Position numbers and translations under genes: made by a program | Part shown: positions 1-64,000 of the stretch, piece after piece | Numbering within the stretch: position 1 is the first letter of the stretch | Layout of the letters: the number at the start of each line of letters is the position of its first letter | Assembly: GCA_963760985.1 (NCBI GenBank) | Contig: CAVXFM010000010.1 | Coordinates: 388,430-452,429, forward strand | Origin: an uncultured delta proteobacterium | GTDB taxonomy: Bacteria > Desulfobacterota > Desulfomonilia > Desulfomonilales > Desulfomonilaceae | Direction of reading: 5' to 3' | Length of the DNA: 64,000 nucleotides | The notes under the pieces: model-generated | What the model was told of the DNA's origin: nothing | Seen by the model: only the letters and a program-made list of their open reading frames with translations | Database searches by the model: none

Positions 1-265
1 CATTGGTCGCGAGTTCGTGGCTGCTTCGATGAATTTCCAGGAAACTCCAGACGAAAGAGACGACTATGAGGATGCTCCAGACCACCACCAGGGCACAGAG
101 GCTCTGACCTAGGCCACAAAATTCCTTCTTGTCAAGTTCTGGGACGGTCATGATTCACCTCGACGGAAATCCCCATGTGTGCCGGTAGTAGGCCAGGTCG
201 TTTCTTCCGCGGATACGCGGTCGATCTCGTAGGAATCGGTAACAGCTTTCCGGCACCGAGGAACC

Positions 266-1318
266 TCAAGCACTTTTTGCCTCGGAGACCTCCTCGCATA
301 TCACCACGAAATCGCCCTTGCCCAACTGCATTGCTCGCAGCAGGGCCGCCTTTTCCGATCCATCTTTGGTTATTGCGGTGACAGCAAGCGGTTGCGATTC
401 TGTTGATGCCAAGGTGTGTATGGCGTCGGCCCAGCTCGCGCTGGTCATCCCGTCCTGAAGAGCCTGTCCAAAGGTCGCGCTCAACCATTCCGGAGGAAAG
501 GGAAGGTCGTCAGGAATATAACCAAAGAGTTCCATAAACCTGGGATTAGCGTCCCGGACCGAGCCATCATTGCCGATCAGGATCATCCCCACCGGAACAA
601 ACTGGAATAGCTCGCGGAACTTCCGCTTTTCTCGAAGCATCACATCTTTGGCTCGTTCCATGTGCAGAGCCGCCTCTCGCAGTTTTTCCTCTGACTCTTG
701 CACGTCTGACGCGCGCTGCTTGAGAACAGTTTCCATCTGGCTATAGGCCTTGCGCAGACGCAGTTCCTCTCGCTGCCTCAGGCGCTGCTCGGTCCGCTCT
801 GGGGTAAGATCCTCAATGATAATGAGAAGGTACCTCTCGGTGGCCAGCCTGACGGATCTGATGTGAAGCCGGCACCATAGCTTGTTGCCCGAAATCTCGA
901 GAATCGCTTCCGCACGCTGAGGTTTGCGGGTCTGAAACGATCTCTCCAGAAGCGCCTGGGCTTTATTTACCAAAGCTTGGGCCTTTCCTTCATCACCAGG
1001 GCAAGAGAGCAAATCGGCAAATCGAAGCCCCCGCATCTGGTCCGAATCCTCCGTAATCTTGCGACACGCCTGATTGGCAAAGGCCACGCAATAATACGAG
1101 TCAATGACAAACGTGGGAATCGGTAGCGCATTCAACAGGCTACCCAAAGAGCTGGACTCGATGGCCCTCAGGTCGAAACTGCCTGTCTCGTGGACGTCAG
1201 CAGCGAACAGGTTGCTCAAGTCTATTGTGTGTGTCGAAACGTCACCGGCATCTGTTAACCTGGGAATGGAAACTTCCCCAGCCGACCATTCCGACGTGTG
1301 ACAAGTTCTCTCCAGCAT
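266..1318 (-). CDS. PAS domain-containing sensory protein (two PAS-like modules, no recognisable output domain)
   Basis: 350-aa ORF. PAS-like stretches (IPTFVIDSYYCVAFANQACRKITE and LFQFVPVGMILIGNDGSVRDANPRFMELFGY) separated by a coiled-coil segment. Codon usage matches its neighbours. Confidence 0.55.
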   Translation of the reverse strand: MLERTCHTSEWSAGEVSIPRLTDAGDVSTHTIDLSNLFAADVHETGSFDLRAIESSSLGSLLNALPIPTFVIDSYYCVAFANQACRKITEDSDQMRGLRFADLLSCPGDEGKAQALVNKAQALLERSFQTRKPQRAEAILEISGNKLWCRLHIRSVRLATERYLLIIIEDLTPERTEQRLRQREELRLRKAYSQMETVLKQRASDVQESEEKLREAALHMERAKDVMLREKRKFRELFQFVPVGMILIGNDGSVRDANPRFMELFGYIPDDLPFPPEWLSATFGQALQDGMTSASWADAIHTLASTESQPLAVTAITKDGSEKAALLRAMQLGKGDFVVICEEVSEAKSA

Positions 1319-1365
1319 GGTGTCCCTCCTCTACCATCAGGGCTTAAAGACCGGCGAGGGCCGGC

Positions 1366-2446
1366 TCACGTGATCATCGTCTGCTGTGGCATATGATTTC
1401 CCAGATTTCGGGAAAATCCGCGGCCGTGAGGGGATTGCGCGCGTATGCGCTCTGCGCGCAATCGCATGATATGAGCATCCCGGTCCTTTCCCACTGCAGT
1501 GCAAATTTCCGACAATTCCTCGAGCAATTCCGCGACTTTTCGATGATCCGCCCCCAGATTTGTTTCCAGAATGTCGAGCGCTCGTCTGAAGAACGACTCG
1601 GCTTCGGGCAAGCGTCTCTCACGCTTGCACAAGGCACCGGTGAGGCGGAGGTTGGTTGCCCAACTGAACCAATCCTGAAGCGGAGTCACCCTTTGGCTGA
1701 TTTCTCTGAAAGCAAAGAGCAGCGCTCCACCTTGCTTTGCGGTATTACCGGACGCGAGGATGGTCATTTCCACAGGAATTTCTCTGCCATTGCGCGAAAC
1801 CAAAATGCAATCGAATGATCGGGATACCTGCCCGGCAGCAGGATCGGTCAGGCAGAGATCGCGTATAAGTGCGCCGGTCGCGGTCTGTTTGAGGGGCAGG
1901 ATCTCTTGGGCAGTCCTGCCGACCGCATCGGTTTCCGAGAACTGCAAGAGCGTTTCTGCCAAAGGATTCATGTGCCTGACAATCCCTTTTCCGTCCGGTA
2001 CCGATCACTGCCCCACCGAGCCCGTTCACGGTCTGGGAAAACCACTCGGCGGTTTCTCGCATCTGTTGTTCTTTTCGATGTTTGTGAAGTGCCACCTCAA
2101 TGGTGGTCCGCAGTTCAGATTCAGCGAAGGGCTTTACCAGATAAGCAAACGGATCCCCCAGCTTGGCCTTCTGCAACGTCTGTTCGTCCGAATGCGCGGT
2201 GAGATACACCACGGGAATATCGTGGAACTCATGAATTTTCCGCGCAGCTTCTATTCCGTCGATCTTACCTGCCAGTTTGATGTCCATGAGAACCAGGTCA
2301 GGCAGGACCGTGGCCGCAATCTCTATCGCTTCCTCGCCACGTCCCAGCGTGCCCACCACCTCATAGCCGAAAGCTGTCAGCCTGGACTTGAGTTCCATGG
2401 CCACAATCACCTCATCTTCGACAATCAGTATCCTTGGAGCCGACAT
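1366..2446 (-). CDS. response regulator receiver fused to a PAS/TPR-like region; apparently frameshifted between 1972 and 2060
   Basis: ATG at 2446 opens a canonical receiver (MSAPRILIVEDE...LMDIKLAGKIDGIEAARKIHEF...YLVKPF), 14 nt downstream of the kinase stop. That frame runs on without homology to 1745. ORF 1366..1971 in another frame encodes a PAS core plus TPR-like helices. Receiver and PAS are probably one gene split by an indel. Confidence 0.5.
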
Positions 2447-2460
2447 GGAATCCTTCCTCC

Positions 2461-3468
2461 TCACACTTGCTCGCAACTCGGAAATGTGGCCCGAAACGTG
2501 ACTCCGTTTTTGTGAAGGACCTCGATGCTTCCCCTCAATTGCGTTTCCACGAGATTGACCACCAGTTGCAGTCCAAGGGAAGCCGTGTTGCGGTAGTCGA
2601 AACCGTCGGGCAAACCCTTTCCATTGTCTTGCACCGCGAACGTGTAAGACTGGGCATCCTTTCGCAAGAATTCGACGCGGATTTCGCCCGCGCATTGGGG
2701 TGGAAACGCATGCTTCAGGGAATTGCTGACCAACTCGTTGATAACGAGACTGCATGGAAGCGCCCGGGCTACGTCCAGAAAGACGTGACTGGCATGCACG
2801 CTGATCTGCACCGAACCAATCCGGTTGCCATGGGTTTGCGTCAGAGCCTTAGCCAACGATTTCAGATAGTCAGCGTAATCAATTCGAGAGAGATCGTCCG
2901 ACTGATAAAGCTGCTCGTGGATCAGCGCCATGGACCTGATCCTGTCCTGACTATCTCTGAGCGCGTCCACGATCTTGGGGTCGTCGACATGAGCGCTCTG
3001 TAACGAGAGCAGGCTACTTATTATCTGGAGGTTGTTCTTGACCCGGTGATGGATCTCGCTGAGAAGAATTTCCTTTTCCCTCAGCGACTCTCTGATTTGT
3101 TCCTCCGCGAGTGTCCGCTGAGCGATTTCCATTCTCAGCTTCTCATTGGAAATGGAAAGCTCTTCCGTGCGTTCTCGAACCCGTTTGTCCAATTCCTGGT
3201 GGGCAGTAAGGAGATCGAGTTCCGCTTGCCGCCGCGCGGCTATTTCTACGATGAGTTTCCTGTTGGACTCTTCAAGAACCTTTCTTCTCCGTTTCTCTTC
3301 CTCATACACTTTCACCAAGTCATCCGCATACTTGAGCGATTGCCTGAAGAAGAGGTCTCTTTCGTTGAGCGTATCGTGCGTCATGTTACACGTCCCAACC
3401 GTGGCGGTCTCCTCGGTAGAAATCTCTACAGACTGCATTGCACTTCCTTGTAGCCTCGATTCGGACAC
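2461..3468 (-). CDS. sensor histidine kinase, HisKA_2/HWE-type, with N-terminal QSLKYAED module
   Basis: 335 aa. H-box [20 protein letters not shown] is typical of the HisKA_2 family. A C-terminal HATPase-like region follows ([12 protein letters not shown]...DNGKGLP...SLGLQLV). N-terminus has a coiled coil and the shared motif [20 protein letters not shown]. Confidence 0.8.
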
Positions 3469-4095
3469 CGTGGGATCGGGCTTCTCCCAGGGGGGAAATT
3501 TAGCCCTTGGATTAGGGAATTTGCCACGTTTTCTGTCTTCGGTCTCTTCGCTTGCTCAACCAGTCGCTTTTCCTCACTCTGTTTCGTTAGTGGCAAGTTT
3601 CGTGCCAACCGTGGAGATCGGCCAGGAATAGAGGATTATCTTGTGATGTAGGGAGGATATCCGGTGGCGGGCCATAGAGCGAGGGGGCAGGGGAAAGAGA
3701 GAGGTGCACAAAAAAAACACATAAATGCACGGGAAAAAGAGTGAACAGCGATCATCTTGCCGAGAAACTCGACTGCTGGTCCCTGAATCGGATGTGTTTA
3801 TTTTCTGTGCACAGGCAGCCAAAGACGGATGGCTGCTTGGAAGCTGTCGAACTGGACGCCGCGTTCGGTGACGCGGACGGACTTGCGTCACCCGCAAGGA
3901 CGGGCCTCCCTGGACCTACAGGAACCGGGGATTATTTTCCGGTAACGGCCATAATCGGTCTTTTGATTCTGCGTTGGGCAAAGGCGAGTAACTTGAAGGA
4001 GGGTATCTCCTTGCAAGCGACCCGGGGCCGTCGAATCTGCGTTCAGGAGATCTCTCTCCGTTGGGCTGGGTTGCTCAATGATAAGCGAAAAGGTA

Positions 4096-7000
4096 TTAGC
4101 TCTTGTCCAGGGTTTCACGAACCATCTGGAGCACTTGCTTCATGTCATACGGTTTCTTTATAAATCCTCTCACTTTCATTTCCACGGTTTCTCCGGTAGC
4201 GCCTTCGCCGTAGTGACCGCTCGCAATGATCACTTTCACGAGAGGAGCGATCTTGAGAAGTTCTTCAAGGCACTGGTACCCTCCCATTTCGGGCATGATG
4301 AGATCCATGATGACGAGTGAAATCGTGTCCGCTTCTTTCTTGTACAGGCTCAGCGCCTCTTTCCCGTTGGCCGCGGTGATTACTTGGTATCCTGATCGTT
4401 CCAGCATCCTTGTGCCCAGGTCTCTAATGGAGATTTCATCATCCACCAGCAGAATCGTCTCCGAACCGCCCAATTGCTCGATCTCCATCGCGGGTTTCTG
4501 CGCGAGGGATTCAGCTGGGACTGCCGGAAAATAGATTTTGAACGTGGTCCCTTTGCCGGACGTACTGACACAGGTAATGTGGCCACCGTGTTGTTGGACG
4601 ATCCCATACACCATAGCCAGTCCCAGGCCCGTTCCCTTGCCCGTCTCCTTGGTAGTGTAAAACGGCTCGAAGATATGGTGCAAGGTGTCTTGGTCCATTC
4701 CTTGCCCGGTATCGGACACAGAAAGCATCACGGAATCACAGGCCCTCACGCCGAGGTGCAGACGGCAATACTCTTCATCCAGGGTGACGTTCTTTGTTTC
4801 AATGAGGAGCTTCCCTCCGTCAGGCATTGCATCTTTCGCGTTCACGGCCAGATTCATGAGAATCTGTTCCATCTGGATAGGGTCCGCGTTGATCGTGTGC
4901 AGATCTTTGGACAGGACGAGGTTGATCTTGATCATCTTGGGAATAGTTCGCGAAAGCAGGGTCCTTACTTGCTCGATTTGACTGTTGAGATCAAGGGGCC
5001 GAAGGTTGATCTCCGCCTTTCTACTGAACGCGAGTATGCGCCGAACCAAGTCAGCACCATTGATCGCTGCCTGATGGATCTTCTGAAGGTCCGCGTAAGA
5101 AGGGTCCTGTTCGTCCTTGTCAGCAAGCAGCAGTTCGGAAAACCCCTGCACGATGGTAAGTAAGTTGTTGAAGTCGTGAGCCATACCTCCAGCCAGGGTC
5201 CCGATGGCCTCCATCTTCTGCGCGTGGGCAAGTTGGGAGCGCAGGGACTTTTCATCGCTGATGTCTACCACGAAACTGAGAATCGCTGGGTCTCCCTGGA
5301 ACTGTGTCCTGGTCATCCAAATGGAGACATCAAATGGCTCGCGATTCTTCCTGAGTCCTGTGGCTTCCAGATGATAGGGGACCGGCACTCCCTCCAACAA
5401 GTCCGTCAGCAGAGTTTGCATGGTCCCCTGAGATTCCGGGGCATACAGGTCTCCAATTTGCGATCTTAAGATCTCTTGCTGGCTGTCATAGCCGAAGGTT
5501 CTTACGAATGCGGGGTTGACGTATTGCCGCCTTCCACGCTGGAAGATGGTGATGCCGATGGGCGAGGATTCAGTCAGGACACGAAATCTCTCTTCAGAAG
5601 CTTTCAATTCTTCTGCGGCCTTCTTGCGTTCGGTGATGTCCACGGCAAAGCCTCTGATCCCCACGATCTTTCCCTCATGCACGATAGGCGCTGAGTGCGT
5701 GACCACGTCAAAGGTCCTGCCGTTCCTCCCCAGAACCCTATACTCATGGCCGCCTGGCGTTTCCCCGGAAAGGGTCCTGCGCAAGTCTGTTGCCACTCGT
5801 TCGGTATCTTCGGCAATGAACACGTCGCGGACATGCAATCCCCTTTCCAGATCTTCCCGCGTGTACTCCGTCACCTGCAACGCTGACTCGTTGACGAAAG
5901 TGAAATAACCCTTCTCATTGATTTCATACACAAACTGCGGGAGCAGTTCGGCCAATTCCCTGAATTTCTCTTCACTCAAACGGAGTTTCTGTTCAATTCT
6001 CTTCAATGCCGAGGAATCGGCAGCGATCAGCAGAAGATGAGGTCGTCGTCCGAACCGGAATCTGCTCAAACGACAGACCAGCCACACTTCCTTGCCGTAA
6101 ATGGTGACGAAATGTACTTCGCGGCGTTTTCCGATACCGTGGGACAAGACCTCTTCCGCGTCATCGAACATGCCCAATTCTCGCCAAGACGTGAACTCGT
6201 GGAAATTTTTCTTGAGCAAGTCCTCTTGAGAACCTCCGAGGATGGAGCACATGGCGTCGTTGACGGTCACCGTTTGCCCGTCAGCTCTGTATGTGGCTAT
6301 TCCCACAGGGGAAGAACCCAAAATTTTCCTGTTGAATTCATGCGCTTCGGCGATCCGAGTCTCGGCCCGCTTCCTTTTGCTCACGTCCTCCATCATGGCA
6401 ACGAAATGGATGGGAATGCCCTCTTCATCACGAACCACAGCGACCGTGAGGCTGATCCAAACGCTCTTTCCTCCCTTTCTCAGGTAGCGTCTCTCAACTC
6501 TGTAATAAGGAATCTCTCCTCTTACCAGGCGCCTCGCGCATCTCGCACCCTTCCGGATGTCCTCCGGATGGGTGAGGTCAACGAACGAGAGTCTCGTAAG
6601 TTCATCCTCCGTATATCCCAGGATCTCGCAGAGCGTGGCGTTTACAGCGACCCATCGATAATCCAATCCCAGTATTGCTATGCCGAACGGCCCCTGTTGA
6701 AACACCTTGCGAAAGCGTTCCTCGCTCTGTCTCAACAGCAACCGCGCTCGTTCCTGTTCTCTGCCACGCCTCATGGCCGTGAGCCCGCAACTCAGCCCAC
6801 CTGCCAATTCGGTAACGAATTTGACTTCGTCCTCGTCAAAAGCATCCGGTTCGTTCGCGGGGATTGTCAGTGCCCCGATGACCCGGCCGTCCGCCACAAG
6901 GGGCAAGGAAATCGCGGAACTATGGCCAAGCGCGAGCAACTGCGGAGGCATAGGAGTAACCGAAGCATCGGTCGGGATACTTCTCGCAATCTGCGTCTGC

Positions 7001-8234
7001 CCGGTCCTGATCGTGGTACCAGTGAGATGCGCTGTGGCGTTATCCGCCCAGGAAACGTGGGCAGTGTCGAAGAAGCCTTCCTCGAAACCCTTGTGGGCAC
7101 CGATGCGAACCGTTTTTGCCTCGTCTTTGACCGCAAATTCGACCCAGGCTCGGGGATAGCCCGCGACTTCAACAATGATCCTGCATATTTCATTCAGAAG
7201 GGGGGCCTCTTCCGTGGTGAGCGCCAGTGCTTGGTTACACTCACTGAGCGCTCTCCATGCGCGGGACGCACGGAGCAAATGCTTTTCGGTCTGCTCGCGG
7301 CGGGCAATCTCAGCCCGAAGGCTCTCGTTCCTCGCGTTCAGTTCGTGAGTCCGTTGCAGAACCCTGCTCTCCAATTGATCTCGCGCATCTCTCAGGGCTT
7401 GTTCCGCGTCTTTGCGTTCCGTGACATCACGGCCCACGGCAAAAATCATCGGTTCTTCAGGAAGAGGAAAAGCATTCCACGAGATCCATCGATAGGTGCC
7501 GTCCTTGCATTGCCACCGATTCTCAAAAGCATATATCGTCTTGCCGGATATGAGGCGTTGCACTGCAGCAATCGTGCCCGGCCTGTCGTCCGAGTGAACT
7601 AACCGGATCCACGGTTTGCTCAGCAATTGATCTCGGGGCCATGAAAGAACCTTGGTGAACGCGGGATTCACTTCCTTGAGGAATCCGTCAAAACCTGAGA
7701 AACTCAGCATATCGACGGAGAGGTTGAACACCCGATTCCGTTCCTGTTCCACAATCTTTTGCGCAGTGACGTCCCGGCCGACACCCTGAATTTCCCACAG
7801 GTTACCCTGTTCGTCATAAATAGCGCGATCGGTCCATCGCTGCCACCGGATCTTCCCTTCCGGGTCGATTACCCTATGCTCATGTGAGAGGATGGGGCTC
7901 TCAGGACTGAGAGACGAAAAAAATGATAATTTACCGCGTCGCTGTCCTCTTCCGGAATCGTTTGAGAAAAGCGGGTACCCATGAGGTCCCGAAGTTCTTT
8001 GCCAAAATAGCGGCAATACGCTGCATTGGCAAACGTGATAGTTCCGTCGGGAAAGTAGCGACAGATGAGTTCGGTTTGTGATTCGACCACGTCACGGTAC
8101 CGCTGTGCAATCCTCCTCCAGGTGTCCTCAGTCTCCCCGGACCCGAGTTCCGGTCTTTCCCCCCCGTAGACACCGTTCTCGAATAACCCTACCGTGGTGA
8201 AGAGTTGCTCTCCTGTCTCGCCCTGATCGCCCAT
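4096..8234 (-). CDS. large multi-PAS/GAF hybrid sensor histidine kinase with C-terminal receiver; frameshift at the A7/T7 run 7915-7921
   Basis: ORF 4096..8016 (1306 aa) carries several PAS/GAF modules, HisKA (GGMAHDFNNLLTIVQG), HATPase (GTGLGLAMVYGIVQQHGG) and a receiver (ILLVDDEISIRD...IMDLIMPEMGG). The PAS N-terminus (TELICRYFPDGTITFANAAYCRYFG) lies in ORF 7869..8234 in another frame. The two join at ...AVNYHFF | SSLSPESPILSHEHRVIDPEGK across a homopolymer. Confidence 0.75.
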
Positions 8235-8516
8235 GGTTCCCCACCTGAAAAGCTTAGAGAGTGGCCAGTGATTGGATAGAACGACCCGCGTATCATTCCG
8301 TGGAAGACGAAGCGGATCTCCCTAGGTGATGCAGAAGCACATCGAGAAAGACAAACCAATCACCGTTTCAAAATCAATAGACCCAAAGGTTGTATTATTA
8401 CAAATTGTCGAAGAAGGGAATCCCCGGGACGACATGCCGGCCCACCCCATTGGACAGCGTGCGTCTGTCCAAGCGGCATTCCCCGAATCCGCCACCGAGT
8501 TAAGAAAAGCAGGCGC

Positions 8517-10031
8517 TCAGTCCTCAATGCCGAGCGTCTTCAAATAATGGTTAAGCGAATTTCGGGATATCCCCAGCAGTCGTGCTGCGCCCACACGGTT
8601 GCCTCCTGACCGTCGCAAGGCCTCCAATACCAGTGATCGCTTCAATTCCCTTGAGACATCATTCAGGGACCTGTCCTCGGGAAAATCAGTGGCAAACGTC
8701 CAGATTTTCTCGGTATGACCGAGACCAAGGCTAGACGAGGTAATAGCACCGCCGGCAGACAGGATCAGCGTCCGCTCCAGGCGATTGCGAAGCTCCCGGA
8801 CGTTGCCCGGCCAGTCATAGCCTTTGAGTGTGTCCATGACATCCGGGTCGAAGGTGGGCTGAGCGGGAAGACGTATATCACGCTGTAATTGGGAGACAAG
8901 GTGCCGGACAAGGATAGGTATGTCTTCTCTCCGTTCGCGGAGAGGAGGTATGCGGATGGAGATGACATTAAGGCGGTAGAACAGGTCGCGACGGAATCGT
9001 CCCGTGTCCACCTCATCTTCCAACTCTCGATTGGTGGCTGCGATCAACCTCGCGTTGACCGAGATGCTTTTCTCTCCGCCCACCCGGGTGAACGATTTGG
9101 TGTCGAGAAATGTAAGCAACTTGGCTTGCAAGGAAAGCGAAAGCTCGCCGACCTCGTTGAGGAACAGCGTGCCTCCTTCGGCCAGTTCCAGCAGACCGCG
9201 CTTGCGAGCCCGGGCTCCCGTAAATGCACCGGGTTCATGGCCGAACAGTTCGGACTCGGCAAGTTCGGGCGAAACGGACGCGCAGTTTATGGCGAAAAAA
9301 GGGCCATTGGCTCGCTCGGAACTGTCATGAATGAAACGGGCCATGAAGTCCTTACCGGTTCCGCTTTCGCCGAGAAGAAGAATCGTGGTTTGCTGGGACG
9401 CAACGAGTCGCGCCTTGTCCAAAGCAGCTCTCATTGCGTGGGACGCGGAATCGACCGTGGCGGACACGGGGGGTGCTGCAGCCCTTCTGCGATCGGTGAT
9501 GTTTCGCGCGATCCCGCACAAGCCAATGACTTTCCCCGAAGAGTCCCGCAAGGGGACCTTGGTTTCGAGAAACGTGGTGGGAACTCCATTGACCGGGACC
9601 GTGTGTTCCTGCTCTATTGATTCGCCTTTGAGGACACGCCCGTCGATGACTCTCAAGCGCTGAGACACCTGGGGGCCGTACAGGTCAGCGTCGGTCTTGC
9701 CGATTATTGCAGACTTATCCAGTCTGAAAAGATTCTCCATGGCAGGACACGCGTGGGTGTACTTCAGAGTCTTGTCTTTGATGTATATACAATCTTGCGC
9801 GGTCTCGAAAACCGCGCGGAAACGTTCTTCACTCAGCCGAAGCGCTTCTTCGGAACGTTCGCGCTCGCCAATCTCCTGGAGCAGTCTTTGGTTTGCTGCT
9901 TCAAGTTCTTGACGTTTGGTCTTTTCCTCTTCGTACACGGTGACAATATCTTCCGCGTATTTCAGAGACTGCCTGACCAACAGCTCCTTTTCGTCGTCTG
10001 GGTCCTTGCGGGTGTCCTTAGTTTTAGTCAC
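8517..10031 (-). CDS. sigma-54-dependent Fis-family transcriptional activator (QSLKYAED module - PAS - AAA+ - HTH)
   Basis: 504 aa. Walker [16 protein letters not shown], the GAFTGA-like loop ([10 protein letters not shown]), [12 protein letters not shown], and a C-terminal Fis-type HTH ([21 protein letters not shown]). PAS domain upstream. Confidence 0.9.
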
Positions 10032-10297
10032 GGGAACCTCCCCTGGAGGACAGGAGTGTACGTATCATTGTCACGCGAAACTTCGTCATGAATTCGGGTG
10101 TCCCTGCGATTCTCTTTGCAGTGTTCTCGGAAGGCACTGCAGGGCAAGTATGGCCTCGCACCACCATCTCAGACCAACTGACTGAGGCCTCGGAGTCTGG
10201 CAGAGTAAGCGGCTTTCTGTGGACCTGGGCCGAAAATCGTCGCAACCGGCACAACGTGCCACGGTTTCGGGAAGGCATTGCTTTACGCTACAGCCTC

Positions 10298-10663
10298 TTA
10301 GTCGAGGATCTTGTCGACCTTCTTCATAAGTTCCAGCGGGCTAAAGGGTTTTACGATGTAATCGTCCGCTCCTGCGTCTTTGCCTTTTTCTCTATCCACG
10401 ATCTGTCCCTTGGCGGTGAGAAGGATCACCTTGCACTCTTTCGTGCGAGGGTGCTTCTTCAACATCCTGGTGGCTTCCAGGCCATCAATCGTTCCAGGCA
10501 TCATCACGTCCATCATGATGAGATCGGGTTCTTCCGCGATGGCTAGCTCAACGCCTTTTTCGCCGTTTTCTGCTTTAAGCACATGACGATCGCCCCTGCG
10601 AAGTGTCTTTTCTACCAGGTCCCTGACTTCTTCCACATCATCTACGATGAGTATTTTCTTCAC
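10298..10663 (-). CDS. single-domain response regulator (CheY-like)
   Basis: GTG start 7 nt after an AAGGAGGAAGG Shine-Dalgarno. VKKILIVDDVEEVRD...IMMDVMMPGTIDGLEA...VILLTAKGQ...DYIVKPF. Lies immediately after the kinase stop at 10677. Confidence 0.8.
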   Translation of the reverse strand: MKKILIVDDVEEVRDLVEKTLRRGDRHVLKAENGEKGVELAIAEEPDLIMMDVMMPGTIDGLEATRMLKKHPRTKECKVILLTAKGQIVDREKGKDAGADDYIVKPFSPLELMKKVDKILD

Positions 10664-10676
10664 TCTGCCTTCCTCC

Positions 10677-12650
10677 TTAAATCGCATCCGCGAATCCAAC
10701 CGGCAAGGCGAATCGTACTGTCGTACCCTTGCCGTATGCGCTTTCCACCCATACTTGTCCGCCCTCGGCTTCAATGAGGCTCTTGACGAGACTCATTCCC
10801 AGCCCAAGCCCCGGTACGGCCGTATCGGAGGTGTTCGCGCGATAGAATCTGTTGAAAATTTTTGACACCTGGTCCGGGGTCATACCAATGCCCTCGTCCT
10901 GTACGGAAAACTGGCACCGGTCCCCGATCAGTTCGCAGGTCAAGCGAATCAAGCCGCCTTCAGGCGAATACCTCTCGCGTTGTTCAGAATGGTTGTCAGG
11001 ACGTCGGTGAGAAATCTCCGACCCATCATGAGGTGCACGGGTTGTTCGGGGAACACGGTTTCGAAGCGGTGGATCTTGGACTGCTTGCGAAACGAATCTA
11101 TGATTTCTTCGATGGATTCTCTCACCTGCCACGGCTCGGGATCCACGGGGATGAACCTTCCCGTGTCGCTTTTCCAGACGCTCAGGAGCCTCGAAACCAG
11201 GGATGCGAGATTCCTGGCCTGAGCGTGAATGCGGGTGAGGCAGTCCTTTGTTTCTTCCTGCGAGAGATCGTCGCGAATCAAGAGCAGCTCAGAATAGCCA
11301 ATGATCGATGTGAGTGGGGTTTGCAGTTCATGGGCTGCGGTCGTCACAAATTCGGTCTTCATCTCTTCGATTTGCTTGCGGTCTGAGATTTCGCGTGATA
11401 CGCCCAAGATACCTGCCCGCGCCCCACTAGGGCCTTGCAAGACCGTGGCCGTGATTTCCATCCACACGGTTGACCCGTCTTTGCGACGATGCTCCACTTC
11501 GATGGTTCTTGATAACCCCTCTCGATCAGGTGGAGGTCCTTCGCTGGTGAGTTTCTTCGGCATACACTTGCATGAGCAGCTCCCGCGATGCCGGGGTGAA
11601 CATTTCCAACGGATCCAAAAGCACTATTTCTTCAGGCGTGTATCCGAGGACTTGGTTCACCGAGGGGCTCACATACGTGTAACGACCTTTCATGTCTACG
11701 GTCCAGATGATCTCTCTCGCGTTCTCCACGAGGGTACGATATCGCAGTTCGCTTTGCTGCAGCGCTTCTTCGACCCGCTCGCGTTCAGCTATCTGCATCC
11801 GCAGCCGGTCGTTGATCCTCACAAGCTCTGCAGTTCGTTGTTCTGCACGTCGCTCCAGTTCTTGATTGGCCCTTGACAGAGCAGCCTGTGAGGCCATTCT
11901 CTCGAGCGCTACTCCAATGCTGAAACTAATCCCCTCGAAAAAACGGATGGTCTTGGAGGTGAAACAGCCTTCACTCTTGTCATTGAGCTGTACCAGGCCA
12001 ATGATTTCTCCTTCGGACCGCAGGGGAATGAGCGCTACGGACTCGTACCCCTCTTCAGCGCACACGTTTCCTTCACAGGACTGGCGGGCACCTACCGAAG
12101 CCTTTCCTGGAAGTCGTGACAAGCAGTTAGTCCAGAACGTTCCCGCTTCGGAAAAATGAGACCGGGACCCATCTAAACGACTCTGTAAGACCTTGCCGCA
12201 GTAGCATTTCAGCAGAAATTTGCCTGATGAGTCGCATGCAGCGGCACTTGAAATGTCCTTAGGGCACAGGAAATTCTCCGCGTCGACAAAGTGATCCGGA
12301 AAACCACTCGTGACGCAATAGGGAAAGTCCGCGTCGTCACGCAGGCGCACTCCCACTGCATCGAGTTGCGTGAAATGTCTGATCTTGTGCACGATATCGC
12401 GAAGAACTTGTTGCCGATCGCGAACGGACCGATTGAGAAGCTCAAGAATTTCGAGAGCCAGGGCGTTTTTCTCCTGTACCCTCTTGAGCTTCATACAAGA
12501 CGCTGTATTTTTATTCTCCTGCCGCATCGAGTCGTCCACGGATTCTTTGTCTCTCGGTTGTGCTTCATCCTGTCCTACCGAGGGCACACCGGAGCGCCAT
12601 GTCACAAGGCACTTTTCCTGCCAACGACCATGACCTGACAGTGCCACCAA
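10677..12650 (-). CDS. GAF-PAS sensor histidine kinase, fragmented by two apparent frameshifts (about 11545 and about 10960)
   Basis: Three consecutive overlapping ORFs in different frames carry successive parts of one kinase. ORF 11526..12650 has GAF plus the start of PAS. ORF 10949..11563 has the end of PAS plus HisKA (TTAAHELQTPLTSIIGYSELL). ORF 10677..11132 has HATPase (RYSPEGGLIRLT...DEGIGM...GLGLGMSLVKSLIEAEGGQVWVES). The N-box is split: LTTILNNA in one frame, RYSPEGG in the next. Confidence 0.7.
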
Positions 12651-13550
12651 AGAACGAAAGTCGCTCTGGGTGGTTGGTTTCCTATGGGATTTCTTCGCTC
12701 ACGCACCAAAAATCATCATGCACTAAGCAGTAAACCGAGTCAACGAGAATGGGGTGGAACGAGGCTACTCCAAGGAGGCGTGGCAAAATCAGCGAGTAGA
12801 TTTTGCGCCCGAAGAAAACCAGGTTTTTCTCTTGACAGCAGAATCCGCCTTGTGAAACATGAGCCGACGACACGAGGACATACTGGGGGGGGGAACTGCA
12901 TGTCTTAGGTGACAGCGCCCGGGAGCGTGTTGCGTAACGCCGATCATGGTGACCACCGTGGTACTCGGTGTATCGCGCGACGCGGTGTCGGACCAACTGC
13001 CCGGCTCCTGGGAGTCTGACACACCAAGCTTTTTCTTGGCAACATGCGCCTGAAGACATCGGAACCGATGCCGCGGTGCCGCGTTTCCGGGGAAAGCCTT
13101 GCGTGCGGCAACCGCGTCCTTGTCATCGACCCAGAGCTCGATCAAGTTTGTGGGTCGGCGGCGTTCCCCAAGAAATCCTTTCTCTGCTTCACTCAGCAAA
13201 AGCTTTTATCAAGGAAGTTGCATCCTTTTCGGTGACTTCCGGGGGGGAGATGCGCCCACATGTCGAGGCCGTTCTGTGGGATTGTCCGGGGGGGCAGAAC
13301 AAAAAACCATCACGTGGTTCTCTCCTTTCCTCGAAATCGAACAAAAAACACACATGGAATTGGGCGGAGCCTTGCGACGACCGCTCGTCACTCGCGGAAC
13401 GGCAGATTCCTGCCTCTCTAGCCGGACATGCGTGGTTTTTGGTCACCCTGAGCACGTTGGCCGGGCCTTTCGTACCGTCGTCACACGCGGCATAGGCGCA
13501 ACGTATGGTAATGACTGGGTGTTGCCATTTATATGCCCCCCTAAGAAAGA

Positions 13551-13566
13551 TGGCACGATAATTGCG
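13551..13566 (+). promoter_or_regulatory. sigma-54 (-24/-12) promoter candidate TGGCACGATAATTGCG
   Basis: Exact GG-N10-GC spacing with flanking TGGCAC and TTGC, about 65 nt upstream of the ATG at 13633. A sigma-54 activator is encoded 3.5 kb away. Confidence 0.5.
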
Positions 13567-13632
13567 TGTTGTGAGGCGAGGGCCGCGGAGGCCCGATTCA
13601 GGATTTGAGGCACAACTGCCAGGGAGGGCGAG

Positions 13633-14785
13633 ATGAAAACGAATCGCATATACTTAGTACTGACTTTGATGGGGGTGATGATGGTGATCGCTTGGTCAAC
13701 TCCCTCGGCCGCGGAATCCCCCCGACTCTTCAGTATGTGGCAGCCTCATAAGAGCACTCCCGGAGAATTGCTGAGAAGCGCGGCATACGAGGGCAATCTT
13801 TCTGAAATAACACGTCTCCTGGCCCAGGGTGCCGATGTCGATGCACGTGACAAGGAGGGCTGGACACCGCTGATTTGGGCCCAGGTTGGCAATCGCTCCG
13901 AGGCAGTTAAGTTGCTCGCGCAGAGAGGGGCTATGATTGACGCGGAGGATAACTCAGGCTTCACCGCGTTACACCAGGCTGCCACGGCTGGCCGAGAGAC
14001 AGTGATGGCAGGTACTCCTCGCTCGTGGTGCGGATGTCGAAAGCGTGAGTCGCTATGGGTGCACGCCACTCATGGACGCCTCGGCTTACGGAAAATCGAT
14101 GGCAGTGGAACTCCTCCTGGCCGGTGGAGCCGACCCGAATGCGATAAGCACCAAGGGCGATACTGCGGTGTCTCTCGCGGAAAAGCGCGGCCACAAGAAT
14201 GTGGCAATGTTGCTGGTGGCGAACGGTGCGGATCCCAACCTTCAGGGCAAGAGACTGCAAGCAGCGCTGGCCAAGAGCGGTTCTCGGTCTGCAGGGCCTA
14301 CGCGTGTCCGACTCGCGGGGCAAATGAGAAATCCCGAGGTGTTGGAGTCCCTGTGCCACGAGTGCCTGTCTCAGGAGGCTGACGCCAATCTCAGGCTAAT
14401 CTCCGGGCAGCGGCCGGACTCTCACAGTAGATTAGCAGCGTGGTGTCAGAAAAGAGGCATTAAGAATGGCAGCGAAACACGGGCATTCGAACAGGCTTCG
14501 GGCAATGCACGGCTCTCGGAAGCCGTGCCGGGAACTGTGAGCGGAAAAAATGGCAGCGCCTCGTACCTGATTCGGGAAGCCATCGCGACATGGGAGCAGC
14601 TCCAAGCGAAATATCCCCATGCTGACAAACGCTTGCGAGACCTTTCCCGCAAAGGCATTTCCCCTGATACCTTGGCACGTAAGGAGCCCCTGGTGCAAAA
14701 GGCCATGCAAATATGGATGAGCTTGCAGAGTGAGCACCCTGATCTGGCAGCGCAGTTGCTGAGTATTGCCGGAATGAGCCGATGA
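13633..14785 (+). CDS. secreted ankyrin-repeat protein (signal peptide; apparent frameshift near 14003)
   Basis: N-terminal hydrophobic signal sequence (IYLVLTLMGVMMVIAWSTPSAAE). Ankyrin repeats follow (GADVDARDKEGWTPLIWA, DNSGFTALHQAA). Repeats continue in a second frame from 14004 (VLLARGADVESVSRYGCTPLMDASAYG...LLLAGGADPNA) as ORF 14045..14785. Confidence 0.7.
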
Positions 14786-14862
14786 TTGCGGATCCGACGA
14801 GGCACGACGCATCCACTCATGCGGGGTACAGAGGGCAACCCCAGCCCCTGGAGGTAACAGCC

Positions 14863-15081
14863 ATGGCTCAAGACAGCAGAATGCCCACGAACGACATTGA
14901 CGAGCGCACGCTCTTCATACACCAGTCACTCAAGTATGCGGAAGACTTTGTGACGCTCTACGAGGAAAGCGAAGCAATGCGCAAGGAATTGCAGAGAGTT
15001 AAGGTGATGCTAGCTGCAGAGATAGCTGCTCGGCGTAAAGCAGAAACAGAATTGAGGGGAAAGACCTCTTGCGCGTGCTGA
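14863..15081 (+). CDS. small protein consisting only of the QSLKYAED N-terminal module plus a coiled coil
   Basis: 72 aa from an ATG with GAGG 8 nt upstream. [30 protein letters not shown]...EIAARRKAETEL closely matches the N-termini of the kinase at 3468 and the sigma-54 activator at 10031. No downstream domain in any frame. Confidence 0.4.
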   Translation: MAQDSRMPTNDIDERTLFIHQSLKYAEDFVTLYEESEAMRKELQRVKVMLAAEIAARRKAETELRGKTSCAC

Positions 15082-15432
15082 TCCGCAATCGGTCGGCAGG
15101 CTGGCTTCTTCGATCAGAGGGATCAACGACTCAGGCGCAAACACGCCTCACAATCAAAGCGCAATCCTTTTCACGTCCTCTTCGCACACAAATTTCGGGG
15201 ATCGCGAAACGCGGCGGCCACAAGCTGGCTTGCCGCACGAGATCCATTTCATGCGGGATCGGGTCCCCTGGGGGCCTTCGCGGCGTGATGGTTATTCCTG
15301 CTTTACGATTCCCGGGGGTTTTTCACCAAGTGTCCGGGGCATGTGTATCCGGCTCACATTCTTTCCCAAGGAAAGCAGGCCGATGAGGAACGTGTCGTTC
15401 CCAGTCCGATCACGCTCAAGGACAAGCGCCCG

Positions 15433-16482
15433 TCATCCCACGGCCCGTTCCTTCACATCTTCGCGGATTCTGCCGAGCACGGGGACCAAATCCATAAAAC
15501 ATTCGAAAATGCGGGACCCGAAATAGTCTCCTCCTGCTGCCATCATGATAGAAAGGGCCTGTGTCTCGGGGATCGCTCGACGGTACACTCTATGGTGAAC
15601 CATTGCATCATAGACGTCCACTACGGCCACGATAGCTGCAGAAGCAGGTATTTCTTCACCAGTCAGTCCTCGAGGGTATCCGGACCCGTCCCACCGCTCG
15701 TGGTGAAACAAAGCGATCTCTCTTGCCATTTGAATCAGCGGCACCTGTGATCCGTCAAGGATGTCGGCTCCAATTGCCGCGTGAGTCTTCATGATCTCGA
15801 ATTCGTCTACGGTCAGTTTGCCGGGCTTGCGGAGGATCGAATCGGGAATCCCGATTTTCCCGACATCATGCATGGGAGCTGCCAGACGAATTTGTTCAAC
15901 GGCTTCACGGCTCCATGCAAGGGCTCGGGCCATCTCTGCGGAGTAGAGCCCGATTCGCCGCACATGGGCTCCAGTCTCGTCATCACGGGATCCGGTTGCA
16001 GAAAGCAGCCGGAGGATGATTTCCTCTTCTCTTTGCCTTACTTCCTTGGTTCTTTGGAGGACCTGGGCCTCGAGTTCCCGCTCGTAATCGCGACTCAGAA
16101 GCAGCAAGCGACGTCGCTCCAGCGCGTTGACGACGGATATGATGATTTCATTGCGTTCAAAAGGCTTGGTGACATATCCGTATGCCCCGAGTTCAAGTGC
16201 GATGATGGCCGTTTTTCTGTCATCCACGGCTGTCACCATTATGACGGCAATGTCCGGGAACAAAGGCTTCATGACCATCAAAAGATCCATTCCGGACATG
16301 CGAGGCATCATGATGTCGCTCACGAGCAGATCGAACTTTTCTCCGTTCAAGAGTTCGAGTGCGGTTTCGCCGTCTGCCGCGGTGGAGCATGCATAACCTT
16401 CCGCACTAAGCCATCGTTTGAGCAGATCGCAGATGTAAGGCTCATCGTCCACTATGAGGATTCTTGCTGGTCGCTCTTGCAT
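15433..16482 (-). CDS. response regulator with HD-GYP c-di-GMP phosphodiesterase domain (RpfG-like)
   Basis: Receiver ILIVDDEPYICD...VSDIMMPRMSGMDL...YVTKPF followed by HD-GYP signatures (HDVGKIGIP, HHERWDGSGYP). Confidence 0.9.
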   Translation of the reverse strand: MQERPARILIVDDEPYICDLLKRWLSAEGYACSTAADGETALELLNGEKFDLLVSDIMMPRMSGMDLLMVMKPLFPDIAVIMVTAVDDRKTAIIALELGAYGYVTKPFERNEIIISVVNALERRRLLLLSRDYERELEAQVLQRTKEVRQREEEIILRLLSATGSRDDETGAHVRRIGLYSAEMARALAWSREAVEQIRLAAPMHDVGKIGIPDSILRKPGKLTVDEFEIMKTHAAIGADILDGSQVPLIQMAREIALFHHERWDGSGYPRGLTGEEIPASAAIVAVVDVYDAMVHHRVYRRAIPETQALSIMMAAGGDYFGSRIFECFMDLVPVLGRIREDVKERAVG

Positions 16483-17021
16483 AAGCCGTCGTACCTCCGC
16501 GCACAGACTCCGGTGACGTCGTTACCACGTGGGGAAAAAATAACTCAAGTTTGGTGTGGTGCCAATGGTTCATCGGCTTCGTGGTCTTGACCTCGTGTCG
16601 AGCTGCGCCCATACTTTACCGATTTGAGGGCTCCAAACCCTGTATTCGGTAACGCGAAAAAATGCGTTCGCGCACAGGATCATAGCCGTGGCGAAAATTC
16701 TTGACCTCATTGGCTCGACCTTCGCAGGAACGAACCGATGAGGAACACGGGGGGGCAGAAAATCCCTCCTATTTCGCGCGACACCATGCCGTCGAATCTT
16801 CGTGCAGACTCCCCCTGCACCATCTCCTGAAAGCTCGAGTCATCCGGTCAGAATTCTTGGCAACTGCCGTAAGTCAAGCTGAGAAAGGCTCTACAGACAG
16901 GTCCGCGTCAACGGCGTGTACCATCCCCCGTTCGAACAATCACAAGCTTTTCTAAGGAATTGTCGTGTGAGATACGGTCGTGATCGTGGAAGCACAGGTC
17001 ATGCCACCGAGGCCCGCAAGG

Positions 17022-17396
17022 TCACTTTTCCCCGAGAGCCTCGCTCACTACGTCCAACAACTCTTGCCTGGTGAATGGTTTGGCGAGCGCTTTCACCGCG
17101 CCCAGGCTCTTGGCTAAATGCAGGCAGGTGGCTCCGGTTGTCGCTTGTCCCCCACCGGAAATCGCCACTATCTTCACTGCGGGGAACTCTCGCCTGAGTT
17201 CCATTATGGTTTCGATGCCCTCTTTTTCCGGCATGATGATGTCAGTAATAATGAGGTCTGGACGATTTTCACGGTACAACTTCATACCGACGTTGCCGTC
17301 GGGGGCCTCGATCACTTGGTAACCGGCCTGAGTCAGAATACGTCCGCAAAGGGTCCGAATGGCAGCTTCGTCATCTATGACCAGAATCGAACTCAT
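17022..17396 (-). CDS. single-domain response regulator (CheY-like)
   Basis: MSSILVIDDEAAIRT...IITDIIMPEKEGIETI...KIVAISGGG...AKPF. The longer ORF 17022..17654 has a non-homologous 5-prime extension. Confidence 0.8.
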   Translation of the reverse strand: MSSILVIDDEAAIRTLCGRILTQAGYQVIEAPDGNVGMKLYRENRPDLIITDIIMPEKEGIETIMELRREFPAVKIVAISGGGQATTGATCLHLAKSLGAVKALAKPFTRQELLDVVSEALGEK

Positions 17397-17527
17397 ATCC
17401 GGCCGATCCTTTCGCCAACGCGTTTCTTGCGTTGTGGACTTTGCGACTGGGGCTTGTACCCCGCTTCCGCAACGCGAAAGAGTCACTCTCCGGGTGAGGC
17501 CCAGTAACACCACGACAGTCGGTGCGC

Positions 17528-18064
17528 TCAGCCGCGGAGCGTGAGTGCTTGAATCAATTTCCGGAGTTCCTGCAAGGACCCTTCGGAGAAATCGACAATT
17601 TCGAAGCCGGCCGAAGTCTCTTGCCGGTCGGTCTGCCGTCGCACCCACCTGCACTGGGCTTCCAGAACAAACGGATGGATGTCTGCAAAGTCGTCCGCCT
17701 GCAGGACCAGCGTCTTGCAGTCACCAACTATTACCGAAAGTCCAGCGACCTGTAAACCCTTTTCCGTGATGTCCCTCACTTGTCCCTCGACCGTGAGGTT
17801 CTCCGCGCCGTACACAGGCAGTCTCACAAACACGTAATTCCGCGTGATTTCTCTTTGCGTGTCCAGCCCTACGCCATCGTCAGCAACCTGCACCCGGTAA
17901 TCGAGTTCACTTTCTCTGACGGCTTTCGCCTCGACGAGCTTCACGAAGATACTCTCCAGGCCCTGTGAGGAAAGGCGGTACTTCTCTCTGAGTTGCAAAT
18001 TTGTGAGACCGGCTCTTATGTCGCTGACCACGTCCTTTGCCCTGACTCTCCGTTTCTCGGTCAT
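17528..18064 (-). CDS. PilZ-like c-di-GMP receptor candidate with N-terminal LxEKYxLS motif
   Basis: ATG 18064 is preceded by a GGGGAGGGAG Shine-Dalgarno. REITR ... 21 aa ... DITEKG fits the PilZ RxxxR / (D/N)x(S/T)xxG spacing. A second RWVRR...DFSEGS half is present. N-terminal DIRAGLTNLQLREKYRLSSQGLESIFVKL motif. Confidence 0.5.
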   Translation of the reverse strand: MTEKRRVRAKDVVSDIRAGLTNLQLREKYRLSSQGLESIFVKLVEAKAVRESELDYRVQVADDGVGLDTQREITRNYVFVRLPVYGAENLTVEGQVRDITEKGLQVAGLSVIVGDCKTLVLQADDFADIHPFVLEAQCRWVRRQTDRQETSAGFEIVDFSEGSLQELRKLIQALTLRG

Positions 18065-19033
18065 AGGGTACGCGCTCCCTCCCCTCTTGCTCATTGAACC
18101 CACTTTTCGGGAATAGCTCCGCTTGCTTCATGGTTCCCCATATGACGCGGGTCTGACTCCGACGCTTGCCACACCTGGACCAGGTTGCGGCCTAGTTGTT
18201 TTGCCCGATAAAGCGCCTGATCGACTCCGCGAACCACTGCATCCATATCCAACTTTGCTTTCCCCTGGACGGACGCGATTCCCAAACTCATGGTGACCGA
18301 AAAAACCCCTTCCGGAGTCACGAGCGGCCTCTCGGACAAGGATTGGCGCAGTCGCTCTGCCATGTCCTGTGCACAGTGCTGATCGCACCCGGGCGACACC
18401 AAGAGAAACTCTTCTCCCCCATAACGCCCTACGACATCGTAGGACCGTACATGGGAAACCATCCGTGCGGCCACTTCTCGCAGTACGGCATCCCCTGCCA
18501 GGTGCCCGTACGTGTCGTTGATTCGCTTGAAGTGATCCAAGTCTGCGATAATGATCCCCACGGACGTGTTTTCCCTCAGGGAACGCTCCAATTCTCTGCG
18601 CAGCACGTCCATGACAGCCCTCCTATTCCAGAGACCCGTGAGGGGATCGTGTGAGGCTTGATACTCCGAGGCTGACAAAGCAGAGACAAGGTCCTGTTGG
18701 AGCTGAACTATGCGGGAACCTGCTCTTACACGCACATCAAGCTCATGGGCATCGAAAGGTTTGACGATGTAATCGTCCGCTCCTGCTTCCAGGCCCTCTA
18801 TCACATCTTCTTTCCTCGACTTCGCGGTTAGGAGGATGACGTACGTGTACGGCTGTTTTCCCATTTTCCGAATCTCGCGGCATAACGCCACGCCATCCAT
18901 GCCGGGCATCATCCAATCGAGAACCACCAGATGAGGCGCATCTTCTCGGTTCAGTATTTCCCACGCCTGGGAGCCGTCTGCGCAGGACACTATCTCGTAC
19001 CCCCATTGGGTGAGGCGTGCTTCGAGCAGCCTT

Positions 19034-22471
<3,438 letters not shown>

Positions 22472-22695
22472 AGCGAGTTCTCCGTTACGAAAGACGTTCC
22501 GCATCTCCCCCCCCTGCGATTGCGGTGACCGTGGGATCACCGGTTTCGGAGTACCTGTTCATATCCTTCAATTTCATCCCTCGTGCGACTTGAACGAACG
22601 CAGCAGATCTGAGAGAGTCGTCCTTCCCGGGAGGTCCCTCCGTCAGCCACGCGGGAGTCGGGAAGACCATGATTCCATGAAGCCACGAGTCGCTT

Positions 22696-23400
22696 TTATT
22701 CCCAGACCGCTGGTCCGCCGCGTTTCTTATCAGTCTTGACTTTGGCGAATACGACTCCGCAATACGGGCACGAATCAGCATATTCGTCAGGTCTCGGTCT
22801 TCCGCATTTTGGGCAGGGCCCCTCGGAGTGTCCGCGCCGAGATCCCTGTGAACCGGCTCGTGGATCTTCGGAGGGGAAAGGCCCGTCCACCACCCACGAT
22901 TCCCGTTTCGCGGCGAGCGAGCGGACAGGCACGTCCTCGATCTTGCGGTAATCCTCCAGTGCGCCGGACAATTCTTGGGTGAGATCGATCGCGGTGGAAT
23001 CTTCGATCTCAGGAAGTTCCATCTGGTGCAGTTCGGCACACTTCCGCTCCCGGTGGTGGAATTCGTATTCACTCAGCACGCGTTTTGCCAGGAGTTGCTC
23101 GTACACACTCTTCAGGAGTTCCGGACTGAGCGAATACCTTTTCATGAGCGCGAAATCGTCCGGGGTCGCACGAAAGGTTTTAATGAAATCTTTGGCACTA
23201 ATGGAGATCCTTTCGGACACAGGACAGCCATTGGTGGGTTCCGCCTCGTAAGCAGGGGTTGAAGTTAATTTCCGAACCGCAGATTTCACTTTTGGCAAGC
23301 TGCGCACCGAGAGTCCGTATTTCTCCATGAGTGCGGCGTCGGCCATGCCTGCCTCGATATCCGCGAGGATCGCCCTGGCGCTAATGCGGATGTGCTTCAT
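22696..23400 (-). CDS. zinc-ribbon protein with two copies of the LMEKYGLS motif (uncharacterised)
   Basis: ATG 23400 with GGAGGG upstream. ILADIEAGMADAALMEKYGLSVRSL and FIKTFRATPDDFALMKRYSLSPELL repeats. C-terminal CPKCG...CPYCG zinc ribbon. Confidence 0.5.
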   Translation of the reverse strand: MKHIRISARAILADIEAGMADAALMEKYGLSVRSLPKVKSAVRKLTSTPAYEAEPTNGCPVSERISISAKDFIKTFRATPDDFALMKRYSLSPELLKSVYEQLLAKRVLSEYEFHHRERKCAELHQMELPEIEDSTAIDLTQELSGALEDYRKIEDVPVRSLAAKRESWVVDGPFPSEDPRAGSQGSRRGHSEGPCPKCGRPRPDEYADSCPYCGVVFAKVKTDKKRGGPAVWE

Positions 23401-23919
23401 GCTGTTCCCTCCGTGTGCCTCCGGTCTATCTATTAGCAATTTTCGTGCCGGATGCAGTTCTGGCTATGTCGATGCCTAAAACCAGCTCCAGTAGGCCAGT
23501 GCGCTCTCTGCCTCGTGCGCGGGACTTCCTCCCGTGCCTGTTCTCGAGGTAGTTCAATGTACAAAAAACCAACAGAGATTGTTGAGGCACGGAATATCGT
23601 GTCGTTACGGCTCGGCAGTGTGTGTTTTCCACGCAGTTTGGGAAAGCGGAGCACCAAACGTGTGTGTCCTTTTCTTCCGGAAACCTGACCCGCTCATCGG
23701 GGGTGAGCGAGATTGTGCAAAAAAAGGCTGGTGAAGGCGACCGAAGGGATCTCCGTATTGCCGAGTTCTGGGAGAAGTCGCGCGAAGCGATTCCGCGGCG
23801 GAGAGATTTGTGAGAATTTGCTTTGGCAGGCTCCTACGGAATTGACGGGTGGGGGGGGTGTGATAGCGTCCAAGGTAGTCCATTTGTTATCCAAGAACAG
23901 AAAAGGCCACCGGGGGGCA

Positions 23920-25022
23920 TGAGGCCGATTGAGGAGGTAGCGAGATGCGTCGTGCAGCAGTACCCGCTTGCTCTTTTAATCGTGTTGATGTCCGCGGGGA
24001 CATCCTTGTCGCAACAAGCTGGCTGGGGCTTCTTGCCTTCGGGGGATCAGGGCCCCTTCCTGCGGTTCGGCGACCCTGTTTTCAAGGTAGATTGGAACAA
24101 CGTGAAGTCTGATTTTGACGCACGCTACACCGAGCTTCCTTTTGACTGGAGTCGAGGCAACTTTCCTTTTCCGGTGGACAAGCAATTGACCGCCGGGTAT
24201 CGGTCCCAGGGAGCTCGCCTGTGGCTGACAGAGTTAATTGGTTTGGGCAATTCTCTCGCACTGAATTTGGAGGGAGCTTACCTGCTGCCTTCAACGTCGC
24301 ACGATTCATCGTGGAGTTTTGACAGTCGCCTCTCGGACACTTTTCCTTACGTATTGGGCTGGCAACCAGCCACCCGCACTGAATGGTGGCTCGTGGATGG
24401 CCAGGTGCGCTACAATGTGCAAGGCGGTGCGTATAAGCTCCTGGCAGGTCTGCGGTCCGATAAGTTCGATTCGCGGTTTACGGATTTCCCCTTTGTTTCC
24501 CTCGCTCTTTTGCCGGCTGGTGCAGGGTTCGTCAATGCGTTGACCCCCGACATGCGATCCGATGTCACGGTGACCACGTGGATTCCCTATGTGGGGGTGG
24601 AACTCCGTTCGCTAACCGGCGGGTTCGATTTTTCGGCTCAGCTCATTGCTGCTCCCTGGATAAGCCCTCGGCTTAAGGATGGGCTCACCGCAGGCGGGTG
24701 GTCCGCTGGCGGGACGCCTCCAGGAACTGGCTCGAGCGTGTCTGACCGGTACGAGATCTCGACCAGCGCAAAAAGTGGGTATCTTTACGAAATGACCGCG
24801 CAGTGTGCGTTCCTGTCCGCAGGTTTCGGCAAGTTCGGTCTGTTTGCGAAGGGCACCTGGATGCGCGCGAGTTTTCGAGGAAGTATCGACTTTCACACCA
24901 CACGGATCACTCCTTCCGGTCCGGACCCAGGAGCTGCGTTTCCCTTGCCCAGTGTCGCGTACACCAGGCGTGGGATAGCTTTGGGCGGGTCTTATTCTTT
25001 GGCGTTTGTGTCCCCGATGTAA
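23920..25022 (+). CDS. hypothetical secreted, outer-membrane beta-barrel-like protein
   Basis: Signal-peptide-like N-terminus (LALLIVLMSAGTSLSQQAGW). Rich in aromatics, Gly and Ser with alternating hydrophobic beta-strand pattern. C-terminal ...SYSLAFVSPM. No family recognised. Confidence 0.5.
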
Positions 25023-25580
25023 CGGGGGAACTTACCTCTACCCCGACTAGCCGTGGGGAGCGGCGATGCTTCACGTACCTGCGAGATGACGAGCGACTGG
25101 CATTGATCAGACTTGGGCGGTATCAAGGGCTCAGAGGCCCCGGACTTGTCTGGTTCCTGCCTATTGTCGACAAGGTGCAGCGTCTCCGCGTGGGTGACAC
25201 AGGAGACTTGGTTGCTCAAGGGCTGGCCCGGTTCGGGGACATGACCATTCCCGTCACGAGTGATCGGGTCTCAGGCTCGCGAGTGCAGATCGCGGGTTTT
25301 GATGACTTGCTCTCGCCGAGTTGCCCACGCGTCGTGCCCGCGTGAGCTTCTGCGCGCGGGTTGCTGACGCGGTGACAGACAGCGTCCCGCGTTCCCGTCT
25401 TGCTCTTCCGTTTCTTTTCCCTACTCGACTCCTTGGGTTTTCACGCATACCGACGTACCAGCCATCCGACACTTAGTGACCCTGGCTCGCGGGGAAGGAT
25501 TCGTGCGCGGGCATTCTCGTTTTGCGAAACAGCAGGGGCGGGGCTTGCAGGTGGCCGCGGGATGTGTTAGATATCACGAT

Positions 25581-26150
25581 ATGACTAGTCAAGACACGAC
25601 TACCAAGAACCTCCAGGGTGCGTTCAACTCGGCCGAATATCCTATCCTGGGCGTGCTGAGCCTGGCTCCGGTGCACGGTTACGATGTGTGGCGGTACCTC
25701 AAGGATCACCTCGGGGCCGTGTGGCAACTGGGCCGAAGCCAAGTGTACGGCTTGTTGGCTCAGATGGAACGAAACGGCTTGGTGCGGCACGAGAGAGTGG
25801 ACCAGACGAACTTGCCCGCGCGGAAAGTGTTCTCGCTTACCCCGGAGGGACAGCGAGTGATCGATCAATGGATCCAAGAACCCGTCCGTCGTGTCCGGGA
25901 CTTTCGGCTCGAGTTCCCTACAAAATTTCATTTTGCCCAGGCATGTTCGACCGAGCTTGCTCGCGAGTTGGTCAGGGTTCAGGTGAAGACATGTCTCGAA
26001 AAGAGAGCGTACCTTGAAAGGGCGATGACTCGCTCTCAATCGGATATCGAGCGACAAATCTTCGAATACCGGATTCAGGTCGTTGACGCTACGGTGAAGT
26101 GGTTGCAGGGCCTCTTGCGTAATCCGCCACGTGGGAAAGGAATTAAGTAA
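25581..26150 (+). CDS. PadR-family transcriptional regulator
   Basis: Winged-helix signature PILGVLSLAPVHGYDVWRYL...LGRSQVYGLLAQMERNGLV...FSLTPEGQ. Confidence 0.75.
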   Translation: MTSQDTTTKNLQGAFNSAEYPILGVLSLAPVHGYDVWRYLKDHLGAVWQLGRSQVYGLLAQMERNGLVRHERVDQTNLPARKVFSLTPEGQRVIDQWIQEPVRRVRDFRLEFPTKFHFAQACSTELARELVRVQVKTCLEKRAYLERAMTRSQSDIERQIFEYRIQVVDATVKWLQGLLRNPPRGKGIK

Positions 26151-26152
26151 AT

Positions 26153-26216
26153 TCGTGGTGAACTCCCATGACGTGGAGGGTCACCACGAACCATGAAAAT
26201 GTATTTTCATAGGAAC
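26153..26216. repeat. repeat copy 1 upstream of modB; contains the perfect palindrome ATGAAAAT-GT-ATTTTCAT
   Basis: AACTCCCATGACGTGGAGGGTCACCACGAACCATGAAAATG...ATTTTCATAGGAAC is shared almost exactly with 28247-28417. Confidence 0.6.
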
Positions 26217-26321
26217 ACGGCACAGTGACGGTGTGCTGCTCTGCATCCCAAGGCCTTCCGGGGTTTCTGAAATCTCAGGGAGCCAAACCAAATTCTTGAC
26301 GTATGGGTTTACGGTACGACA

Positions 26322-27020
26322 ATGAACCTTCCGTTCCTCACTCCCCTGGAGAGCGAAGCACTCCGGTTGAGTCTCTGGGTGTCAAGCTGGGCAGTGTTGG
26401 CGAGCCTGCCTTTGGGCGTCGGCTTTGCCTGGCTTCTGGCCCGGCGATCTTTTCCCGGCAAGACGCTCTTGGACGGCTTGATCCATTTGCCGCTGGTCCT
26501 GCCGCCGGTGGTAACAGGCTACGTGCTGTTGATCCTGCTCGGTCGCAGAGGAGTCCTGGGAGCCTGGCTTTTCAAGGTGTTAGGGATCACCGTGGCATTC
26601 AACTGGAAAGGAGCGGCAGTGGCTGCGGCAGTCATGTCTTTCCCGCTCATGGTGCGGGCAGTAAGGCTTTCGATCGAGGGAGTGGACCGAGGGCTTGAGG
26701 CCGCGGCTCGGACCTTGGGAGCAGGTCCGGTTCGTGTGTTCTTCACCATCACGCTTCCCTTGGTGCTGCCGGGCATCCTCACCGGGCTCATCCTCGCATT
26801 TGCAAGAAGTCTCGGCGAATTCGGAGCTACCATCACGTTCGTCTCCAACATCCCGGGCCAAACGCAAACCCTGCCGCTCGCATTGTACACCCTGACCCAG
26901 GTGCCGGATGGGGAAGCCGGAGCCATGCGTCTTTGTATTGTAGCGGTCGCTGTGGCCATGGTGGCGCTGGTCACGTCGGAGTTGATAGCCAAGAGGCTGG
27001 AAAGACGGATGAAAGGCTAG
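26322..27020 (+). CDS. modB: molybdate ABC transporter permease
   Basis: 232 aa with 5 TM helices. ModB/CysTW-family EAA loop (EAAARTLGAGPVRVFFTITLP). Confidence 0.85.
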   Translation: MNLPFLTPLESEALRLSLWVSSWAVLASLPLGVGFAWLLARRSFPGKTLLDGLIHLPLVLPPVVTGYVLLILLGRRGVLGAWLFKVLGITVAFNWKGAAVAAAVMSFPLMVRAVRLSIEGVDRGLEAAARTLGAGPVRVFFTITLPLVLPGILTGLILAFARSLGEFGATITFVSNIPGQTQTLPLALYTLTQVPDGEAGAMRLCIVAVAVAMVALVTSELIAKRLERRMKG

Positions 27021-27023
27021 GCT

Positions 27024-28118
27024 GTGCTGAAAATCAGTGTGCAGAAGCAACAGGGACGTGTTCTCATAGATGTGTCCTTCGCGGTGGAATCCACAGGGGT
27101 TACCGCGCTCTTCGGCCCTTCCGGTGCGGGCAAGACTTCGATCATCAATATGGTGGCCGGGCTATCCCGCCCGGACTCGGGGTTGATCGTGGTGAATGGC
27201 CTCACCGCGTTTGATTCGGACAAGGGCATCGACATTCCGCCGGAACGCCGGCGTTTCGGGTATGTGTTTCAGGACGGTCGGATCTTTCCGCATTTGTCTG
27301 TGCGGTCCAACCTCACGTACGGTATGAACCTCGTTCCCAAGAATCACAGGAGGATCGCGTTCGACGAAGTGGTGGAACTCCTCGGAATCGGAGAGCTCTT
27401 GGGCCGCAGGGTGGCCAACCTTTCCGGCGGGGAAAAACAGCGGGTCGCCATTGGCCGCGCGTTGCTCACCAGTCCCTCATTGCTACTCATGGATGAACCC
27501 CTGGCGTCCCTGGACGCAGCCCGAAAAGCGGAAGTGCTTCCCTTCGTGGAACGGCTCCCGACAAAGCTCTCCATACCCATCCTGTATGTGAGTCATTCCC
27601 TTGATGAAATCCTGAATCTCGCAGACACGCTCGTGCTCATGGATTCCGGCCGAGTCCGGTCGGTGGGAGCGGTGGAGGACGTTGCCAACCGCTTCGAGTT
27701 TACGGGCCTTGGAGAAAGGGATGAGAGCGGATCCGTCCTCGCAACGGTCGTGGATCACCACGACGCTGCGGATGGCCTCACGTATCTGCGTTTTGACGAA
27801 AATTTCTTGAAAGTGCCTCTTTTCGATGCAGCACAGGGCACAAAAGTTCGCGTGCACATCAATTCGCGGGATGTGGCCCTTGCGTTGTCTCCTCCCACCC
27901 AGACCAGCGTACAGAATATCTTTCTTGCCACGGTGGAAGGGATCAGCGAGCATGGCAAAGCCCTCGTCGACGTACAACTGGATATAGGAAGTCACATCAC
28001 CGCGAGAATCACCCGGAAAGCCCGAAAAGACCTGGAATTAACCACAGGACAGCATGTGTTTGCCATGGTAAAAAGTGTCGCGATCTCAAGGGGATCGGAT
28101 GAACATCATGGATGGTAA
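27024..28118 (+). CDS. modC: molybdate ABC transporter ATP-binding protein with C-terminal TOBE/MOP domain
   Basis: GTG start. Walker A GPSGAGKTS, signature LSGGEKQRVAIGRAL, Walker B LLLMDEPLASLD. About 130-aa C-terminal TOBE region. Confidence 0.85.
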   Translation: MLKISVQKQQGRVLIDVSFAVESTGVTALFGPSGAGKTSIINMVAGLSRPDSGLIVVNGLTAFDSDKGIDIPPERRRFGYVFQDGRIFPHLSVRSNLTYGMNLVPKNHRRIAFDEVVELLGIGELLGRRVANLSGGEKQRVAIGRALLTSPSLLLMDEPLASLDAARKAEVLPFVERLPTKLSIPILYVSHSLDEILNLADTLVLMDSGRVRSVGAVEDVANRFEFTGLGERDESGSVLATVVDHHDAADGLTYLRFDENFLKVPLFDAAQGTKVRVHINSRDVALALSPPTQTSVQNIFLATVEGISEHGKALVDVQLDIGSHITARITRKARKDLELTTGQHVFAMVKSVAISRGSDEHHGW

Positions 28119-28246
28119 AGCTGTGTGAGTGCCTCTTGTCCTGAGGTTTCTGTGGCAGAATAACAGTTCCCCATACTTCTGACCTCATGGCTCTCGCTTC
28201 TGAAAGGTGGCGGGGCCCCCCGACGCCAAAGACGGATCACACAGAC

Positions 28247-28417
28247 AGAGCTTTTGGCAACTCCCATGACCTGGAGGGTCACCACGAACCATGAAAATGG
28301 CACCCTGTCCCGCGACCAGCGGGAGCTGGCAAGTGCCTGAAGTTCTTGGGGATGGGGGTTCGGGGGAAGGCCCTTCTTTCAAGAAGGGCCTTCCCCCGAG
28401 AATGCATTTTCATAGGA
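28247..28417. repeat. repeat copy 2 downstream of modC, interrupted by a roughly 110-nt insert carrying a 12-bp-stem hairpin (28363-28392)
   Basis: Same left arm (AACTCCCATGACCTGGAGGGTCACCACGAACCATGAAAATG) and right arm (ATTTTCATAGGAAC) as copy 1. Insert holds GGAAGGCCCTTC-TTTCAA-GAAGGGCCTTCC. Confidence 0.6.
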
Positions 28418-28692
28418 ACCAGTTTCGTAGGGCTCCCTTTGGTCTCGTGATGCCCATTCGCCCGACGGTCGCTAAGAAAAGGTAGCCCTAGATTGTCCTT
28501 TCATGATAAAGTCGTCCCCTGACCACATCATAAAATCGACTGCGGCTTCAACTCTTCCGTGCCAGCGTATCCGCTGACGTTGGCGCATTCATGCGCCCCC
28601 GCTATTTGCTCTGCACAATCAAGCGTGAAGCCGGGATGTGACCAATTCGACCAAGCGCGTCGGCCGAGTCTCCGATGCCGTGAAAGGGGTTT

Positions 28693-30187
28693 GTGTTGGG
28701 TCAATTGACCGCGGAAAAGATTGTCGAAGACATCGATGGAATTCACCGCAAACTCGCGAGGCTGTCCGTTGATTACCTGCTGGGCACACCGTCGGCCCTG
28801 CGCACGGGGGATGTGCTGGGATTGTATCCGGTTCCCCTGAGGCCCAAGACCGCAGGATTCCTCAAACAGGCACTTCGTCACACCAAGGACGTGGAAGAAG
28901 CGCAGAGGATGGAACGGTTGCTGTTCGCATGCATCGACCTCGTGATCACGGAACAGACCGCGGACCTTGGTGATATGCTCAAATTCTACATGGAACGGGG
29001 ACGTATGCTCGTGGGGCCTGACAAGATCCCTGCGTTGGAAATCGTTTCCTGGCTTCAAATGGAAAAGGATTTCGACCGACGGGAAGAAATGCGGAAAGAA
29101 ATGACGATTTTTCTGAAAGGAATCGTCAATCCCATGCTCCTCGGCATGCTGGAACTCACCGTGAAAACCGTGACCGAGCGGTTCGGGTACACGTCCTATG
29201 CACACTATGCAGAAGCTAAGAAAGGCGAGTCCTTTGCGAGTCAGGCCGACATTCTCCGACGATACCTGGACGATACCGCAGACACGTACTTCACCCGGCT
29301 CAACCCATGGGTAGAAGAAAAGATCGGTCGGCCCATGGGGGATCTCAGTCGCTATCATGCCCTGCATCTGCTTCGTATCACACGATTTGACGAGTTCTTC
29401 CCTGCCGAGTCGCCTGAGCCAACTGGTTCAGCAAACATTCCGGGGCATCGGATTCGACCTCTCGCAACGGTCTGACGTGATCACTGACCTGTCGGCAGAT
29501 TCCTCCAAGAATCCTGATGGGATATGCGTGGGCATCGAAATACCCGGTGAAGTGTACGTGATTGTCAAGCCCCAGGGAGGGCTGATCGACGTGGAGACCA
29601 TTCTCCACGAGACCGGTCACGCGTTCTTTCTGAGCCACATGGATGCTTCCCTACCGATGGAGTATCGCAGGTTGTACCGATCCGGGGCTCTGGACGAAAC
29701 GTTTGCGTTTCTCTTCATGAACCTGATGGACAATCCCACATGGCTTACCCGCGTCGCGGAATTACCGGCGTCCAAGGCCGGCGAAATGGCAAGCCTCGTG
29801 CAAACGAAACGGTTGTGCCTCATTCGGCGTTACATCGGCAAGTTCCTCGCGGAGAAGGAACTCTCCGAGACAGGGGCTATCAAGGACCCGGAGCCGTATT
29901 GTCGGTACTTACACCAGGCAACGGGTTTTGTGTACGAACCGCAAGGATACCTCATCGATATGGAGTCTGATTTCTATTCCCTTGACTACGTGAATGCTTG
30001 GGCAGGGGCGCACGTGCTGAGGAGCTTTCTCGAGACACGTTTCGGGGAGGACTGGTTCCAGAGACCCGACGCGGGCAGCTTCTTGAAGGAGATCGCTTTT
30101 CAGGGGCGGCGAGACTCTTTGGAAAAAGTCCTCACCACCTACTGTGGTCAAGGGCCACGTCTTCCTGATTTTTCAAAAGTTTCCTGA
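28693..30187 (+). CDS. HExxH zinc metallopeptidase (M3/PepF-like, putative); apparent frameshift near 29360-29475
   Basis: ORFs 28693..29475 and 29357..30187 overlap in different frames. The second carries HETGHAF with downstream E. Combined length is about 500 aa. Start codon uncertain (TTG at 28693). Confidence 0.5.
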
Positions 30188-30289
30188 ACCGATAGGGCAA
30201 GTAACGTGGCTGGAGAATTCCTGAATTCACAAAGCCATACGTGGGCGTGTGCAGCGAGTTACCTGAACCACGTACGCCAGGGTAATACG

Positions 30290-30386
30290 GATTCGCGTCC
30301 AAACACGTGAGATTATAGGGCTGGGGGTCTCATGAGCGAAGTGATCAGACGGCCCTGCGTCGTCCGTAGCGAATGAGATCCCCAGC
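30290..30386 (+). repeat. intergenic repeat of about 100 nt, copy B
   Basis: GGATTCGCGTCCAAACACGTGAGATTATAGGGCTGGGGGTCTCATGAGCGAAGTGATCAGACGGCCCTGCGTCGTCCGTAGCGAATGAGATCCCCAGC aligns at about 75 percent identity with 56088-56186. Confidence 0.55.
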
Positions 30387-30499
30387 TTGAAGCAGCAACC
30401 AAGTGATAAATTTGAAAGCGAATCGGTATAAGATGTCACCGCCGCGAGAAGTCTCGCACGCGGTGGCATTCCACTTGTAAAGGAGGGATCGAGGAGTTG

Positions 30500-30528
30500 T
30501 TTGACTTTCGGTGCGAGCCTGCGTAATA
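30500..30528 (+). promoter_or_regulatory. sigma-70-like promoter candidate TTGACT-N17-TAATAT
   Basis: Good -35 and -10 with 17-nt spacer, about 90 nt upstream of the NfeD-like gene. Confidence 0.3.
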
Positions 30529-30619
30529 TAATGCTGGTTCATTCGCTACCATCTTGAATTTCCCTCATCACCGGGCGTTTCCTCGACCCCAACTCTGAAC
30601 CGCGGAGGTCTGTCGGCCT

Positions 30620-31240
30620 ATGGAATCCTGGTGGCAACATCTCACGAGTCTCAATAAGGCTTTTTGCGTATCCGCACTGTTCTTCACTCTGCTGTTCCTG
30701 TGGCAACTCGTGGGGATGCTGCTGGGCGTGGACGCTGATTCTCATGGAGCCGGGTGGCATGTGCCGACTCACGACGCTCCCCATGACTTCGACCACGATG
30801 GCCAGCAGGGAAGCGAAAACGTCGCGTTTTCCTTGATCTCGGTCCGATCGGCTCTGGCTTTTGGGATGATGTTCAGTTGGGCAGGTTCGCTGTATTTGAT
30901 GGGGGGCACGGCTCCTGTTTGGGCAGTGTTGTTCAGCCTGCTCTGGGGGATCGCAGGAATGTTCGCGGTCTCCTACCTGGTATTCTGCCTTCTCAAGCTT
31001 CAGGAAACGGTGAAGGTGTCCCTGTGGAGTGCGGTCGGAGAAAAAGGGACAGTCTATATGAACGTGCCTGAAAACGGGGTGGGCAAGGTGAGGGTAATGG
31101 TCGGCGGAGCAATCAGCTTCGTCAACGCTCGTTCGGTTGGCGGTGAGCCGCTGACGGCCGGGACGAACGTGAAGGTGGTGGATGTCGTGGACGATCACAC
31201 GATTGCGGTGCAGGCAACTGAGGACTCAGGGGGAGAGTAA
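30620..31240 (+). CDS. NfeD-like membrane protein (partner of SPFH/flotillin)
   Basis: N-terminal TM helices, His-rich loop, and C-terminal OB-fold-like soluble domain (KVRVMVGGAISFVNARS...KVVDVVDDHTIAV). Stop 1 nt before the flotillin start. Confidence 0.75.
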   Translation: MESWWQHLTSLNKAFCVSALFFTLLFLWQLVGMLLGVDADSHGAGWHVPTHDAPHDFDHDGQQGSENVAFSLISVRSALAFGMMFSWAGSLYLMGGTAPVWAVLFSLLWGIAGMFAVSYLVFCLLKLQETVKVSLWSAVGEKGTVYMNVPENGVGKVRVMVGGAISFVNARSVGGEPLTAGTNVKVVDVVDDHTIAVQATEDSGGE

Positions 31241-31241
31241 C

Positions 31242-32759
31242 ATGATGAACATGCTGATTTTGGTGCTGATCCTGGCTGGCTGGGTGGCCGCGATCCTTTG
31301 GATGTTTGTCCGCAGGTACAAACGGTGCCCTTCAAACCAGATTCTCGTTATTTATGGCAAGACAGGCGGAGGCGTTGCCAGGTGTGTTCACGGCGGCGCT
31401 GCCTTTGTCTGGCCGGTGATGCAGTCGTACGAATGGCTCAACCTCGAACCGTTTGTGGTTCCCATTGAGTTGACCAGCGCCCTGTCGCGCGAGAACATCC
31501 GGGTCTCAGTGCCCACGACGGTCACCGCGGCCATTAGCATCGAAGAAGGAATCATGCAGAACGCCGCAGTCCGCCTCCTCGGCCAGGGCATGGATGAGGT
31601 CAAGAAGCAAGCCCAGGACATCATTCTCGGCCAAATGCGTGCGGTGATCGCCACCATGCTGATCGAGGAGATCAACCGGGACAGACAAGCCTTTATGGCC
31701 AAAGTGAATGAAGCAGTCTCGGTGGAGCTCGAAAAGATCGGCCTGACCGTAATTAACGTCAACATCAAAGACATCGAGGATGAAAGCGGATACATCAAGG
31801 CGCTTGGTCGCAAGGCAGCGGCAGAGGCGGTGAACCAGGCGACGGTAGACGTGGCTGAGCAAGAGAAGACCGGAAAAATCGGCGTTGCCCAACGGGAGCG
31901 CGATCAACGGACCGCGGTAGCAGCCGCTTCTGCTGAGGCCATCGTGGGTGAGGCAGAAGCCGAACGGGATAGACGTAAAGCCGTTTCCGCGGCAAACGCG
32001 AGTGCAGCCGTAGGTGAAGCAGAAGCGGAACGTGACCGCAGACAGCAAACTTCTCTGCTGGATGCACAGGCCGTAGAAACCGAGACCCAGGCAAATGCCA
32101 AGAAGGCAGGCTTTCTGGCGGGCCAAAAAGTGGCGGAAGAAGAAGCGAGAACCAAAGGGCAAACTGCTACTGCAAGGGCTGATGGAAGCGTCCGCGTGGC
32201 TCACGAACAATCTCAGCAGGCAGCAGAAGAGGCCCGTGCCCGCAGAGAACAGGCCCGCTTGAATGCCGAAGTTGTTGTTCCTGCAGACGCAGCCAAGCAA
32301 AAGGCTGTGGTAGAGGCCGAGGCTGAGCGACAGAAGAAGATCCTGATCGCCAAAGGTGAGGCAGAGGGAACTCTCGCCAAGATGCAGGCAGAGGCCGAAG
32401 GTATGCAAGCGATACTCGATGCGAAGGCAGCAGGATACAAGGGGCTGGTTTCCGCGTGCAGTTCCGATCCCTCTTTGACTGCTGCATTGCTGCTTATCGA
32501 GAAACTGGCCGAATTGGCGCATATTCAGACCGAAGCGGTAAAGAACCTGCCCATCGAAAAAATCGTTATTTGGGACTCTGGAGGGGACGGAGGGATCTCC
32601 GATCTCGGGCGCCGTTTCATGGGGGTTCTCCCGCCCATGCAGGAATTGGCCAAGATGGCCGGGCTCGAGCTGCCCGATTTTCTGGGCCGAGCAGTGCCTA
32701 AGTCTGAAGCCTTGTCCGCGAGGAAAACCCAGGACGATTCCAAGACAAAACCTGAGTGA
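31242..32759 (+). CDS. flotillin-like SPFH/band-7 protein (YqiK/FloT-like)
   Basis: N-terminal membrane anchor, SPFH domain, and a long Ala/Glu-rich coiled coil with EA repeats (AEAERDRR twice). Confidence 0.85.
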   Translation: MMNMLILVLILAGWVAAILWMFVRRYKRCPSNQILVIYGKTGGGVARCVHGGAAFVWPVMQSYEWLNLEPFVVPIELTSALSRENIRVSVPTTVTAAISIEEGIMQNAAVRLLGQGMDEVKKQAQDIILGQMRAVIATMLIEEINRDRQAFMAKVNEAVSVELEKIGLTVINVNIKDIEDESGYIKALGRKAAAEAVNQATVDVAEQEKTGKIGVAQRERDQRTAVAAASAEAIVGEAEAERDRRKAVSAANASAAVGEAEAERDRRQQTSLLDAQAVETETQANAKKAGFLAGQKVAEEEARTKGQTATARADGSVRVAHEQSQQAAEEARARREQARLNAEVVVPADAAKQKAVVEAEAERQKKILIAKGEAEGTLAKMQAEAEGMQAILDAKAAGYKGLVSACSSDPSLTAALLLIEKLAELAHIQTEAVKNLPIEKIVIWDSGGDGGISDLGRRFMGVLPPMQELAKMAGLELPDFLGRAVPKSEALSARKTQDDSKTKPE

Positions 32760-32797
32760 TTTGCAGATCACCACGCTCTCGTCTGCGGGGAGCCTCC

Positions 32798-34966
32798 ATG
32801 AAAGACCGGGACATGGCGAGGGAAGAGCTGGCAGAAGAACTGGCGCGGCTGCGGCAAAGCGTTGCAGATCTGGAACGAGCAAATTCCTCATGGGAAGAGA
32901 AGTACCGCGTTCTCTACACGGACTTCCGCAAGGCGGAGGAGATCCACGTATCCGTCTTGAATTCCTCGGCAGACGCCATCGTCATCTATGACTTGCAGGG
33001 CACCGCTCGGTACGTGAATCCCTCGTTCACACAAAAGTTTGGCTGGACCCTGGACGAAGTGAAGGGACAGCGCATCCCGTACGTGCCTGACACCGATTAT
33101 GACGTCACCATGGAAATCATTCAGCATATCCTCCGAGAAGGCGAACCTTTCGGCGGGTTTGAGACGAAGCGGTGTACCAAACACGGGGGAATCGTGGACG
33201 TCAGCCTGAGCGCGTCCCGTTACAACGATCAGGACGGAAATCCTGCCGGGATACTCGTGATTCTTCGGGACGTGACGGGCAAGAAACGCGCAGACGAGGA
33301 ATTGCGCCAAGCTCGAGATGAGCTCGAGAAACGAGTCGAGGAACGCACCGAGGAGCTTTCCCGGGCCAACGAGAAGCTCAAACAGGAGATTGGGGAACGC
33401 AAGAAAGCAGAGGACGCTTTGCGGCAAAGCGAGGAGGAATTCAGGACTCTCTATGAAGAATCCGTGAAAACGCAGGAGCTCTACCGCTCACTCCTGGATT
33501 CGTGCGCGGACGGCGTGGTCGTGTACGATCTGGACGGCAACGCCCGGTACGTGAGCGATGCGTTCACGCGCATGTTCGGCTGGACTCTGGAAGAAGTCAA
33601 AGGCACGCGAATCCCCTTCGTTCCTGACTCGGAGCGCGAAGGCACCATGGCGCGGATTCACCATGTCCTTGGCCAGGGAATTGGTGATAGTGGTTTTGAG
33701 ACAAAGCGCCTTACCAAGGACAGCGTCCTCCTGGACATCAGGGCGAGCGCTTCCCGATTTAACGATCACGAGGGGAACCCGGCAGGAATGCTCGTCATCC
33801 TTTCGGATATCACGGATCGTAAGAAGGCCGAGCAGGCCCTGCTTGAAAGCGAGGAAAAATACCGGAAACTGGTCCAATACCTTCCCGATGGGGTGGCCAT
33901 CCATCAGGATGGACTTGTCGTCTTCACCAACGACGCAGGGGCCAGGCTCGTGGGAGCGAGTCGTGTCGAAGAGGTGGTGGATCTGCCGGTCATGCACTTC
34001 GTGGCCCCGGAAGACCGATCGTGTGCAGACAAGGAATTCGACCGCGTGTTGAAAAAAGGACGAGTCGCTCCATTGCAAGAGCAAAGGCTCTTGCGATTGG
34101 ACGGTGAGACCGTCTGGGTCGAAATGTCCGTGATTCCTTTCTCAGTTGACGGCAAGCCTGCGTTGCTCACAGTGGGAAGAGACATTACCGAGCGCAAACG
34201 GGTAGAGGAAGAAATCCGTAGGCTCAATGAAGAGCTCGAACAACGGGTGAAAGATCGGACAGCTCAGTTGGAGACGACCAACAAGGAACTTGAAGCCTTC
34301 GCGTATTCCGTGTCTCACGATCTCCGTGCGCCTTTGCGGAGTATCGACGGATTCAGTCAGGTGCTGATGGAAGACTATGCGCAGGCTTTGAACGGCCAGG
34401 CGCTGGATTACTTTCACCGCATCCGCGCTGCTTCTCGCAGGATGGGACAACTCATCGACGATCTGCTCAAGCTCTCCCGTGTCACTCGTAGCGAAATGCA
34501 TCGTGAAGCCGTGGACCTGAGTGCCATGGCCCACACCATCGCGACGGACCTTCGGAGAGCGGACCCCGACCGAAATGTAGAATTCCAGATCAGGCCAGGC
34601 CTGACGGACGATGGCGACCCGCGACTCCTGAGAGTGGTTTTGGAAAACCTGCTAGGTAATGCCTGGAAATTCTCCAGCAAACGCGCACACGCCACAATAA
34701 CGTTCGGCATGTTGCAACAGACTTTGCCGGGCCAGTCGGATCCGGTGGTCAAGACCGTGTATTTCGTGCAAGACAATGGCGCAGGTTTCGAAATGGCCTA
34801 TGCGGACAAATTGTTCGGCGCGTTCCAGCGTTTGCATGGGCTTTCCGATTTTCCTGGCACGGGTATCGGCCTTGCAACGGTCCAGCGGATCATACACCGA
34901 CACTGCGGGAGCGTATGGGCCGAAGGAGCAGTGGACGCGGGGGCAACATTCTTTTTTACCCTTTGA
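32798..34966 (+). CDS. cytoplasmic multi-PAS sensor histidine kinase
   Basis: Four PAS domains, two paralogous to those of the kinase at 20270-22471. HisKA (YSVSHDLRAPLRSIDGF) and HATPase (NLLGNAWKF...DNGAGF...GTGIGLATVQRIIHRHCG). Confidence 0.85.
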   Translation: MKDRDMAREELAEELARLRQSVADLERANSSWEEKYRVLYTDFRKAEEIHVSVLNSSADAIVIYDLQGTARYVNPSFTQKFGWTLDEVKGQRIPYVPDTDYDVTMEIIQHILREGEPFGGFETKRCTKHGGIVDVSLSASRYNDQDGNPAGILVILRDVTGKKRADEELRQARDELEKRVEERTEELSRANEKLKQEIGERKKAEDALRQSEEEFRTLYEESVKTQELYRSLLDSCADGVVVYDLDGNARYVSDAFTRMFGWTLEEVKGTRIPFVPDSEREGTMARIHHVLGQGIGDSGFETKRLTKDSVLLDIRASASRFNDHEGNPAGMLVILSDITDRKKAEQALLESEEKYRKLVQYLPDGVAIHQDGLVVFTNDAGARLVGASRVEEVVDLPVMHFVAPEDRSCADKEFDRVLKKGRVAPLQEQRLLRLDGETVWVEMSVIPFSVDGKPALLTVGRDITERKRVEEEIRRLNEELEQRVKDRTAQLETTNKELEAFAYSVSHDLRAPLRSIDGFSQVLMEDYAQALNGQALDYFHRIRAASRRMGQLIDDLLKLSRVTRSEMHREAVDLSAMAHTIATDLRRADPDRNVEFQIRPGLTDDGDPRLLRVVLENLLGNAWKFSSKRAHATITFGMLQQTLPGQSDPVVKTVYFVQDNGAGFEMAYADKLFGAFQRLHGLSDFPGTGIGLATVQRIIHRHCGSVWAEGAVDAGATFFFTL

Positions 34967-34996
34967 CGCTTCGGCGTTGACTGCGAGGGACTCAAT

Positions 34997-35437
34997 ATGC
35001 AGAGGAAGACCGTCCTCCTGGTCGAAGACAATCCGGACGATGAGGCCCTGACATTGCGGTCTTTGAACAGGAACAGCGTTGTCAACGACGTGATTGTTAC
35101 CCGCGATGGAGCGGAGGCCCTTGATTACCTCTTTTGCACCGGCAAGTACGCGGGCCGTGACCAAAGCGGACAACCCGAACTCATCCTGTTGGATCTGAAG
35201 CTCCCCAAAATAGACGGCCTGGAAGTGTTGAGGCGCATTCGTTCCGATGAGCGCACACGGCTCCTGCCCGTGGTGGTCTTGAGCTCGTCCGACGAGGAGC
35301 CTGACATGATGCAGAGCTACCTGCTCGGCGCGAACAGTTACGTGCGTAAGCCCGTCGAGTTCGGTCGCTTCGCGGAAGCGGTGCGCCAATTGGAACTCTA
35401 TTGGCTCGTCATCAATCAACCTCCTCCCGCGAAATAG
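34997..35437 (+). CDS. single-domain response regulator (CheY-like)
   Basis: TVLLVEDNPDDEALT...ILLDLKLPKIDGLEV...PVVVLSSSDEE...YVRKPV. Confidence 0.85.
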   Translation: MQRKTVLLVEDNPDDEALTLRSLNRNSVVNDVIVTRDGAEALDYLFCTGKYAGRDQSGQPELILLDLKLPKIDGLEVLRRIRSDERTRLLPVVVLSSSDEEPDMMQSYLLGANSYVRKPVEFGRFAEAVRQLELYWLVINQPPPAK

Positions 35438-35446
35438 GAATACCAC

Positions 35447-37403
35447 ATGAGCCAGCCGCTACGAGTGTTGATCGTAGAGGATTCGGAAGACGACGCACTG
35501 CTGCTCGTTCGGCAGTTGCGCCGAGGAGGGTACGATCCTACTTTTGAACGAGTGGACACACCTGCAACCATGCGAGCCGCGCTGGAATCGCATACGTGGG
35601 ACGCGGTGATTTCAGATTACGTGATGCCCTTGTTTAGCGCATATACCGCGCTCGAATATGTTGCGGGAAAAGGATCTCGACCTCCCGTTCATCGTCGTGT
35701 CGGGAGCTATAGGCGAAGAGACTGCCGTTGCGGCCATGAAGTCCGGCGTGCATGACTACATCATGAAGGACAACCTCAAGCGGCTCGTTCCCGCGATCGA
35801 ACGGGAACTCCGCGAGGCAGAGGGGCGCAGGGAGCGCAGACGTGCCCAGCAAGCGCTCGCAGAAAGCGAGGAACGCTATCGATCTCTTGTCGAGAATCTT
35901 GACATGGGGATCACGTTGATAGACCCGGATTTCACCGTGGTGATGCTCAACGCAGCAAGGGCAAAGATGATCGTTGCCCCAGAGACTCATGGTATCGGTC
36001 AAAAATGTTTCCGCACGCTGGAGAATCGAGGTACCGTGTGCCCGCAGTGTCCTGCAGTCTCCGCAATGTCTACAGGACAACCCGTGGAGGCGGACTGGGA
36101 AGGCGTGAGAAAAGGGGAATTTCGGGTCATGCGCATCCGGGCCTTTCCCACCTTTGCCCCTGACCGGTCGGTCACCGGTTGCATCGAAGTCATGGAAGAT
36201 ATCACCGTCCGTAAGCGCCTGGAACAACAACTCCGCCAAGCCGCACAGATGGAGGCCATTGGCAGGCTTGCCGGCGGGGTGGCTCACGACTTCAACAACC
36301 TCCTCACGGCCATGATCGGGTACTCGAACGTGTTGCTGCAGCAGATGGCCCAGGATAATCCGTACCGCGACAAGGTGGTGCAGATCACGTACGCTGCGGA
36401 ACGAGCCGCAGGCCTGACGCGACAGCTTCTGGCGTTCGGCCGCAAGCAAGTGCTGGACGTCAAGGTGCTGGATTTGAATCCCGTGATCGCAAATTTCCAG
36501 AAGATGCTGCGCAGGCTCGTGGGTGAGGATGTGGATCTTACCACGGTTTTGTTGCCGTCCGTGGCCAGAGTCAAGGCGGACAGGAGTCAAATCGAACAAA
36601 TACTGATGAATCTGTCGGTCAACGCGCGCGACGCGATGCCCCGAGGCGGCAGCCTGACGCTGTCCACCAGGGAGGTGATCCTGGACACAGAGTATGCGCG
36701 GATTCATCCGCATGTAGCTCCAGGACCGTACGTGGTGTTTTCGGTGAGCGATACGGGGACAGGAATGGATTTAGACACGGTGTCTCAAATCTTCGACCCG
36801 TTCTTCACCACCAAGGAAGAGGGCAAAGGAACAGGCCTGGGGCTGTCCACCGTGTACGGGATCGTCAAGCAGCATCAGGGCCACGTCTCCGTGGACAGTG
36901 AACCTGGGCAGGGCACGACGTTTCACGTATACTTGCCCATGTGCAGCGAAGCCCCGGATGAGGCCGAGGATATGGTCTCCATCGAGCCGCAGAGGGGTGG
37001 GGATGAGACGGTCATGGTCGTGGAAGACGAAGAAATCGTCCGGAATGTCGCGTGCGAAGTTCTGGAAATGCTCGGCTATACGGTGTTCTCTGCAGCTGAA
37101 CCGGAGACAGCGTTGAAAATTAGCCAGCAACATCAAGGCCCCATACATCTCCTGCTGGCTGACGTGGTGCTGCCGAGGATGGACGGGGCAAGCTTATTCT
37201 CTCGTCTGTCATCCACGCGGTCGGAGACAAGAGTCCTGTACGTGTCCGGATATCCGGAGAGATCGTTCATTCGCCGCGGAGTGCTGACTCCCGGAACGGA
37301 TTTCCTGCAAAAACCTTTCTCCTTCGAGAGCCTGGGGCACAAGGTGAGGGAAGTCCTGGACAAACCCATGAACCCCGTGGTGCAGGGCTCGCACATGGGG
37401 TGA
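35447..37403 (+). CDS. hybrid sensor histidine kinase REC-PAS-HisKA-HATPase-REC; apparent frameshift near 35657
   Basis: ORF 35447..35755 has the first half of a receiver (VLIVEDSEDD...VISDYVMP). ORF 35658..37403 in another frame continues it (DLPFIVVSGAIGEETAVAAMKSGVHDYIMK), then PAS, HisKA (GGVAHDFNNLLTAMIGY), HATPase and a second receiver. Confidence 0.7.
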
Positions 37404-37666
37404 GCAGGCCTGTGGACTCAGTACACACAGGCTCCTGTGGGGGCGTCAGAGAATGATAGTGAGCCCCATTGCGATTCGCTGCAACCATCGGGAACGGCTT
37501 TAGGTGGACCACACCGCTCAGCTTGCCGCGGATTATGGGCTTTTGGCACGCCGGATAGTGAAGCGCCGGTCGGTATGACCCACCAGACGGTAAGGCTCGG
37601 TTCGGTCTTCACTATGCCGCGATTTTTAAGGCGCTTCACTATACATCCTATGAACGGTGGAAGGAC

Positions 37667-38153
37667 TATGCAAGGCAAACGCTGCGAAGAAACTCGAATG
37701 ATTATGGCGGTTCAGATGAATCCCGAGGACGCGAACCCGTGGGGAAACGTCCACGGCGGCGTGATCATGAAATATATTGATACGGCTGCCGGGGTGGTGG
37801 CCCATCGGCATGCGAGACGCAACTCGGTCACCGCGTCGATAGACCGGCTGGATTTCCATCACCCGGTCTATGTGGGAGACTTGCTCATACTCAAAGCAAG
37901 TCTGAATTGGGCGGGCAGAACCTCCATGGAAGTGGGTGTGCGTGTGGAAGCCGAGAACTTGTTTACTGGCGAGATTAGGCACACCGCGTCGGCATATCTT
38001 ACGTTTGTCGCCCTGGGAGAAAACAAGAGGCCAGAGGAAATACCCCCATTGATCGTGGAGACCGCGGACGAGAACCGACGCAACTGCGAAGCGCAACAGC
38101 GGCGAGACATACGCATGGATCAGAGAAGGCGAGAGCGTGCATGTAAGGCCTAG
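37667..38153 (+). CDS. acyl-CoA thioesterase (hotdog fold, YciA-like)
   Basis: NPWGNVHGGVIMKYIDTAAGVVAHRH...YVGDLLILKASLNWAGRTSMEVGVRVEAE is typical of the 4HBT/acyl-CoA hydrolase family. Start codon uncertain. Confidence 0.7.
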
Positions 38154-38312
38154 TGCATCTCTTCGCCATTCGCGTGCCGCGCGCGGCAGAATCGGCAAGA
38201 GCCCTTGCCTGTGGGGGAATGGCAAGAATGACTCGTGAAATCGTGGACAAGAACAAGCGGATAGGCAGTCAGACCACATGACGGGAACCACGTGCTCCGG
38301 GCACGACGACAG

Positions 38313-40256
38313 ATGTCTCACATGCGCAAGAAACCAAGAATTCTCATCGTGGAAGACGAAAGAATCGTCGCCATGGATCTGGAGCAAGCTCTGACCGAAT
38401 TCGGATTCGCGGTCATGGGAATGGTGAGCAACGGGAAAGATGCGATCGCACGGGTACGTGAGAACCCTCCCGAGCTGGTGCTGATGGACATCATGCTGGA
38501 AGGGCAAATTGACGGGATTGAAACCGCCCGACAGATACGGTCCGTACATGATATCCCCGTGGTGTATCTCTCTGCTCATGCAGACGCGAGACTTACGGAA
38601 AAAGCCAAGATCACCGAGCCTTATGCGTACCTCGTGAAACCCTACACACCACGGGAATTGCGCGCGTCCATTGAAATGGCTTTGTACAAGCATGAGCTTG
38701 AGGTGCAGTTGCGGAGAAGCGAAGAACTGTTTCGGTTGCTCTTTGACAAGGCTCCGCTTCCGTACCAGTCTCTGGATGCGGAAGGCCGATTCCTCGAGGT
38801 GAATTCCTCATGGCTGGAAACACTGGGCTATGAGAGAGAGGAAGTCATCGGGAAATGGTTCGGAGATTTTCTCTCCCCGGCCTGCGAGTCCTTGTTCAAA
38901 GAGCGGTTCCCTTCCTTCAAGGCCAGGGGGGAGACCCATGACGTGCAGTTCGAGATGAAGAAGAAGGACGGAACACCGATGCTGGCCGCGTTCGATGGCA
39001 CCACATCGCACACTGCTGACGGGTCCTTCAGAAGGACGCACTGCATCTTTCGGGACATTACGCACACAAAGAAGGTCGAAGATACGCGGATTCAACACGA
39101 GCGGCTCTTGGCAGTAGGCGAACTCGCAGGAGGAGTGGCGCACAATTTCAACAACTTGCTGCAAGTTATCATCGCGGGTGTCCAGACCACTTTAATGAGC
39201 CTGGAATCGGGAAAGACCGCTGACGTGGTGGGCAATCTTGCTCAGGTCGTCGACACCGCTCGCTCCGGAGCTGAGACGGTGAAACGTCTCCAGAGTTTTG
39301 CACGGGTTCGATCCCTTGACGGCACGGGAAAGGCTGGCCTATGTGACCTGACCGACATTGCCAAAGAGGCGATCCAGATGGCCACCATATGGTGGGACAG
39401 CATTTCGGGCAACCCTACTTCCCGCATCGAGGTGATCACCTCGCTCGGCCAGGGGTGCACCGCATGGGGAAGAGATGACGAATTGTTCGAGGCGCTCCTT
39501 CACCTACTCAAAAACGCTGCGGAAGCCCTGCCCGACGGCGGAGTGATACAGGTGAGTACTTACGTGCAGAACGACCTCGTCGTGTGTACGGTCAGAGACT
39601 ACGGGGTGGGAATTGCCCCGGAGCACCTCGGGAAGATTCTTGAACCGTTCTTCACCACCAAGGGGTTCCAAAGAGCGGGAATGGGGCTTTCCTGCAGTTA
39701 CGGGATCATCAAGAGACACGGCGGAACCACTACGGTCGAGAGTGCACCCGGCCAGGGCACCTGCGTCACGTTAACCTTGCCTCACGCGGTTGCCTCGGAA
39801 GTTCGCAACGAATCTCCAGAGGCCTTGGCGGCATCGGAGGAGTTGACCGTCCTTGTCATCGACGATCTGCCCGTGGTAGCACATATGCTCCAAAAAGGAT
39901 TGTCCAGTTGTGGCCAAAAGGTCTTGACGGCTCGATCCGGATCGGATGGAATGCAGATTTATCGCACCACGTCGGTAGACGCGGTAATTTGTGACATGGG
40001 CATGCCTGGCATGAATGGATGGGAAGTGGGGAGGCAAATCAAGGCCATGTGTGAGGAACGCTGCGTCGCAAAGACGCCCTTTATCCTGCTTACCGGTTGG
40101 GGAGATCAGGAAGAGGAATCGGAAAGGGTCGGTGAATGCGGAGTGGATATGGTGATTCAGAAACCGATTGATATTACAAGAATTCTTGGTGTGGTTCGCG
40201 ATGTCGTCAACCACGCGAAATCACAGGAACCCGCGGGGAAGAACCATGCCTCGTAG
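38313..40256 (+). CDS. hybrid sensor histidine kinase REC-PAS-HisKA-HATPase-REC
   Basis: N-terminal receiver paralogous to the one at 2446. PAS, HisKA (GGVAHNFNNLLQVIIAG), HATPase (GMGLSCSYGIIKRHGG), C-terminal receiver (VLVIDDLPVVAHML...VICDMGMPGMNG). Confidence 0.85.
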   Translation: MSHMRKKPRILIVEDERIVAMDLEQALTEFGFAVMGMVSNGKDAIARVRENPPELVLMDIMLEGQIDGIETARQIRSVHDIPVVYLSAHADARLTEKAKITEPYAYLVKPYTPRELRASIEMALYKHELEVQLRRSEELFRLLFDKAPLPYQSLDAEGRFLEVNSSWLETLGYEREEVIGKWFGDFLSPACESLFKERFPSFKARGETHDVQFEMKKKDGTPMLAAFDGTTSHTADGSFRRTHCIFRDITHTKKVEDTRIQHERLLAVGELAGGVAHNFNNLLQVIIAGVQTTLMSLESGKTADVVGNLAQVVDTARSGAETVKRLQSFARVRSLDGTGKAGLCDLTDIAKEAIQMATIWWDSISGNPTSRIEVITSLGQGCTAWGRDDELFEALLHLLKNAAEALPDGGVIQVSTYVQNDLVVCTVRDYGVGIAPEHLGKILEPFFTTKGFQRAGMGLSCSYGIIKRHGGTTTVESAPGQGTCVTLTLPHAVASEVRNESPEALAASEELTVLVIDDLPVVAHMLQKGLSSCGQKVLTARSGSDGMQIYRTTSVDAVICDMGMPGMNGWEVGRQIKAMCEERCVAKTPFILLTGWGDQEEESERVGECGVDMVIQKPIDITRILGVVRDVVNHAKSQEPAGKNHAS

Positions 40257-41226
40257 CGTGCTCGTGCGGCAGGGCGATCCCGCTGCAACGAGAGTCTTTG
40301 TAGCTGGTTCCACTGGAATGGTCGGTCTGGCCTTGTGCAGACGGTTGGCGGACGCGGGATATACTCTGGTTCAATCGCCTTCCCGCGTGGACTTGAGAGA
40401 TCAAAGGGCCGCTCAACGGCTCCTGGAGGAGCTCAGCCCGGATTGGGTGTTTCTTGCCGCAGCCAAGGTGGGGGGCATTTACGCGAATAACGTCTATCCT
40501 GCCGAATTCATTTATGACAACCTGATGATCCAAACCAATGTCATGCACGCAGCCTTCCTCACCCGCGTCAAGAAACTGCTCTTTCTCGGAAGCTCGTGCA
40601 TCTATCCAAAGTTTGCCCCACAACCCATGAAAGAAGAATGTCTGCTGTCAGGGCCGCTCGAACCTACCAACGAACCCTATGCGGTGGCCAAGATCGCGGG
40701 CATTGTGATGGCCCACAGTTACAATCGTCAATACGGGACCGATTACTCTTGCGTGATGCCCACCAACCTCTACGGTCCCCACGATAATTTCGACCTTCAG
40801 TCCGGCCACGTGATTGCAGCGCTCTTGAGAAAAACCCACGAAGCCAAAGCGTCTCAATCGGGTTTCGTTGAGATCTGGGGAACCGGTAATCCCCGTCGCG
40901 AGTTTCTCCACGTAGATGACCTTGCTGATGCGTGTGTGTTCCTCATGGAGCGGCCGGGTCGAGTGGACCTGGTCAATATAGGCTGGGGAACGGACATTTC
41001 CGTTCGCGAATTGGCCACGGTCATCAGGGACGTGGTGGGCTATGGGGGCCGGATGCTGTTCAACCCTGACATGCCTGATGGCACACCTCAGAAACTGCTC
41101 GATGTGACCCGTCTCGAAGCCTTGGGCTGGACGCCGTCGATCACTCTCCGAGAGGGTCTCCGCACCACATATCGATGGTATCTGGAGAATCCGGACAAGA
41201 TTGTAGCCAAAGGCAGAAGAGGCTAG
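40246..41226 (+). CDS. fcl: GDP-L-fucose synthase (GDP-4-keto-6-deoxy-D-mannose 3,5-epimerase/4-reductase)
   Basis: Rossmann motif VAGSTGMVG. Fcl-specific SSCIYPK, YAVAKIAG and PTNLYGPHDNF. Confidence 0.85.
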   Translation: MPRSVLVRQGDPAATRVFVAGSTGMVGLALCRRLADAGYTLVQSPSRVDLRDQRAAQRLLEELSPDWVFLAAAKVGGIYANNVYPAEFIYDNLMIQTNVMHAAFLTRVKKLLFLGSSCIYPKFAPQPMKEECLLSGPLEPTNEPYAVAKIAGIVMAHSYNRQYGTDYSCVMPTNLYGPHDNFDLQSGHVIAALLRKTHEAKASQSGFVEIWGTGNPRREFLHVDDLADACVFLMERPGRVDLVNIGWGTDISVRELATVIRDVVGYGGRMLFNPDMPDGTPQKLLDVTRLEALGWTPSITLREGLRTTYRWYLENPDKIVAKGRRG

Positions 41227-41372
41227 CAGGCTGTTGCGGCGCGCAATGCTTTCCCGACAACGTGCCACGATGGACTCGGTTCGCGCCAAACCACGGAAAC
41301 AGAACCAACCGAGGCCTAAGTGCTTTATGGCGCAAATACGGTCGCACGTTCCGCCACCCAGTATGAGGCTAG

Positions 41373-41441
41373 CCCGGACGTTACACGTCCGGGAATCCAA
41401 GTAGGAGCCTCCCAATGAACCCCGGACGTATAACGTCCGGG
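41373..41441. repeat. two near-identical palindromic hairpins CCCGGACGT-n3/4-ACGTCCGGG between convergent genes
   Basis: 41373-41393 and 41421-41441. 8-9 bp GC-rich stems, no flanking T-run. Lies between the fcl 3-prime end and the CPBP protease 3-prime end. Confidence 0.4.
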
Positions 41442-41641
41442 CCATCCGTGGTCCCAAGAATATGTGACCGTATTTAGGAAACGGAGCACTAAATATGTCC
41501 GTCTCCCTGGCTCGCCCTTTCCGTAAGCACGCGGGAAGCGAGCCTCACATGGAGAGCGGTCGTCTTTGCAGGGCTGTTTTTGCGTCCCGCGTGTGTACCT
41601 TTGGTGTCTTTGCCGGACACGGATCTTTGGCTGCCCGCGGA

Positions 41642-42548
41642 CTACTGCTCAACGGGGGTGATCGCCCTGCCCTGACGGAACATGACCACGGAGAAAACGA
41701 GCACCATCATCGCGAAGTACACGAGATTGTTCCACGGATCCAAGACGGAGCAATAGAAGATGGACTCGGTCGGCATCACGGAGTTTTCATAGTTGGTGAA
41801 CAACGCGGAGAACAGACACGTGGCAGCGTGGATCCCTAATGCGTATTCCAGACTGTTGCTCTTCAACGTGACACACGCGAGAAAGAAACCCACGCCGAAA
41901 TAGTATACGGCCATGGGGATGAATCCCGACACCACCTCCGGGTTGGTCAGGTGTGGCGCCATGAAGAGCAGCCCGATGGTCGTTGCAAGAATGAAGGTAT
42001 TTCGCGTGAAAAGTCCCAGCCCTTGCATGATGTACCCGCGAAAGAAACAACTCCTCTGCAGTGGTCTGGAGCGGGGTAAGAACCAGGGCTATGGGCACGA
42101 AGATCAGGAAACGCAGGGGATGCAGTGTGAGCTTGTACGTGGACGGGTGAAGCGCGTAGTCAATGAGGGTAGTCACCGCGCACAGGCCGAACCACAGCAC
42201 GAAACTGCCTGCCATCCCATCCCAGCGGATGCGGTCTCGCGGAGTGATAAGGCTGAGAAATTGGCGCTTGTGCACGTACCGTATGACCAGGAACAGCACC
42301 ACCACCATGATCGCGTGCCCGAGATTGAACGCGATGTAGCTGATAATAGGATCAAGTCCCTTGATCGATTTGGTGGCAGCATCGATGTAGGTATTCGGAT
42401 CGTTGTCCAATATCACCCAGAACACGAGCACCATGCCAAGAGAAAAACCACTTCCCACCCATGCCACCAAAACGACGCATACGCCGAGTACCCAGCGCCA
42501 CCACTGGTTCTTTCCTTGCCGAGCCAAGTCAATGAAGTCGTACCCCAT
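41642..42548 (-). CDS. CPBP-family (CAAX protease-like) intramembrane metalloprotease; apparent frameshift near 42030-42060
   Basis: ORF 41787..42548 ends in the EELFLSR motif region. The motif continues (MQGLGLF...FMAPHL...GIHAATCLFS) in ORF 41642..42028 in another frame. Confidence 0.6.
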
Positions 42549-42587
42549 CCTATCCGTATCCTGGTAAGCCTGTATCGCTCTCCTCCC

Positions 42588-42655
42588 GCTTCGCTTTCAC
42601 ACAAGTAAGACCGTAGGGCCGGGGTTCAGCCAAGCGAATTGATGAGAGGACTTTG
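42588..42655 (+). repeat. diverged copy C of the intergenic repeat (left arm TTCGCTTTCACAC...GTAGGGC)
   Basis: Shares TTCGCTTTCACAC-N-GTA-N-GGGC and AGCGAAT-GATGAGA segments with copies A and B. Confidence 0.35.
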
Positions 42656-42723
42656 CACCGTCCGTACTGAGGATTTCCCGCCTGGAACCTGAACCAACTC
42701 ATGCACGCAAAGGCGAACCCATA

Positions 42724-43953
42724 TCACACTCCCCGACGTTTCATCAGTCGGTCGAGCTCGGAAACCGCCGCGGCCGCGCAGGCCTCGTCATTGATGTGCG
42801 CATCCACTTCCTGCACCTTGACTTGTTCGTGGAGCAGCGCCTTCAATTCCGTTACAAAGGCCTGATTGATATCAGGCTCGTAAAGAGGGCCGGTAAGCGT
42901 GTCCGCTTCCGACCATCCTCTGAGGGGAATCAGCAACGAGACAGGCCCTTTGGCGCGGTTCAGTTTCTCTGCAATGGTACGAGCCAGTTGCAGCACGTCC
43001 TCTTGGCTGGTGCGTACGCCGGACCTGAAATCATACCAGAAGACTTTACGGCCCTTCACTGCTACGGGCATCGTCTCCAAAGAATTGAATTCCAGCACAA
43101 TGCAATCCAACCCTCCGGGGACGATCACCTGCGGGATACCCCTTTTACTTGCCGATTCCAACCTCCCAGGCCCGATGCCGCCGCAGTACCCTCCGTATAG
43201 CTCATCCGCGAACTCGTGAAGCGCATAATCCACCACCCCATCGATGAGGCCCTGATCTATGAGATCCTCCAAGGCCATGCCGCCGGTGCCGTTGGCATGG
43301 AACGGAGCCACTTCATAACCGAGATTCTCCAGCAAGTTTTTGACACGCATCGCTCCCTCGGTAATGAACCCGAATGAGGTGAGACCGATGATTGCCTTCT
43401 CCGGGACAATCTTGCCGCAAGTCCTGGTCATGCCCGCAATGGCCGATGCCGCGTTGGTGAGGATGCGTATGCTGATGGAATTGAGGCCAAGCACGTCGAT
43501 CACAGAGTGCATGACCGTGATATCCTTGGTACTGATGAGCTGACTCATGTCTCTGGATGCGACAGTTGAGACCATCAGCTTCGGCACCCCGAGAGGTAAG
43601 CTACGCATGACACCCATACCGATGTGGGTTCCGGTTCCACCGCCGACAGAAATAATCCCGGAAAGCCTCTCCTGGTCGTACAAAACCCGTACCACCGACG
43701 AGGCTCCCTGGGTCATCGTCTCAACCGCAAGCCGCCTGTCCTTTGCCTCCAGAACTGCCTCGATTGTGGAACCTGCCGCGTGCGCCACCGTTTCCCGGGT
43801 AACATCCGCGGAGATCGTGGGAGGATGGAGCGTGCCCACATCTACCACGATCGTGGAACATCCATCGCACTCCAGACGTTGTTTGAGAAATCCGACTTCG
43901 TCACCTTTGGTATCGAGCGTTCCGACTATGACGACGTAAACGGGCATGATCAC
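42724..43953 (-). CDS. UPF0261 (Tm-1-like) family protein
   Basis: 409 aa, intact. Typical UPF0261 N-terminus (VYVVIVGTLDTKGDEVGFL) and conserved GGGTGT segment. Confidence 0.8.
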   Translation of the reverse strand: MIMPVYVVIVGTLDTKGDEVGFLKQRLECDGCSTIVVDVGTLHPPTISADVTRETVAHAAGSTIEAVLEAKDRRLAVETMTQGASSVVRVLYDQERLSGIISVGGGTGTHIGMGVMRSLPLGVPKLMVSTVASRDMSQLISTKDITVMHSVIDVLGLNSISIRILTNAASAIAGMTRTCGKIVPEKAIIGLTSFGFITEGAMRVKNLLENLGYEVAPFHANGTGGMALEDLIDQGLIDGVVDYALHEFADELYGGYCGGIGPGRLESASKRGIPQVIVPGGLDCIVLEFNSLETMPVAVKGRKVFWYDFRSGVRTSQEDVLQLARTIAEKLNRAKGPVSLLIPLRGWSEADTLTGPLYEPDINQAFVTELKALLHEQVKVQEVDAHINDEACAAAAVSELDRLMKRRGV

Positions 43954-44888
43954 CTCTTCTTCCCGGGGAATGGGACCTTACAGGCCCTTGGCACTACCTC
44001 GTACATGAGTAGCATCGCTCTGCACCGAGACCCTTGGAGATATCTCGGCCTTTGCACCCGCGCATGAGTCTCTACTCAAGGGCATGGAGAATGACATCAC
44101 TCTCCGCTGCCCGTGCGGTAACTGGCGGACTAAGCTGCTCCGCATCCTGACTGACTGCCGGGTTCATGGACGCACCGACTGCCGCCGCGTCCCCTGGAAC
44201 GGACTGTGAGGGGGCGCAAGCCTAACCCCCTGCAGTGCGACGGACCCAGGAGCAGATGCTTTGAGCAAGGCTTCGAATTGGTGCGCACGCATTTGTGCTT
44301 GACCGATTGTCAGTAGGGACATGTGTCCTTCATAATCAGCCAATGGAACGTCAAGCCAGGGATTGCTCATACTAAGTCCACGGGGCCGCTTGGCTGTTGT
44401 TCTCCGGACTTCCGCGGCGGTCTTGCCATTTCGGACGTCTTGGGGTACGCGAGGGATCAGGGGATGGTGACCGTGACTCCGAAAAGGCCCCCCTGTAGTC
44501 CTCCGCAATGCCCAAAGGAGGCAAAACCGTCGTCACGTTGCTGAAAAAGCATGCAGTCGCCAGCTGCAGAGCGTACCTCACCCCGGCCGACTCCGTCAAT
44601 CATTTTTCAGCTCTGTGCTCGGTACGTGGGACGCAGACGCGGCCATGTGCGTGCAAGCCACACGCCTACGCCTTGTGAAAGGACCGTGTCATCGCGATTC
44701 GCTCGTGCTTTTGGACGATGGCGGAAGGTCGGATAAACGAAGACTCGACCGCTTTGCAGCAATCGCGGTGACACGGGATCTGCCTACTCCACAGAAGAAT
44801 CACACAGAAGATATGGGGGCAACCAGGAGAAGACTCTCGCTCCAACCTTGTGGAGACGTGGGATGCGCACGCTATTGGCCGTGGTACG

Positions 44889-45791
44889 TCAGGCGAGTAC
44901 CGGATATCCCTCTCGCGACTTCCTCGCTATTTTCATGAAGTACCTCATGGCCGCTGACAGGGGCTCATCGCGCAAGGTGACGATGTCCGCGTGAAAGGTG
45001 ATGTTCCCTTCCGCGAGTGCGATGGATCTGAGAATGCCCGACGACAGTTCCTTTTCGATTTCGTGGGACAGGATGAAGGAAATACCCATGCGGCGTTCAA
45101 TATACGCAAGGATGAAACTGAGACTCTCCGATTCCACGACAACTGACGGGGTCACACCGTTTTGGCCGAGCTTTTTCAGAATTGCGTCACGGGAACCGGA
45201 GCCTTCCTCACGAATAATCAGTGATTCCCCTGTGAGCGCTTTCATGGAAATGGGGCCTCCCAAAGCCAGCGGATGGTCCGGCCTGGCTACGAGAAGGAAC
45301 TCGGCCTTCGAGAAGGGAACGGCTCGCAGGGAAGAATCGTACCCCGTCCGTGCGACTACGACCAGATCTTCGCGGCGATTGCGCAGCCTGGTAATGAGCT
45401 CTGCGGAGTTTCCCTCGCTCAGGCGCACGTGAATTCGTGGAAACTTGTGCTGGAATTGAGCCATCAGGTCGGGCATGAGCGTTCTGGCATACCCCTTGGT
45501 GCTCCCCACCCGGAGTCTTTGCGCACTGGTTTTTCGGGCCTTCTCCAACACGCCATCGATCTGGTCTACCCGGCAGAAAATTCGTTTGGTGAGAAGAAAC
45601 AGTTCCTCGCCTACGTCCGTCAGCTTGTACTGATTGGCCTCACGATAGTAAAGTTTGACCCCGCATTCCTCTTCGAAGCTCCGGAGCTGCTGGGATACCG
45701 CGGGTTGAGAGATATTAAGAGATTCTGCTGCCTTGGTCATGCTGGCGAACCGGCAAAAGAAATGAAAAGTTTCGAGGTGTTTGAGGTTCAT
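44889..45791 (-). CDS. LysR-family transcriptional regulator
   Basis: N-terminal HTH (MNLKHLETFHFFCRFASMTKAAESLNISQPAVSQQL) and C-terminal substrate-binding domain. Divergent from ubiX. Confidence 0.85.
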   Translation of the reverse strand: MNLKHLETFHFFCRFASMTKAAESLNISQPAVSQQLRSFEEECGVKLYYREANQYKLTDVGEELFLLTKRIFCRVDQIDGVLEKARKTSAQRLRVGSTKGYARTLMPDLMAQFQHKFPRIHVRLSEGNSAELITRLRNRREDLVVVARTGYDSSLRAVPFSKAEFLLVARPDHPLALGGPISMKALTGESLIIREEGSGSRDAILKKLGQNGVTPSVVVESESLSFILAYIERRMGISFILSHEIEKELSSGILRSIALAEGNITFHADIVTLRDEPLSAAMRYFMKIARKSREGYPVLA

Positions 45792-46240
45792 CACGGTTCT
45801 CTGTGCAGGCCAGCCTTTGCTCACTGAATGCGCTGCGTTCCCGACCACGGATGCACGAGTCTTTGTACCCGCGGTTCGGGAAAATGGCTTGCTGCGTACA
45901 AAATGACAGATCTCCTTCTATTATAGTATAAGTCAAACTGATACACCTATAATTTTTTGTGACTTGACTTCCAGGCCCGAGTCGCTGACAATCTTTACCA
46001 AGGAGATCCAGATCTCTGTAATAGGTTTTGTATGACATAATCCACGCTTATGCCTGTCTTGAGGGAATGGGCCGGTCTTTGGCCACACCGGTCGGAATTC
46101 CGGGAGTGGGGACAGGTTCGATTACGCTCACTTTTAGGGAATAACATCTTATGTGATCACACACAGACTTCGGCTGGTCGGTCCGGAAGACTGAGCCTTA
46201 CCTGAACGACGGAAACAACATTTGTGCAAGGCGACTCCAT

Positions 46241-46828
46241 TTGGGCGTCGAGAAAGGAGTTCGGGTGAAAAGGATCATAGTCGGCATCAGTGGCGCGAGC
46301 GGGACGGTCTACGGTGTGCGTTTGCTGGAGGTGCTCAAAGGGACTGAAGGCATCGAGTCCCACCTCATTTTGACACGTGGCGCCCGCGTTGCAATGGAAC
46401 TCGAGACCGGCATGAAGCCCGACCTTGTGGAGCAACTGGCTGATTGCGTCTATTCTCAGGACAATTTGGCCGCTGCGGTTTCCAGTGGATCCTTCCGGAC
46501 CGAAGGAATGGTGGTAGCCCCATGTTCCATGAAAAGCTTGGCCATGATCGCATGTTCGCTGAATGACAACCTTCTTGTACGCTCTGCCGATGTGATACTC
46601 AAAGAACGAAGAAAACTGGTGATCGTGCCCAGAGAGACACCGTTGCACCTGGGACATCTCCGTCACATGATTACGGTCACCGAACTCGGCGGAGTGATCT
46701 TGCCTCCAGTTCCTTCGTTTTATCATCAACCAAAGACCATTCAAGACATCATCGACCAGACGGTAGGCAAAGTTCTCGATCAATTCGGCATAGAACACGA
46801 CTTGTTTCGGCGCTGGGCTGGCGGATGA
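46241..46828 (+). CDS. ubiX: flavin prenyltransferase UbiX (prenylated-FMN synthase)
   Basis: RIIVGISGASGTVYGVRLL, SGSFRTEGMVVAPCSMKSLA, LVIVPRETPLH. Start may be the GTG at 46265. Confidence 0.85.
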   Translation: MGVEKGVRVKRIIVGISGASGTVYGVRLLEVLKGTEGIESHLILTRGARVAMELETGMKPDLVEQLADCVYSQDNLAAAVSSGSFRTEGMVVAPCSMKSLAMIACSLNDNLLVRSADVILKERRKLVIVPRETPLHLGHLRHMITVTELGGVILPPVPSFYHQPKTIQDIIDQTVGKVLDQFGIEHDLFRRWAGG

Positions 46829-47349
46829 CCAAGGACGAACTGGAAGCAACCGTAATCCGGTTCATGGATTCGTTTACCACCATGACACTTGCCTGTTGCC
46901 TTGACGGCACGCCATGGGTTGCGGCTGTGTATTACGCTCGGCAGGGATTTGACCTGGTCTTCTTTTCATCGCCGAAATCCATTCACGCGACCATGTTCGC
47001 ACAGAACCCCGCAGCCGCTGCAGAAATACATGGAGTCTACGAACGATGGCAGGAAATCAAAGGTCTCCAGATGGACGGGCAGGTGGAAGCGATCACCACT
47101 CCGGTCGCTCTGGCCAAGTGTACGGCCACGTACCTCAGACGATACCCGTTTGTCCGGGAGTTCTTCTCAGGATCCGCAGCGGAAACGGCAGGCATGATGG
47201 CCAAGATGAGTCGAGTAGGATTGTACGTGTTTCGACCCAACAGCGTACGCTATCTCGACAACCAAGGGGGATTCGGAAACAGATGGAAACTGGACATAGC
47301 CAACGGCCGTGCCGTCGGTAATCCGGTCCGTGATGACAGGAGTCTCTGA
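46825..47349 (+). CDS. pyridoxamine 5'-phosphate oxidase-like FMN-binding protein
   Basis: 174 aa with a PNPOx split-barrel-like pattern. Overlaps the ubiX stop by 4 nt, so probably co-transcribed. Confidence 0.55.
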   Translation: MTKDELEATVIRFMDSFTTMTLACCLDGTPWVAAVYYARQGFDLVFFSSPKSIHATMFAQNPAAAAEIHGVYERWQEIKGLQMDGQVEAITTPVALAKCTATYLRRYPFVREFFSGSAAETAGMMAKMSRVGLYVFRPNSVRYLDNQGGFGNRWKLDIANGRAVGNPVRDDRSL

Positions 47350-47435
47350 AGATAGCAAGAAGGAAGTTATTCGGTAGATCTCACAACAAATCACCCGGTT
47401 TCGACGCCAGGCAACTCAAGCAGGAGGTAGCACAC

Positions 47436-49268
47436 ATGGCCGAGTTGAAGTTCCCGAGTCCCCACGAAGCAGAGCGTATTCCAGGAACGGAAGGTTGGGA
47501 GCGAATGTATCCCTACCATTACCAGTTCAGCACCGACAACCCGGATCGTAAGCACTACGAAGAGAACATGTTCTGGTTTTATGACGGGCTGCACTATCCG
47601 GAACCCATGTATCCCTTTGACATTATATGGGATGAAGCGTGGTTTCTGGCACTGTCACAGTTCAACACGCGTATCTTTATTGTGCCTCCCGCCATGGGAA
47701 TAGATCACCGTATTCACAACGGCTATATCTACATCACGCCATTGCCCGTCGCCGACCCGGCAGATATTCCCAAGAGGGCGGAACACTTCATGAAACGGGC
47801 TGGCTATTATTACCAGAACTGGGACAAGCTCCACGACAACTGGGAATCGAAGATGCGAGGGATCATCGCAGAACTCGCTGACCTGAAGATTCCTGTCCTA
47901 CCCGAAATGGAGGATGAGTCGGTCGTCCTGGAAGGGAAGGGCACGTCCACCGGTTATACGCTGCTCAATGCGTACGACAAGCTTATCGATCTGGGCATCT
48001 TGTGTTGGCAATACCACTTCGAGTTTCTGAATCTCGGATACGCTGCATACGTGGTGTTCGTGGACTTCTGCCAGAGAGTCTTCCCCGACATCCCGCTCCA
48101 GAAGATCACCCAGATGGTGGGCGGCATTGACGTCATCATCTACAGACCCGACCAGGAACTGAAGAAGCTTGCGAAACTGGCTATCGATCTCGGCGTAGAC
48201 GACATCGCCATGGCCGGAGAAGTGGATTCAGTGCTCGGAGCCATGGAAAAGTCCGAGAACGGCAAGAAATGGCTCCAGGCCTTCAACGCAGCCCGAGACC
48301 CGTGGTTCTATGTGTCCACAGGAACCGGCTGGTATCATCATGACAAATCCTGGAACGACGATCTTAACATTCCGCTGGACGCTATGCGCATCTACATCGA
48401 GAAGCTCCGTCAAGGAGCCAATATCGAGCGCCCCACCGCCAAAATCATCGAAGAGCGGGACAGACTGGCCACTGAATACCGGGCCTTGATCACGAGCGAA
48501 GAAGACCGGGCGACTTTCGACCAGTTGCTGGGAACGTCACGGACAGTCTTCCCCTATGTGGAGAACCACCTTTTCTACGTGGAGCATTGGTTCCACAGCC
48601 TCTTCTGGAACAAGATGCGTGAGGTGGCTGCCATTCTCGTAGAAAACAAGTTCATCGCGGAAGTGGAAGACGTCTGGTACCTCACGAGAGCGGAGATCAA
48701 GGATTGTCTCTGGGACGTGGTGACCGCATGGGCCACCGGAAGTAACCCTCGCGGACCTCTGGTATGGCCTAAAGAAGTTGCGTGGCGCAAGGGAGTGATG
48801 GACAAGTTCCGTGAGTGGACGCCACCGGATGGCATGGGCAAAGTCCCGGAAACCATTTCCGAACCCTTTACCATCGTGCTGTGGGGCATCACGTCCGAAT
48901 CGATGGCACACTGGGCCAAGCTGAAGACCGTGGCAGAGGGCGACCTCTCGAAGATTATCGGCTTCCCCGGATCGCCAGGAGTGGTGGAAGGTAAGGTTCG
49001 TGTGTGCCGCACGGTCAAGGAGATCGGCGAACTCAAAGAGGGCGAGATCCTCGTGGCGCCGACCACCTCACCAAGCTGGGCACCGGCATTCCAGAAAATT
49101 AAAGCAGCCATCACTGACGTCGGCGGCGTCATGTGTCACGCGGCCATTGTGTGTCGCGAATACGGCCTTCCTGCCATCGTGGGCACAGGTTCGGCAACCT
49201 CCAGACTGAAAACCGGCATGAAGATCAAATTGGACGGTTCCAAAGGGGAGATCAATATCCTCTCGTGA
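47436..49268 (+). CDS. ppsA: PEP-synthase-like protein with C-terminal PEP-utilising mobile His domain (phenylphosphate synthase PpsA-like)
   Basis: 610 aa. C-terminal phosphohistidine motif GGVMCHAAIVCREYGLPAIVGTG. Size and architecture match the roughly 70-kDa PpsA subunit. Confidence 0.7.
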   Translation: MAELKFPSPHEAERIPGTEGWERMYPYHYQFSTDNPDRKHYEENMFWFYDGLHYPEPMYPFDIIWDEAWFLALSQFNTRIFIVPPAMGIDHRIHNGYIYITPLPVADPADIPKRAEHFMKRAGYYYQNWDKLHDNWESKMRGIIAELADLKIPVLPEMEDESVVLEGKGTSTGYTLLNAYDKLIDLGILCWQYHFEFLNLGYAAYVVFVDFCQRVFPDIPLQKITQMVGGIDVIIYRPDQELKKLAKLAIDLGVDDIAMAGEVDSVLGAMEKSENGKKWLQAFNAARDPWFYVSTGTGWYHHDKSWNDDLNIPLDAMRIYIEKLRQGANIERPTAKIIEERDRLATEYRALITSEEDRATFDQLLGTSRTVFPYVENHLFYVEHWFHSLFWNKMREVAAILVENKFIAEVEDVWYLTRAEIKDCLWDVVTAWATGSNPRGPLVWPKEVAWRKGVMDKFREWTPPDGMGKVPETISEPFTIVLWGITSESMAHWAKLKTVAEGDLSKIIGFPGSPGVVEGKVRVCRTVKEIGELKEGEILVAPTTSPSWAPAFQKIKAAITDVGGVMCHAAIVCREYGLPAIVGTGSATSRLKTGMKIKLDGSKGEINILS

Positions 49269-49505
49269 CCCCTGAGTAACTGTCCCGCAACAGGTTTTTC
49301 AGGAAACCCGTATAAGACTCAACAAGACCGTCACCCTGGCGGGCCCCGGATCAGCATCCGAGGCCGCCGGGGTCCAGAAAACCCCAAAAGACATGGATTC
49401 CGGGGTGTACCGGAATGACGAACGCTGGACCACAGGATTCATAACCAAGGCTACCAATAGACTGGTCTATTTTGGGGACGGTCCCAAAGGATAGAGGCTT
49501 TTCCG

Positions 49506-50585
49506 ATGGAAATATCCAAGTATTTGATTCCATTCGAACAATGCGACATGACCATGGTCGACATTGTCGGCGGGAAATGTGCCAGCCTGGGAGAGTTACT
49601 GAGAGCCCAGATCCCCGTGCCTCCCGGATTTGCCATTACCACCGAGACGTACAAGCAGTTTCTCGCAGACAACGACCTGACAACGAAAGTCATCGACAGG
49701 CTCAAGGGCGTCAACGAGAGCATGAACGATGAGGTTGAACAGGCATCTGCCGACATCCGTGCATGGATTGAAGCCGGAACCATAAGCGAGGCTCTCGAGG
49801 ATATCATTGCGGATGAGTATCGGCTTCTTTCGCGTGTGGCCCGCACTCCTGCACTTCCCGTGGCAGTCCGTTCCTCGGCTACCGCGGAGGATCTGCCGGA
49901 CGCGAGCTTTGCCGGCCAGCAGGACACGTTCCTGTGGATCCGTGGAGTGGACGACCTCTTGGATCGAATTCGCAAGTGCTGGTCCAGTCTGTTTACCCCG
50001 CGAGCGATTTCTTACCGCACCAAAATGGGCTTCGACCACAGTCAGGTCTTTCTCAGCGTGGCAGTGCAGAAGATGGTTCGTTCCTTTACCGCGGGGGTAA
50101 TGTTCACTCTCAACCCGTCCACAGGGGATCCTTCCACGGTGGTCATCGACTCGAACTGGGGATACGGCGAAAGCGTCGTTTCCGGAGAAGTAACTCCCGA
50201 CCAGTTCCACGTGAACAAGATCACCCTGGAGGTTACCAAGAAGACCATTTCCGAGAAACAGATCTATTACACGACAGATCCTGCCACCGATCAGGTCATC
50301 AAAATCGAGCCGGAACCGCAACGGCGGGTCGCTCAGAGCTTGCTGGATATGGAGATCGTCGAACTCGCCAGGATCGCGAAAATCATTGAGAAGCACTACG
50401 GCAAACCGATGGACATCGAATGGGCAACGGAGAAATCCCTGCCGTTCAAAGGCGAGGTGTACATCCTTCAGAGCCGGCCCGAAACCGTGTGGAGCCGTAA
50501 AGTGGTCAAGCCGGTCATGGAGCCCAAGAAGAGCGCTTTGGAGCACATCGTCGCAGGTCTCATTAAAGGAAGAAAGGTCACCTGA
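49506..50585 (+). CDS. ppsB: PEP-synthase N-terminal ATP-grasp (PPDK_N) domain protein (phenylphosphate synthase PpsB-like)
   Basis: 359 aa. DIVGGKCASLGEL, SSATAEDLPDASFAGQQDTFL, and NWGYGESVVSGEVTPD are typical of the PPDK_N nucleotide-binding domain. Confidence 0.7.
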   Translation: MEISKYLIPFEQCDMTMVDIVGGKCASLGELLRAQIPVPPGFAITTETYKQFLADNDLTTKVIDRLKGVNESMNDEVEQASADIRAWIEAGTISEALEDIIADEYRLLSRVARTPALPVAVRSSATAEDLPDASFAGQQDTFLWIRGVDDLLDRIRKCWSSLFTPRAISYRTKMGFDHSQVFLSVAVQKMVRSFTAGVMFTLNPSTGDPSTVVIDSNWGYGESVVSGEVTPDQFHVNKITLEVTKKTISEKQIYYTTDPATDQVIKIEPEPQRRVAQSLLDMEIVELARIAKIIEKHYGKPMDIEWATEKSLPFKGEVYILQSRPETVWSRKVVKPVMEPKKSALEHIVAGLIKGRKVT

Positions 50586-50651
50586 AACGCCACCGCAACG
50601 AGCCAGAATCACATCTACCCGAAACGGAGACGCGAGGAGGAAGAAACCCAC

Positions 50652-52060
50652 ATGAAAGACATGAGAGATTTTATCAAAGCAGGAGAGGAACGGGGCTTGT
50701 GCAAACGAATTACCGCACAGGTCGACTGGAACCTGGAATTGTCGCATATCGCGAAACTCAACGAAGAGGCCTGCGGGCCCGCACTGCTATTTGAGAATGT
50801 GAAGGATTACAAGACCCCGGTCATCACCAGCGTGTGCACCACCACGGAACGGCTGGCCCTGATCATGGGGCAACCGCTCGACTCAACTCTGGTGGATCTT
50901 TACGAAGCCTGGGCAAAGTTGGGCGCAAATCTGATTCCGCCAAAATTTATCGACAAGGCCGGAGCCCCCTGCAAGCGAAAACATCCTCACCGGAGACCAG
51001 ATCGATCTATACAAATTCCCCGTTCCCCACTGGTATCCCAAGGACGGCGGACGTTATATGGGCACGGCCCACTTTGTCATCTCCAAGGACCCTGAGTCGG
51101 GCTGGGTCAACCTAGGCACGTACCGGGGCCAGCTTCTTGGGAAAAGACAAGATGGGGACCCAGTTCATCAAGGGCAAACACGCGGACATCATGTTGAAGA
51201 AATACCAGGCAATGGGCAAACCGATGCCCGTGGCCTCGATTATCGGATGCGATCCCCTCCTGTTTATTCTCGGGGCAGCGCGCGTGTCCGCTTTTGTATC
51301 CGAGTATGACGTGGCAGGCGCTCTCAGGGGAACACCAGTGGAAGTGGTGCAAGGAGAAACCGTCGACCTGCCCATCCCTGCCCATGCCGAGATCGTTATT
51401 GAAGGCGAAGTGGATGCGAACAAATTCATGGAAGAGGGACCGTTTGGCGAGTACACCGGCTATTACTCCGGCGTAGGCACGGACCCGCGGAATTTTATCG
51501 ATGTGAAATGCATCACTCACCGGGACAATCCGATTCTGTGGGGAACCACCGTCGGCCGTGCGGTGACGGACACGCACATGACCATGGCGCTTTCCTACGG
51601 AGCGACTCTCTGGCAGCAGCTCCTAGCCATGAAAATACCCGGTCTGAAAGCGGTGTACTGTCCTCCGGAGGGTTCTGGCAGGTTCCTCGCCATCATCTCC
51701 ATGAAGCAGATGTATCCGGGCCACGCTGACCAGGTGCTCACTGCCGCCATCTCCACGGAAATGGGTGCGTACGGCCTGAAAACAGTGATCGTGGTGGATG
51801 AAGACATAGATCCCTGGGACATTCCCCGAGTAATGTACGCGCTGAGTTTCAGGTTCCAGCCCAATCGTTCCCAGGTCATTAAACGGGGCCGGTCCACACC
51901 GCTGGATCCTTCCCTGCCCATCGACGCGAGGGACATCACGGGCAGACTACTCCTGGATGCCACCATACCCTATGACTGGAAAGAAAAACCGATTCCCATC
52001 GAATTGGATGCGAAGATGGTGGAAAGAGTCAAGGCCCGGTGGTCTGAACTGGGATTGTAA
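50652..52060 (+). CDS. UbiD-family prFMN-dependent (de)carboxylase (phenylphosphate carboxylase PpcB-like); two apparent frameshifts (about 50988 and 51141-51144)
   Basis: Three successive frames carry continuous UbiD homology. ORF 50652..51095 reads ...APCK. ORF 51058..51309 frame reads ENILTGDQIDLYKFPVPHWYPKDGGRYMGTAHFVISKDPESGWVNLGTYRGQLLGK. ORF 51137..52060 reads DKMGTQFIKGKH...EYTGYY...IVVDEDIDPWD. One extra C after AAG and an A4 versus A3 run explain the shifts. Confidence 0.75.
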
Positions 52061-52173
52061 GTGGGAAATCGGAAAAGGGAACCCGGAATTTTCTCTGCGG
52101 TTCCCACGCTCCGGAAGGGAACCGATGCCGGACGCTTCGCGTCGCACGACTCCGGACTGGCAAGGAGGCCTCA

Positions 52174-53835
52174 TTGAAACCGATTCGATACAAGAAAGAG
52201 ATGGTGGATGAATTCGTAAAGAATGGGTACTGGACCCAGGAGACCTTTTACGATTTCTGGGACAGAAACGCCCGTGAATATGGCGACAGAGAAGCCCTGG
52301 TCGATTCCAAGTACCGCCTGACTTGGGCCGAGGCAAAGCGTCTGGTAGATGCCATGGCTATTTCATGGGTAGAGATGGGGATTCCTCAGCATTCCCGCAT
52401 CATCGTCCAGTCTCCCAACAGCGTGTACGGATTTCTCTCCAGAATTGCCTGTGAAAGGGCCGGCCTGATCTCCTTGACGGTGTACCCTTACCTTCGGCAG
52501 AGGGAACTGGAATACATGGTCGAGCGGACCGAAGCGTCGGCCGTGATCATTGTCAATATCTACAACAAATTCAATTATCTGGAAATGTACGCAGGACTCC
52601 AGAAGCAGTTTCCTCATTTGAAGAACATCTTTCTCTTTGATGATGAAGTGCCCGATTCTGCTCCCCCGGGAACCTTCTCACTTACCCGCATCGTGAATGA
52701 GCGGGTCAAGAAGCCCGTGGACGAGGCTGTGCTTGCGGAAAGAAGACTTGATCCTCTGTTGAATGTGGCGCTGCTCACCACGACATCGGGAACCACAGGA
52801 ATTCCCAAGCTTGTGGAATGGCCCATCGCTCCCCGAGTCTGCACGTCCAAGGGCAGAGTGGATATCTGGAATCTTTCCAAGGACGACATTACCATGGCCA
52901 TAGCGCCTCATGCTGGTGGCGCGGCCGGAACACTCACGTATTTTGCCGCTCCGCTGGTTGGGGCAAAGACCGTCATGCTGGAGGAATTCTCTCCCGAAGG
53001 AGCCTTGGCCCTCATCGAAAAGGAAAAGGCAACAGCAATCGGTGTCGTGCCCACTCACCTGGTGAGAATGCTCAGCGTTGATGCCTCCAAGTATGATCTG
53101 AGTTCGCTTCGCTTTATCCGTTCAGCCGGCGGCTATCTTTCGCCGCAGATTGCCGAGGAGGCCGAGCAGGCTTTCGGCGCTTCCATAACCAGCGATCTGG
53201 GCACTCAGGACATGGGGTCAGTGTCCGGATGTCGTGTGGAGGATTCCAAGGACCTGCGCCGCAGGACAGTCGGACGCATGCTTCCGGGAAACCAGGTGCG
53301 TCTCATGGCTGAAGACGGCAAGAGTGAAGTTTCCGACGGAGACCCTGGAGTCCTCTTTTTCCGTGGGCCTCATGCGCCTGCCGGGTACTACCGCGACGAG
53401 GAACTTACTTCCACGGTCTTCGATCCCAACGGCTGGACCACCACTGGCGATATCGTCAAATTCGACCAGGGGTGTTTGTGGATACTGGGAAGGGCCAAGG
53501 ACATGATCATCAGGGGTGGCCAAAATATCTATCCCGCGGAGATCGAGGGACTTTTGAACGATCATCCCAAAGTGAGCACGGTTGCGGTGGTCGGATACCC
53601 GGATCGGGAAATGGGCGAGCGGGCATGTGCGTACGTCATTCCCAAGGCAGGCCAGGAATTCACGTTCAAGGAAATGGTCGATTTTCTGAAATCCAAGAAT
53701 ATCGCCATGTTCAAACTGCCTGAACGTCTGGAGGTGGTGCAGGAGTTGCCCACCGTGGGCGATTCCGGAAAAGTGAACAAAGAGACCCTGAAAAAAGAAA
53801 TCAGAGAAAAGGTGGCCGCGGAGGGCAAATCCTGA
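52174..53835 (+). CDS. AMP-forming acyl/aryl-CoA ligase (4-hydroxybenzoate/benzoate-CoA ligase-like)
   Basis: 553 aa. AMP-binding motif TTSGTTGIPK, TGDIVKFDQGCLWILGRAKDMIIRGGQNIYPAEIE and C-terminal Lys (GKVNK). Confidence 0.8.
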   Translation: MKPIRYKKEMVDEFVKNGYWTQETFYDFWDRNAREYGDREALVDSKYRLTWAEAKRLVDAMAISWVEMGIPQHSRIIVQSPNSVYGFLSRIACERAGLISLTVYPYLRQRELEYMVERTEASAVIIVNIYNKFNYLEMYAGLQKQFPHLKNIFLFDDEVPDSAPPGTFSLTRIVNERVKKPVDEAVLAERRLDPLLNVALLTTTSGTTGIPKLVEWPIAPRVCTSKGRVDIWNLSKDDITMAIAPHAGGAAGTLTYFAAPLVGAKTVMLEEFSPEGALALIEKEKATAIGVVPTHLVRMLSVDASKYDLSSLRFIRSAGGYLSPQIAEEAEQAFGASITSDLGTQDMGSVSGCRVEDSKDLRRRTVGRMLPGNQVRLMAEDGKSEVSDGDPGVLFFRGPHAPAGYYRDEELTSTVFDPNGWTTTGDIVKFDQGCLWILGRAKDMIIRGGQNIYPAEIEGLLNDHPKVSTVAVVGYPDREMGERACAYVIPKAGQEFTFKEMVDFLKSKNIAMFKLPERLEVVQELPTVGDSGKVNKETLKKEIREKVAAEGKS

Positions 53836-55075
53836 TGGAACGAGTCATCCTTGTCCTGTCCACCCTGGACACCAAAGGGCCGGAAACCTTGTACCTCCGG
53901 GATCGGATCCGACAGCATCGGGCCTTCCCGATGGTGTTGGATCTGAGCATGTCGTCCGCGAGCCCGGATGCAGACATCTCCTCAGCGGATGTGGCTCGAG
54001 CCGCGGGCACGGATATTGAGCAGATTTCGCGCATCACGGGAGCGCAAGCTGATCACTCGGCAAATGATTAACGGCGCGGTGAAACTCACGTTGGATCTCC
54101 TGCAATCCGGTCGTCTGGCCGGGGTAATCGGCCTGGGGGGTTCCACCGGGAAGTTTGATGGCCACCGACGTGATGCGTGCGTTGCCGTTTGGGGTTCCCA
54201 AACTCATGGTTTCTTCTACCGCTGCACTGCCGGGGCTTGCCACGCGGTACATCGCCACCGGGGATATTTCGATCCTGCACACCGTGATAGAGATCGCGGG
54301 CTTGAGCGTTCCTTTGCGCAACGTCCTGGATCGCGCGGCCGCGGCCATCGTAGGCATGGCCGAGGTTGAGCCTCTCACCGGGGAATCGCTGCGTTCGGAG
54401 GGCAAGCCGCTGGTGGCCATGTCCATGTTCGGGCCCACGGAGCATTGCGCTCATCACGTGCAGCAACGTCTGGAGCAAGAAGGATTCCAGGTGATCGGGT
54501 TTTCCGCGGCAGGGATGTGCGATCGGGCAATGGAAGACATGATCGGTATGCGATTCTTTGACGCAGTGGTGGATGTGGCGCCTGGAGGGGTGGGCGAGGA
54601 GGTCCTCGGCGGTATGCGGGCTGCAGGTCCGCAACGTCTCACCACCGCGGGCAAACTGGGCATCCCTCAGGTGGTGGCGCCTGGAGGGGTCAACCTCACC
54701 AGCCAGCGCAAGTCTCGGTACAAACCCGAGCACCACGAACGGAGAAAATACGAGCTGGATGAATTGCGGACATTCCTCAGAGTGTCTGACGAGGAGATGG
54801 AACAGATAGCCCGCGTCTTTGCGGAAAAGCTCAATCAAGCGACAGGACCCGTCATTTTCCTGTTCCCCACTCAGGGTTGGTCTGCGGTGGATCCTGTGTC
54901 GGGGCACATGTGCGACAGGGAGCAGGACCGCCTGTTTCTCAAGGTGTTGCGGGAAAATGCTGCCCCGCACGTGATCATCCGAGAGGTTGATGCGAACCTC
55001 GAGGACAAGGCCTTTGCCGAGGCCGTAGCGCATGCGTGCCTGGAGGTATTTCCCCGACCGCAACCACGGGCTTAA
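53835..55075 (+). CDS. second UPF0261 (Tm-1-like) paralogue; two apparent frameshifts (about 54040 and about 54160)
   Basis: ORF 53835..54071 (MERVILVLSTLDTKG...), ORF 53968..54369 frame (INGAVKLTLDLLQSGRLAGVIGLGGSTG) and ORF 54155..55075 (ALPFGVPKLMVSS...). Together they align end-to-end with the intact paralogue at 42724-43953. Confidence 0.65.
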
Positions 55076-55361
55076 TACCGGGGTCCTGTCGTGATTTTCT
55101 CATACTGGTGTGCGCCGATTCAGGCAGTAATGGCAGGCACGCGCCATGCCTCCCACGCGCAGCCAGACTGGACGTTTGCAGCGGAGGAGGCATGACGCTT
55201 GGCTTCCTTGCTTTTGCGCACACTGGTACAAGGCCCTTCTGACCGTACCGATGACGAACGCGGGTTGGTGTCTCAGTCAGGAGTCAGGCTTCGCACACAG
55301 GTAGCTCCCCCGCCAGGGTGGAGCTGCCCACATCATTAAATCCCGCGACAGGGAGGCTCTC

Positions 55362-56000
55362 ATGTTGGTAAAGAACTGGATGCTGCCGCAACAATATTCC
55401 ATTTCCAGCGATGCACTTGCTGTTGAGGCGGTGATGCTCATTCGTGAGCACAATCTGAAGATGCTTCCGGTGGTCGATCAAGGCAGGCTTCGCGGAGTTG
55501 TCCATCGCAGGGACCTCAGCGAAGCGGCTTACTGTGTCAGTGGGAGCGGCGATCTCTGTGAAATGAACTATTTCTGCAATAAGCTCAAAGTCAAGGACGT
55601 GATGGTCCGCATGCCCGTAACCGTGTCAGTGGACGACACGGTGGACGACACACTCATCAAAGGCAGAGACTTGCTGATGAGCACCTTTCCCGTAATGGAC
55701 GGCGAAAAAGTTGTGGGCGTGGTGTCGGACCGTGAAATATTCGTGACCCTGTTCAAACTCCTGGAAGCGGGAGCGGAGCGCACCAGGTTTACCTTGAGCG
55801 ACGTGACTCTCGAAAAAGGAACTCTCTCGAACATCCTGCGTATCGTGGACGAGAACGGTGCGGTGGCTCATGCGATCTTTACCGTTCCCAACGGGAAGAA
55901 CGGCCATTGTCGGGTGGTGTTGCGATTGCAGGCGGACAACCCGGAAGCGATCAGGCAAGCGCTCAGTGACGCAGGGTTCACCATACTTGAGTATTCTTGA
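55362..56000 (+). CDS. CBS-pair protein with C-terminal ACT-like region (PpsC-like stimulatory subunit candidate)
   Basis: 212 aa, two CBS motifs (MLPVVDQGRLRGVVHRRDL and TFPVMDGEKVVGVVSDREI). About 24 kDa. Confidence 0.65.
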   Translation: MLVKNWMLPQQYSISSDALAVEAVMLIREHNLKMLPVVDQGRLRGVVHRRDLSEAAYCVSGSGDLCEMNYFCNKLKVKDVMVRMPVTVSVDDTVDDTLIKGRDLLMSTFPVMDGEKVVGVVSDREIFVTLFKLLEAGAERTRFTLSDVTLEKGTLSNILRIVDENGAVAHAIFTVPNGKNGHCRVVLRLQADNPEAIRQALSDAGFTILEYS

Positions 56001-56087
56001 CAGAACGGATTTTCTCGCTCCCTGTGACCACTGGGAGCGAAGGCTTCCCCAGACTTCGGTGCGTGCTCGCTTCGCGTCTCTCATTCC

Positions 56088-56186
56088 GATTCGCTTTCAC
56101 ACGCGTAGCATTGCAGGGCTGGAGATCTCCTGAGCGAAGTGACGAGACGGCTCCGCGTCGTTCGTAACGAACGCGGGGCCCCAGCC
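56088..56186 (+). repeat. intergenic repeat of about 100 nt, copy A (full-length)
   Basis: CGATTCGCTTTCACACGCGTAGCATTGCAGGGCTGGAGATCTCCTGAGCGAAGTGACGAGACGGCTCCGCGTCGTTCGTAACGAACGCGGGGCCCCAGCC. Internal palindrome CGTTCG-TAA-CGAACG. Terminal inverted GGGCTGG...CCAGCCC. Confidence 0.55.
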
Positions 56187-56243
56187 CGTAGCCTGCGCCA
56201 AGTGGGAACGGCCAAAGCGGATGGGCATCAGGTACCGACCGTG

Positions 56244-57396
56244 TTACGTTCCTGACTGGTGGTTTTGTGTGTCCGGGACCGTGGTCAAGTCTATCTGGAA
56301 TTCCTTCTTTCCTCTCAGCACCTTCAGGTGCACGGTTTCCCCCACATTCTTCTGAAGAATAAGATTGTTGAAATCATCGTACGTCGGTGTGGCCTTTCCA
56401 TCTACCGACAGGATCACGTCTCCACCAAGCACGATCGGCCTGCCCATATAGAAACGCGCGGCGGTCTCCGCCTCGAAGGCCCGCTTTTGCGGCAGGACTG
56501 CCAGGTGCTATGTCGTATATGAGCACTCCGTTGACCGGCGGAAGACCCATCTGGCGGGAGAGCGCGGGGTCAATGTTCATCATAGGGAGGATCCCCGTCC
56601 ACGGGTAAATAGCTCTGCCCCATTTTATCAGTTGCGCGGAAATCTTCTTGACCCTGTTAATGGGCAAGGCAAGGCCTATTCCCATGAAGCCGCCCGACTG
56701 AGTGTAAATGGCAGTGTTCACCGCGATGACCTCTCCACGCGAATCGATCAACGGGCCACCGCTATTGCCGGGGTTGATCGCTGCATCGGTTTGAATCATA
56801 CCCATCATGGTTCTGTTGCCGATGGTGAGGTCACGATGGAGTGCGCTCAGGAATCCAGCGGTTACCGTGTGTTGAAATCCGAAAGGATTGCCGATGGCAA
56901 TGACCCGCTGTCCCACGGAAAGATTGTTGGAGTCGCCCAGGGGAGCGACGGCCATGCCCGAGAACGAATCCACCTTGATCACCGCCAGATCGCTTACCGG
57001 GTCTCGCGCTACGAGCTTGGCCTGGACCTTACGATCGCCGACAAAAGTGACCTCCAGCTTTTCCGCGTTGGCCACCACGTGGTTATTCGTCACGATGTGC
57101 CCATCCGCGTCGATCACGAAACCGGTGCCCTGCCCAACCTGAGGCACTGCCTGCATCCAGAAATTGAGCGTAAGGCTCGTGGCCACTATGTTCACCACCG
57201 CGGGGCTAAGTTGCTGATACACCCGCATCACCACAGCCTCGCCGGATTCCAGCGCCTGGTCCTTCAGGGGTGGCGGCTTCACCACTACCACTGCGGGCTG
57301 CCGCTTAAGCCACATACCCACGGCAGCTCCGCCGACGAATATGATTAAGAGCGTTATTGCTACGGGCCACTTGCGAGAAGAAGTCATTGATACCAT
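56244..57396 (-). CDS. periplasmic serine protease DegP/HtrA-like (trypsin domain plus PDZ); apparent frameshift near 56440-56470
   Basis: TM/signal anchor and catalytic triad context (TNNHVV, DLAVIKV, GNSGGPL). PDZ start (GSPAAKAGLRGGD) lies in ORF 56374..57396. The PDZ remainder (VILSVDGKATPTYDDFNNLI...) lies in ORF 56244..56447 in another frame. Confidence 0.75.
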
Positions 57397-60269
57397 CCCA
57401 TTTGGCGAAGATATTCCACCATGCGCTGTGCAAGACCCTGCACGCCGGTCGGTTTGGGAGAAAGCGGGTTGGTCCGGCCACCATCCCGACTACTCGCGTT
57501 GCGCGGCATTTCAGCGGTCAAACCATCCCAATCTCTCCGTAAGGTCATGACACCTTTTTCATCCATCGCGTAGTGTCCGACCCCCAAATCTTGCCCACTC
57601 GGCGAGAGAATCCGTACGGTCCCAGATGGTGAGCCATGGCTAAGGTTCATTGCGACCATTGCCATGCCTCTCAAGGGATCTCCCGGACCGGACGCCAACA
57701 CGAAACTCGCATCGATAGGGCACACCGGCTTAGTCTCCGGGGCGATCATGCGATCAGGGTCCTCTTCCAGGAGCCGCCCCAGGTTTCGGTTGCCTGATCT
57801 ACGCATGCCCCCGGCAAACACGATTCCTTCCGGAGGCCGATACCCGGTACAAGGTTCGTGTGCAAGCGCAGCTTTCATAAAATCCATCCATACCGGGAGG
57901 GCAGCCCTTGCGCCGTGTTCCTGCCTGCCAAGCGAAGTCTTGGTGTCGTACCCCACCCACACTCCTGTAGTGTATTTGGGATTGAATCCGACAAACCAGG
58001 CATCCGCGCTGTCATCGGACGTACCGGTCTTACCCGCAAGGTCTGTCCGCCTGAGACGAGTGACTGCTGCAGCGGTGCCGCTTACACAGGTCTTGCGCAA
58101 CATACTGAGCATCAGGTACGCGGTGGAAGGGCTCAAGGCTCGGTACGGACGAGGTCGCGTGTGCGTCTGTGGCGTGAAAGGACGACCTGATAAGAGAGCC
58201 TCTACAGGAGGGCTCAGAGGAGGGGCTTGCTCCAACGGTTGCTCTTCCTGCGACTCTCCGTGGCCCTGGTCCGCGTATGCGTCTGTAGGGTCATCGAATG
58301 ACGATGGTGACGAAGCCTCTCCGCGGAGTGCGTCTCGATCCGTGTACGAGGCTTGCACTGCCTGGACAGACAGATCCACCGGCAGGGCGGTGTTGTCTTC
58401 CAATACGTTGCCGAATCGATCCTTCACTTTCTTGATGAGGACCGGTTCCCACGCGAATTCCCATGTTGGGAAACACCGTGTATGCGGCGGTCAGGTCAAG
58501 AGGAGTTACTTCCGAGGTTCCCAAACAAAGAGAAAGGTTCTTCTTCAAACGCGTGCGTATGCCCATTCTGCGAGCCATACGGATAGCCGGCTCCACGCCT
58601 ATGTCCATGAGTAGCTTGATTGCCACCACGTTGCGCGATTGCGCGAGAGCGTCGCGAAGCGTCATCAGCCCCCGATATTGTCCGTCCGCGTTTCCCGGAA
58701 CCCATTCGCCTTTACGGGGATCGGTGACCACTGCAATGGGTTCGTCGAGGATCAGCGTGTTGGGGCTGTAATCGCCCCATTCGAGGGCAGCTGCGTAGAG
58801 CAAAGGCTTGAACGCGCTGCCCGGTTGCCGGAATGCCTGAACAGCTCTATTGAACCGCGAGAGTTCAAAGTTCACCCCACCGACAAGCGCCCTTACGTAC
58901 CCCGTCTGGTTTTCGATGCACACTACTGCCCCCTGCACCGGAGGGGCTGTGAGATGTTCCAGCACGGGGAGCCCGTCTTCGAGGTCCTTGACGCGGAATT
59001 CCAGCAACTGGTTGGGCCGATAGGGCACATCCGACCGAAGCTTCATCCTGAACTGCACATTGCCGGCCAGCGCCACAGGTACAGTCGCGAGATGAGGTGT
59101 CGGTACGTGTGCCTTTCTGCTTGGGTGGGGCATGCGTGGCGACCACCAGCGCGCGCGTACCACATCGCCGACGTGGTACGATCCTCTTGGCGAGCTGTGG
59201 AGAAACTCTTTGGCCTCCGAAGTCTTCAGCCTTCGCACCAGCCCCGCGGGACGATGTTCCCGTTTCTCCCACGCGGTGACGCCCTTGACCAGGGCTTCCG
59301 ATGCCTTGTCCTGCAAGGAGAGGTCACACGTGGTCCACACTTGGAGGCCTTCGTTATACAGCCTGTTTTCGCCGTACTTCCGCACAATATACCGTCGGAC
59401 GGCTTCAGTGAAGTAAGGGACCCTGTCATAAGGGTTGGGTTGGCTTTCTCTGAACTTAGGAGACTCATGCGACGCAGTGCGGAATTCGTCCTCAGATACG
59501 AATCCATAGCGGACCATGTTGTCCAGTACCATACTCTCTCCGCTTGAGGCACGCGTCCAAATTGCGCAGGTGGGAATATTTCGAAGGATTGGACACAAAG
59601 CCGGCGAGCATAGCCGCTTCCGCAACACTCAGGTCTCGCGCATTCTTTCCGAAATAGGTTCGAGCCGCTGACTCTATTCCATAACACCCTTTTCCGAGGT
59701 AGATTTCATTCAAATAGATCTCGAGAATTTGTTCCTTGCTCAAAGTCTTTTCCAGCCTGAAGCTAAGGATTGCCTCTCGGATCTTTCTCGATAGGCGTTT
59801 TTCTCGGGACAGGATGAAGTTCCGCGTGACTTGCTGGGTGATGGTACATGCCGCCTTGCGCAAAATTCCCTGCTTTCAGATTCTTGAGCGCTGCTCTGGC
59901 GACTCCCAGCACATCCACTCCTGTGTGGGAAAAGAACCGTGCGTCTTCTGCCGCGAGAAAGGCGCCGACCACGTGCTTCGGAAGGGAATCCAAGGGCACG
60001 GGAAATCTCTTTTGCGTGTAGAAAACCCCTATGGCCGTGCCATCGTTCGCGTAGAATGTCGAGACCGTCTTGGGTTTGTAATTCCTGAGGTCCGGGACTT
60101 TCGGCAGGCCCTCGGAAAAGTGTACGTACGCCCCTAATCCTCCGCCGAGCACTCCACAACACAGGGCGACGGCAGAGAGAATGGGAATCCCCGCAAGAAA
60201 CCATCCCAGCATCCGCGCAATCGGAAAACTTTTCCCCCTGCGGCGTGTGAACAAACGCAAGTTCCACAC
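57384..60269 (-). CDS. mrcA: bifunctional penicillin-binding protein 1A (GT51 transglycosylase plus transpeptidase); at least 3 apparent frameshifts
   Basis: Four overlapping ORFs carry successive PBP1A segments. ORF 59763..60269 has a TM anchor and the GT51 start (EDARFFSHTGVD). ORF 59492..59863 has the GT51 core (GGSTITQQVTRN...RKIREA). ORF 58291..59628 has the linker plus the transpeptidase SxxK/SxN region. ORF 57384..58427 has KTGTSDD and the C-terminal tail. Confidence 0.7.
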
Positions 60270-60612
60270 CCTCCCTTACGGCAGTATGTCGAAAAGTGCG
60301 GTTCCGCGCGAGAGACTGCCCTCTGAACGCTTTCCGCCTTTCTCTTGCCGCCACCTGGTGCGTCGGATGTTCACAGACCCTCGCGAGTCGGAGCGACGTA
60401 CCTGGAACCGAATGGAGAGGCCCTTTGCCGGAAATGAGGACCGGCTTCAGACGTCCCGTACCGTGTGTTCCATCTCTCTCACCATGTAATCGAGTGTACG
60501 CCAGTAGGGTCGTTTCGTCAAGGATTCGAGCTTGGGGTGCTCTTTCCGGTCTTGACGAATCCCTCTGGTTGAATTAAGCTCGACACATCCATGGGGTATC
60601 CAGGAGAAAACT

Positions 60613-61095
60613 GTGCGGATAGGCCACGGATTTGACGCTCATAAGTTGGTTGAGGGGCGGAGACTGATCCTGGGTGGAGAAGCGTTTGACTACCCATTAG
60701 GGCTGGAAGGACACTCCGATGCGGATGTGGTCACCCATGCACTTGTGGATGCGCTCCTCGGGGCCGCAGGCTTGGGTGACATTGGCATGCACTTCCCGGA
60801 TACGGATCCTGCGTACCGTGATGCACAAAGCCTCGAAATGTTGCGAACTATCACACTTGCGATCGAAGCGCTGGGCTTTGCCATCGCAAATGTTGACGTT
60901 ACCGTGTATGCAGAAAAACCCAAGATAGGGCCTCGTCGTCCGGCCATGGTGGGCAATTTGGCCGAAGCCATGGGCATAGACCCCTATCTGGTCAACGTCA
61001 AGGCGACAACCACCGAGGGCATGGGATTCCTCGGACGAGGTGAGGGAATAGCGGCTTCTGCCGTGGTGCTACTCGAAACCGCTCACTCCGGCTGA
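60613..61095 (+). CDS. ispF: 2-C-methyl-D-erythritol 2,4-cyclodiphosphate synthase
   Basis: MRIGHGFDAHKL...GHSDADVVTHALVDALLGAAGLGDIGMHFPDTDP. 160 aa. Confidence 0.9.
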   Translation: MRIGHGFDAHKLVEGRRLILGGEAFDYPLGLEGHSDADVVTHALVDALLGAAGLGDIGMHFPDTDPAYRDAQSLEMLRTITLAIEALGFAIANVDVTVYAEKPKIGPRRPAMVGNLAEAMGIDPYLVNVKATTTEGMGFLGRGEGIAASAVVLLETAHSG

Positions 61096-61368
61096 TGAGC
61101 CGTCCGGAAAATGCTGAGATTTCATTGTGACGTAGGCCTTTCCCCGCGCTGCGCGGTGATGTATGTACATTCGATGTCTTTGAATCTCCTCCGCGCTTGT
61201 GAATGCCTGATGCGAATCCCCCTCAAGCAGGCGACATGGCTTCTCTCCGGCGGGTAAGAGGGAGTAGTCCGTGCCCCTTGTACCAATGATAAAGAGTCTG
61301 CAAAAGATAAGGCTTTCCGGGCAGGCCTACGGCTGTGCCCGGGAGCGTTGCTTTCACAGGAGATACTG

Positions 61369-62835
61369 ATGGCGTTGCGCATTTACAGCACCCTGACGCG
61401 TGATAAGCAGGAATTTCAGCCGGTTCATTCGGGCAAGGTCGGCATGTACGTCTGCGGGATGACCGTGTACGACATGTGTCACATCGGGCACGCGCGGTCG
61501 GTGGTACTCTTTGATGTCATTTACCGGTACCTCGTGCATCGCGGGTACGAGGTCACGTATGTGCGGAATTTCACCGACGTAGACGACAAGATCATCAATC
61601 GGGCCAATGAAGTAGGAGAAGATTGGAAAAGCCTTGCCGAAAGGTTCATCCGCGAATTCTACGTGGACATGGATGGCCTGGGCGTGCTGCGTCCCACCTT
61701 TGAACCCAAGGCCACGGAGCATATTCCGCAGATACAGTCGCTCATTGCGGACCTGATTGCCAAGGGGTTCGCGTATGAGGTACACGGAGATGTCATGTAT
61801 GCGGTGAACAATTTCCGGGACTATGGCAAGCTTTCCGGAAAGAAAACCGACGAACTCATCTCCGGGGCCCGCGTGGAGGTGGACGAGAAGAAACGTAATC
61901 CTCTCGATTTCGCGTTGTGGAAGAGCGCCAAACCCGGCGAACCTTCCTGGGAGAGCCCATGGGGCTTGGGCCGACCGGGGTGGCACATCGAATGCTCGGC
62001 CATGAGCATGCACTATCTTGGCAACGAGTTCGACATCCATGGTGGCGGAGCAGACCTCACCTTCCCTCACCACGAGAACGAAATCGCCCAGTCTGAGGCA
62101 TCCACGGGGAAGCAGTTTGCGAAATACTGGATTCACAACGGGTTCGTCAACATTCGGTCTGAAAAGATGTCCAAGTCCCTGGGAAACGTCTTGAATATCA
62201 GAGAGATCCGAGAGCGAGTCCATCCGGAGGCTCTGAGATTGTTTCTCCTCTCAAGCCATTACCGGAGTCCTCTTGATTACACCGAAACCTCCATAAGAGA
62301 GGCCTCGGTGAGTCTGGAGCGTCTGTACGCGGCCATGGCAGCGCTTGATGGTCTGCTGGATGCAGACGGCAAGGCCAAGGACGTCCCGGAAGAACTCACA
62401 GACATCAAGACTCGTTTCATCAGTGCGATGGACGATGATTTCAACACGCCCAAGTCTCTGGCGATCCTGTTTGAGGCAGCTCGGGCTATCAACAGGATGG
62501 CAGTTCCTGGAGGAGCGCCGAAAAAGTCGATAGCCTCGCGGGAATTGCTGGAAGGCGTGAGAGCTGAAATTTCCGAGGTTGCCAAAGGTGTCCTGGGGCT
62601 GTTGACGGAGGAGCCCCTCGCGTTTCTCGATGCGGTCCGGACGGTTCGGGCCCGAGAACTGGGGATCACTTCGGACGAAATCCAAGCCATGATCGATGCG
62701 AGAACACAGGCTCGCAAGAACAAAGACTTCGCGCTCGCGGACAAAATTCGTAACGATCTGACCAGCAAAGGAATCCTTCTGGAAGACGGCCCGAAAGGTA
62801 CCACCTGGCGAGTGAAGGAATCGCAGACGGACTAA
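61369..62835 (+). CDS. cysS: cysteine--tRNA ligase
   Basis: AGGAG 7 nt upstream of the ATG. Class I HIGH (CHIGHARS) and KMSKS (KMSKSLGN) motifs. Zn-binding Cys. Confidence 0.9.
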   Translation: MALRIYSTLTRDKQEFQPVHSGKVGMYVCGMTVYDMCHIGHARSVVLFDVIYRYLVHRGYEVTYVRNFTDVDDKIINRANEVGEDWKSLAERFIREFYVDMDGLGVLRPTFEPKATEHIPQIQSLIADLIAKGFAYEVHGDVMYAVNNFRDYGKLSGKKTDELISGARVEVDEKKRNPLDFALWKSAKPGEPSWESPWGLGRPGWHIECSAMSMHYLGNEFDIHGGGADLTFPHHENEIAQSEASTGKQFAKYWIHNGFVNIRSEKMSKSLGNVLNIREIRERVHPEALRLFLLSSHYRSPLDYTETSIREASVSLERLYAAMAALDGLLDADGKAKDVPEELTDIKTRFISAMDDDFNTPKSLAILFEAARAINRMAVPGGAPKKSIASRELLEGVRAEISEVAKGVLGLLTEEPLAFLDAVRTVRARELGITSDEIQAMIDARTQARKNKDFALADKIRNDLTSKGILLEDGPKGTTWRVKESQTD

Positions 62836-63099
62836 TACCGATTCGTTTGTGGATGTGTCATCTGGCGCAGGCTGCAGACTGGGGATCTTGTTCGGTACGG
62901 AGGACGAAAATACGCCTCATTGCTTCGCTCATGAGACCCTCAGCCCTGAGGTCTCACTCGTGAAAACGCGAGGCGGTACAAGCGTTGGTTTTCCTCAATA
63001 CGGTAAGAGACTTGGAGGATGGCTCTGGGCCAAGGCCATCCCTGAGAGCGTTCGGCGCCTACCGGTACACAAACCTGGGAGCAAGAGAGTAAGACCCCT

Positions 63100-63960
63100 T
63101 TGGAGATCTGCGCAGAAAATCTTGGTCATACGTTTAATGCGGGCACTCCCCTCGAGACCAAAGCCCTGGAAAAGGTCAGCTTCACATTGCCCCAAGGGAG
63201 CGCTCTGGGGGTCCTTGGGGGCACGGGTTCCGGAAAGACCACGCTCATCAAGCACCTCAACGGCCTGCTCGATCCCACTGAGGGCAAGCTGTTGGTGGAC
63301 GGTGAAGACATCCGTTCGTACCGGGGGAACCTCGGACATGCAGTGGGTGTCGTGCTACAGAGGCCCGAGCGACAGCTCTTTGAAGAGACCGTCCTGGCTG
63401 ACATCTCATTCGTATTGCGGCGGTTCAGTATGCTCCCGGAGAGTGATATACTGGCCAAGGTAACAGAGTCCTGCGAGATGCTGAGCCTTGATATCAGCGA
63501 GATCGGGCAGCGATCGCCTTTCGCCTTGTCAGACGGAGAGAAGCGAAAAGTGGCCATTGCAGGTATCCTGGTGAACGAACCGGAAATCCTGGTGCTTGAC
63601 GAACCCGCGGTAGGACTGGATCCGCCATCTGTGGAAGACTTGGTACACGCACTGGACACCCTCAAGAACGTCCGTGGTCGCAGCCTCGTGGTCGTTTCCC
63701 ACGACATGGAGCCGTTCTTGCCTCTGCTCGATCGTCTGCTTGTCCTCAAAGGGGGACACTGTGCCGCATTCGGATCTCCTGCCGAGGTGTGCTCCATCCT
63801 GGGAGATGATCCGGTCATGCGAGATTTCCTTCCGGGCCTTGCCCTGTTTGTACACGACCTGCGGCAGCAAGGAATCGCATTACCACCAAACGAATTCAGG
63901 ATCCGGGCGATCATAGACCATCTGGCCGGAATCGCCTTGCCCGAGGAGGGCTGTTCGTGA
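63100..63960 (+). CDS. ABC transporter ATP-binding protein, ECF-transporter EcfA/CbiO-like
   Basis: Walker A GGTGSGKTTL, signature LSDGEKRKVAIAGIL, Walker B ILVLDEP, and a C-terminal EcfA-type extension. TTG start is inferred and the 5-prime end is uncertain. Confidence 0.65.
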   Translation: MEICAENLGHTFNAGTPLETKALEKVSFTLPQGSALGVLGGTGSGKTTLIKHLNGLLDPTEGKLLVDGEDIRSYRGNLGHAVGVVLQRPERQLFEETVLADISFVLRRFSMLPESDILAKVTESCEMLSLDISEIGQRSPFALSDGEKRKVAIAGILVNEPEILVLDEPAVGLDPPSVEDLVHALDTLKNVRGRSLVVVSHDMEPFLPLLDRLLVLKGGHCAAFGSPAEVCSILGDDPVMRDFLPGLALFVHDLRQQGIALPPNEFRIRAIIDHLAGIALPEEGCS

Positions 63961-64000
63961 AAAAACTCTGGAGAGCGGCAGTGTGTCTCGTGATATTGGG

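Follow-up and report, generated by a model that had tools for sequence, protein, structure and literature searches.

An undescribed N-terminal helix on a histidine kinase, a sigma-54 activator and a 72-residue protein as a probable docking site of a single-domain receiver

The window analysed here is the whole stretch of 64,000 nucleotides (64 kb) from an uncultured delta proteobacterium (GCA_963760985.1 CAVXFM010000010.1:388430-452429), and all positions are counted from its first letter. Three of its genes share an N-terminal segment, referred to as the module, and lie among the following genes:

1745-2455, minus strand: response regulator with a receiver domain (REC) followed by an uncharacterised C-terminal region; the next gene downstream of the module-kinase
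2461-3468, minus strand: ORF of a HisKA_2/HATPase_c histidine kinase with the module (module-kinase); module at about 3250-3366, likely start at the ATG at 3438
8517-10031, minus strand: ORF of a module-PAS-sigma-54 activator (AAA+, GAFTGA, HTH_8) without a receiver domain (module-activator); module at about 9879-9995
10298-10663, minus strand: single-domain receiver RECm of 121 aa (Pfam Response_reg 9.8e-28; DD/D/T/K residues), the proposed partner of the module
10677-12650, minus strand: sensor kinase (GAF-PAS-HisKA-HATPase) encoded upstream of RECm; the assembly splits it into three frames
13633-14785, plus strand: ankyrin-repeat protein gene directly upstream of the small ORF, with a frame break near 14010 in the assembly
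14863-15081, plus strand: small module-only gene, 72 aa plus stop (ATG at 14863, stop at 15081); module proper at about 14899-15018

An earlier note on this DNA had reported the same N-terminal segment in the kinase, the activator and the small ORF, and the peptides quoted there were found at their places in the sequence. A six-frame regex scan and a profile HMM built from 28 diverse modules yielded exactly three copies in the 64-kb window, with HMM scores of 65.3, 64.7 and 60.0 bits and no other match. The three copies have 18 invariant residues in an alignment of 47, and the modules of kinase and activator show 47-49% identity to the small ORF. At the DNA level the mean column identity amounts to only 61%, and many of the differences within the module, as judged by eye, sit at the third codon base. 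Both observations indicate that the similarity was kept at the protein level and does not result from a recent DNA duplication.

The naming of the two larger proteins agrees with the Pfam domain calls. HisKA_2 (6.4e-31) and HATPase_c (4.2e-10) characterise the first as a histidine kinase of the HisKA_2/HWE type, while PAS_4, Sigma54_activat (7.4e-66), AAA_lid_14 and HTH_8, with no Response_reg, were obtained for the second. The translation of the activator contains GESGTGKD, GAFTGA and a C-terminal HTH, as is typical of bacterial enhancer-binding proteins, and its orthologue in locus L001 is 90.7% identical. The sequence of RECm shows the DD, MMDVMMPG, LLTAKG and VKPF elements of a CheY-like single-domain response regulator, and a PDB search with it returned only ordinary OmpR/PleD-type receivers. 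The L001 orthologue of the GAF-PAS kinase is intact with 616 aa. The response regulator at 1745-2455 is probably the phosphotransfer substrate of the module-kinase; a REC match just downstream of the module-kinase was also found in four other loci (L003, L005, L006, L012), and in L031 a REC-PAS-TPR gene follows it.

The module comprises about 40 residues, for which the window copies show the signature QSLKYAxDxVxxYEE...R..L. It consists of a head (L..xQxLKYAxDLxxxYxxE), which is conserved on several faces, followed by a heptad neck (ExxxRxxLExANxxL). Among the 28 diverse members Q9 and Y13 are invariant, and A14, D16, Y21, E24, R28, L31 and L38 are conserved to at least 90%. From residue 9 to residue 21 nearly all positions save 12, 15 and 19 are conserved, which exceeds the need of a two-stranded coiled-coil core. 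While a heptad stripe L17-E24-L31-L38 with a core Asn is present, the invariant Q and Y are placed off the best-scoring heptad core or at its edge. The possibility that the motif is simply a generic coiled-coil heptad, named in the earlier note as a refutation, was not borne out, since Q and Y are invariant off the core and only 44 matches occur among 1.84 billion proteins. The S-helix, reportedly described by Anantharaman, Balaji and Aravind in 2006 as a coiled coil of about 40 residues in many architectures near PAS, DHp and GGDEF, resembles the module in length and in its occurrence across many signalling architectures. However, the S-helix lies between two domains and has a central ERT-type signature, whereas the module is N-terminal with the signature QxLKYAxDL...Y..E...R..LE.AN and no ERT motif in its consensus, and it does not classify as an S-helix. 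The window kinase has a separate ERT-containing helix (VRERTEEL) C-terminal to the module.

The 44 matches were obtained in an exhaustive profile search of 1.84 billion representative proteins at E<=1e-3. Five of them (P0005, P0009, P0011, P0025, P0026) are repeat proteins and were rejected as false positives; the short matches P0028, P0033, P0034, P0035, P0038, P0046, P0047 and P0007 appear to be fragments of genes, or parts of HD-GYP proteins or kinases split off by frameshifts, and do not count as stand-alone proteins. Word-indexed homologue searches were nearly empty (two matches with the 72-aa protein, three with the 28-sequence profile), and a metagenome scan with a closer alignment mostly recovered the same orthologous operons. 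In scans of the full window proteins the N-terminal module was covered by no Pfam-A or NCBIfam family. When the 28 module segments were scanned alone, only scattered coiled-coil matches at noise level appeared (best E-value 1e-3), none of the families being shared by more than four of the 28, and a PDB profile search with the module found generic coiled coils only, at best a kinesin neck with an E-value of 0.009. A literature search on the motif string returned nothing on the module, nor did the literature on receiver-less activators or on HD-GYP proteins with detached receivers. The module is an undescribed N-terminal helix, probably an adaptor.

The earlier note had asked whether it recurs as a domain. 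The profile search found it to be specific, recurrent and common to at least five output classes; it is predicted to be helical, and it is located at the extreme N-terminus in nearly all members. The bearers comprise PAS-containing activators and one activator lacking PAS, HisKA_2 kinases, HisKA kinases, GGDEF proteins and HD-GYP proteins. In some kinases the module runs directly into a PAS domain, and HD-GYP proteins sometimes contain tandem copies. P0017 represents a module of the small-ORF type fused to ankyrin repeats. Stand-alone versions, the recurrence of which had been raised as a question, were found in P0002, P0003, P0004 and P0010.

That the small ORF contains the module and nothing else is in line with its AlphaFold2 model, one continuous helix from residue 10 to 71 with a mean pLDDT of 87. 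A GGAGG precedes the ATG by 8 nt, and ribosome binding site and start are conserved in L001 and L015, where the orthologues comprise 71 aa; a homologue of 70 aa is present in L014. Altogether, at least three other assemblies have kept the length, start, ribosome binding site and stop of the gene, and a stand-alone homologue of about 50% identity is complete on its own contig. The dN/dS (omega) of the small gene was determined to be 0.125-0.14 at a dS of 0.6-0.9, compared to 0.07-0.09 for neighbouring genes. These data argue for a real gene. The approximately 340 nt 3' of the small ORF showed no significant RNA fold (z = -0.48), no copy elsewhere and no Rfam match.

Sigma-54-like sites are more frequent in the window than expected (7 observed, 1.96 expected). 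The sites relevant for the module genes are:

3592-3607, minus strand: sigma-54 promoter-like site TGGCACGAAACTTGCC, upstream of the module-kinase
3704-3810: two convergent A-rich sites resembling upstream activator sites (3704-3721 and 3793-3810), which precede the promoter at 3607 by 100-200 nt
13297-13444: three A-rich upstream activator-like sites (13297, 13339, 13427) in the arrangement plus, plus, minus, as in L001, L012 and L021
13551-13566, plus strand: sigma-54 promoter-like site TGGCACGATAATTGCG, located 67 nt 5' of the ankyrin gene, with the small ORF following that gene
14745-14760, plus strand: weaker and doubtful sigma-54-like site TGGCAGCGCAGTTGCT, which falls within the 3' end of the ankyrin gene, some 100 nt before the small ORF

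Equivalent sites precede the module-kinases in L003, L005, L006 and L020. The site at 13551 is conserved in L001 and also occurs 5' of the ankyrin gene in L010, L023 and L024; the stretch 14745-14760 is conserved in L001 and L015, yet it is coding sequence. With a PWM for the A-rich sites, built from loci excluding the window and L001, sites were found 100-260 nt upstream of the promoters at 3607 (minus), 13551 (plus) and 23450 (minus), with no others in the window. The same layout of promoter plus sites occurs elsewhere before module-kinases, the ankyrin gene and the module-ankyrin fusion P0017. Orthologues of the ankyrin gene are present in L001 and L010, and between it and the small ORF no terminator-like site was found. 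Accordingly, it is predicted that the small ORF belongs to a sigma-54/UAS-controlled operon with the ankyrin gene, a feature that is absent from the earlier note.

RECm belongs to a family of at least 1039 relatives, the best 120 of which all stand alone and have a RECm-like length. In all loci recovered through the module-activator, a receiver with 58-92% identity to RECm lies directly upstream of it, while the other receivers in those same loci are only 28-41% identical. Since most of these loci are orthologous operons of related Thermodesulfobacteriota MAGs, they are not independent, and the independent RECm-module cases amount to about five. Among the more distant ones, L033 encodes a module-PAS-HisKA kinase with a 50%-identical RECm 21 nt upstream. 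Three look-ups starting from RECm members in other taxa led to module proteins in the same operon each time: a histidine kinase, RECm and a module-activator without PAS in Nitrospinota, RECm followed by a module-HD-GYP protein in Desulfobacterales, and, in the third locus, a module-kinase two genes and a module-HD-GYP protein four genes downstream. As the Nitrospinota activator has no sensory domain besides the module, the module is the only visible input site in this HK-REC-activator operon. P0019 is a single protein composed of a RECm (62% identical), a linker of 25 aa and a module-HisKA_2 kinase. This fusion originates from a single metagenome contig and has an internal Met where a separate start would be, so that an artefact of sequencing or of the stop codon may have produced it. 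AlphaFold2 on P0019 from a single sequence (mean pLDDT 53) was confident for the long helix alone and gave nothing on docking.

Two counter-examples were observed: the distant module-activator P0015 (L032) has no receiver within 1.2 kb upstream, and in L038 the module is missing from the gene that directly follows RECm. In the window, neither the module-kinase nor the small ORF adjoins RECm. The earlier note had proposed a common docking or dimerisation module; its docking half is backed by the gene neighbourhood, which moreover names a single-domain receiver that had not been mentioned, while the physical interaction is what we infer from it. The module is probably a docking site of RECm and the small protein probably its decoy; a competitor or titrator role of the free copy had been suggested in the earlier note. 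New in this analysis is the apparent coupling of module genes to one single-domain receiver subfamily.

The best explanation for these observations, which we put forward tentatively and at not quite an even chance, is that the module couples receiver-less outputs to RECm in a circuit with a module-only competitor. RECm would be phosphorylated by the GAF-PAS kinase and would then dock on the module of the PAS/sigma-54 activator, switching it on. The activator would drive the sigma-54 promoters with the shared A-rich upstream motif, i.e. those of the module-kinase (2461-3468) and of the ankyrin/small-ORF operon (13633-15081); it is adjacency that suggests the module-activator as the user of this motif. 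The induced module-kinase may serve as a second, branched output of RECm, whereas the induced 72-aa protein, having the same head without an output domain, may compete for RECm and thereby cause feedback damping or set a threshold. The ankyrin protein, which is predicted to be co-transcribed with the small ORF, looks exported; this is left unexplained by the decoy model.

Such a circuit can be compared with known systems. CheY binds the conserved N-terminal FliM peptide (FliM_N), and CheY-like Cle proteins also target the flagellar switch (10.1101/781468; PMC5677366). In both cases a single-domain receiver acts by protein contact, here presumed, and recognises its target by a short conserved stretch at the very N-terminus. 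FliM_N is an LSQxEIDALL-type peptide, to which the module consensus xExxLxxxQxLKYAxDL has no sequence similarity; unlike FliM_N, the module forms a helix about 40 residues long that continues into a coiled coil, and it is grafted on enzymes and a transcription activator instead of a motor protein, its binding being putative. SiaC, controlled by phosphorylation, binds conserved motifs on the N-terminal coiled-coil stalk of the diguanylate cyclase SiaD and promotes the active dimer (PMC8457831). The proposed small trans-acting partner and the conserved motif on the N-terminal helical stalk of an output enzyme are similar, and GGDEF proteins are among the module bearers. However, SiaC is not a receiver domain, SiaD has one output in contrast to several output classes of the module, and its stalk is unrelated to the module by sequence, with no such match in the PDB profile search. 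A receiver-less AAA+ sigma-54 activator under a separately encoded protein, as proposed here, resembles NifL-NifA and PspA-PspF, in which such activators are controlled in trans; NifL and PspA differ in having neither receiver domains nor a transferable N-terminal helix common to other enzymes.

The foremost alternative, which we nonetheless regard as rather unlikely, is that the module is a mere N-terminal dimerisation or capping coiled coil for PAS, DHp, GGDEF and HD-GYP domains, that RECm acts in the same pathway as phosphate sink or phosphotransfer partner without docking, and that the small protein is a dominant-negative microprotein forming mixed coiled coils with the N-termini of kinase and activator. 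The prediction as one long helix, the heptad stripe with its core Asn, the tandem copies in HD-GYP proteins, the generic PDB matches and the direct transition into PAS in some kinases, like a PAS N-cap helix, would all be in line with it. It fails to account for the invariance of the polar Q and D, for the fact that residues 9-21 are conserved on several faces, and for the sharing of just this helix by five unrelated output classes near the same receiver subfamily. Furthermore, the core Asn is present in 22 of 24 enzyme modules and in none of the four stand-alone members. The head of the small protein resembles the enzyme modules to the same degree as they resemble one another (0.46 each), but its neck has diverged (0.30 compared to 0.46 among enzyme modules). 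The lost Asn and the diverged neck argue against in-register pairing with the enzyme helices. This combination fits 'same partner, different oligomerisation' and is compatible with a small protein titrating a shared partner; due to the diverged coiled-coil core of the free copy, titration of a common partner appears more likely than heterodimerisation. MicroProteins, such as the plant LITTLE ZIPPER and the animal Id proteins, are dominant-negative single-domain paralogues, a eukaryotic concept. As in these, the small ORF encodes a small single-module protein homologous to the interaction module of larger proteins, and it could titrate its relatives or their partner.

It is improbable that the small protein is an adaptor or partner of the ankyrin-repeat protein instead of a competitor, the module then being a ligand of ankyrin repeats. 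In the window and L001 the two genes lie side by side behind a common sigma-54 promoter, and they are neighbours in a JGI contig as well; P0017 joins a module of the small-ORF type to ankyrin repeats and is preceded by the same arrangement of promoter and upstream sites; in L031 the gene directly 5' of RECm-module-kinase encodes an Hpt-REC-GGDEF-Ank protein, and in L010 an ankyrin gene follows the module-activator. Against this, the ankyrin protein has a signal-peptide-like N-terminus in the window, L001 and L010 and the small protein has none, which points to different compartments; moreover, the ankyrin repeats of P0017 show no more than a generic similarity (32%), and ankyrin neighbours are absent for most module proteins. 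That the module serves proteins of a c-di-GMP network as a common binding site for c-di-GMP or a similar small ligand is highly improbable: GGDEF, HD-GYP and PilZ genes are abundant in the cluster and R, D, E and Y residues are conserved in the module, but it shows, on visual comparison only, no likeness to the c-di-GMP-binding motifs RxxxR/DxSxxG, RsiG-type ExxxSxxRxxxQxxxD and MshEN, and the receiver linkage would be left unexplained. The reading of the 72-aa ORF as a relic without function, left by a duplication of the kinase 5' end, as the earlier note had allowed, was suggested by its module being closest to that of the kinase (54% identity over 50 residues) and by several assembly frame breaks nearby, and is contradicted by the conservation in other assemblies, the complete homologue and the purifying selection on stand-alone versions described above.

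Returning to RECm docking, single-domain response regulators represent a large share of bacterial receivers, and their targets are mostly unknown, as they act via protein contacts that leave no obvious sequence signature. On the modest reading, the module is a new conserved N-terminal signalling helix, unannotated in current domain databases. If it is the docking site of a widespread receiver subfamily, it would provide a sequence tag predicting targets of single-domain regulators. It is conceivable, with more doubt than confidence on our side, that the RECm family recognises its targets via a transferable 40-residue N-terminal helix grafted onto outputs of at least five classes, namely sigma-54 activators, two kinase classes, diguanylate cyclases and HD-GYP phosphodiesterases, and that module-only proteins, induced by the pathway's own sigma-54 activator, are built-in decoys. 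If true, one phosphorylated receiver would fan out to transcription, a second phosphorelay and c-di-GMP turnover, and a natural module-only competitor under feedback control would be a bacterial counterpart of the eukaryotic microProteins.

Three proteins encoded in the window share an N-terminal module, and the three peptides quoted for it in the earlier note were all found exactly as quoted, in the following translated frames:

2461-3468, minus strand: HisKA_2/HATPase_c kinase with the module
8517-10031, minus strand: PAS/sigma-54 activator with the module
14863 (ATG) to 15081 (stop), plus strand: small ORF of 72 aa, with GGAGG 8 nt 5' of the ATG

No further copy in the 64-kb window was detected by a six-frame regex scan or by a profile HMM based on 28 diverse sequences of the module, which scored the same three copies at 65.3, 64.7 and 60.0 bits. 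While 18 of 47 aligned residues are invariant among the three modules, the mean column identity of their DNA is only 61%, and many of the DNA differences within the module lie, as judged by eye, at the third base of the triplet. Both observations indicate that the similarity is kept at the protein level. Neither Pfam nor NCBIfam has a model for this segment, and the matches among PDB sequences were generic coiled coils and nothing further.

A profile search of the kind suggested in the earlier note showed that the module recurs across proteins and is specific, since an exhaustive search of 1.84 billion representative proteins returned only 44 matches (E<=1e-3), of which five were rejected as repeat-protein false positives. 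In the true matches, and likewise in loci from genome and metagenome scans, the module stands right at the N-terminal end of PAS-sigma-54 activators, HisKA_2 kinases, HisKA kinases (some with PAS, others lacking it), one hybrid kinase, GGDEF proteins, HD-GYP proteins (a full copy followed by a partial second copy) and one PP2C-like protein. In the family members P0029 and P0043 it is internal and separates the kinase core from an HD-GYP domain. The Desulfobacterales contig L038 is a second case in which different outputs at the same locus have the module in common; there, the first 30 residues of a short HisKA kinase (8421-9272) and of an HD-GYP protein (9745-10590) are nearly identical, with the shared N-terminus MDRDN[VI]S[GS]GSLDIDQLKKYAQD[LF].

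The consensus of the module is xExxLxxxQxLKYAxDLxxxYxxEKxxRxxLExANxxL. Across the 28 diverse sequences Q9 and Y13 are invariant, and conservation reaches 90% or more at A14, D16, Y21, E24, R28, L31 and L38. A heptad stripe (L17-E24-L31-L38) emerges from the column statistics, and Asn35 occupies the neighbouring core position. Residues 9-21 are conserved at nearly all positions except 12, 15 and 19, including the polar Q9 and D16, which exceeds the needs of a two-stranded coiled-coil core and speaks against the possibility, raised earlier, of a generic heptad without specific conservation. We infer from these patterns a multi-face 'head' followed by a heptad 'neck'. For the 72-aa protein, AlphaFold2 predicted a single helix (residues 10-71) with a pLDDT above 95 over residues 20-60. 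An assignment as S-helix was ruled out by the missing ERT motif and the N-terminal position.

The small ORF lies directly downstream of an ankyrin-repeat gene (Ank, 13633-14785, plus strand). On the syntenic contig L001, which shows the order HK - REC - activator ... Ank - small ORF - REC/HD-GYP, a protein of 71 aa (P0002) is 83% identical to it. A 71-aa form (P0003) comes from two additional metagenomes, with the same gene order around it, a form of 70 aa with about 50% identity (P0004) is complete on its own contig, and P0010 represents a fourth stand-alone form of the module. The orthologues agree in their start codon, RBS and stop position. The pairwise dN/dS of the small ORF amounts to 0.125-0.14 at a dS of 0.6-0.9, compared to 0.092 (activator), 0.073 (receiver) and 0.091 (REC-HD-GYP) between window and L001. 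The gap that separates the small ORF from the REC-HD-GYP gene, which is convergent to it, contains about 270-340 nt extra in the window (15090-15430); L001 and a further locus (L015) lack this stretch and have about 70-80 nt there. The extra sequence is not repeated elsewhere, and neither a significant RNA fold nor an Rfam match was found for it.

The contigs are of MAG quality, and frame breaks occur in neighbouring long genes of both the window and the L001 assemblies; despite these nearby breaks, the short length of the small ORF is reproduced in independent assemblies. In the window, the GAF-PAS kinase (10677-12650, minus strand; intact in L001) is divided into three pieces by frame shifts, the ankyrin gene is split in two at about 14010 (plus strand) compared to L001, the hybrid kinase shows a frame shift near 7900 (minus strand) compared to its intact L001 orthologue, and the receiver domain at 19460-19820 (minus strand) is divided between two frames near 19630. 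Conversely, L001 shows breaks where the window is intact. The frame shifts in both look like assembly indel errors, not pseudogenes. L001 and a JGI contig share the gene order of a c-di-GMP block (15433-19086, minus strand):

15433-16482, minus strand: REC-HD-GYP
17022-17654, minus strand: stand-alone REC
17528-18103, minus strand: PilZ-like protein, with a weak PilZ domain at its end
18091-19086, minus strand: REC-GGDEF

The related locus L010 carries a module-GGDEF gene at roughly the position of the small ORF. The proteins of 17528-18103 and 22696-23439 (both minus strand), the latter behind a predicted sigma-54/UAS promoter, have in common a repeated N-terminal motif I..I.AG....L..KY.LS...L..V, recognized by eye.

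A candidate partner of the module is encoded upstream of the activator:

10298-10663, minus strand: RECm, a stand-alone receiver of 121 aa with all phospho-acceptor residues present

Every locus recovered via the module-activator contained a RECm orthologue directly upstream with 58-92% identity (tblastn), these loci being largely orthologous operons from few independent lineages; other receivers in them were 28-41% identical to RECm. The module starts 33-160 nt past the receiver's last codon in most of the loci, whereas L001 and the window have a distance of about 190-300 nt. In several loci a module-kinase or module-GGDEF comes next. A 50%-identical RECm also lies 21 nt upstream of a distant module-PAS-HisKA kinase (P0037, contig L033), and in a single 406-aa protein (P0019, L031) a 62%-identical RECm is joined by a 25-aa linker to a module-HisKA_2 kinase, although this fusion, known from one contig and with an internal Met at the would-be separate start, may be an artefact. 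The distant activator P0015, with no receiver in the 1.2 kb upstream, is a counter-example. The RECm subfamily comprises at least 1039 relatives, the best 120 of which are all stand-alone. In the reciprocal direction, the neighbourhoods of three RECm members found in other taxa were inspected. A Nitrospinota MAG showed the order HK - RECm - 399-aa activator, with the module (PDEKALSGKQALKYAEDLAVLYRSEKEKRRQLEIANEKL) as the activator's only N-terminal feature, and a Desulfobacterales contig the order RECm - module-HD-GYP. At the third locus, the contig L038 described above, the next gene is without module, but two genes downstream lies the module-kinase and four genes downstream the module-HD-GYP, whose N-termini are almost the same. 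Since the module is the sole feature common to the five output classes neighbouring RECm, it is proposed from gene order and sequence as the docking or coupling site of RECm.

Sites resembling TGGCAC-N5-TTGCW occur seven times in the window compared to 1.96 expected, and none of 100 shuffles reached seven. The predicted sigma-54 sites include the following:

3607-3592, minus strand: upstream of the module-kinase
13551-13566, plus strand: 67 nt upstream of Ank, which precedes the small ORF
23435-23450, minus strand: upstream of the 247-aa ORF 22696-23439

No terminator-like site was found between Ank and the small ORF. Equivalent sites in other loci precede module-kinases, Ank genes, second module proteins, P0004 and a module-ankyrin fusion (P0017). 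The regions upstream of these predicted sigma-54 promoters share an A-rich motif, approximately GMMCAAAAAAYAANCAYR, in convergent pairs or triplets. A PWM derived solely from other loci, with the window and L001 left out, matched six distinct A-rich sites in the window (3704, 3793, 13297, 13339, 13427 and 23559), all of which precede a sigma-54-like site (3607-, 13551+ or 23450-) by 100-260 nt. The arrangement of promoter and A-rich sites is identical in L001, L012, L021 and L016, and P0017 is preceded by the same layout. Judged by adjacency, the module-activator would be the user of the A-rich sites, and module-kinase, Ank/small-ORF operon and the 247-aa ORF form a predicted small regulon.

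Altogether, the reading we tentatively prefer is that RECm docks on the module and the small protein is an inducible decoy. The sensor kinase would phosphorylate RECm, which would then dock on the module of the activator; the docked activator would switch on, via sigma-54, the genes of the module-kinase, Ank and the small protein. The module-kinase, together with a regulator of its own (1745-2455), would form a second branch under the control of RECm. Alternatively, the module could be a pure dimerisation helix and the small protein a heterodimer poison, which is unlikely but deserves consideration. The head (columns 2-24) of stand-alone modules is as similar to enzyme-borne modules (identity 0.46) as these are among each other, whereas the neck (columns 25-40) shows 0.30 compared to 0.46 among enzyme modules, and the core Asn35, present in 22 of 24 enzyme modules, is replaced in all four stand-alone forms (K, K, R, S). 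This pattern fits a free copy that has kept a partner-binding surface and lost in-register pairing with enzyme helices. Because the head is kept, the neck diverged and Asn35 lost, titration of a shared partner is favoured over heterodimer poisoning, with proof of neither.

Rather improbable is that the small protein serves the ankyrin protein. The fusion P0017 and the recurrence of ankyrin genes near module loci would agree with such a role, but the ankyrin similarity of P0017 is only generic and the Ank N-terminus is hydrophobic and signal-peptide-like (window 13633-13720, L001 8763-8850, L010 7581-7670). L001 Ank contains a possible lipobox VLAC, with W in place of C in the window. The co-transcription of a predicted exported ankyrin protein with a cytoplasmic helix is a pairing that the decoy model does not explain. 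A ligand-binding helix is very improbable, and the small ORF as a remnant, an objection foreseen in the earlier note, is least probable of all and ruled out by its dN/dS and by the conserved start, RBS and length (orthologues of 70-71 aa) in other assemblies.

Docking of a receiver on its target via a short N-terminal segment is of a known kind. Closest in logic to the RECm-module proposal is CheY, which binds a conserved N-terminal peptide of FliM (10.1101/781468), along with the CheY-like Cle proteins, whose target is likewise the flagellar switch (PMC5677366); also near in logic is SiaC, whose binding sites on the cyclase SiaD are conserved motifs of its N-terminal stalk (PMC8457831). In concept, the small protein resembles eukaryotic microProteins. 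New here, as far as the sequences indicate, is an undescribed, transferable module as the proposed carrier of such docking, together with natural copies that consist of the module only.

Follow-up and report, generated by a model that had tools for sequence, protein, structure and literature searches.

A MITE family of about 144 bp with TNA target-site duplications in a Desulfomonilaceae-related genome

Among the repeats closest to the one described here, Correia duplicates TA, REPs carry a GTAG-type head, and to our knowledge REP/REPIN mobilisation leaves no target-site duplication. Described bacterial MITEs include Correia in Neisseria, ERIC in Enterobacteriaceae, RUP in pneumococcus, Nezha in cyanobacteria and Chunjie in Geobacter (PMC3184786). 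IS1031-group elements of the IS5 family prefer TNA as their target and generate an exclusive 3-bp repeat (PMC12016507), and C|TNA|G has been described as a target within the PIF/Harbinger-IS5 superfamily (PMC4482050). Here we report a repeat family in a 64-kb stretch of DNA (the window, meaning the whole stretch analysed), which we hold with high confidence to be a MITE family, that is, a non-coding, non-autonomous DNA transposon of ~144 bp. As a miniature non-coding transposon, the family is an ordinary kind of selfish DNA, neither a new RNA gene nor a regulatory site.

An earlier note on this DNA had described three intergenic copies (A, B and C) of a unit of about 100 nt, all on the same strand. 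Repeat finding in the window recovered A-C as one family (30285-30373, 42583-42671 and 56083-56171; 66-78% identity over 89 nt), and a covariance model placed all three where they had been seen, with scores of 131-157 bits (E-values between 1e-30 and 1e-37 across the 64-kb window). These scores lie far beyond chance, although the copies are themselves the seed sequences of the model. The repeat is thus real, but the homology spans about 144 nt rather than 100, and the count was incomplete: a fourth copy, D, lies on the minus strand, so that the window copies are not all in one orientation (Table 1). All copies are intergenic. Among the neighbours named earlier, NfeD (weakly), Band_7/flotillin, CBS, Trypsin_2 and UPF0261 were recovered by Pfam, whereas the ORF called a CPBP protease had no Pfam match. 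Copy A sits between a CBS-domain gene (+) and a trypsin-like protease gene (-), and all but one of the four window copies border gene 3′ ends.

Table 1. Coordinates of the four MITE copies in the window and of the features associated with them
Feature	Position	Strand	Remarks
MITE copy B	30286..30428	+	143 nt, TACGGATTCGC...GCGAATCGGTA; best preserved; covariance model 157 bits
Left target-site duplication of B, TAA	30283..30285	.	read from sequence; identical to 30429-30431
Right target-site duplication of B, TAA	30429..30431	.	read from sequence
Central hairpin of B	30318..30388	+	MFE structure
Hairpin arms of B	30318-30333 and 30373-30388	+	given in the earlier note as CTGGGGGTCTCAT...ATGAGATCCCCAG
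Conserved core inside B hairpin	30334-30372	+	GAGCGAAGTGA...CGTCCGTAGCGA; kept across families F1-F3
MITE copy A	56084..56227	+	144 nt, TTCCGATTCGC...GCGGATGGGCA; covariance model 144 bits
Left target-site duplication of A, TCA	56081..56083	.	read from sequence; identical to 56228-56230
Right target-site duplication of A, TCA	56228..56230	.	read from sequence
MITE copy C	42584..42723	+	140 nt; most decayed; covariance model 131 bits (seed sequence)
Right duplication of C, TCA on + strand	42724..42726	-	reads TGA on the minus strand, the UPF0261 stop codon
UPF0261 gene	42724-43953	-	stop codon overlaps right duplication of C
Left partner duplication of C	42581-42583	.	decayed to TCC
MITE copy D	62836..62978	-	143 nt, inverted relative to A-C; covariance model 81.8 bits, E=4e-18; nhmmer E=4e-34
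Duplication of D, TAA	62833..62835	+	coincides with the cysS stop codon (ORF 61348-62835)
Partner duplication of D	62979-62981	.	decayed to CAA

The sequence GGGCTGG...CCAGCCC and others like it, previously taken for terminal inverted repeats, form an internal stem. The true ends lie further out and form an imperfect terminal inverted repeat, TACSGATTCGC...GCGAATCSGTA, which in the window copies is 11 nt long (TACGCATTCGC / GCGAATCCGTA, 10/11 complementary) and is longer elsewhere, with 15 nt in a related genome (locus L134) and up to ~18 nt (TACCAATGCGCTTTCAAA) in the related families F2 and F4. Copies measure 140-146 nt (~144), under the ~500-bp bound for MITEs, and have no coding capacity, the longest ORF inside the consensus being 9 codons as judged by eye. 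The window copies are only 61-71% identical to one another; B, the best preserved, shows 74% identity with the Desulfomonilaceae family consensus, and the most decayed, C, was still matched at E=9e-18 (nhmmer) by a profile of 97 unique full copies that includes the window copies.

Target-site duplications, which the earlier note had proposed to look for, were found. In 77 of 97 unique full-length copies (~80%), a set made up of loci fetched from relatives plus the window copies, identical 3-nt direct repeats abut the ends; neighbouring offsets, used as a control, gave 0-3 matches, and the probability of such a count under a 27% chance match is 9e-27. All but one of the identical duplications (76/77) were TNA (TCA 24, TGA 22, TTA 16, TAA 14), the remaining one being CCA. 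Read in element orientation, the window copies carry TCA/TCA (A), TAA/TAA (B), TCC/TCA (C) and TTG/TTA (D), that is, a perfect duplication in two of the four and agreement at 2/3 positions in the other two. The insertion target is 5′-TNA-3′, whose 3 bp are duplicated, and the flanking bases show a weak preference for C|TNA|G. Two stop codons, TAA and TGA, are themselves TNA sites, so that insertions often fall exactly on stop codons (18/97 copies, against 5.7% of all TNA sites), including those of cysS and UPF0261. The target duplication restores the stop codon after insertion, and C and D in the window are both such insertions. The TNA target thus makes stop codons safe landing sites, the stop being regenerated by the duplication.

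The search for further copies also bore fruit outside the window. The same MITE family is strongly amplified in a Desulfomonilaceae population represented by the MAG SMAG_U12378 (metagenome Ga0187785), in which a scan found at least 120 loci with the family. These metagenome loci were fetched using a pattern taken from the MITE core, and the 1.03 Mb of fetched DNA gave 156-182 (about 180) profile matches; ~30 partial matches stood at contig ends, so that ~30 contigs break inside the repeat. A pattern scan of genome contigs returned 13 loci, of which 11 were chance matches, and a real match occurred only in the Desulfomonilaceae MAG. This related Desulfomonilaceae genome thus holds at least 100 amplified copies, and the young ones match their own consensus at 95% identity. 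Paralogous empty sites were also present: the flanks of four loci (L030, L117, L095 and L067), when joined by one TTA, form an uninterrupted hairpin repeat, and the repeat rebuilt in this way gave 58 junction-spanning matches. Since many of these are one site read on both strands, they correspond to roughly at least 30 distinct uninterrupted sites in the same genome. Both orientations relative to flanking genes occurred without bias, and the MITE was as common past the ends of genes as ahead of them. Crude ORF calling with a 90-aa minimum placed many spurious ORFs over the MITE.

Copies A and D were absent at syntenic sites in two relatives, L134 and L135 (CysS 91% and 86% identical): D is missing downstream of cysS in both, and A is missing from the syntenic spacer of L135. 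A clean single TNA was not recoverable at the orthologous A and D sites, whose spacers are too diverged or, in L134, hold other repeats. L134 carries its own copies elsewhere, and at one of them a perfect TTA/TTA duplication coincides with a stop codon. In a relative that is 80% identical, the region upstream of nfeD-flotillin holds no copy. In the genome of the window, the family appears to be no longer recently active and its copies old and decaying, given their low mutual identity, the decay of two of the four duplications and the loss of the fold in two copies.

As for mobilisation, a DDE transposase acting in trans would bind the terminal 15-30 bp, make 3-bp staggered cuts and move the MITE by cut-and-paste. 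Such an enzyme would most likely belong to the IS5 family (IS1031-like) or to the PIF/Harbinger superfamily, an assignment suggested by the use of a TNA target with a 3-bp repeat in IS1031-group elements. Neither the window nor about 1.1 Mb of fetched loci nor viral contigs yielded an autonomous element or a transposase with the MITE ends, so that the link to IS1031 and PHIS is drawn from the target signature alone. Within the fetched loci, an autonomous partner was found neither among terminal-repeat pairs 400-6000 bp apart with matching duplications, nor among multi-copy segments >400 bp, nor at solitary ends outside known copies; terminal-repeat matches within the window, a plasmid database search and a viral-contig scan (30 matches, all chance) likewise gave none.

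Related families share the termini and differ inside (F2, 154 nt; F3, 126 nt; F4, about 220 nt), and MITEs of these families are nested in one another. Common ends with exchangeable interiors illustrate how a small community of non-autonomous elements can depend on a single transposase. A central stretch of ~40 nt (TCTCC-GAGCGAAGT...CGTYCGTAGCGRAGGAGA), which contains the direct repeat AGCGAAG...AGCGAAG, is more strongly conserved than the linkers when genomes are compared and also among three families, which differ in their stems and linkers, and it persists between genomes in which coding genes share only about 66-70% DNA identity. Neutral decay alone does not account for this conservation, and ascertainment is part of the signal because the metagenome loci were fetched by the core pattern; for the same reason we set aside the lower core divergence among young copies as evidence of selection. 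Located at the tip of the central hairpin, the core could bind a transposition cofactor or a host protein, or it could be an RNA element spread by MITEs through 3′ UTRs. We regard as unlikely the proposal that the core is a functional module and not filler and, separately, that the mobilising enzyme belongs to an undescribed TNA-targeting IS group, the latter being suggested by TAC...GCGC ends that are unlike known IS1031 ends.

The earlier note had also offered a small RNA family as a candidate. The young consensus (z = -4.5), the intact copy in L134 (-8.2) and window copy B (-4.4), the last as a long hairpin, fold far better than shuffled sequences. The central hairpin is preserved by differing sequences in F1, F2 and F3; in the covariance check, 85% of cells were paired, against 28-45% in slid controls, and double changes occurred in 17 pairs, against 8-12. 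The structure is not retained in all copies, being lost in window copies C (z = +0.2) and D (z about 0), and hairpin formation is a general property of MITEs. Conservation of the core across the diverged genomes would also suit a structured non-coding RNA gene family or cis-acting RNA element with paralogous copies. However, in two loci (L043 and L108) the core has the opposite orientation to the arms, an arrangement that a strand-specific RNA would not tolerate, and the unbiased orientation relative to neighbouring genes, the non-syntenic occurrence of A and D, and the many profile matches with target-site duplications and empty sites also speak against it. Rfam gave zero matches in the window at gathering scores and only noise for copies A and B and locus L006 at permissive E values up to 10, and a tRNA/tmRNA search of the window found none. 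We therefore consider an RNA family very improbable.

Even less credit is due to the other proposed candidate, a common region where a regulatory or nucleoid protein would bind to coordinate nfeD-flotillin, the protease, UPF0261 and cysS. Its conserved blocks, such as the direct repeat in the core, and the intergenic position of every copy would fit such a region, but the functions of the neighbouring genes are unrelated, the same operons occur in relatives without the MITE, and the copies favour neither side of genes, with three of the four in the window at 3′ ends; the features of mobile DNA account for the distribution without any regulon. The least plausible reading is a REP/REPIN-type palindrome spread by a RAYT (IS200-like tyrosine/HUH) transposase, which would share the intergenic location, high copy number, hairpin formation and frequent position just past stop codons, but not the 3-bp TNA duplication carried by about 80% of copies, the asymmetric linkers and non-palindromic core in place of paired short inverted REPs, or the lack of a GTAG-type head. 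The earlier note was therefore right that this is no simple REP palindrome, and of the candidates that it listed, the MITE is the one sustained by the terminal inverted repeats, TNA duplications, empty sites and copy number.

The importance of the MITE finding lies mostly in annotation. In Desulfomonilaceae-related genomes, the 144-nt blocks and at least three sister families with the same ends should be treated as MITEs and masked, not listed as candidate riboswitches or small RNAs. These families also account for contig breaks in Desulfomonilaceae-related metagenome assemblies.

When compared with described systems, the family agrees with MITEs of the IS1031 group and PHIS (e.g., Tourist-like MITEs and NuwaII) in its TNA target and in a duplication of exactly 3 bp (PMC12016507), with PIF/Harbinger-IS5 in its weak C|TNA|G flank preference (PMC4482050), and with IS5/IS1031-derived MITEs in being small and non-coding with short terminal inverted repeats. 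Its termini, TACSNATKCGCTTT..., are unlike the end of ISLrh, GAACCTGTCTAGTATCT (PMC12016507), the sole IS1031-group end compared. REPs and REPINs are likewise high-copy intergenic hairpins, often just downstream of genes, whereas REPs are short palindromes without target duplication and the present family combines terminal inverted repeats with a TNA duplication. Correia, ERIC, RUP, Nezha and Chunjie resemble it in size (100-235 bp), terminal inverted repeats, flanking direct repeats, very stable predicted hairpins, intergenic location, and filled and empty sites among relatives (PMC3184786), although comparison by eye only revealed no sequence likeness to any of them, and the inverted and direct repeats of Chunjie measure 21 bp and 9 bp, respectively (PMC3184786). 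The family differs from these classical MITEs in its host, a Desulfomonilaceae-related member of Thermodesulfobacteriota, and in comprising several sub-families with common ends and unlike interiors.

The repeat family in the window is real and is a MITE (a non-coding, non-autonomous miniature transposon); the other two candidates raised in the earlier note, a shared regulatory-protein binding region and a small RNA family, were not borne out. A repeat search recovered the three copies noted before as one family with 66–78% identity (copies A to C). Alignment of the window copies with their flanks extended the homology from the roughly 100 nt first proposed to about 144 nt, with the element starting at T(A/T/C)C(C/G)G(A/C)TTCGC and ending at GCG(A/G)A(T/C)...(G/C/A)(T/C)A. 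The inverted repeats formerly described as terminal belong to an internal stem, the true ends lying about 30 nt farther out on each side. A covariance model derived from copies A to C recovered them at 131–157 bits, together with a fourth full-length copy, D (81.8 bits, E=4e-18), whose position on the opposite strand overturns the claim of a common orientation; the density is 4 copies per 64 kb. Among the neighboring genes named earlier, Pfam supported NfeD (weakly), Band_7/flotillin, CBS, Trypsin_2, and UPF0261, while the ORF called CPBP had no Pfam match. The window copies are 61–71% identical to one another and 58–74% identical to the consensus of young copies, and are four old, partly decayed MITE copies.

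Features of the MITE families and other repeats (L-numbers, fetched loci; L134, a relative of the window organism)
Feature	Location	Length	Ends	Flanking 3 nt
Copy A	window 56083-56171 (repeat search)			TCA/TCA (56081-83 and 56228-30)
Copy B	window 30285-30373 (repeat search)			TAA/TAA (30283-85 and 30429-31)
Copy C	window 42583-42671 (repeat search)			TCC/TCA
Copy D	window 62835-62978, opposite strand			TAA/CAA on + strand
Family F1 (includes window copies)		145 nt		
Family F2		154 nt	TACCAATGCGC	
Family F3		126 nt		
Family F4 copies	L021:13649-13871; L036:6397-6615; L048:12044-12262; L048:14650-14872; L052:2921-3143			
Inverted-core variants of the 145-nt element	L043:2770-2914; L108:612-760			
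Family copy in relative	L134:14632-14766			TTA/TTA
Other repeats at A and D sites	L134:4330-4880; L134:11460-11720			
Separate element	window 55102-55228	127 nt	TACTGGTGTGCGC...GCGCACACTGGTA	TCA and CAA
Separate repeat	window 26161-26217 and 28259-28420	57 nt		

When all full-length copies were inspected with their flanks, the element was found to be TACGCATTCGC...GCGAATCCGTA, enclosed by a 3-nt direct repeat. The search for a target-site duplication was positive: the 3 nt abutting the left and right ends were identical in 77 of 97 unique copies, against about 27% expected by chance if T and A are taken as fixed and the middle base alone is informative (p = 9e-27), and other registers gave only 0–3 matches. 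All but one of the identical pairs (76/77) were T-N-A (TCA 24, TGA 22, TTA 16, TAA 14), the exception being CCA, and the flanks showed a weak C|TNA|G preference. Because the repeat is direct (TCA...TCA) and not inverted (TCA...TGA), it represents a duplicated target and no part of a terminal inverted repeat. In the window, the duplication is perfect at copies A and B.

Several insertions in loci of metagenome sample Ga0187785 (MAG SMAG_U12378) were located inside another repeat. Joining the flanks at four loci (L030, L117, L095, and L067) through one TTA gave GTTCGGGGAGGAACGTCTTACAAGAAGTTCCTCCCCGA, which occurs uninterrupted in the same genome in 58 junction-spanning matches, or roughly at least 30 distinct sites, since both strands were read and many sites counted twice. 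These sites are direct paralogous evidence for insertion with TTA duplication. The TTA target is the loop position of a hairpin belonging to F4, an element of about 220 bp with ends of the same kind as the 145-nt family. The MITE family F4 contains three internal hairpins and has ends of that type (TACSAATGCGCTTT), and one of its loops receives insertions of the 145-nt family; the F4 profile gave 206 matches in the fetched loci, strand duplicates included. Other repeats were also observed in the window. The 127-nt element, whose inverted ends are 11/13 complementary, matches the MITE model weakly (17.6 bits) and could be a further decayed member of the TAC...GCGC-ended superfamily. The 57-nt repeat (AACTCCCATGAC.TGGAGGGTCACCACGAACCATGAAAATG..TTTTCATAGGAAC) is 98% identical between copies over its first 41 nt, and its second copy is interrupted by about 105 nt holding a hairpin (GGGTTCGGGGGAAGGCCCTTCTTTCAAGAAGGGCCTTCCCCCGA) like the 3′ hairpin of F4 (nhmmer E=4e-7).

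Two relatives of the window organism, L134 and L135 (CysS 91% and 86% identical, respectively), retain the order CBS–protease–PBP–ispF(YgbB)–cysS–ABC; in both, the spacer between CBS and the protease gene and the region downstream of cysS are free of family copies. The CBS/protease spacer is 172 nt in L135 versus 374 nt in the window and is alignable on both sides of the absent element. A relative with 80% identical flotillin likewise has no copy within 9.5 kb, upstream of nfeD included. The absence of copies at orthologous sites indicates that the window copies are insertions and not conserved operon parts. L134 holds different repeats at the A and D positions, one beginning TACGAGTGCG, with a common block GACTGGATTYCGGCCTYCGCCGGAAYGACGA; both spacers look like hot spots of small insertions. 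L134 also carries its own family copies elsewhere, including one whose perfect duplication coincides with a stop codon.

At 18 of 97 copies, an open frame of at least 100 codons terminates on the duplicated TNA, compared with a stop-codon share of 5.7% among all TNA sites (p = 9e-6). In the window, the duplication falls on the TGA stop of the UPF0261 gene at copy C and on the TAA stop of cysS at copy D. Since cysS orthologues terminate four codons earlier, the window cysS now ends at the MITE border. At its 3′ end (62821-62835), CAG aligns with the TAA/TAG of the L134 and L135 orthologues, and the frame continues Q-T-D up to the TAA target duplication of copy D. Such landings on stop codons are a small curiosity.

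Scanning one genome per species with a degenerate core pattern gave 13 loci, 11 of them chance matches; two contigs of the Desulfomonilaceae MAG SMAG_U12378 hold three copies (48–94 bits). A second core pattern yielded at least 120 loci in JGI metagenomes, nearly all, among the matches listed, from sample Ga0187785, whose contigs are 99.9–100% identical to this MAG. The 1.03 Mb of fetched Ga0187785 loci contained 156–182 profile matches; about 30 partial matches lie exactly at contig ends, indicating that assemblies break within the repeat. Among the young copies, identity to their own consensus is about 95%. Judged by sequence identity, the window and SMAG_U12378 are different organisms, because their common coding stretches are only about 66–70% identical at the DNA level and window CysS and flotillin are 69–76% identical to Desulfomonile and Desulfomonilaceae proteins.

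A small RNA would fit the fold, which is one long hairpin in the young consensus (z = -4.5), an intact L134 copy (z = -8.2), and copy B (z = -4.4), weaker in copy A (z = -2.3); copies C and D, in element orientation, fold no better than shuffles. Pairing likewise exceeded that of slid controls: when 84 distinct copies were aligned by fitting to the model, paired cells made up 85%, versus 28–45% with slid partners, and double changes occurred in 17 pairs versus 8–12. Families F1, F2, and F3 are homologous, with common ends and a central hairpin, and their stems differ in sequence yet pair. Such hairpins and pairing are the general look of a MITE, however, and do not by themselves indicate an RNA gene. 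No Rfam family reached its gathering score anywhere in the 64-kb window, copies A and B and one related locus yielded only noise when scanned permissively, and no tRNA or tmRNA genes were found in the window. Orientation, counted from crude ORF calls, was unbiased (10:9 between convergent genes; 5:5:5:5 between tandem genes). In the L043 and L108 variants, the two linker arms flank a central hairpin and core that run in the opposite orientation to them, which suggests inversion across the inverted repeats of the stem and counts against a role as a strand-specific RNA. Conservation across families and genomes is highest in the core of about 40 nt, partly through ascertainment, as the metagenome pattern was derived from it.

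As a MITE, the family is of a well-known element type and of low general interest, and the main use of the finding is in annotation. No autonomous partner was found in the window, fetched loci, plasmid database, or viral contigs. The duplications of other named bacterial MITEs are unlike this one (e.g., 9 bp in Chunjie). Within the IS5 family, a 3-bp duplication at TNA is given as the hallmark of the IS1031 group (PMC12016507), but the one group end available for comparison does not resemble the ends of this MITE, and membership as an IS1031-group/IS5-type element is not established. The weak flank preference is like the C|TNA|G targets of the related PIF/Harbinger-IS5 superfamily (PMC4482050). 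From the 3-bp TNA duplication and these flanks, we infer that a DDE transposase of the IS1031/IS5 or PIF/Harbinger-IS5 type would mobilize the element in trans.

Follow-up and report, generated by a model that had tools for sequence, protein, structure and literature searches.

The window analyzed here is a 64,000-nucleotide stretch of DNA from an uncultured delta proteobacterium. ORF calls and profile searches located a run of nine genes that begins with a divergent LysR-family regulator and continues through UbiX, a PNPOx-like flavoprotein, PpsA, PpsB, UbiD, an aryl-acid ligase, and UPF0261 to a CBS-pair protein; all nine are present in the order given by the initial annotation. Pfam E-values for these genes range from 1e-8 (PNPOx-like, the weakest) to 1e-117, which is far beyond chance. 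The regulator (about 300 amino acids; 44889..45791, minus strand) contains the Pfam domains HTH_1 and LysR_substrate, and its ORF can reach 45848 if a GTG start is used. It occupies the same position in relatives, with 62–77% identity. UbiX (46241..46828, plus strand), the flavin prenyltransferase that provides prFMN for the UbiD enzyme, scores 269 bits against NCBIfam NF004685 (cut-off 188) and is 54% identical to its counterparts in the phenol clusters of Azoarcus and Thauera. The PNPOx-like small flavoprotein (174 amino acids; 46825..47349, plus strand; Pfam PNPOx_N, 33 bits) is homologous to the PNPOx-family gene that neighbors the sigma-54 regulator in T. aromatica (34% identity, E 1e-25) and Azoarcus KH32C (29%, E 4e-19).

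[quoted passage not shown] The only Pfam domain in PpsA is the PEP-utilizers mobile domain (residues 534–604). The protein scores 1008 bits against NCBIfam NF006152 (cut-off 723) and is 63% identical to PpsA of T. aromatica LG356 and 64% identical to that of Azoarcus sp. KH32C. Phylogenetic analysis placed it inside a clade delimited by sequences from Thauera, Geobacter, and Syntrophorhabdus and of the Desulfotomaculum type. The window clade together with a Desulfobacterales clade is sister to a Thauera/Burkholderiales/Geobacter clade, and the Syntrophorhabdus and Bacillota sequences fall outside this grouping. PpsB (359 amino acids; 49506..50585, plus strand), the beta subunit, has an ATP-grasp domain (Pfam PPDK_N, 392 bits) and shares 55% and 56% identity with its counterparts in T. 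aromatica LG356 and Azoarcus KH32C, respectively. The sizes initially assigned to both proteins, the phospho-histidine motif of PpsA, and the ATP-grasp domain of PpsB were confirmed. The CBS-pair protein (212 amino acids; 55362..56000, plus strand) contains two CBS stretches and aligns along its full length, at 38% identity, with the proteins at the PpsC position in Azoarcus KH32C (E 2e-46) and T. aromatica LG356. Its gene is syntenic in Geobacter-type clusters. These relationships support the earlier proposal that it is the third subunit of the synthase, the stimulatory gamma subunit PpsC.

The gene encoding the PpcB-like UbiD carboxylase (50652..52060, plus strand) contains two +1 insertions, near 50976 and 51138, that distribute it over three frames; the ORFs listed in this region are 50652–51095 and 51137–52060. 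The UPF0261 gene downstream of the ligase, designated paralogue a (53835..55075, plus strand), is likewise split by extra bases near 54025 and 54148. The initial annotation was correct about the presence of both genes, but it overlooked these insertions, owing to which neither is an intact ORF. The UbiD (468 amino acids) and UPF0261a (414 amino acids) proteins described below are reconstructions across the frameshifts. Repaired UbiD contains the UbiD_N, UbiD, and UbiD_C domains (Pfam) and passes TIGR02724, the NCBI model for the phenylphosphate carboxylase beta subunit (496 bits, cut-off 469), as does its intact orthologue from Desulfomonile tiedjei (92% identity; 497 bits). Neither reaches the cut-off of the UbiD, menaquinone, VdcC, or PpcA model. 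Repaired UbiD shares 48–49% identity with Thauera/Azoarcus PpcB and 34% with PpcA, and the tree places window-type UbiD in a clade of its own, outside both true PpcB and Geobacter-type PpcB. This separate placement and the narrow margin by which window-type UbiD clears TIGR02724 count against the phenol reading.

Assembly error is the most likely cause of the four frameshifts because other window genes are also frameshifted, the genes are intact in close relatives, and the repaired proteins retain conserved residues. Frameshifts were found in at least four unrelated genes of the window, including those encoding a penicillin-binding protein (57384–59628), a hybrid kinase (19034–22540), a PAS kinase (10949–12650), and an ankyrin protein (13633–14785), and similar breaks occur in other genes of related long-read-style assemblies (L001 and L047). 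Repaired UbiD is 92–95% identical to its orthologues and keeps all 30 alignment columns with a conservation of 95% or more among UbiD-family sequences; UPF0261a keeps 59 of 60 conserved columns. It is rather unlikely that the frameshifts are genuine mutations that inactivated the cluster in this organism, which would then make phenylphosphate at most. Consistent with inactivation, the paired insertions do not restore the reading frame in either gene, one of the four lies outside any homopolymer run, and both genes are intact in all six relatives compared. The density of insertions, four in two genes within 10 kb, also exceeds that in the rest of the window.

The ligase (553 amino acids; 52174..53835, plus strand) is a DhbE-like aryl-acid AMP/CoA ligase with AMP-binding and AMP-binding_C domains (Pfam), and among solved structures it is nearest to 2,3-dihydroxybenzoate-AMP ligase and salicylate-AMP ligase. 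Proteins 82–92% identical to it occur in more than 120 database clusters, the D. tiedjei copy being 90% identical, and its gene always adjoins that of window-type UbiD in the loci compared. Genomic context and similarity to hydroxybenzoate-adenylating enzymes suggest that it is a 4-hydroxybenzoate-CoA ligase.

A second UPF0261 gene, paralogue b (409 amino acids; 42724..43953, minus strand), is intact, encodes the N and C domains of the family (Pfam), and lies upstream of the LysR gene. It is conserved with the cluster in relatives: it adjoins LysR in L005–L008 and L047, and in D. tiedjei DSM 6799 it directly follows the CBS gene (67% identity). Repaired paralogue a also has both UPF0261 domains. 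The first known activity of the UPF0261 family, reported in 2025, is phosphorylation of an aromatic hydroxyl by MarK (Saro_1862; PDB 9MPY), an aromatic kinase of Novosphingobium aromaticivorans (PMC12624787). MarK is the best PDB match of paralogue a, and both window proteins share its two-domain fold family and the D-T-K motif of its ATP site. Paralogue b also retains the histidine that binds the phenolic oxygen (His219 in MarK), whereas paralogue a has serine at this position. The substrate pocket differs from that of MarK in both paralogues at the positions of His304, His348, and Phe283. Moreover, MarK is partnered with a biotin-dependent carboxylase pathway, whereas the carboxylase in the window is a UbiD enzyme. 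The two conserved UPF0261 paralogues are found where PpcA, PpcC, and PpcD are absent. Together with the PNPOx-like flavoprotein, they are conserved accessory parts of the cluster.

The cluster is real and of a kind already described, in which strict anaerobes phosphorylate phenol, carboxylate it, and attach CoA. From the observed homology, conserved motifs, synteny, and phylogenetic placement, we infer its substrate, individual reactions, and regulation. The locus is probably a pps-ppcB type cluster for anaerobic phenol activation in its strict-anaerobe form, carried by a Desulfomonile-like member of the Thermodesulfobacteriota. In this model, PpsB would use ATP to diphosphorylate His568 of PpsA, and transfer of the beta-phosphoryl group from PpsA to phenol would yield phenylphosphate, AMP, and phosphate; the CBS protein PpsC may stimulate formation of phenylphosphate. 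The PpcB-like UbiD, equipped with prFMN made by UbiX, would carboxylate phenylphosphate at the para position to generate 4-hydroxybenzoate, with no need for the PpcA, PpcC, and PpcD subunits found in the Thauera enzyme. The DhbE-like ligase would convert 4-hydroxybenzoate to 4-hydroxybenzoyl-CoA. Control of the operon may rest with the divergent LysR regulator rather than with the sigma-54 activator PheR. Identities to the Thauera proteins, the phospho-histidine motif, the position of PpsA in the tree, and the TIGR02724 score of repaired UbiD all back the core of the initial annotation (PpsA/PpsB, PpsC in the form of the CBS protein, UbiD/UbiX as the carboxylase, and an aryl-CoA ligase), although most of the differences from known clusters that it listed did not hold up. 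Genes for 4-hydroxybenzoyl-CoA reductase and the benzoyl-CoA pathway were not found within the window, which counts against the phenol reading, and our literature search found no enzyme or growth data for Desulfomonile on phenol.

A chance neighborhood of housekeeping genes, namely a split PEP synthase or pyruvate phosphate dikinase next to a UbiD/UbiX pair for quinone biosynthesis, is extremely improbable. PpsB does score 390–405 bits on PEP synthase models, over its ATP-grasp part, and "pyruvate, water dikinase" is a common source name for these proteins. However, PpsA has the histidine domain only and lacks a PEP/pyruvate-binding domain, and against TIGR01418 PpsA and PpsB score 105 and 391 bits, far below the cut-off of 740. 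Similarly, with cut-offs of 788 for the E. coli UbiD model and 496 for the menaquinone model, UbiD reaches only 247 and 275 bits, respectively, yet it passes the PpcB model, which argues against the ubiquinone or menaquinone decarboxylase that the initial annotation had considered. The same set of gene types also recurs, in varying order, in at least five bacterial lineages. The housekeeping explanation was rejected on the basis of the model scores and the domain content of PpsA.

It is improbable, but to a lesser degree, that the same enzyme types act on another phenolic substrate such as catechol, hydroquinone, cresol, or the phenols freed by reductive dechlorination, a process typical of Desulfomonile; a substituted hydroxybenzoyl-CoA would then be formed. 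Window-type UbiD does form, together with its ligase, a separate, highly conserved module relative to true and Geobacter-type PpcB, the ligase is nearest to enzymes that adenylate 2,3-dihydroxybenzoate and salicylate, and the related PpsAB-type kinases AcvAB and HpeHI phosphorylate other phenolics. Arguing for phenol, PpsA shares 63% identity with the Thauera enzyme and groups within a clade of known or predicted phenol degraders, and in Desulfatiglans anilini the proteins of the UbiD/ligase/UPF0261 run reach their highest abundance in phenol-grown cells. D. anilini also exemplifies an aniline-type system, in which phenylphosphoamidate synthase and a carboxylase lead to 4-aminobenzoyl-CoA. The gene types of its ani cluster match those of the window (a two-subunit dikinase, a UPF0261 protein, an acyl-CoA synthetase, and a UbiD resembling PpcB), and the UPF0261 protein (03869) was detected in aniline and 4-aminobenzoate cultures only. 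Nevertheless, Pas-alpha of D. anilini is only 27% identical to Pps-alpha of the same organism, whereas the PpsA of the window shares 63% identity with that of Thauera and is accompanied by a PpsC partner. The aniline-type substrate entertained in the initial annotation is thus very unlikely.

Comparison with the ppsABC-ppcBDAC clusters of T. aromatica LG356 and Azoarcus KH32C (loci L029 and L004) revealed that PpsA, PpsB, PpsC, PpcB, UbiX, and the PNPOx-family gene are all homologous to window genes and that the phospho-histidine is kept. The window lacks PpcA, PpcC (annotated ppcG in L004), and PpcD, as well as an extra UbiD of the ORF7 type, DUF120, NUDIX, and a 432-amino-acid ligase. Conversely, it has UPF0261 and a DhbE-like ligase that are missing from the Thauera type, and a LysR regulator instead of the sigma-54 regulator PheR. 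Schleinitz et al. reportedly described a pps-ppcB cluster for G. metallireducens in 2009. The Geobacter-type run, represented here by loci of Geobacter MAGs (L027 and L031), consists of PpsA (63% identity to the window protein), PpsB (55%), a single PpcB-like UbiD, UPF0261, PpsC (38%), and UbiX (54%), in that order, with a PNPOx-like gene nearby. Its regulator is of the sigma-54 type, a DhbE-like ligase is missing, and its one UPF0261 is of the type that retains the histidine. The UbiD falls into another PpcB sub-clade and is 49% identical to that of the window. A single UbiD and an adjacent UPF0261, both cited initially as departures from known clusters, are therefore features of Geobacter-type clusters as well, and the PNPOx-like gene occurs in Geobacter and Thauera types alike. 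Only three differences survive: the LysR regulator, which had been noted from the outset; the placement of UbiX and PNPOx as the leading genes of the operon; and the co-occurrence of the ligase and UPF0261.

The cassette is intact, minus the PNPOx-like gene, in D. tiedjei DSM 6799, and it is intact in several MAGs as well. In D. tiedjei (CP003360.1, 962–984 kb; L085), LysR, UbiX, PpsA, PpsB, UbiD, ligase, UPF0261a, CBS, and UPF0261b genes correspond to those of the window and are all intact, with identities from 63% (LysR) and 67% (UPF0261b) up to 92% (UbiD). The gene calls include no PNPOx-like gene between UbiX and PpsA, and UPF0261b, which is upstream of LysR in the window, is here downstream of the CBS gene. 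We found no functional work on this cassette in the literature.

D. anilini, a sulfate reducer of the same phylum as the window host, has measured phenylphosphate synthase activity and a phenol (phe) cluster (H567DRAFT_02049–02059; Xie and Müller 2018, PMC6114531; proteome tables in PMC7500099). Its comparison with the window is one of annotation, protein length, and gene order rather than sequence identity. The phe cluster resembles the window in encoding PpsA, PpsB, a single PpcB (468 amino acids), a DHB-AMP-type ligase (552 amino acids), UPF0261 (403 amino acids), and UbiX, and in lacking PpcA, PpcC, and PpcD. It differs in that it holds 4-hydroxybenzoyl-CoA reductase genes, of which there are none near the window cluster, a second ligase of the phenylacetate-CoA type, and a response-regulator-type regulator instead of LysR. 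In addition, the PpsC candidate of D. anilini is encoded elsewhere in the genome, whereas that of the window is inside the cluster, and its Pps-alpha and Pps-beta share only 42% and 38% identity with the Thauera subunits, compared with 63% and 55% for the window proteins. PpcB, ligase, and UPF0261 (02059, 02058, and 02057) are ordered as in the window, followed in D. anilini by UbiX (02056), and all four proteins peak in abundance in phenol-grown cells (PMC7500099). For cells grown on 4-aminobenzoate, aniline, benzoate, and phenol, the respective peak areas were 0, 5e7, 5e7, and 2.5e9 for UPF0261 and 8e8, 8e8, 7e8, and 1.3e10 for the ligase 02058, which is the counterpart of the window ligase in position and size.

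The gene order proposed in the initial annotation was upheld for all nine genes by ORF listing, three-frame translation, and Pfam and NCBIfam scans. A divergent gene for a LysR regulator (44889–45791, minus strand; ORF listing and Pfam) is followed on the plus strand by genes identified through ORF listing together with Pfam and NCBIfam. These encode UbiX (46241–46828), a PNPOx-like protein (46825–47349), a 610-amino-acid PpsA-like protein with GGVMCHAAIVCREYGLP (47436–49268), a 359-amino-acid PpsB-like PPDK_N protein (49506–50585), an AMP-forming ligase of 553 amino acids (52174–53835), and a CBS-pair protein of 212 amino acids (55362–56000). The UbiD-family gene (50652–52060) and the UPF0261 gene designated paralogue a (53835–55075), both on the plus strand, are not intact, a point that the initial annotation had overlooked: three-frame translation revealed that each is interrupted and spans three reading frames. 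An intact second paralogue, UPF0261b (42724–43953, minus strand; Pfam), is part of the neighborhood conserved in relatives. The 935-nt spacer between UPF0261b and the LysR gene (43954–44888) contains no convincing ORF, and searches of it found no inverted repeats, no second copy in the window, and no match among related loci; the corresponding gap in the closest relative is about 110 nt. An Rfam scan of 41–58 kb gave no matches, and promoter and terminator consensus scans gave matches at chance level. Signal-transduction genes make up most of the flanks. Genes with PAS, GAF, histidine-kinase, response-regulator, GGDEF, HD-domain, and sigma-54 activator functions are unusually dense at 1–23000 and 32756–40256, and include a multi-PAS hybrid kinase of 1306 amino acids at 4096–8016. 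No genes for 4-hydroxybenzoyl-CoA reductase or the benzoyl-CoA pathway were found in the 64-kb window.

Two phenol clusters of the canonical betaproteobacterial kind served for comparison. That of Azoarcus sp. KH32C, on plasmid pAZKH, was found by protein search of plasmid records and carries RefSeq annotation; that of Thauera aromatica LG356 was among the best 80 loci when genomes, one for each species, were scanned, a set without Desulfatiglans anilini and Geobacter metallireducens GS-15. The PpsA-like protein has the length expected of the alpha subunit (~70 kDa) of phenylphosphate synthase, carries PF00391 at residues 534–604, and is identical over its full length to PpsA of T. aromatica LG356 at 63% of positions (64% to Azoarcus), in agreement with its earlier assignment. 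In the alignment, His568 (within GGVMCHAAIVCREYG) corresponds to His569 (within GGVMSHAAIVCREYG) of PpsA from T. aromatica LG356. Narmandakh et al. reportedly identified His569 as the phosphorylated histidine of T. aromatica PpsA in 2006. The adjacent PpsB-like protein matches PF01326 at 392 bits and shares 55% and 56% identity with PpsB of Thauera and Azoarcus, respectively, consistent with a beta subunit of ~40 kDa. The CBS-pair ORF, which had been put forward as PpsC (the gamma subunit of ~24 kDa), contains two CBS stretches and shows 38% full-length identity to the proteins at the PpsC position in Azoarcus (E 2e-46) and in T. aromatica LG356; this proposal, too, stands.

A neighbor-joining tree of 83 PpsA homologues, built without D. 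anilini Pps-alpha/Pas-alpha and AcvA/HpeH, groups the window PpsA with those of Desulfomonile and Syntrophales MAGs. Together with a Desulfobacterales clade, this group is sister to the clade of Thauera, Azoarcus, Burkholderiales, and Geobacter. PpsA of Syntrophorhabdus and Bacillota falls outside this grouping, and pairs encoded in the reversed B-A order (Actinomycetota and other phyla; 47–53% identity) fall far outside. Within this sampling, the phylogeny places the window PpsA with PpsA of known phenol degraders and not with other PpsA-like kinases. One related locus (L003; GCA_041299705.1) has genes for PpsA, at 71% identity to the window protein, and PpsB beside a UbiB/ABC1 kinase gene; UbiD, UbiX, the ligase, and UPF0261 are all absent within 10 kb of the pair, which indicates that PpsAB of this clade is not invariably linked to a carboxylase.

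The repaired UbiD protein, reconstructed across the interruptions, scores 496 bits against the phenylphosphate carboxylase beta model TIGR02724 (cut-off 469), so the reading of this interrupted gene as beta-type is sustained. Intact orthologues from Desulfomonile tiedjei and Syntrophorhabdus score 497 and 504 bits; higher scores go to Geobacter-type (548 bits) and Desulfotomaculum-type proteins (601 bits) and to T. aromatica PpcB (1127 bits). The repaired protein falls under the cut-offs of the VdcC and PpcA models, as do its intact orthologues. It is 49% identical to PpcB of Azoarcus and 48% to that of T. aromatica LG356, against 34% for PpcA of Azoarcus. In a UbiD tree, window-type proteins form a separate clade that neighbors two others, true PpcB and the single PpcB of Geobacter type, and stands well apart from PpcA and ORF7-type UbiD. 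The ligase invariably adjoins a window-type UbiD; among solved structures it is nearest to ligases for dihydroxybenzoate-AMP and salicylate-AMP. It is not orthologous to the Azoarcus ligase (24% identity), and the protein database holds more than 120 clusters with a ligase at least 82% identical to it.

Several related loci differ in how far their components resemble those of the window. Loci L006 and L007 have PpsA near-identical to that of L005, L008, and L037 (82–84% identity to the window) beside a different UbiD-plus-ligase module: their UbiD belongs to the Geobacter-type PpcB clade and their ligase is only 60–61% identical to that of the window. These differing modules beside near-identical PpsA in MAGs suggest exchange of the UbiD-ligase pair as a unit. 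Loci of Desulfobacterales and Syntrophorhabdus type (L009–L012, L038–L041, L044, and L052) show 78–86% identity to the window for UbiD and 70–80% for the ligase, with lower values for PpsA (57–71%), PpsB (38–61%), and UPF0261 (36–52%). In two Bacillota loci the ligase (66%) exceeds PpsA (57%), and UbiD comes from a different clade.

Other identities for these enzymes were considered and rejected. The initial annotation had named a split PEP synthase or pyruvate phosphate dikinase as an alternative to PpsAB. The PEP/pyruvate-binding TIM-barrel domain is absent from both proteins; PpsA and PpsB score 105 and 391 bits against the PEP synthase model TIGR01418 (cut-off 740) and 29 and 66 bits against the PPDK model (cut-off 843). 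A rifampin-phosphotransferase-type kinase is rejected on a score of 112 bits, where the cut-off is 999. The PDB contains no phenylphosphate synthase structure, and the similarity of PpsA to PEP synthases there is confined to its His domain. A UbiD of quinone biosynthesis, the other alternative raised, fails in the same manner (247 bits for PRK10922, cut-off 788; 275 bits for the menaquinone model TIGR03701, cut-off 496).

Alignment with a related contig traced the interruptions to one-base insertions, two in UbiD (near 50976 and 51138) and two in UPF0261a (near 54025 and 54148); both genes are single intact ORFs in six relatives. Assembly error is probably the origin of these frameshifts, because other genes in the window are equally broken, similar breaks occur in assemblies of relatives, and the repaired proteins appear undecayed. 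Outside the cluster, Pfam divides a penicillin-binding protein (57384–59628, minus strand) within its transpeptidase domain (58291–59628 and 57384–58427), and splits a hybrid histidine kinase (19034–22540, minus strand), a PAS kinase (10949–12650, minus strand), and an ankyrin-repeat gene (13633–14785, plus strand). The division of single domains (transpeptidase, response-regulator receiver, PAS, and ankyrin repeats) among adjacent ORFs in different frames suggests that the assembly is error-prone and probably long-read. Comparable breaks interrupt the ligase of L001 and PpsA of L047, both related loci. The insertions are locally dense, with four of them in two genes; we nevertheless consider real inactivation of UbiD and UPF0261a rather unlikely given the frameshifts elsewhere in the window and the retention of conserved columns. 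Repaired UbiD is 92–95% identical to its orthologues and has lost none of the 30 columns with conservation of at least 95% among 76 UbiD-family sequences, and repaired UPF0261a keeps 59 of 60 conserved columns; by sequence, neither carries signs of decay.

Homology, motifs, phylogeny, and synteny all back the phenol interpretation, and the prediction of a phenol cluster is well supported. By analogy to T. aromatica enzymology, as summarized in work on D. anilini (PMC6114531), PpsB would transfer the diphosphoryl group of ATP to His568 of PpsA, which would then phosphorylate phenol with AMP and phosphate as co-products; PpsC (the CBS protein) would stimulate this phosphorylation. The PpcB-like UbiD, with prFMN supplied by UbiX, would convert phenylphosphate to 4-hydroxybenzoate, and the ligase would convert 4-hydroxybenzoate to 4-hydroxybenzoyl-CoA.

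The first catalytic function in the UPF0261 family was described in 2025 for MarK of Novosphingobium aromaticivorans, which phosphorylates an aromatic hydroxyl and converts ATP to ADP; its His219 binds the phenolic oxygen and its His348 the ketone (PMC12624787). Both window paralogues contain both UPF0261 domains and a D-T-K motif whose ATP-site Lys corresponds to K16 of MarK. Alignment of 41 cluster-associated UPF0261 proteins with MarK resolved two subfamilies. Members of subfamily a are encoded behind the ligase and combine the D-T-K motif of the ATP site with Ser where MarK has His219; subfamily b, along with the Geobacter/Burkholderiales type, retains His there, and His348 is found in neither. 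At the positions of His219, His304, and His348, the residues are Ser, Leu, and Val in paralogue a and His, Tyr, and Ala in paralogue b. The window proteins belong to the MarK fold family but are not MarK orthologues. In three loci of Syntrophorhabdus type (L038, L040, and L041), the genes form two operons, LysR-UbiD-ligase-UPF0261a and PpsA-PpsB-UPF0261b-UbiX, such that one subfamily accompanies the carboxylase and ligase half of the pathway and the other the PpsAB half.

The phe cluster of D. anilini encodes only Pps-alpha, Pps-beta, and Ppc-beta, plus a phenol-induced 'DHB-AMP ligase' (02058) to which no role was assigned (PMC6114531). Published proteome tables list 02056 as UbiX, 02057 as 'UPF0261 family' (403 amino acids), 02058 (552 amino acids), and 02059 as Ppc-beta (468 amino acids); all four were most abundant on phenol, and UbiX was detected there only (PMC7500099). 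Annotation, size, and order of 02057 and 02058 fit the UPF0261 protein and ligase of the window. Peak areas of 02057 were 0 on 4-aminobenzoate, 5.0e7 on aniline, 5.3e7 on benzoate, and 2.5e9 on phenol, an approximately 50-fold greater abundance in phenol-grown cells, and detection of the UPF0261 protein of the aniline cluster (03869) was limited to cultures on aniline and 4-aminobenzoate (PMC7500099).

This substrate-specific abundance, together with the inverse link between UPF0261 and PpcA/PpcD across loci described below, suggests a direct role. One possibility is that UPF0261 takes the place of PpcD and deals with the phosphoryl group of phenylphosphate for the single UbiD; another is that it is an ADP-forming phenol kinase, which would be cheaper than the AMP-forming PpsAB. 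It is tempting to speculate along these lines, since both would be relevant to how phenol activation is paid for in strict anaerobes; the D. anilini authors called the carboxylation mechanism and energy cost of phenylphosphate in these organisms unresolved. That UPF0261 proteins are working parts of the PpcB-only phenol system, undiscussed in the searchable literature, nonetheless strikes us as unlikely, as does a direct catalytic role; against such a role, heterologous D. anilini UbiD subunits converted phenylphosphoamidate without any UPF0261 protein. The complete genome of D. tiedjei DSM 6799 (CP003360.1, 962–984 kb) contains the cassette intact, the PNPOx-like gene excepted, with protein identities to the window from 63% (LysR) and 67% (UPF0261b) up to 92% (UbiD). 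The question of mechanism and cost is now directly testable because kinase activity has been found in the UPF0261 family and the intact cassette resides in this cultured organism; the roles of UPF0261 and the DhbE-like ligase are the most useful ones to follow up there. Behind UPF0261b, the D. tiedjei locus (L085, 14978–15871) has an ARMT1-like gene with no window counterpart at that position; ARMT1-like (DUF89) proteins include metal-dependent phosphatases. A literature search found no paper tying Desulfomonile to phenylphosphate metabolism, and clusters in two recent papers on anaerobic benzene degradation (PMC13101534 and PMC13416013) are unrelated to that of the window.

Searches of 84 loci with window and Azoarcus proteins revealed two main architectures. 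The Thauera form has PpcB, PpcD, PpcA, PpcG, a further UbiD, DUF120, NUDIX, and a 432-amino-acid ligase, and lacks UPF0261. In the second form, UPF0261, a DhbE-like ligase (~553 amino acids), or both come after a single PpcB-like UbiD and precede PpsC and UbiX. Geobacter, many Burkholderiales, Desulfobacterales, Desulfomonile relatives, Syntrophorhabdus, and Bacillota have this form. Of the 84 loci, 53 have a PpcB-like gene; they are not phylogenetically independent: of the 13 with PpcD or PpcA, one has UPF0261, none the ligase, and 12 neither, whereas UPF0261 is present in 29 and the ligase in 19 of the 40 without PpcD or PpcA, leaving 6 with neither, several of which are truncated contigs.

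The Azoarcus cluster comprises a sigma-54 regulator, a divergent PNPOx-family gene, PpsA, PpsB, the CBS protein, ppcB, ppcD, ppcA, and ppcG, then a further UbiD, UbiX, DUF120, NUDIX, and an AMP-binding protein; that of T. aromatica LG356 is arranged likewise. UbiX of the window is 54% identical to both counterparts, and its PNPOx-like protein is 29% (E 4e-19) and 34% identical to those of Azoarcus and T. aromatica, respectively. Of the four-subunit T. aromatica carboxylase PpcABCD, the window has the UbiD-like beta subunit; the alpha subunit (a second UbiD-like protein), the small gamma subunit, and the phosphatase-like delta subunit were not found in the 64 kb, where tblastn with Azoarcus PpcA, PpcG, and PpcD detected no separate genes. 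As in D. anilini, counterparts of PpcA, PpcC, and PpcD may be encoded at another place in the genome.

With PpsAB, a single PpcB-like UbiD, and UbiX, and with no PpcA, PpcC, or PpcD in the cluster, the window fits the pps-ppcB type described for strict anaerobes; it also has the second trait of this type, UPF0261 and a DhbE-like ligase (~552 amino acids) adjacent to PpcB. The single UbiD, UPF0261, and PNPOx-like genes had been considered departures from the Geobacter cluster. They are not differences, because Geobacter-type loci carry all three, the PNPOx-like gene being present in the Geobacter MAG loci too. At face value, the cluster extends predicted anaerobic phenol degradation to a further Desulfomonile-like lineage, which is unsurprising but useful for annotation, since such genes are routinely mislabelled 'pyruvate, water dikinase' or 'NRPS component E'. 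More useful is the distinction of two kinds of PpsA-linked clusters, the Thauera form and a widespread single-PpcB form with UPF0261 and/or the ligase. The synteny of the window, with D. anilini compared by annotation, size, and order, matches the pps-ppcB architecture of Geobacter and D. anilini type, and its cluster is of an already described kind.
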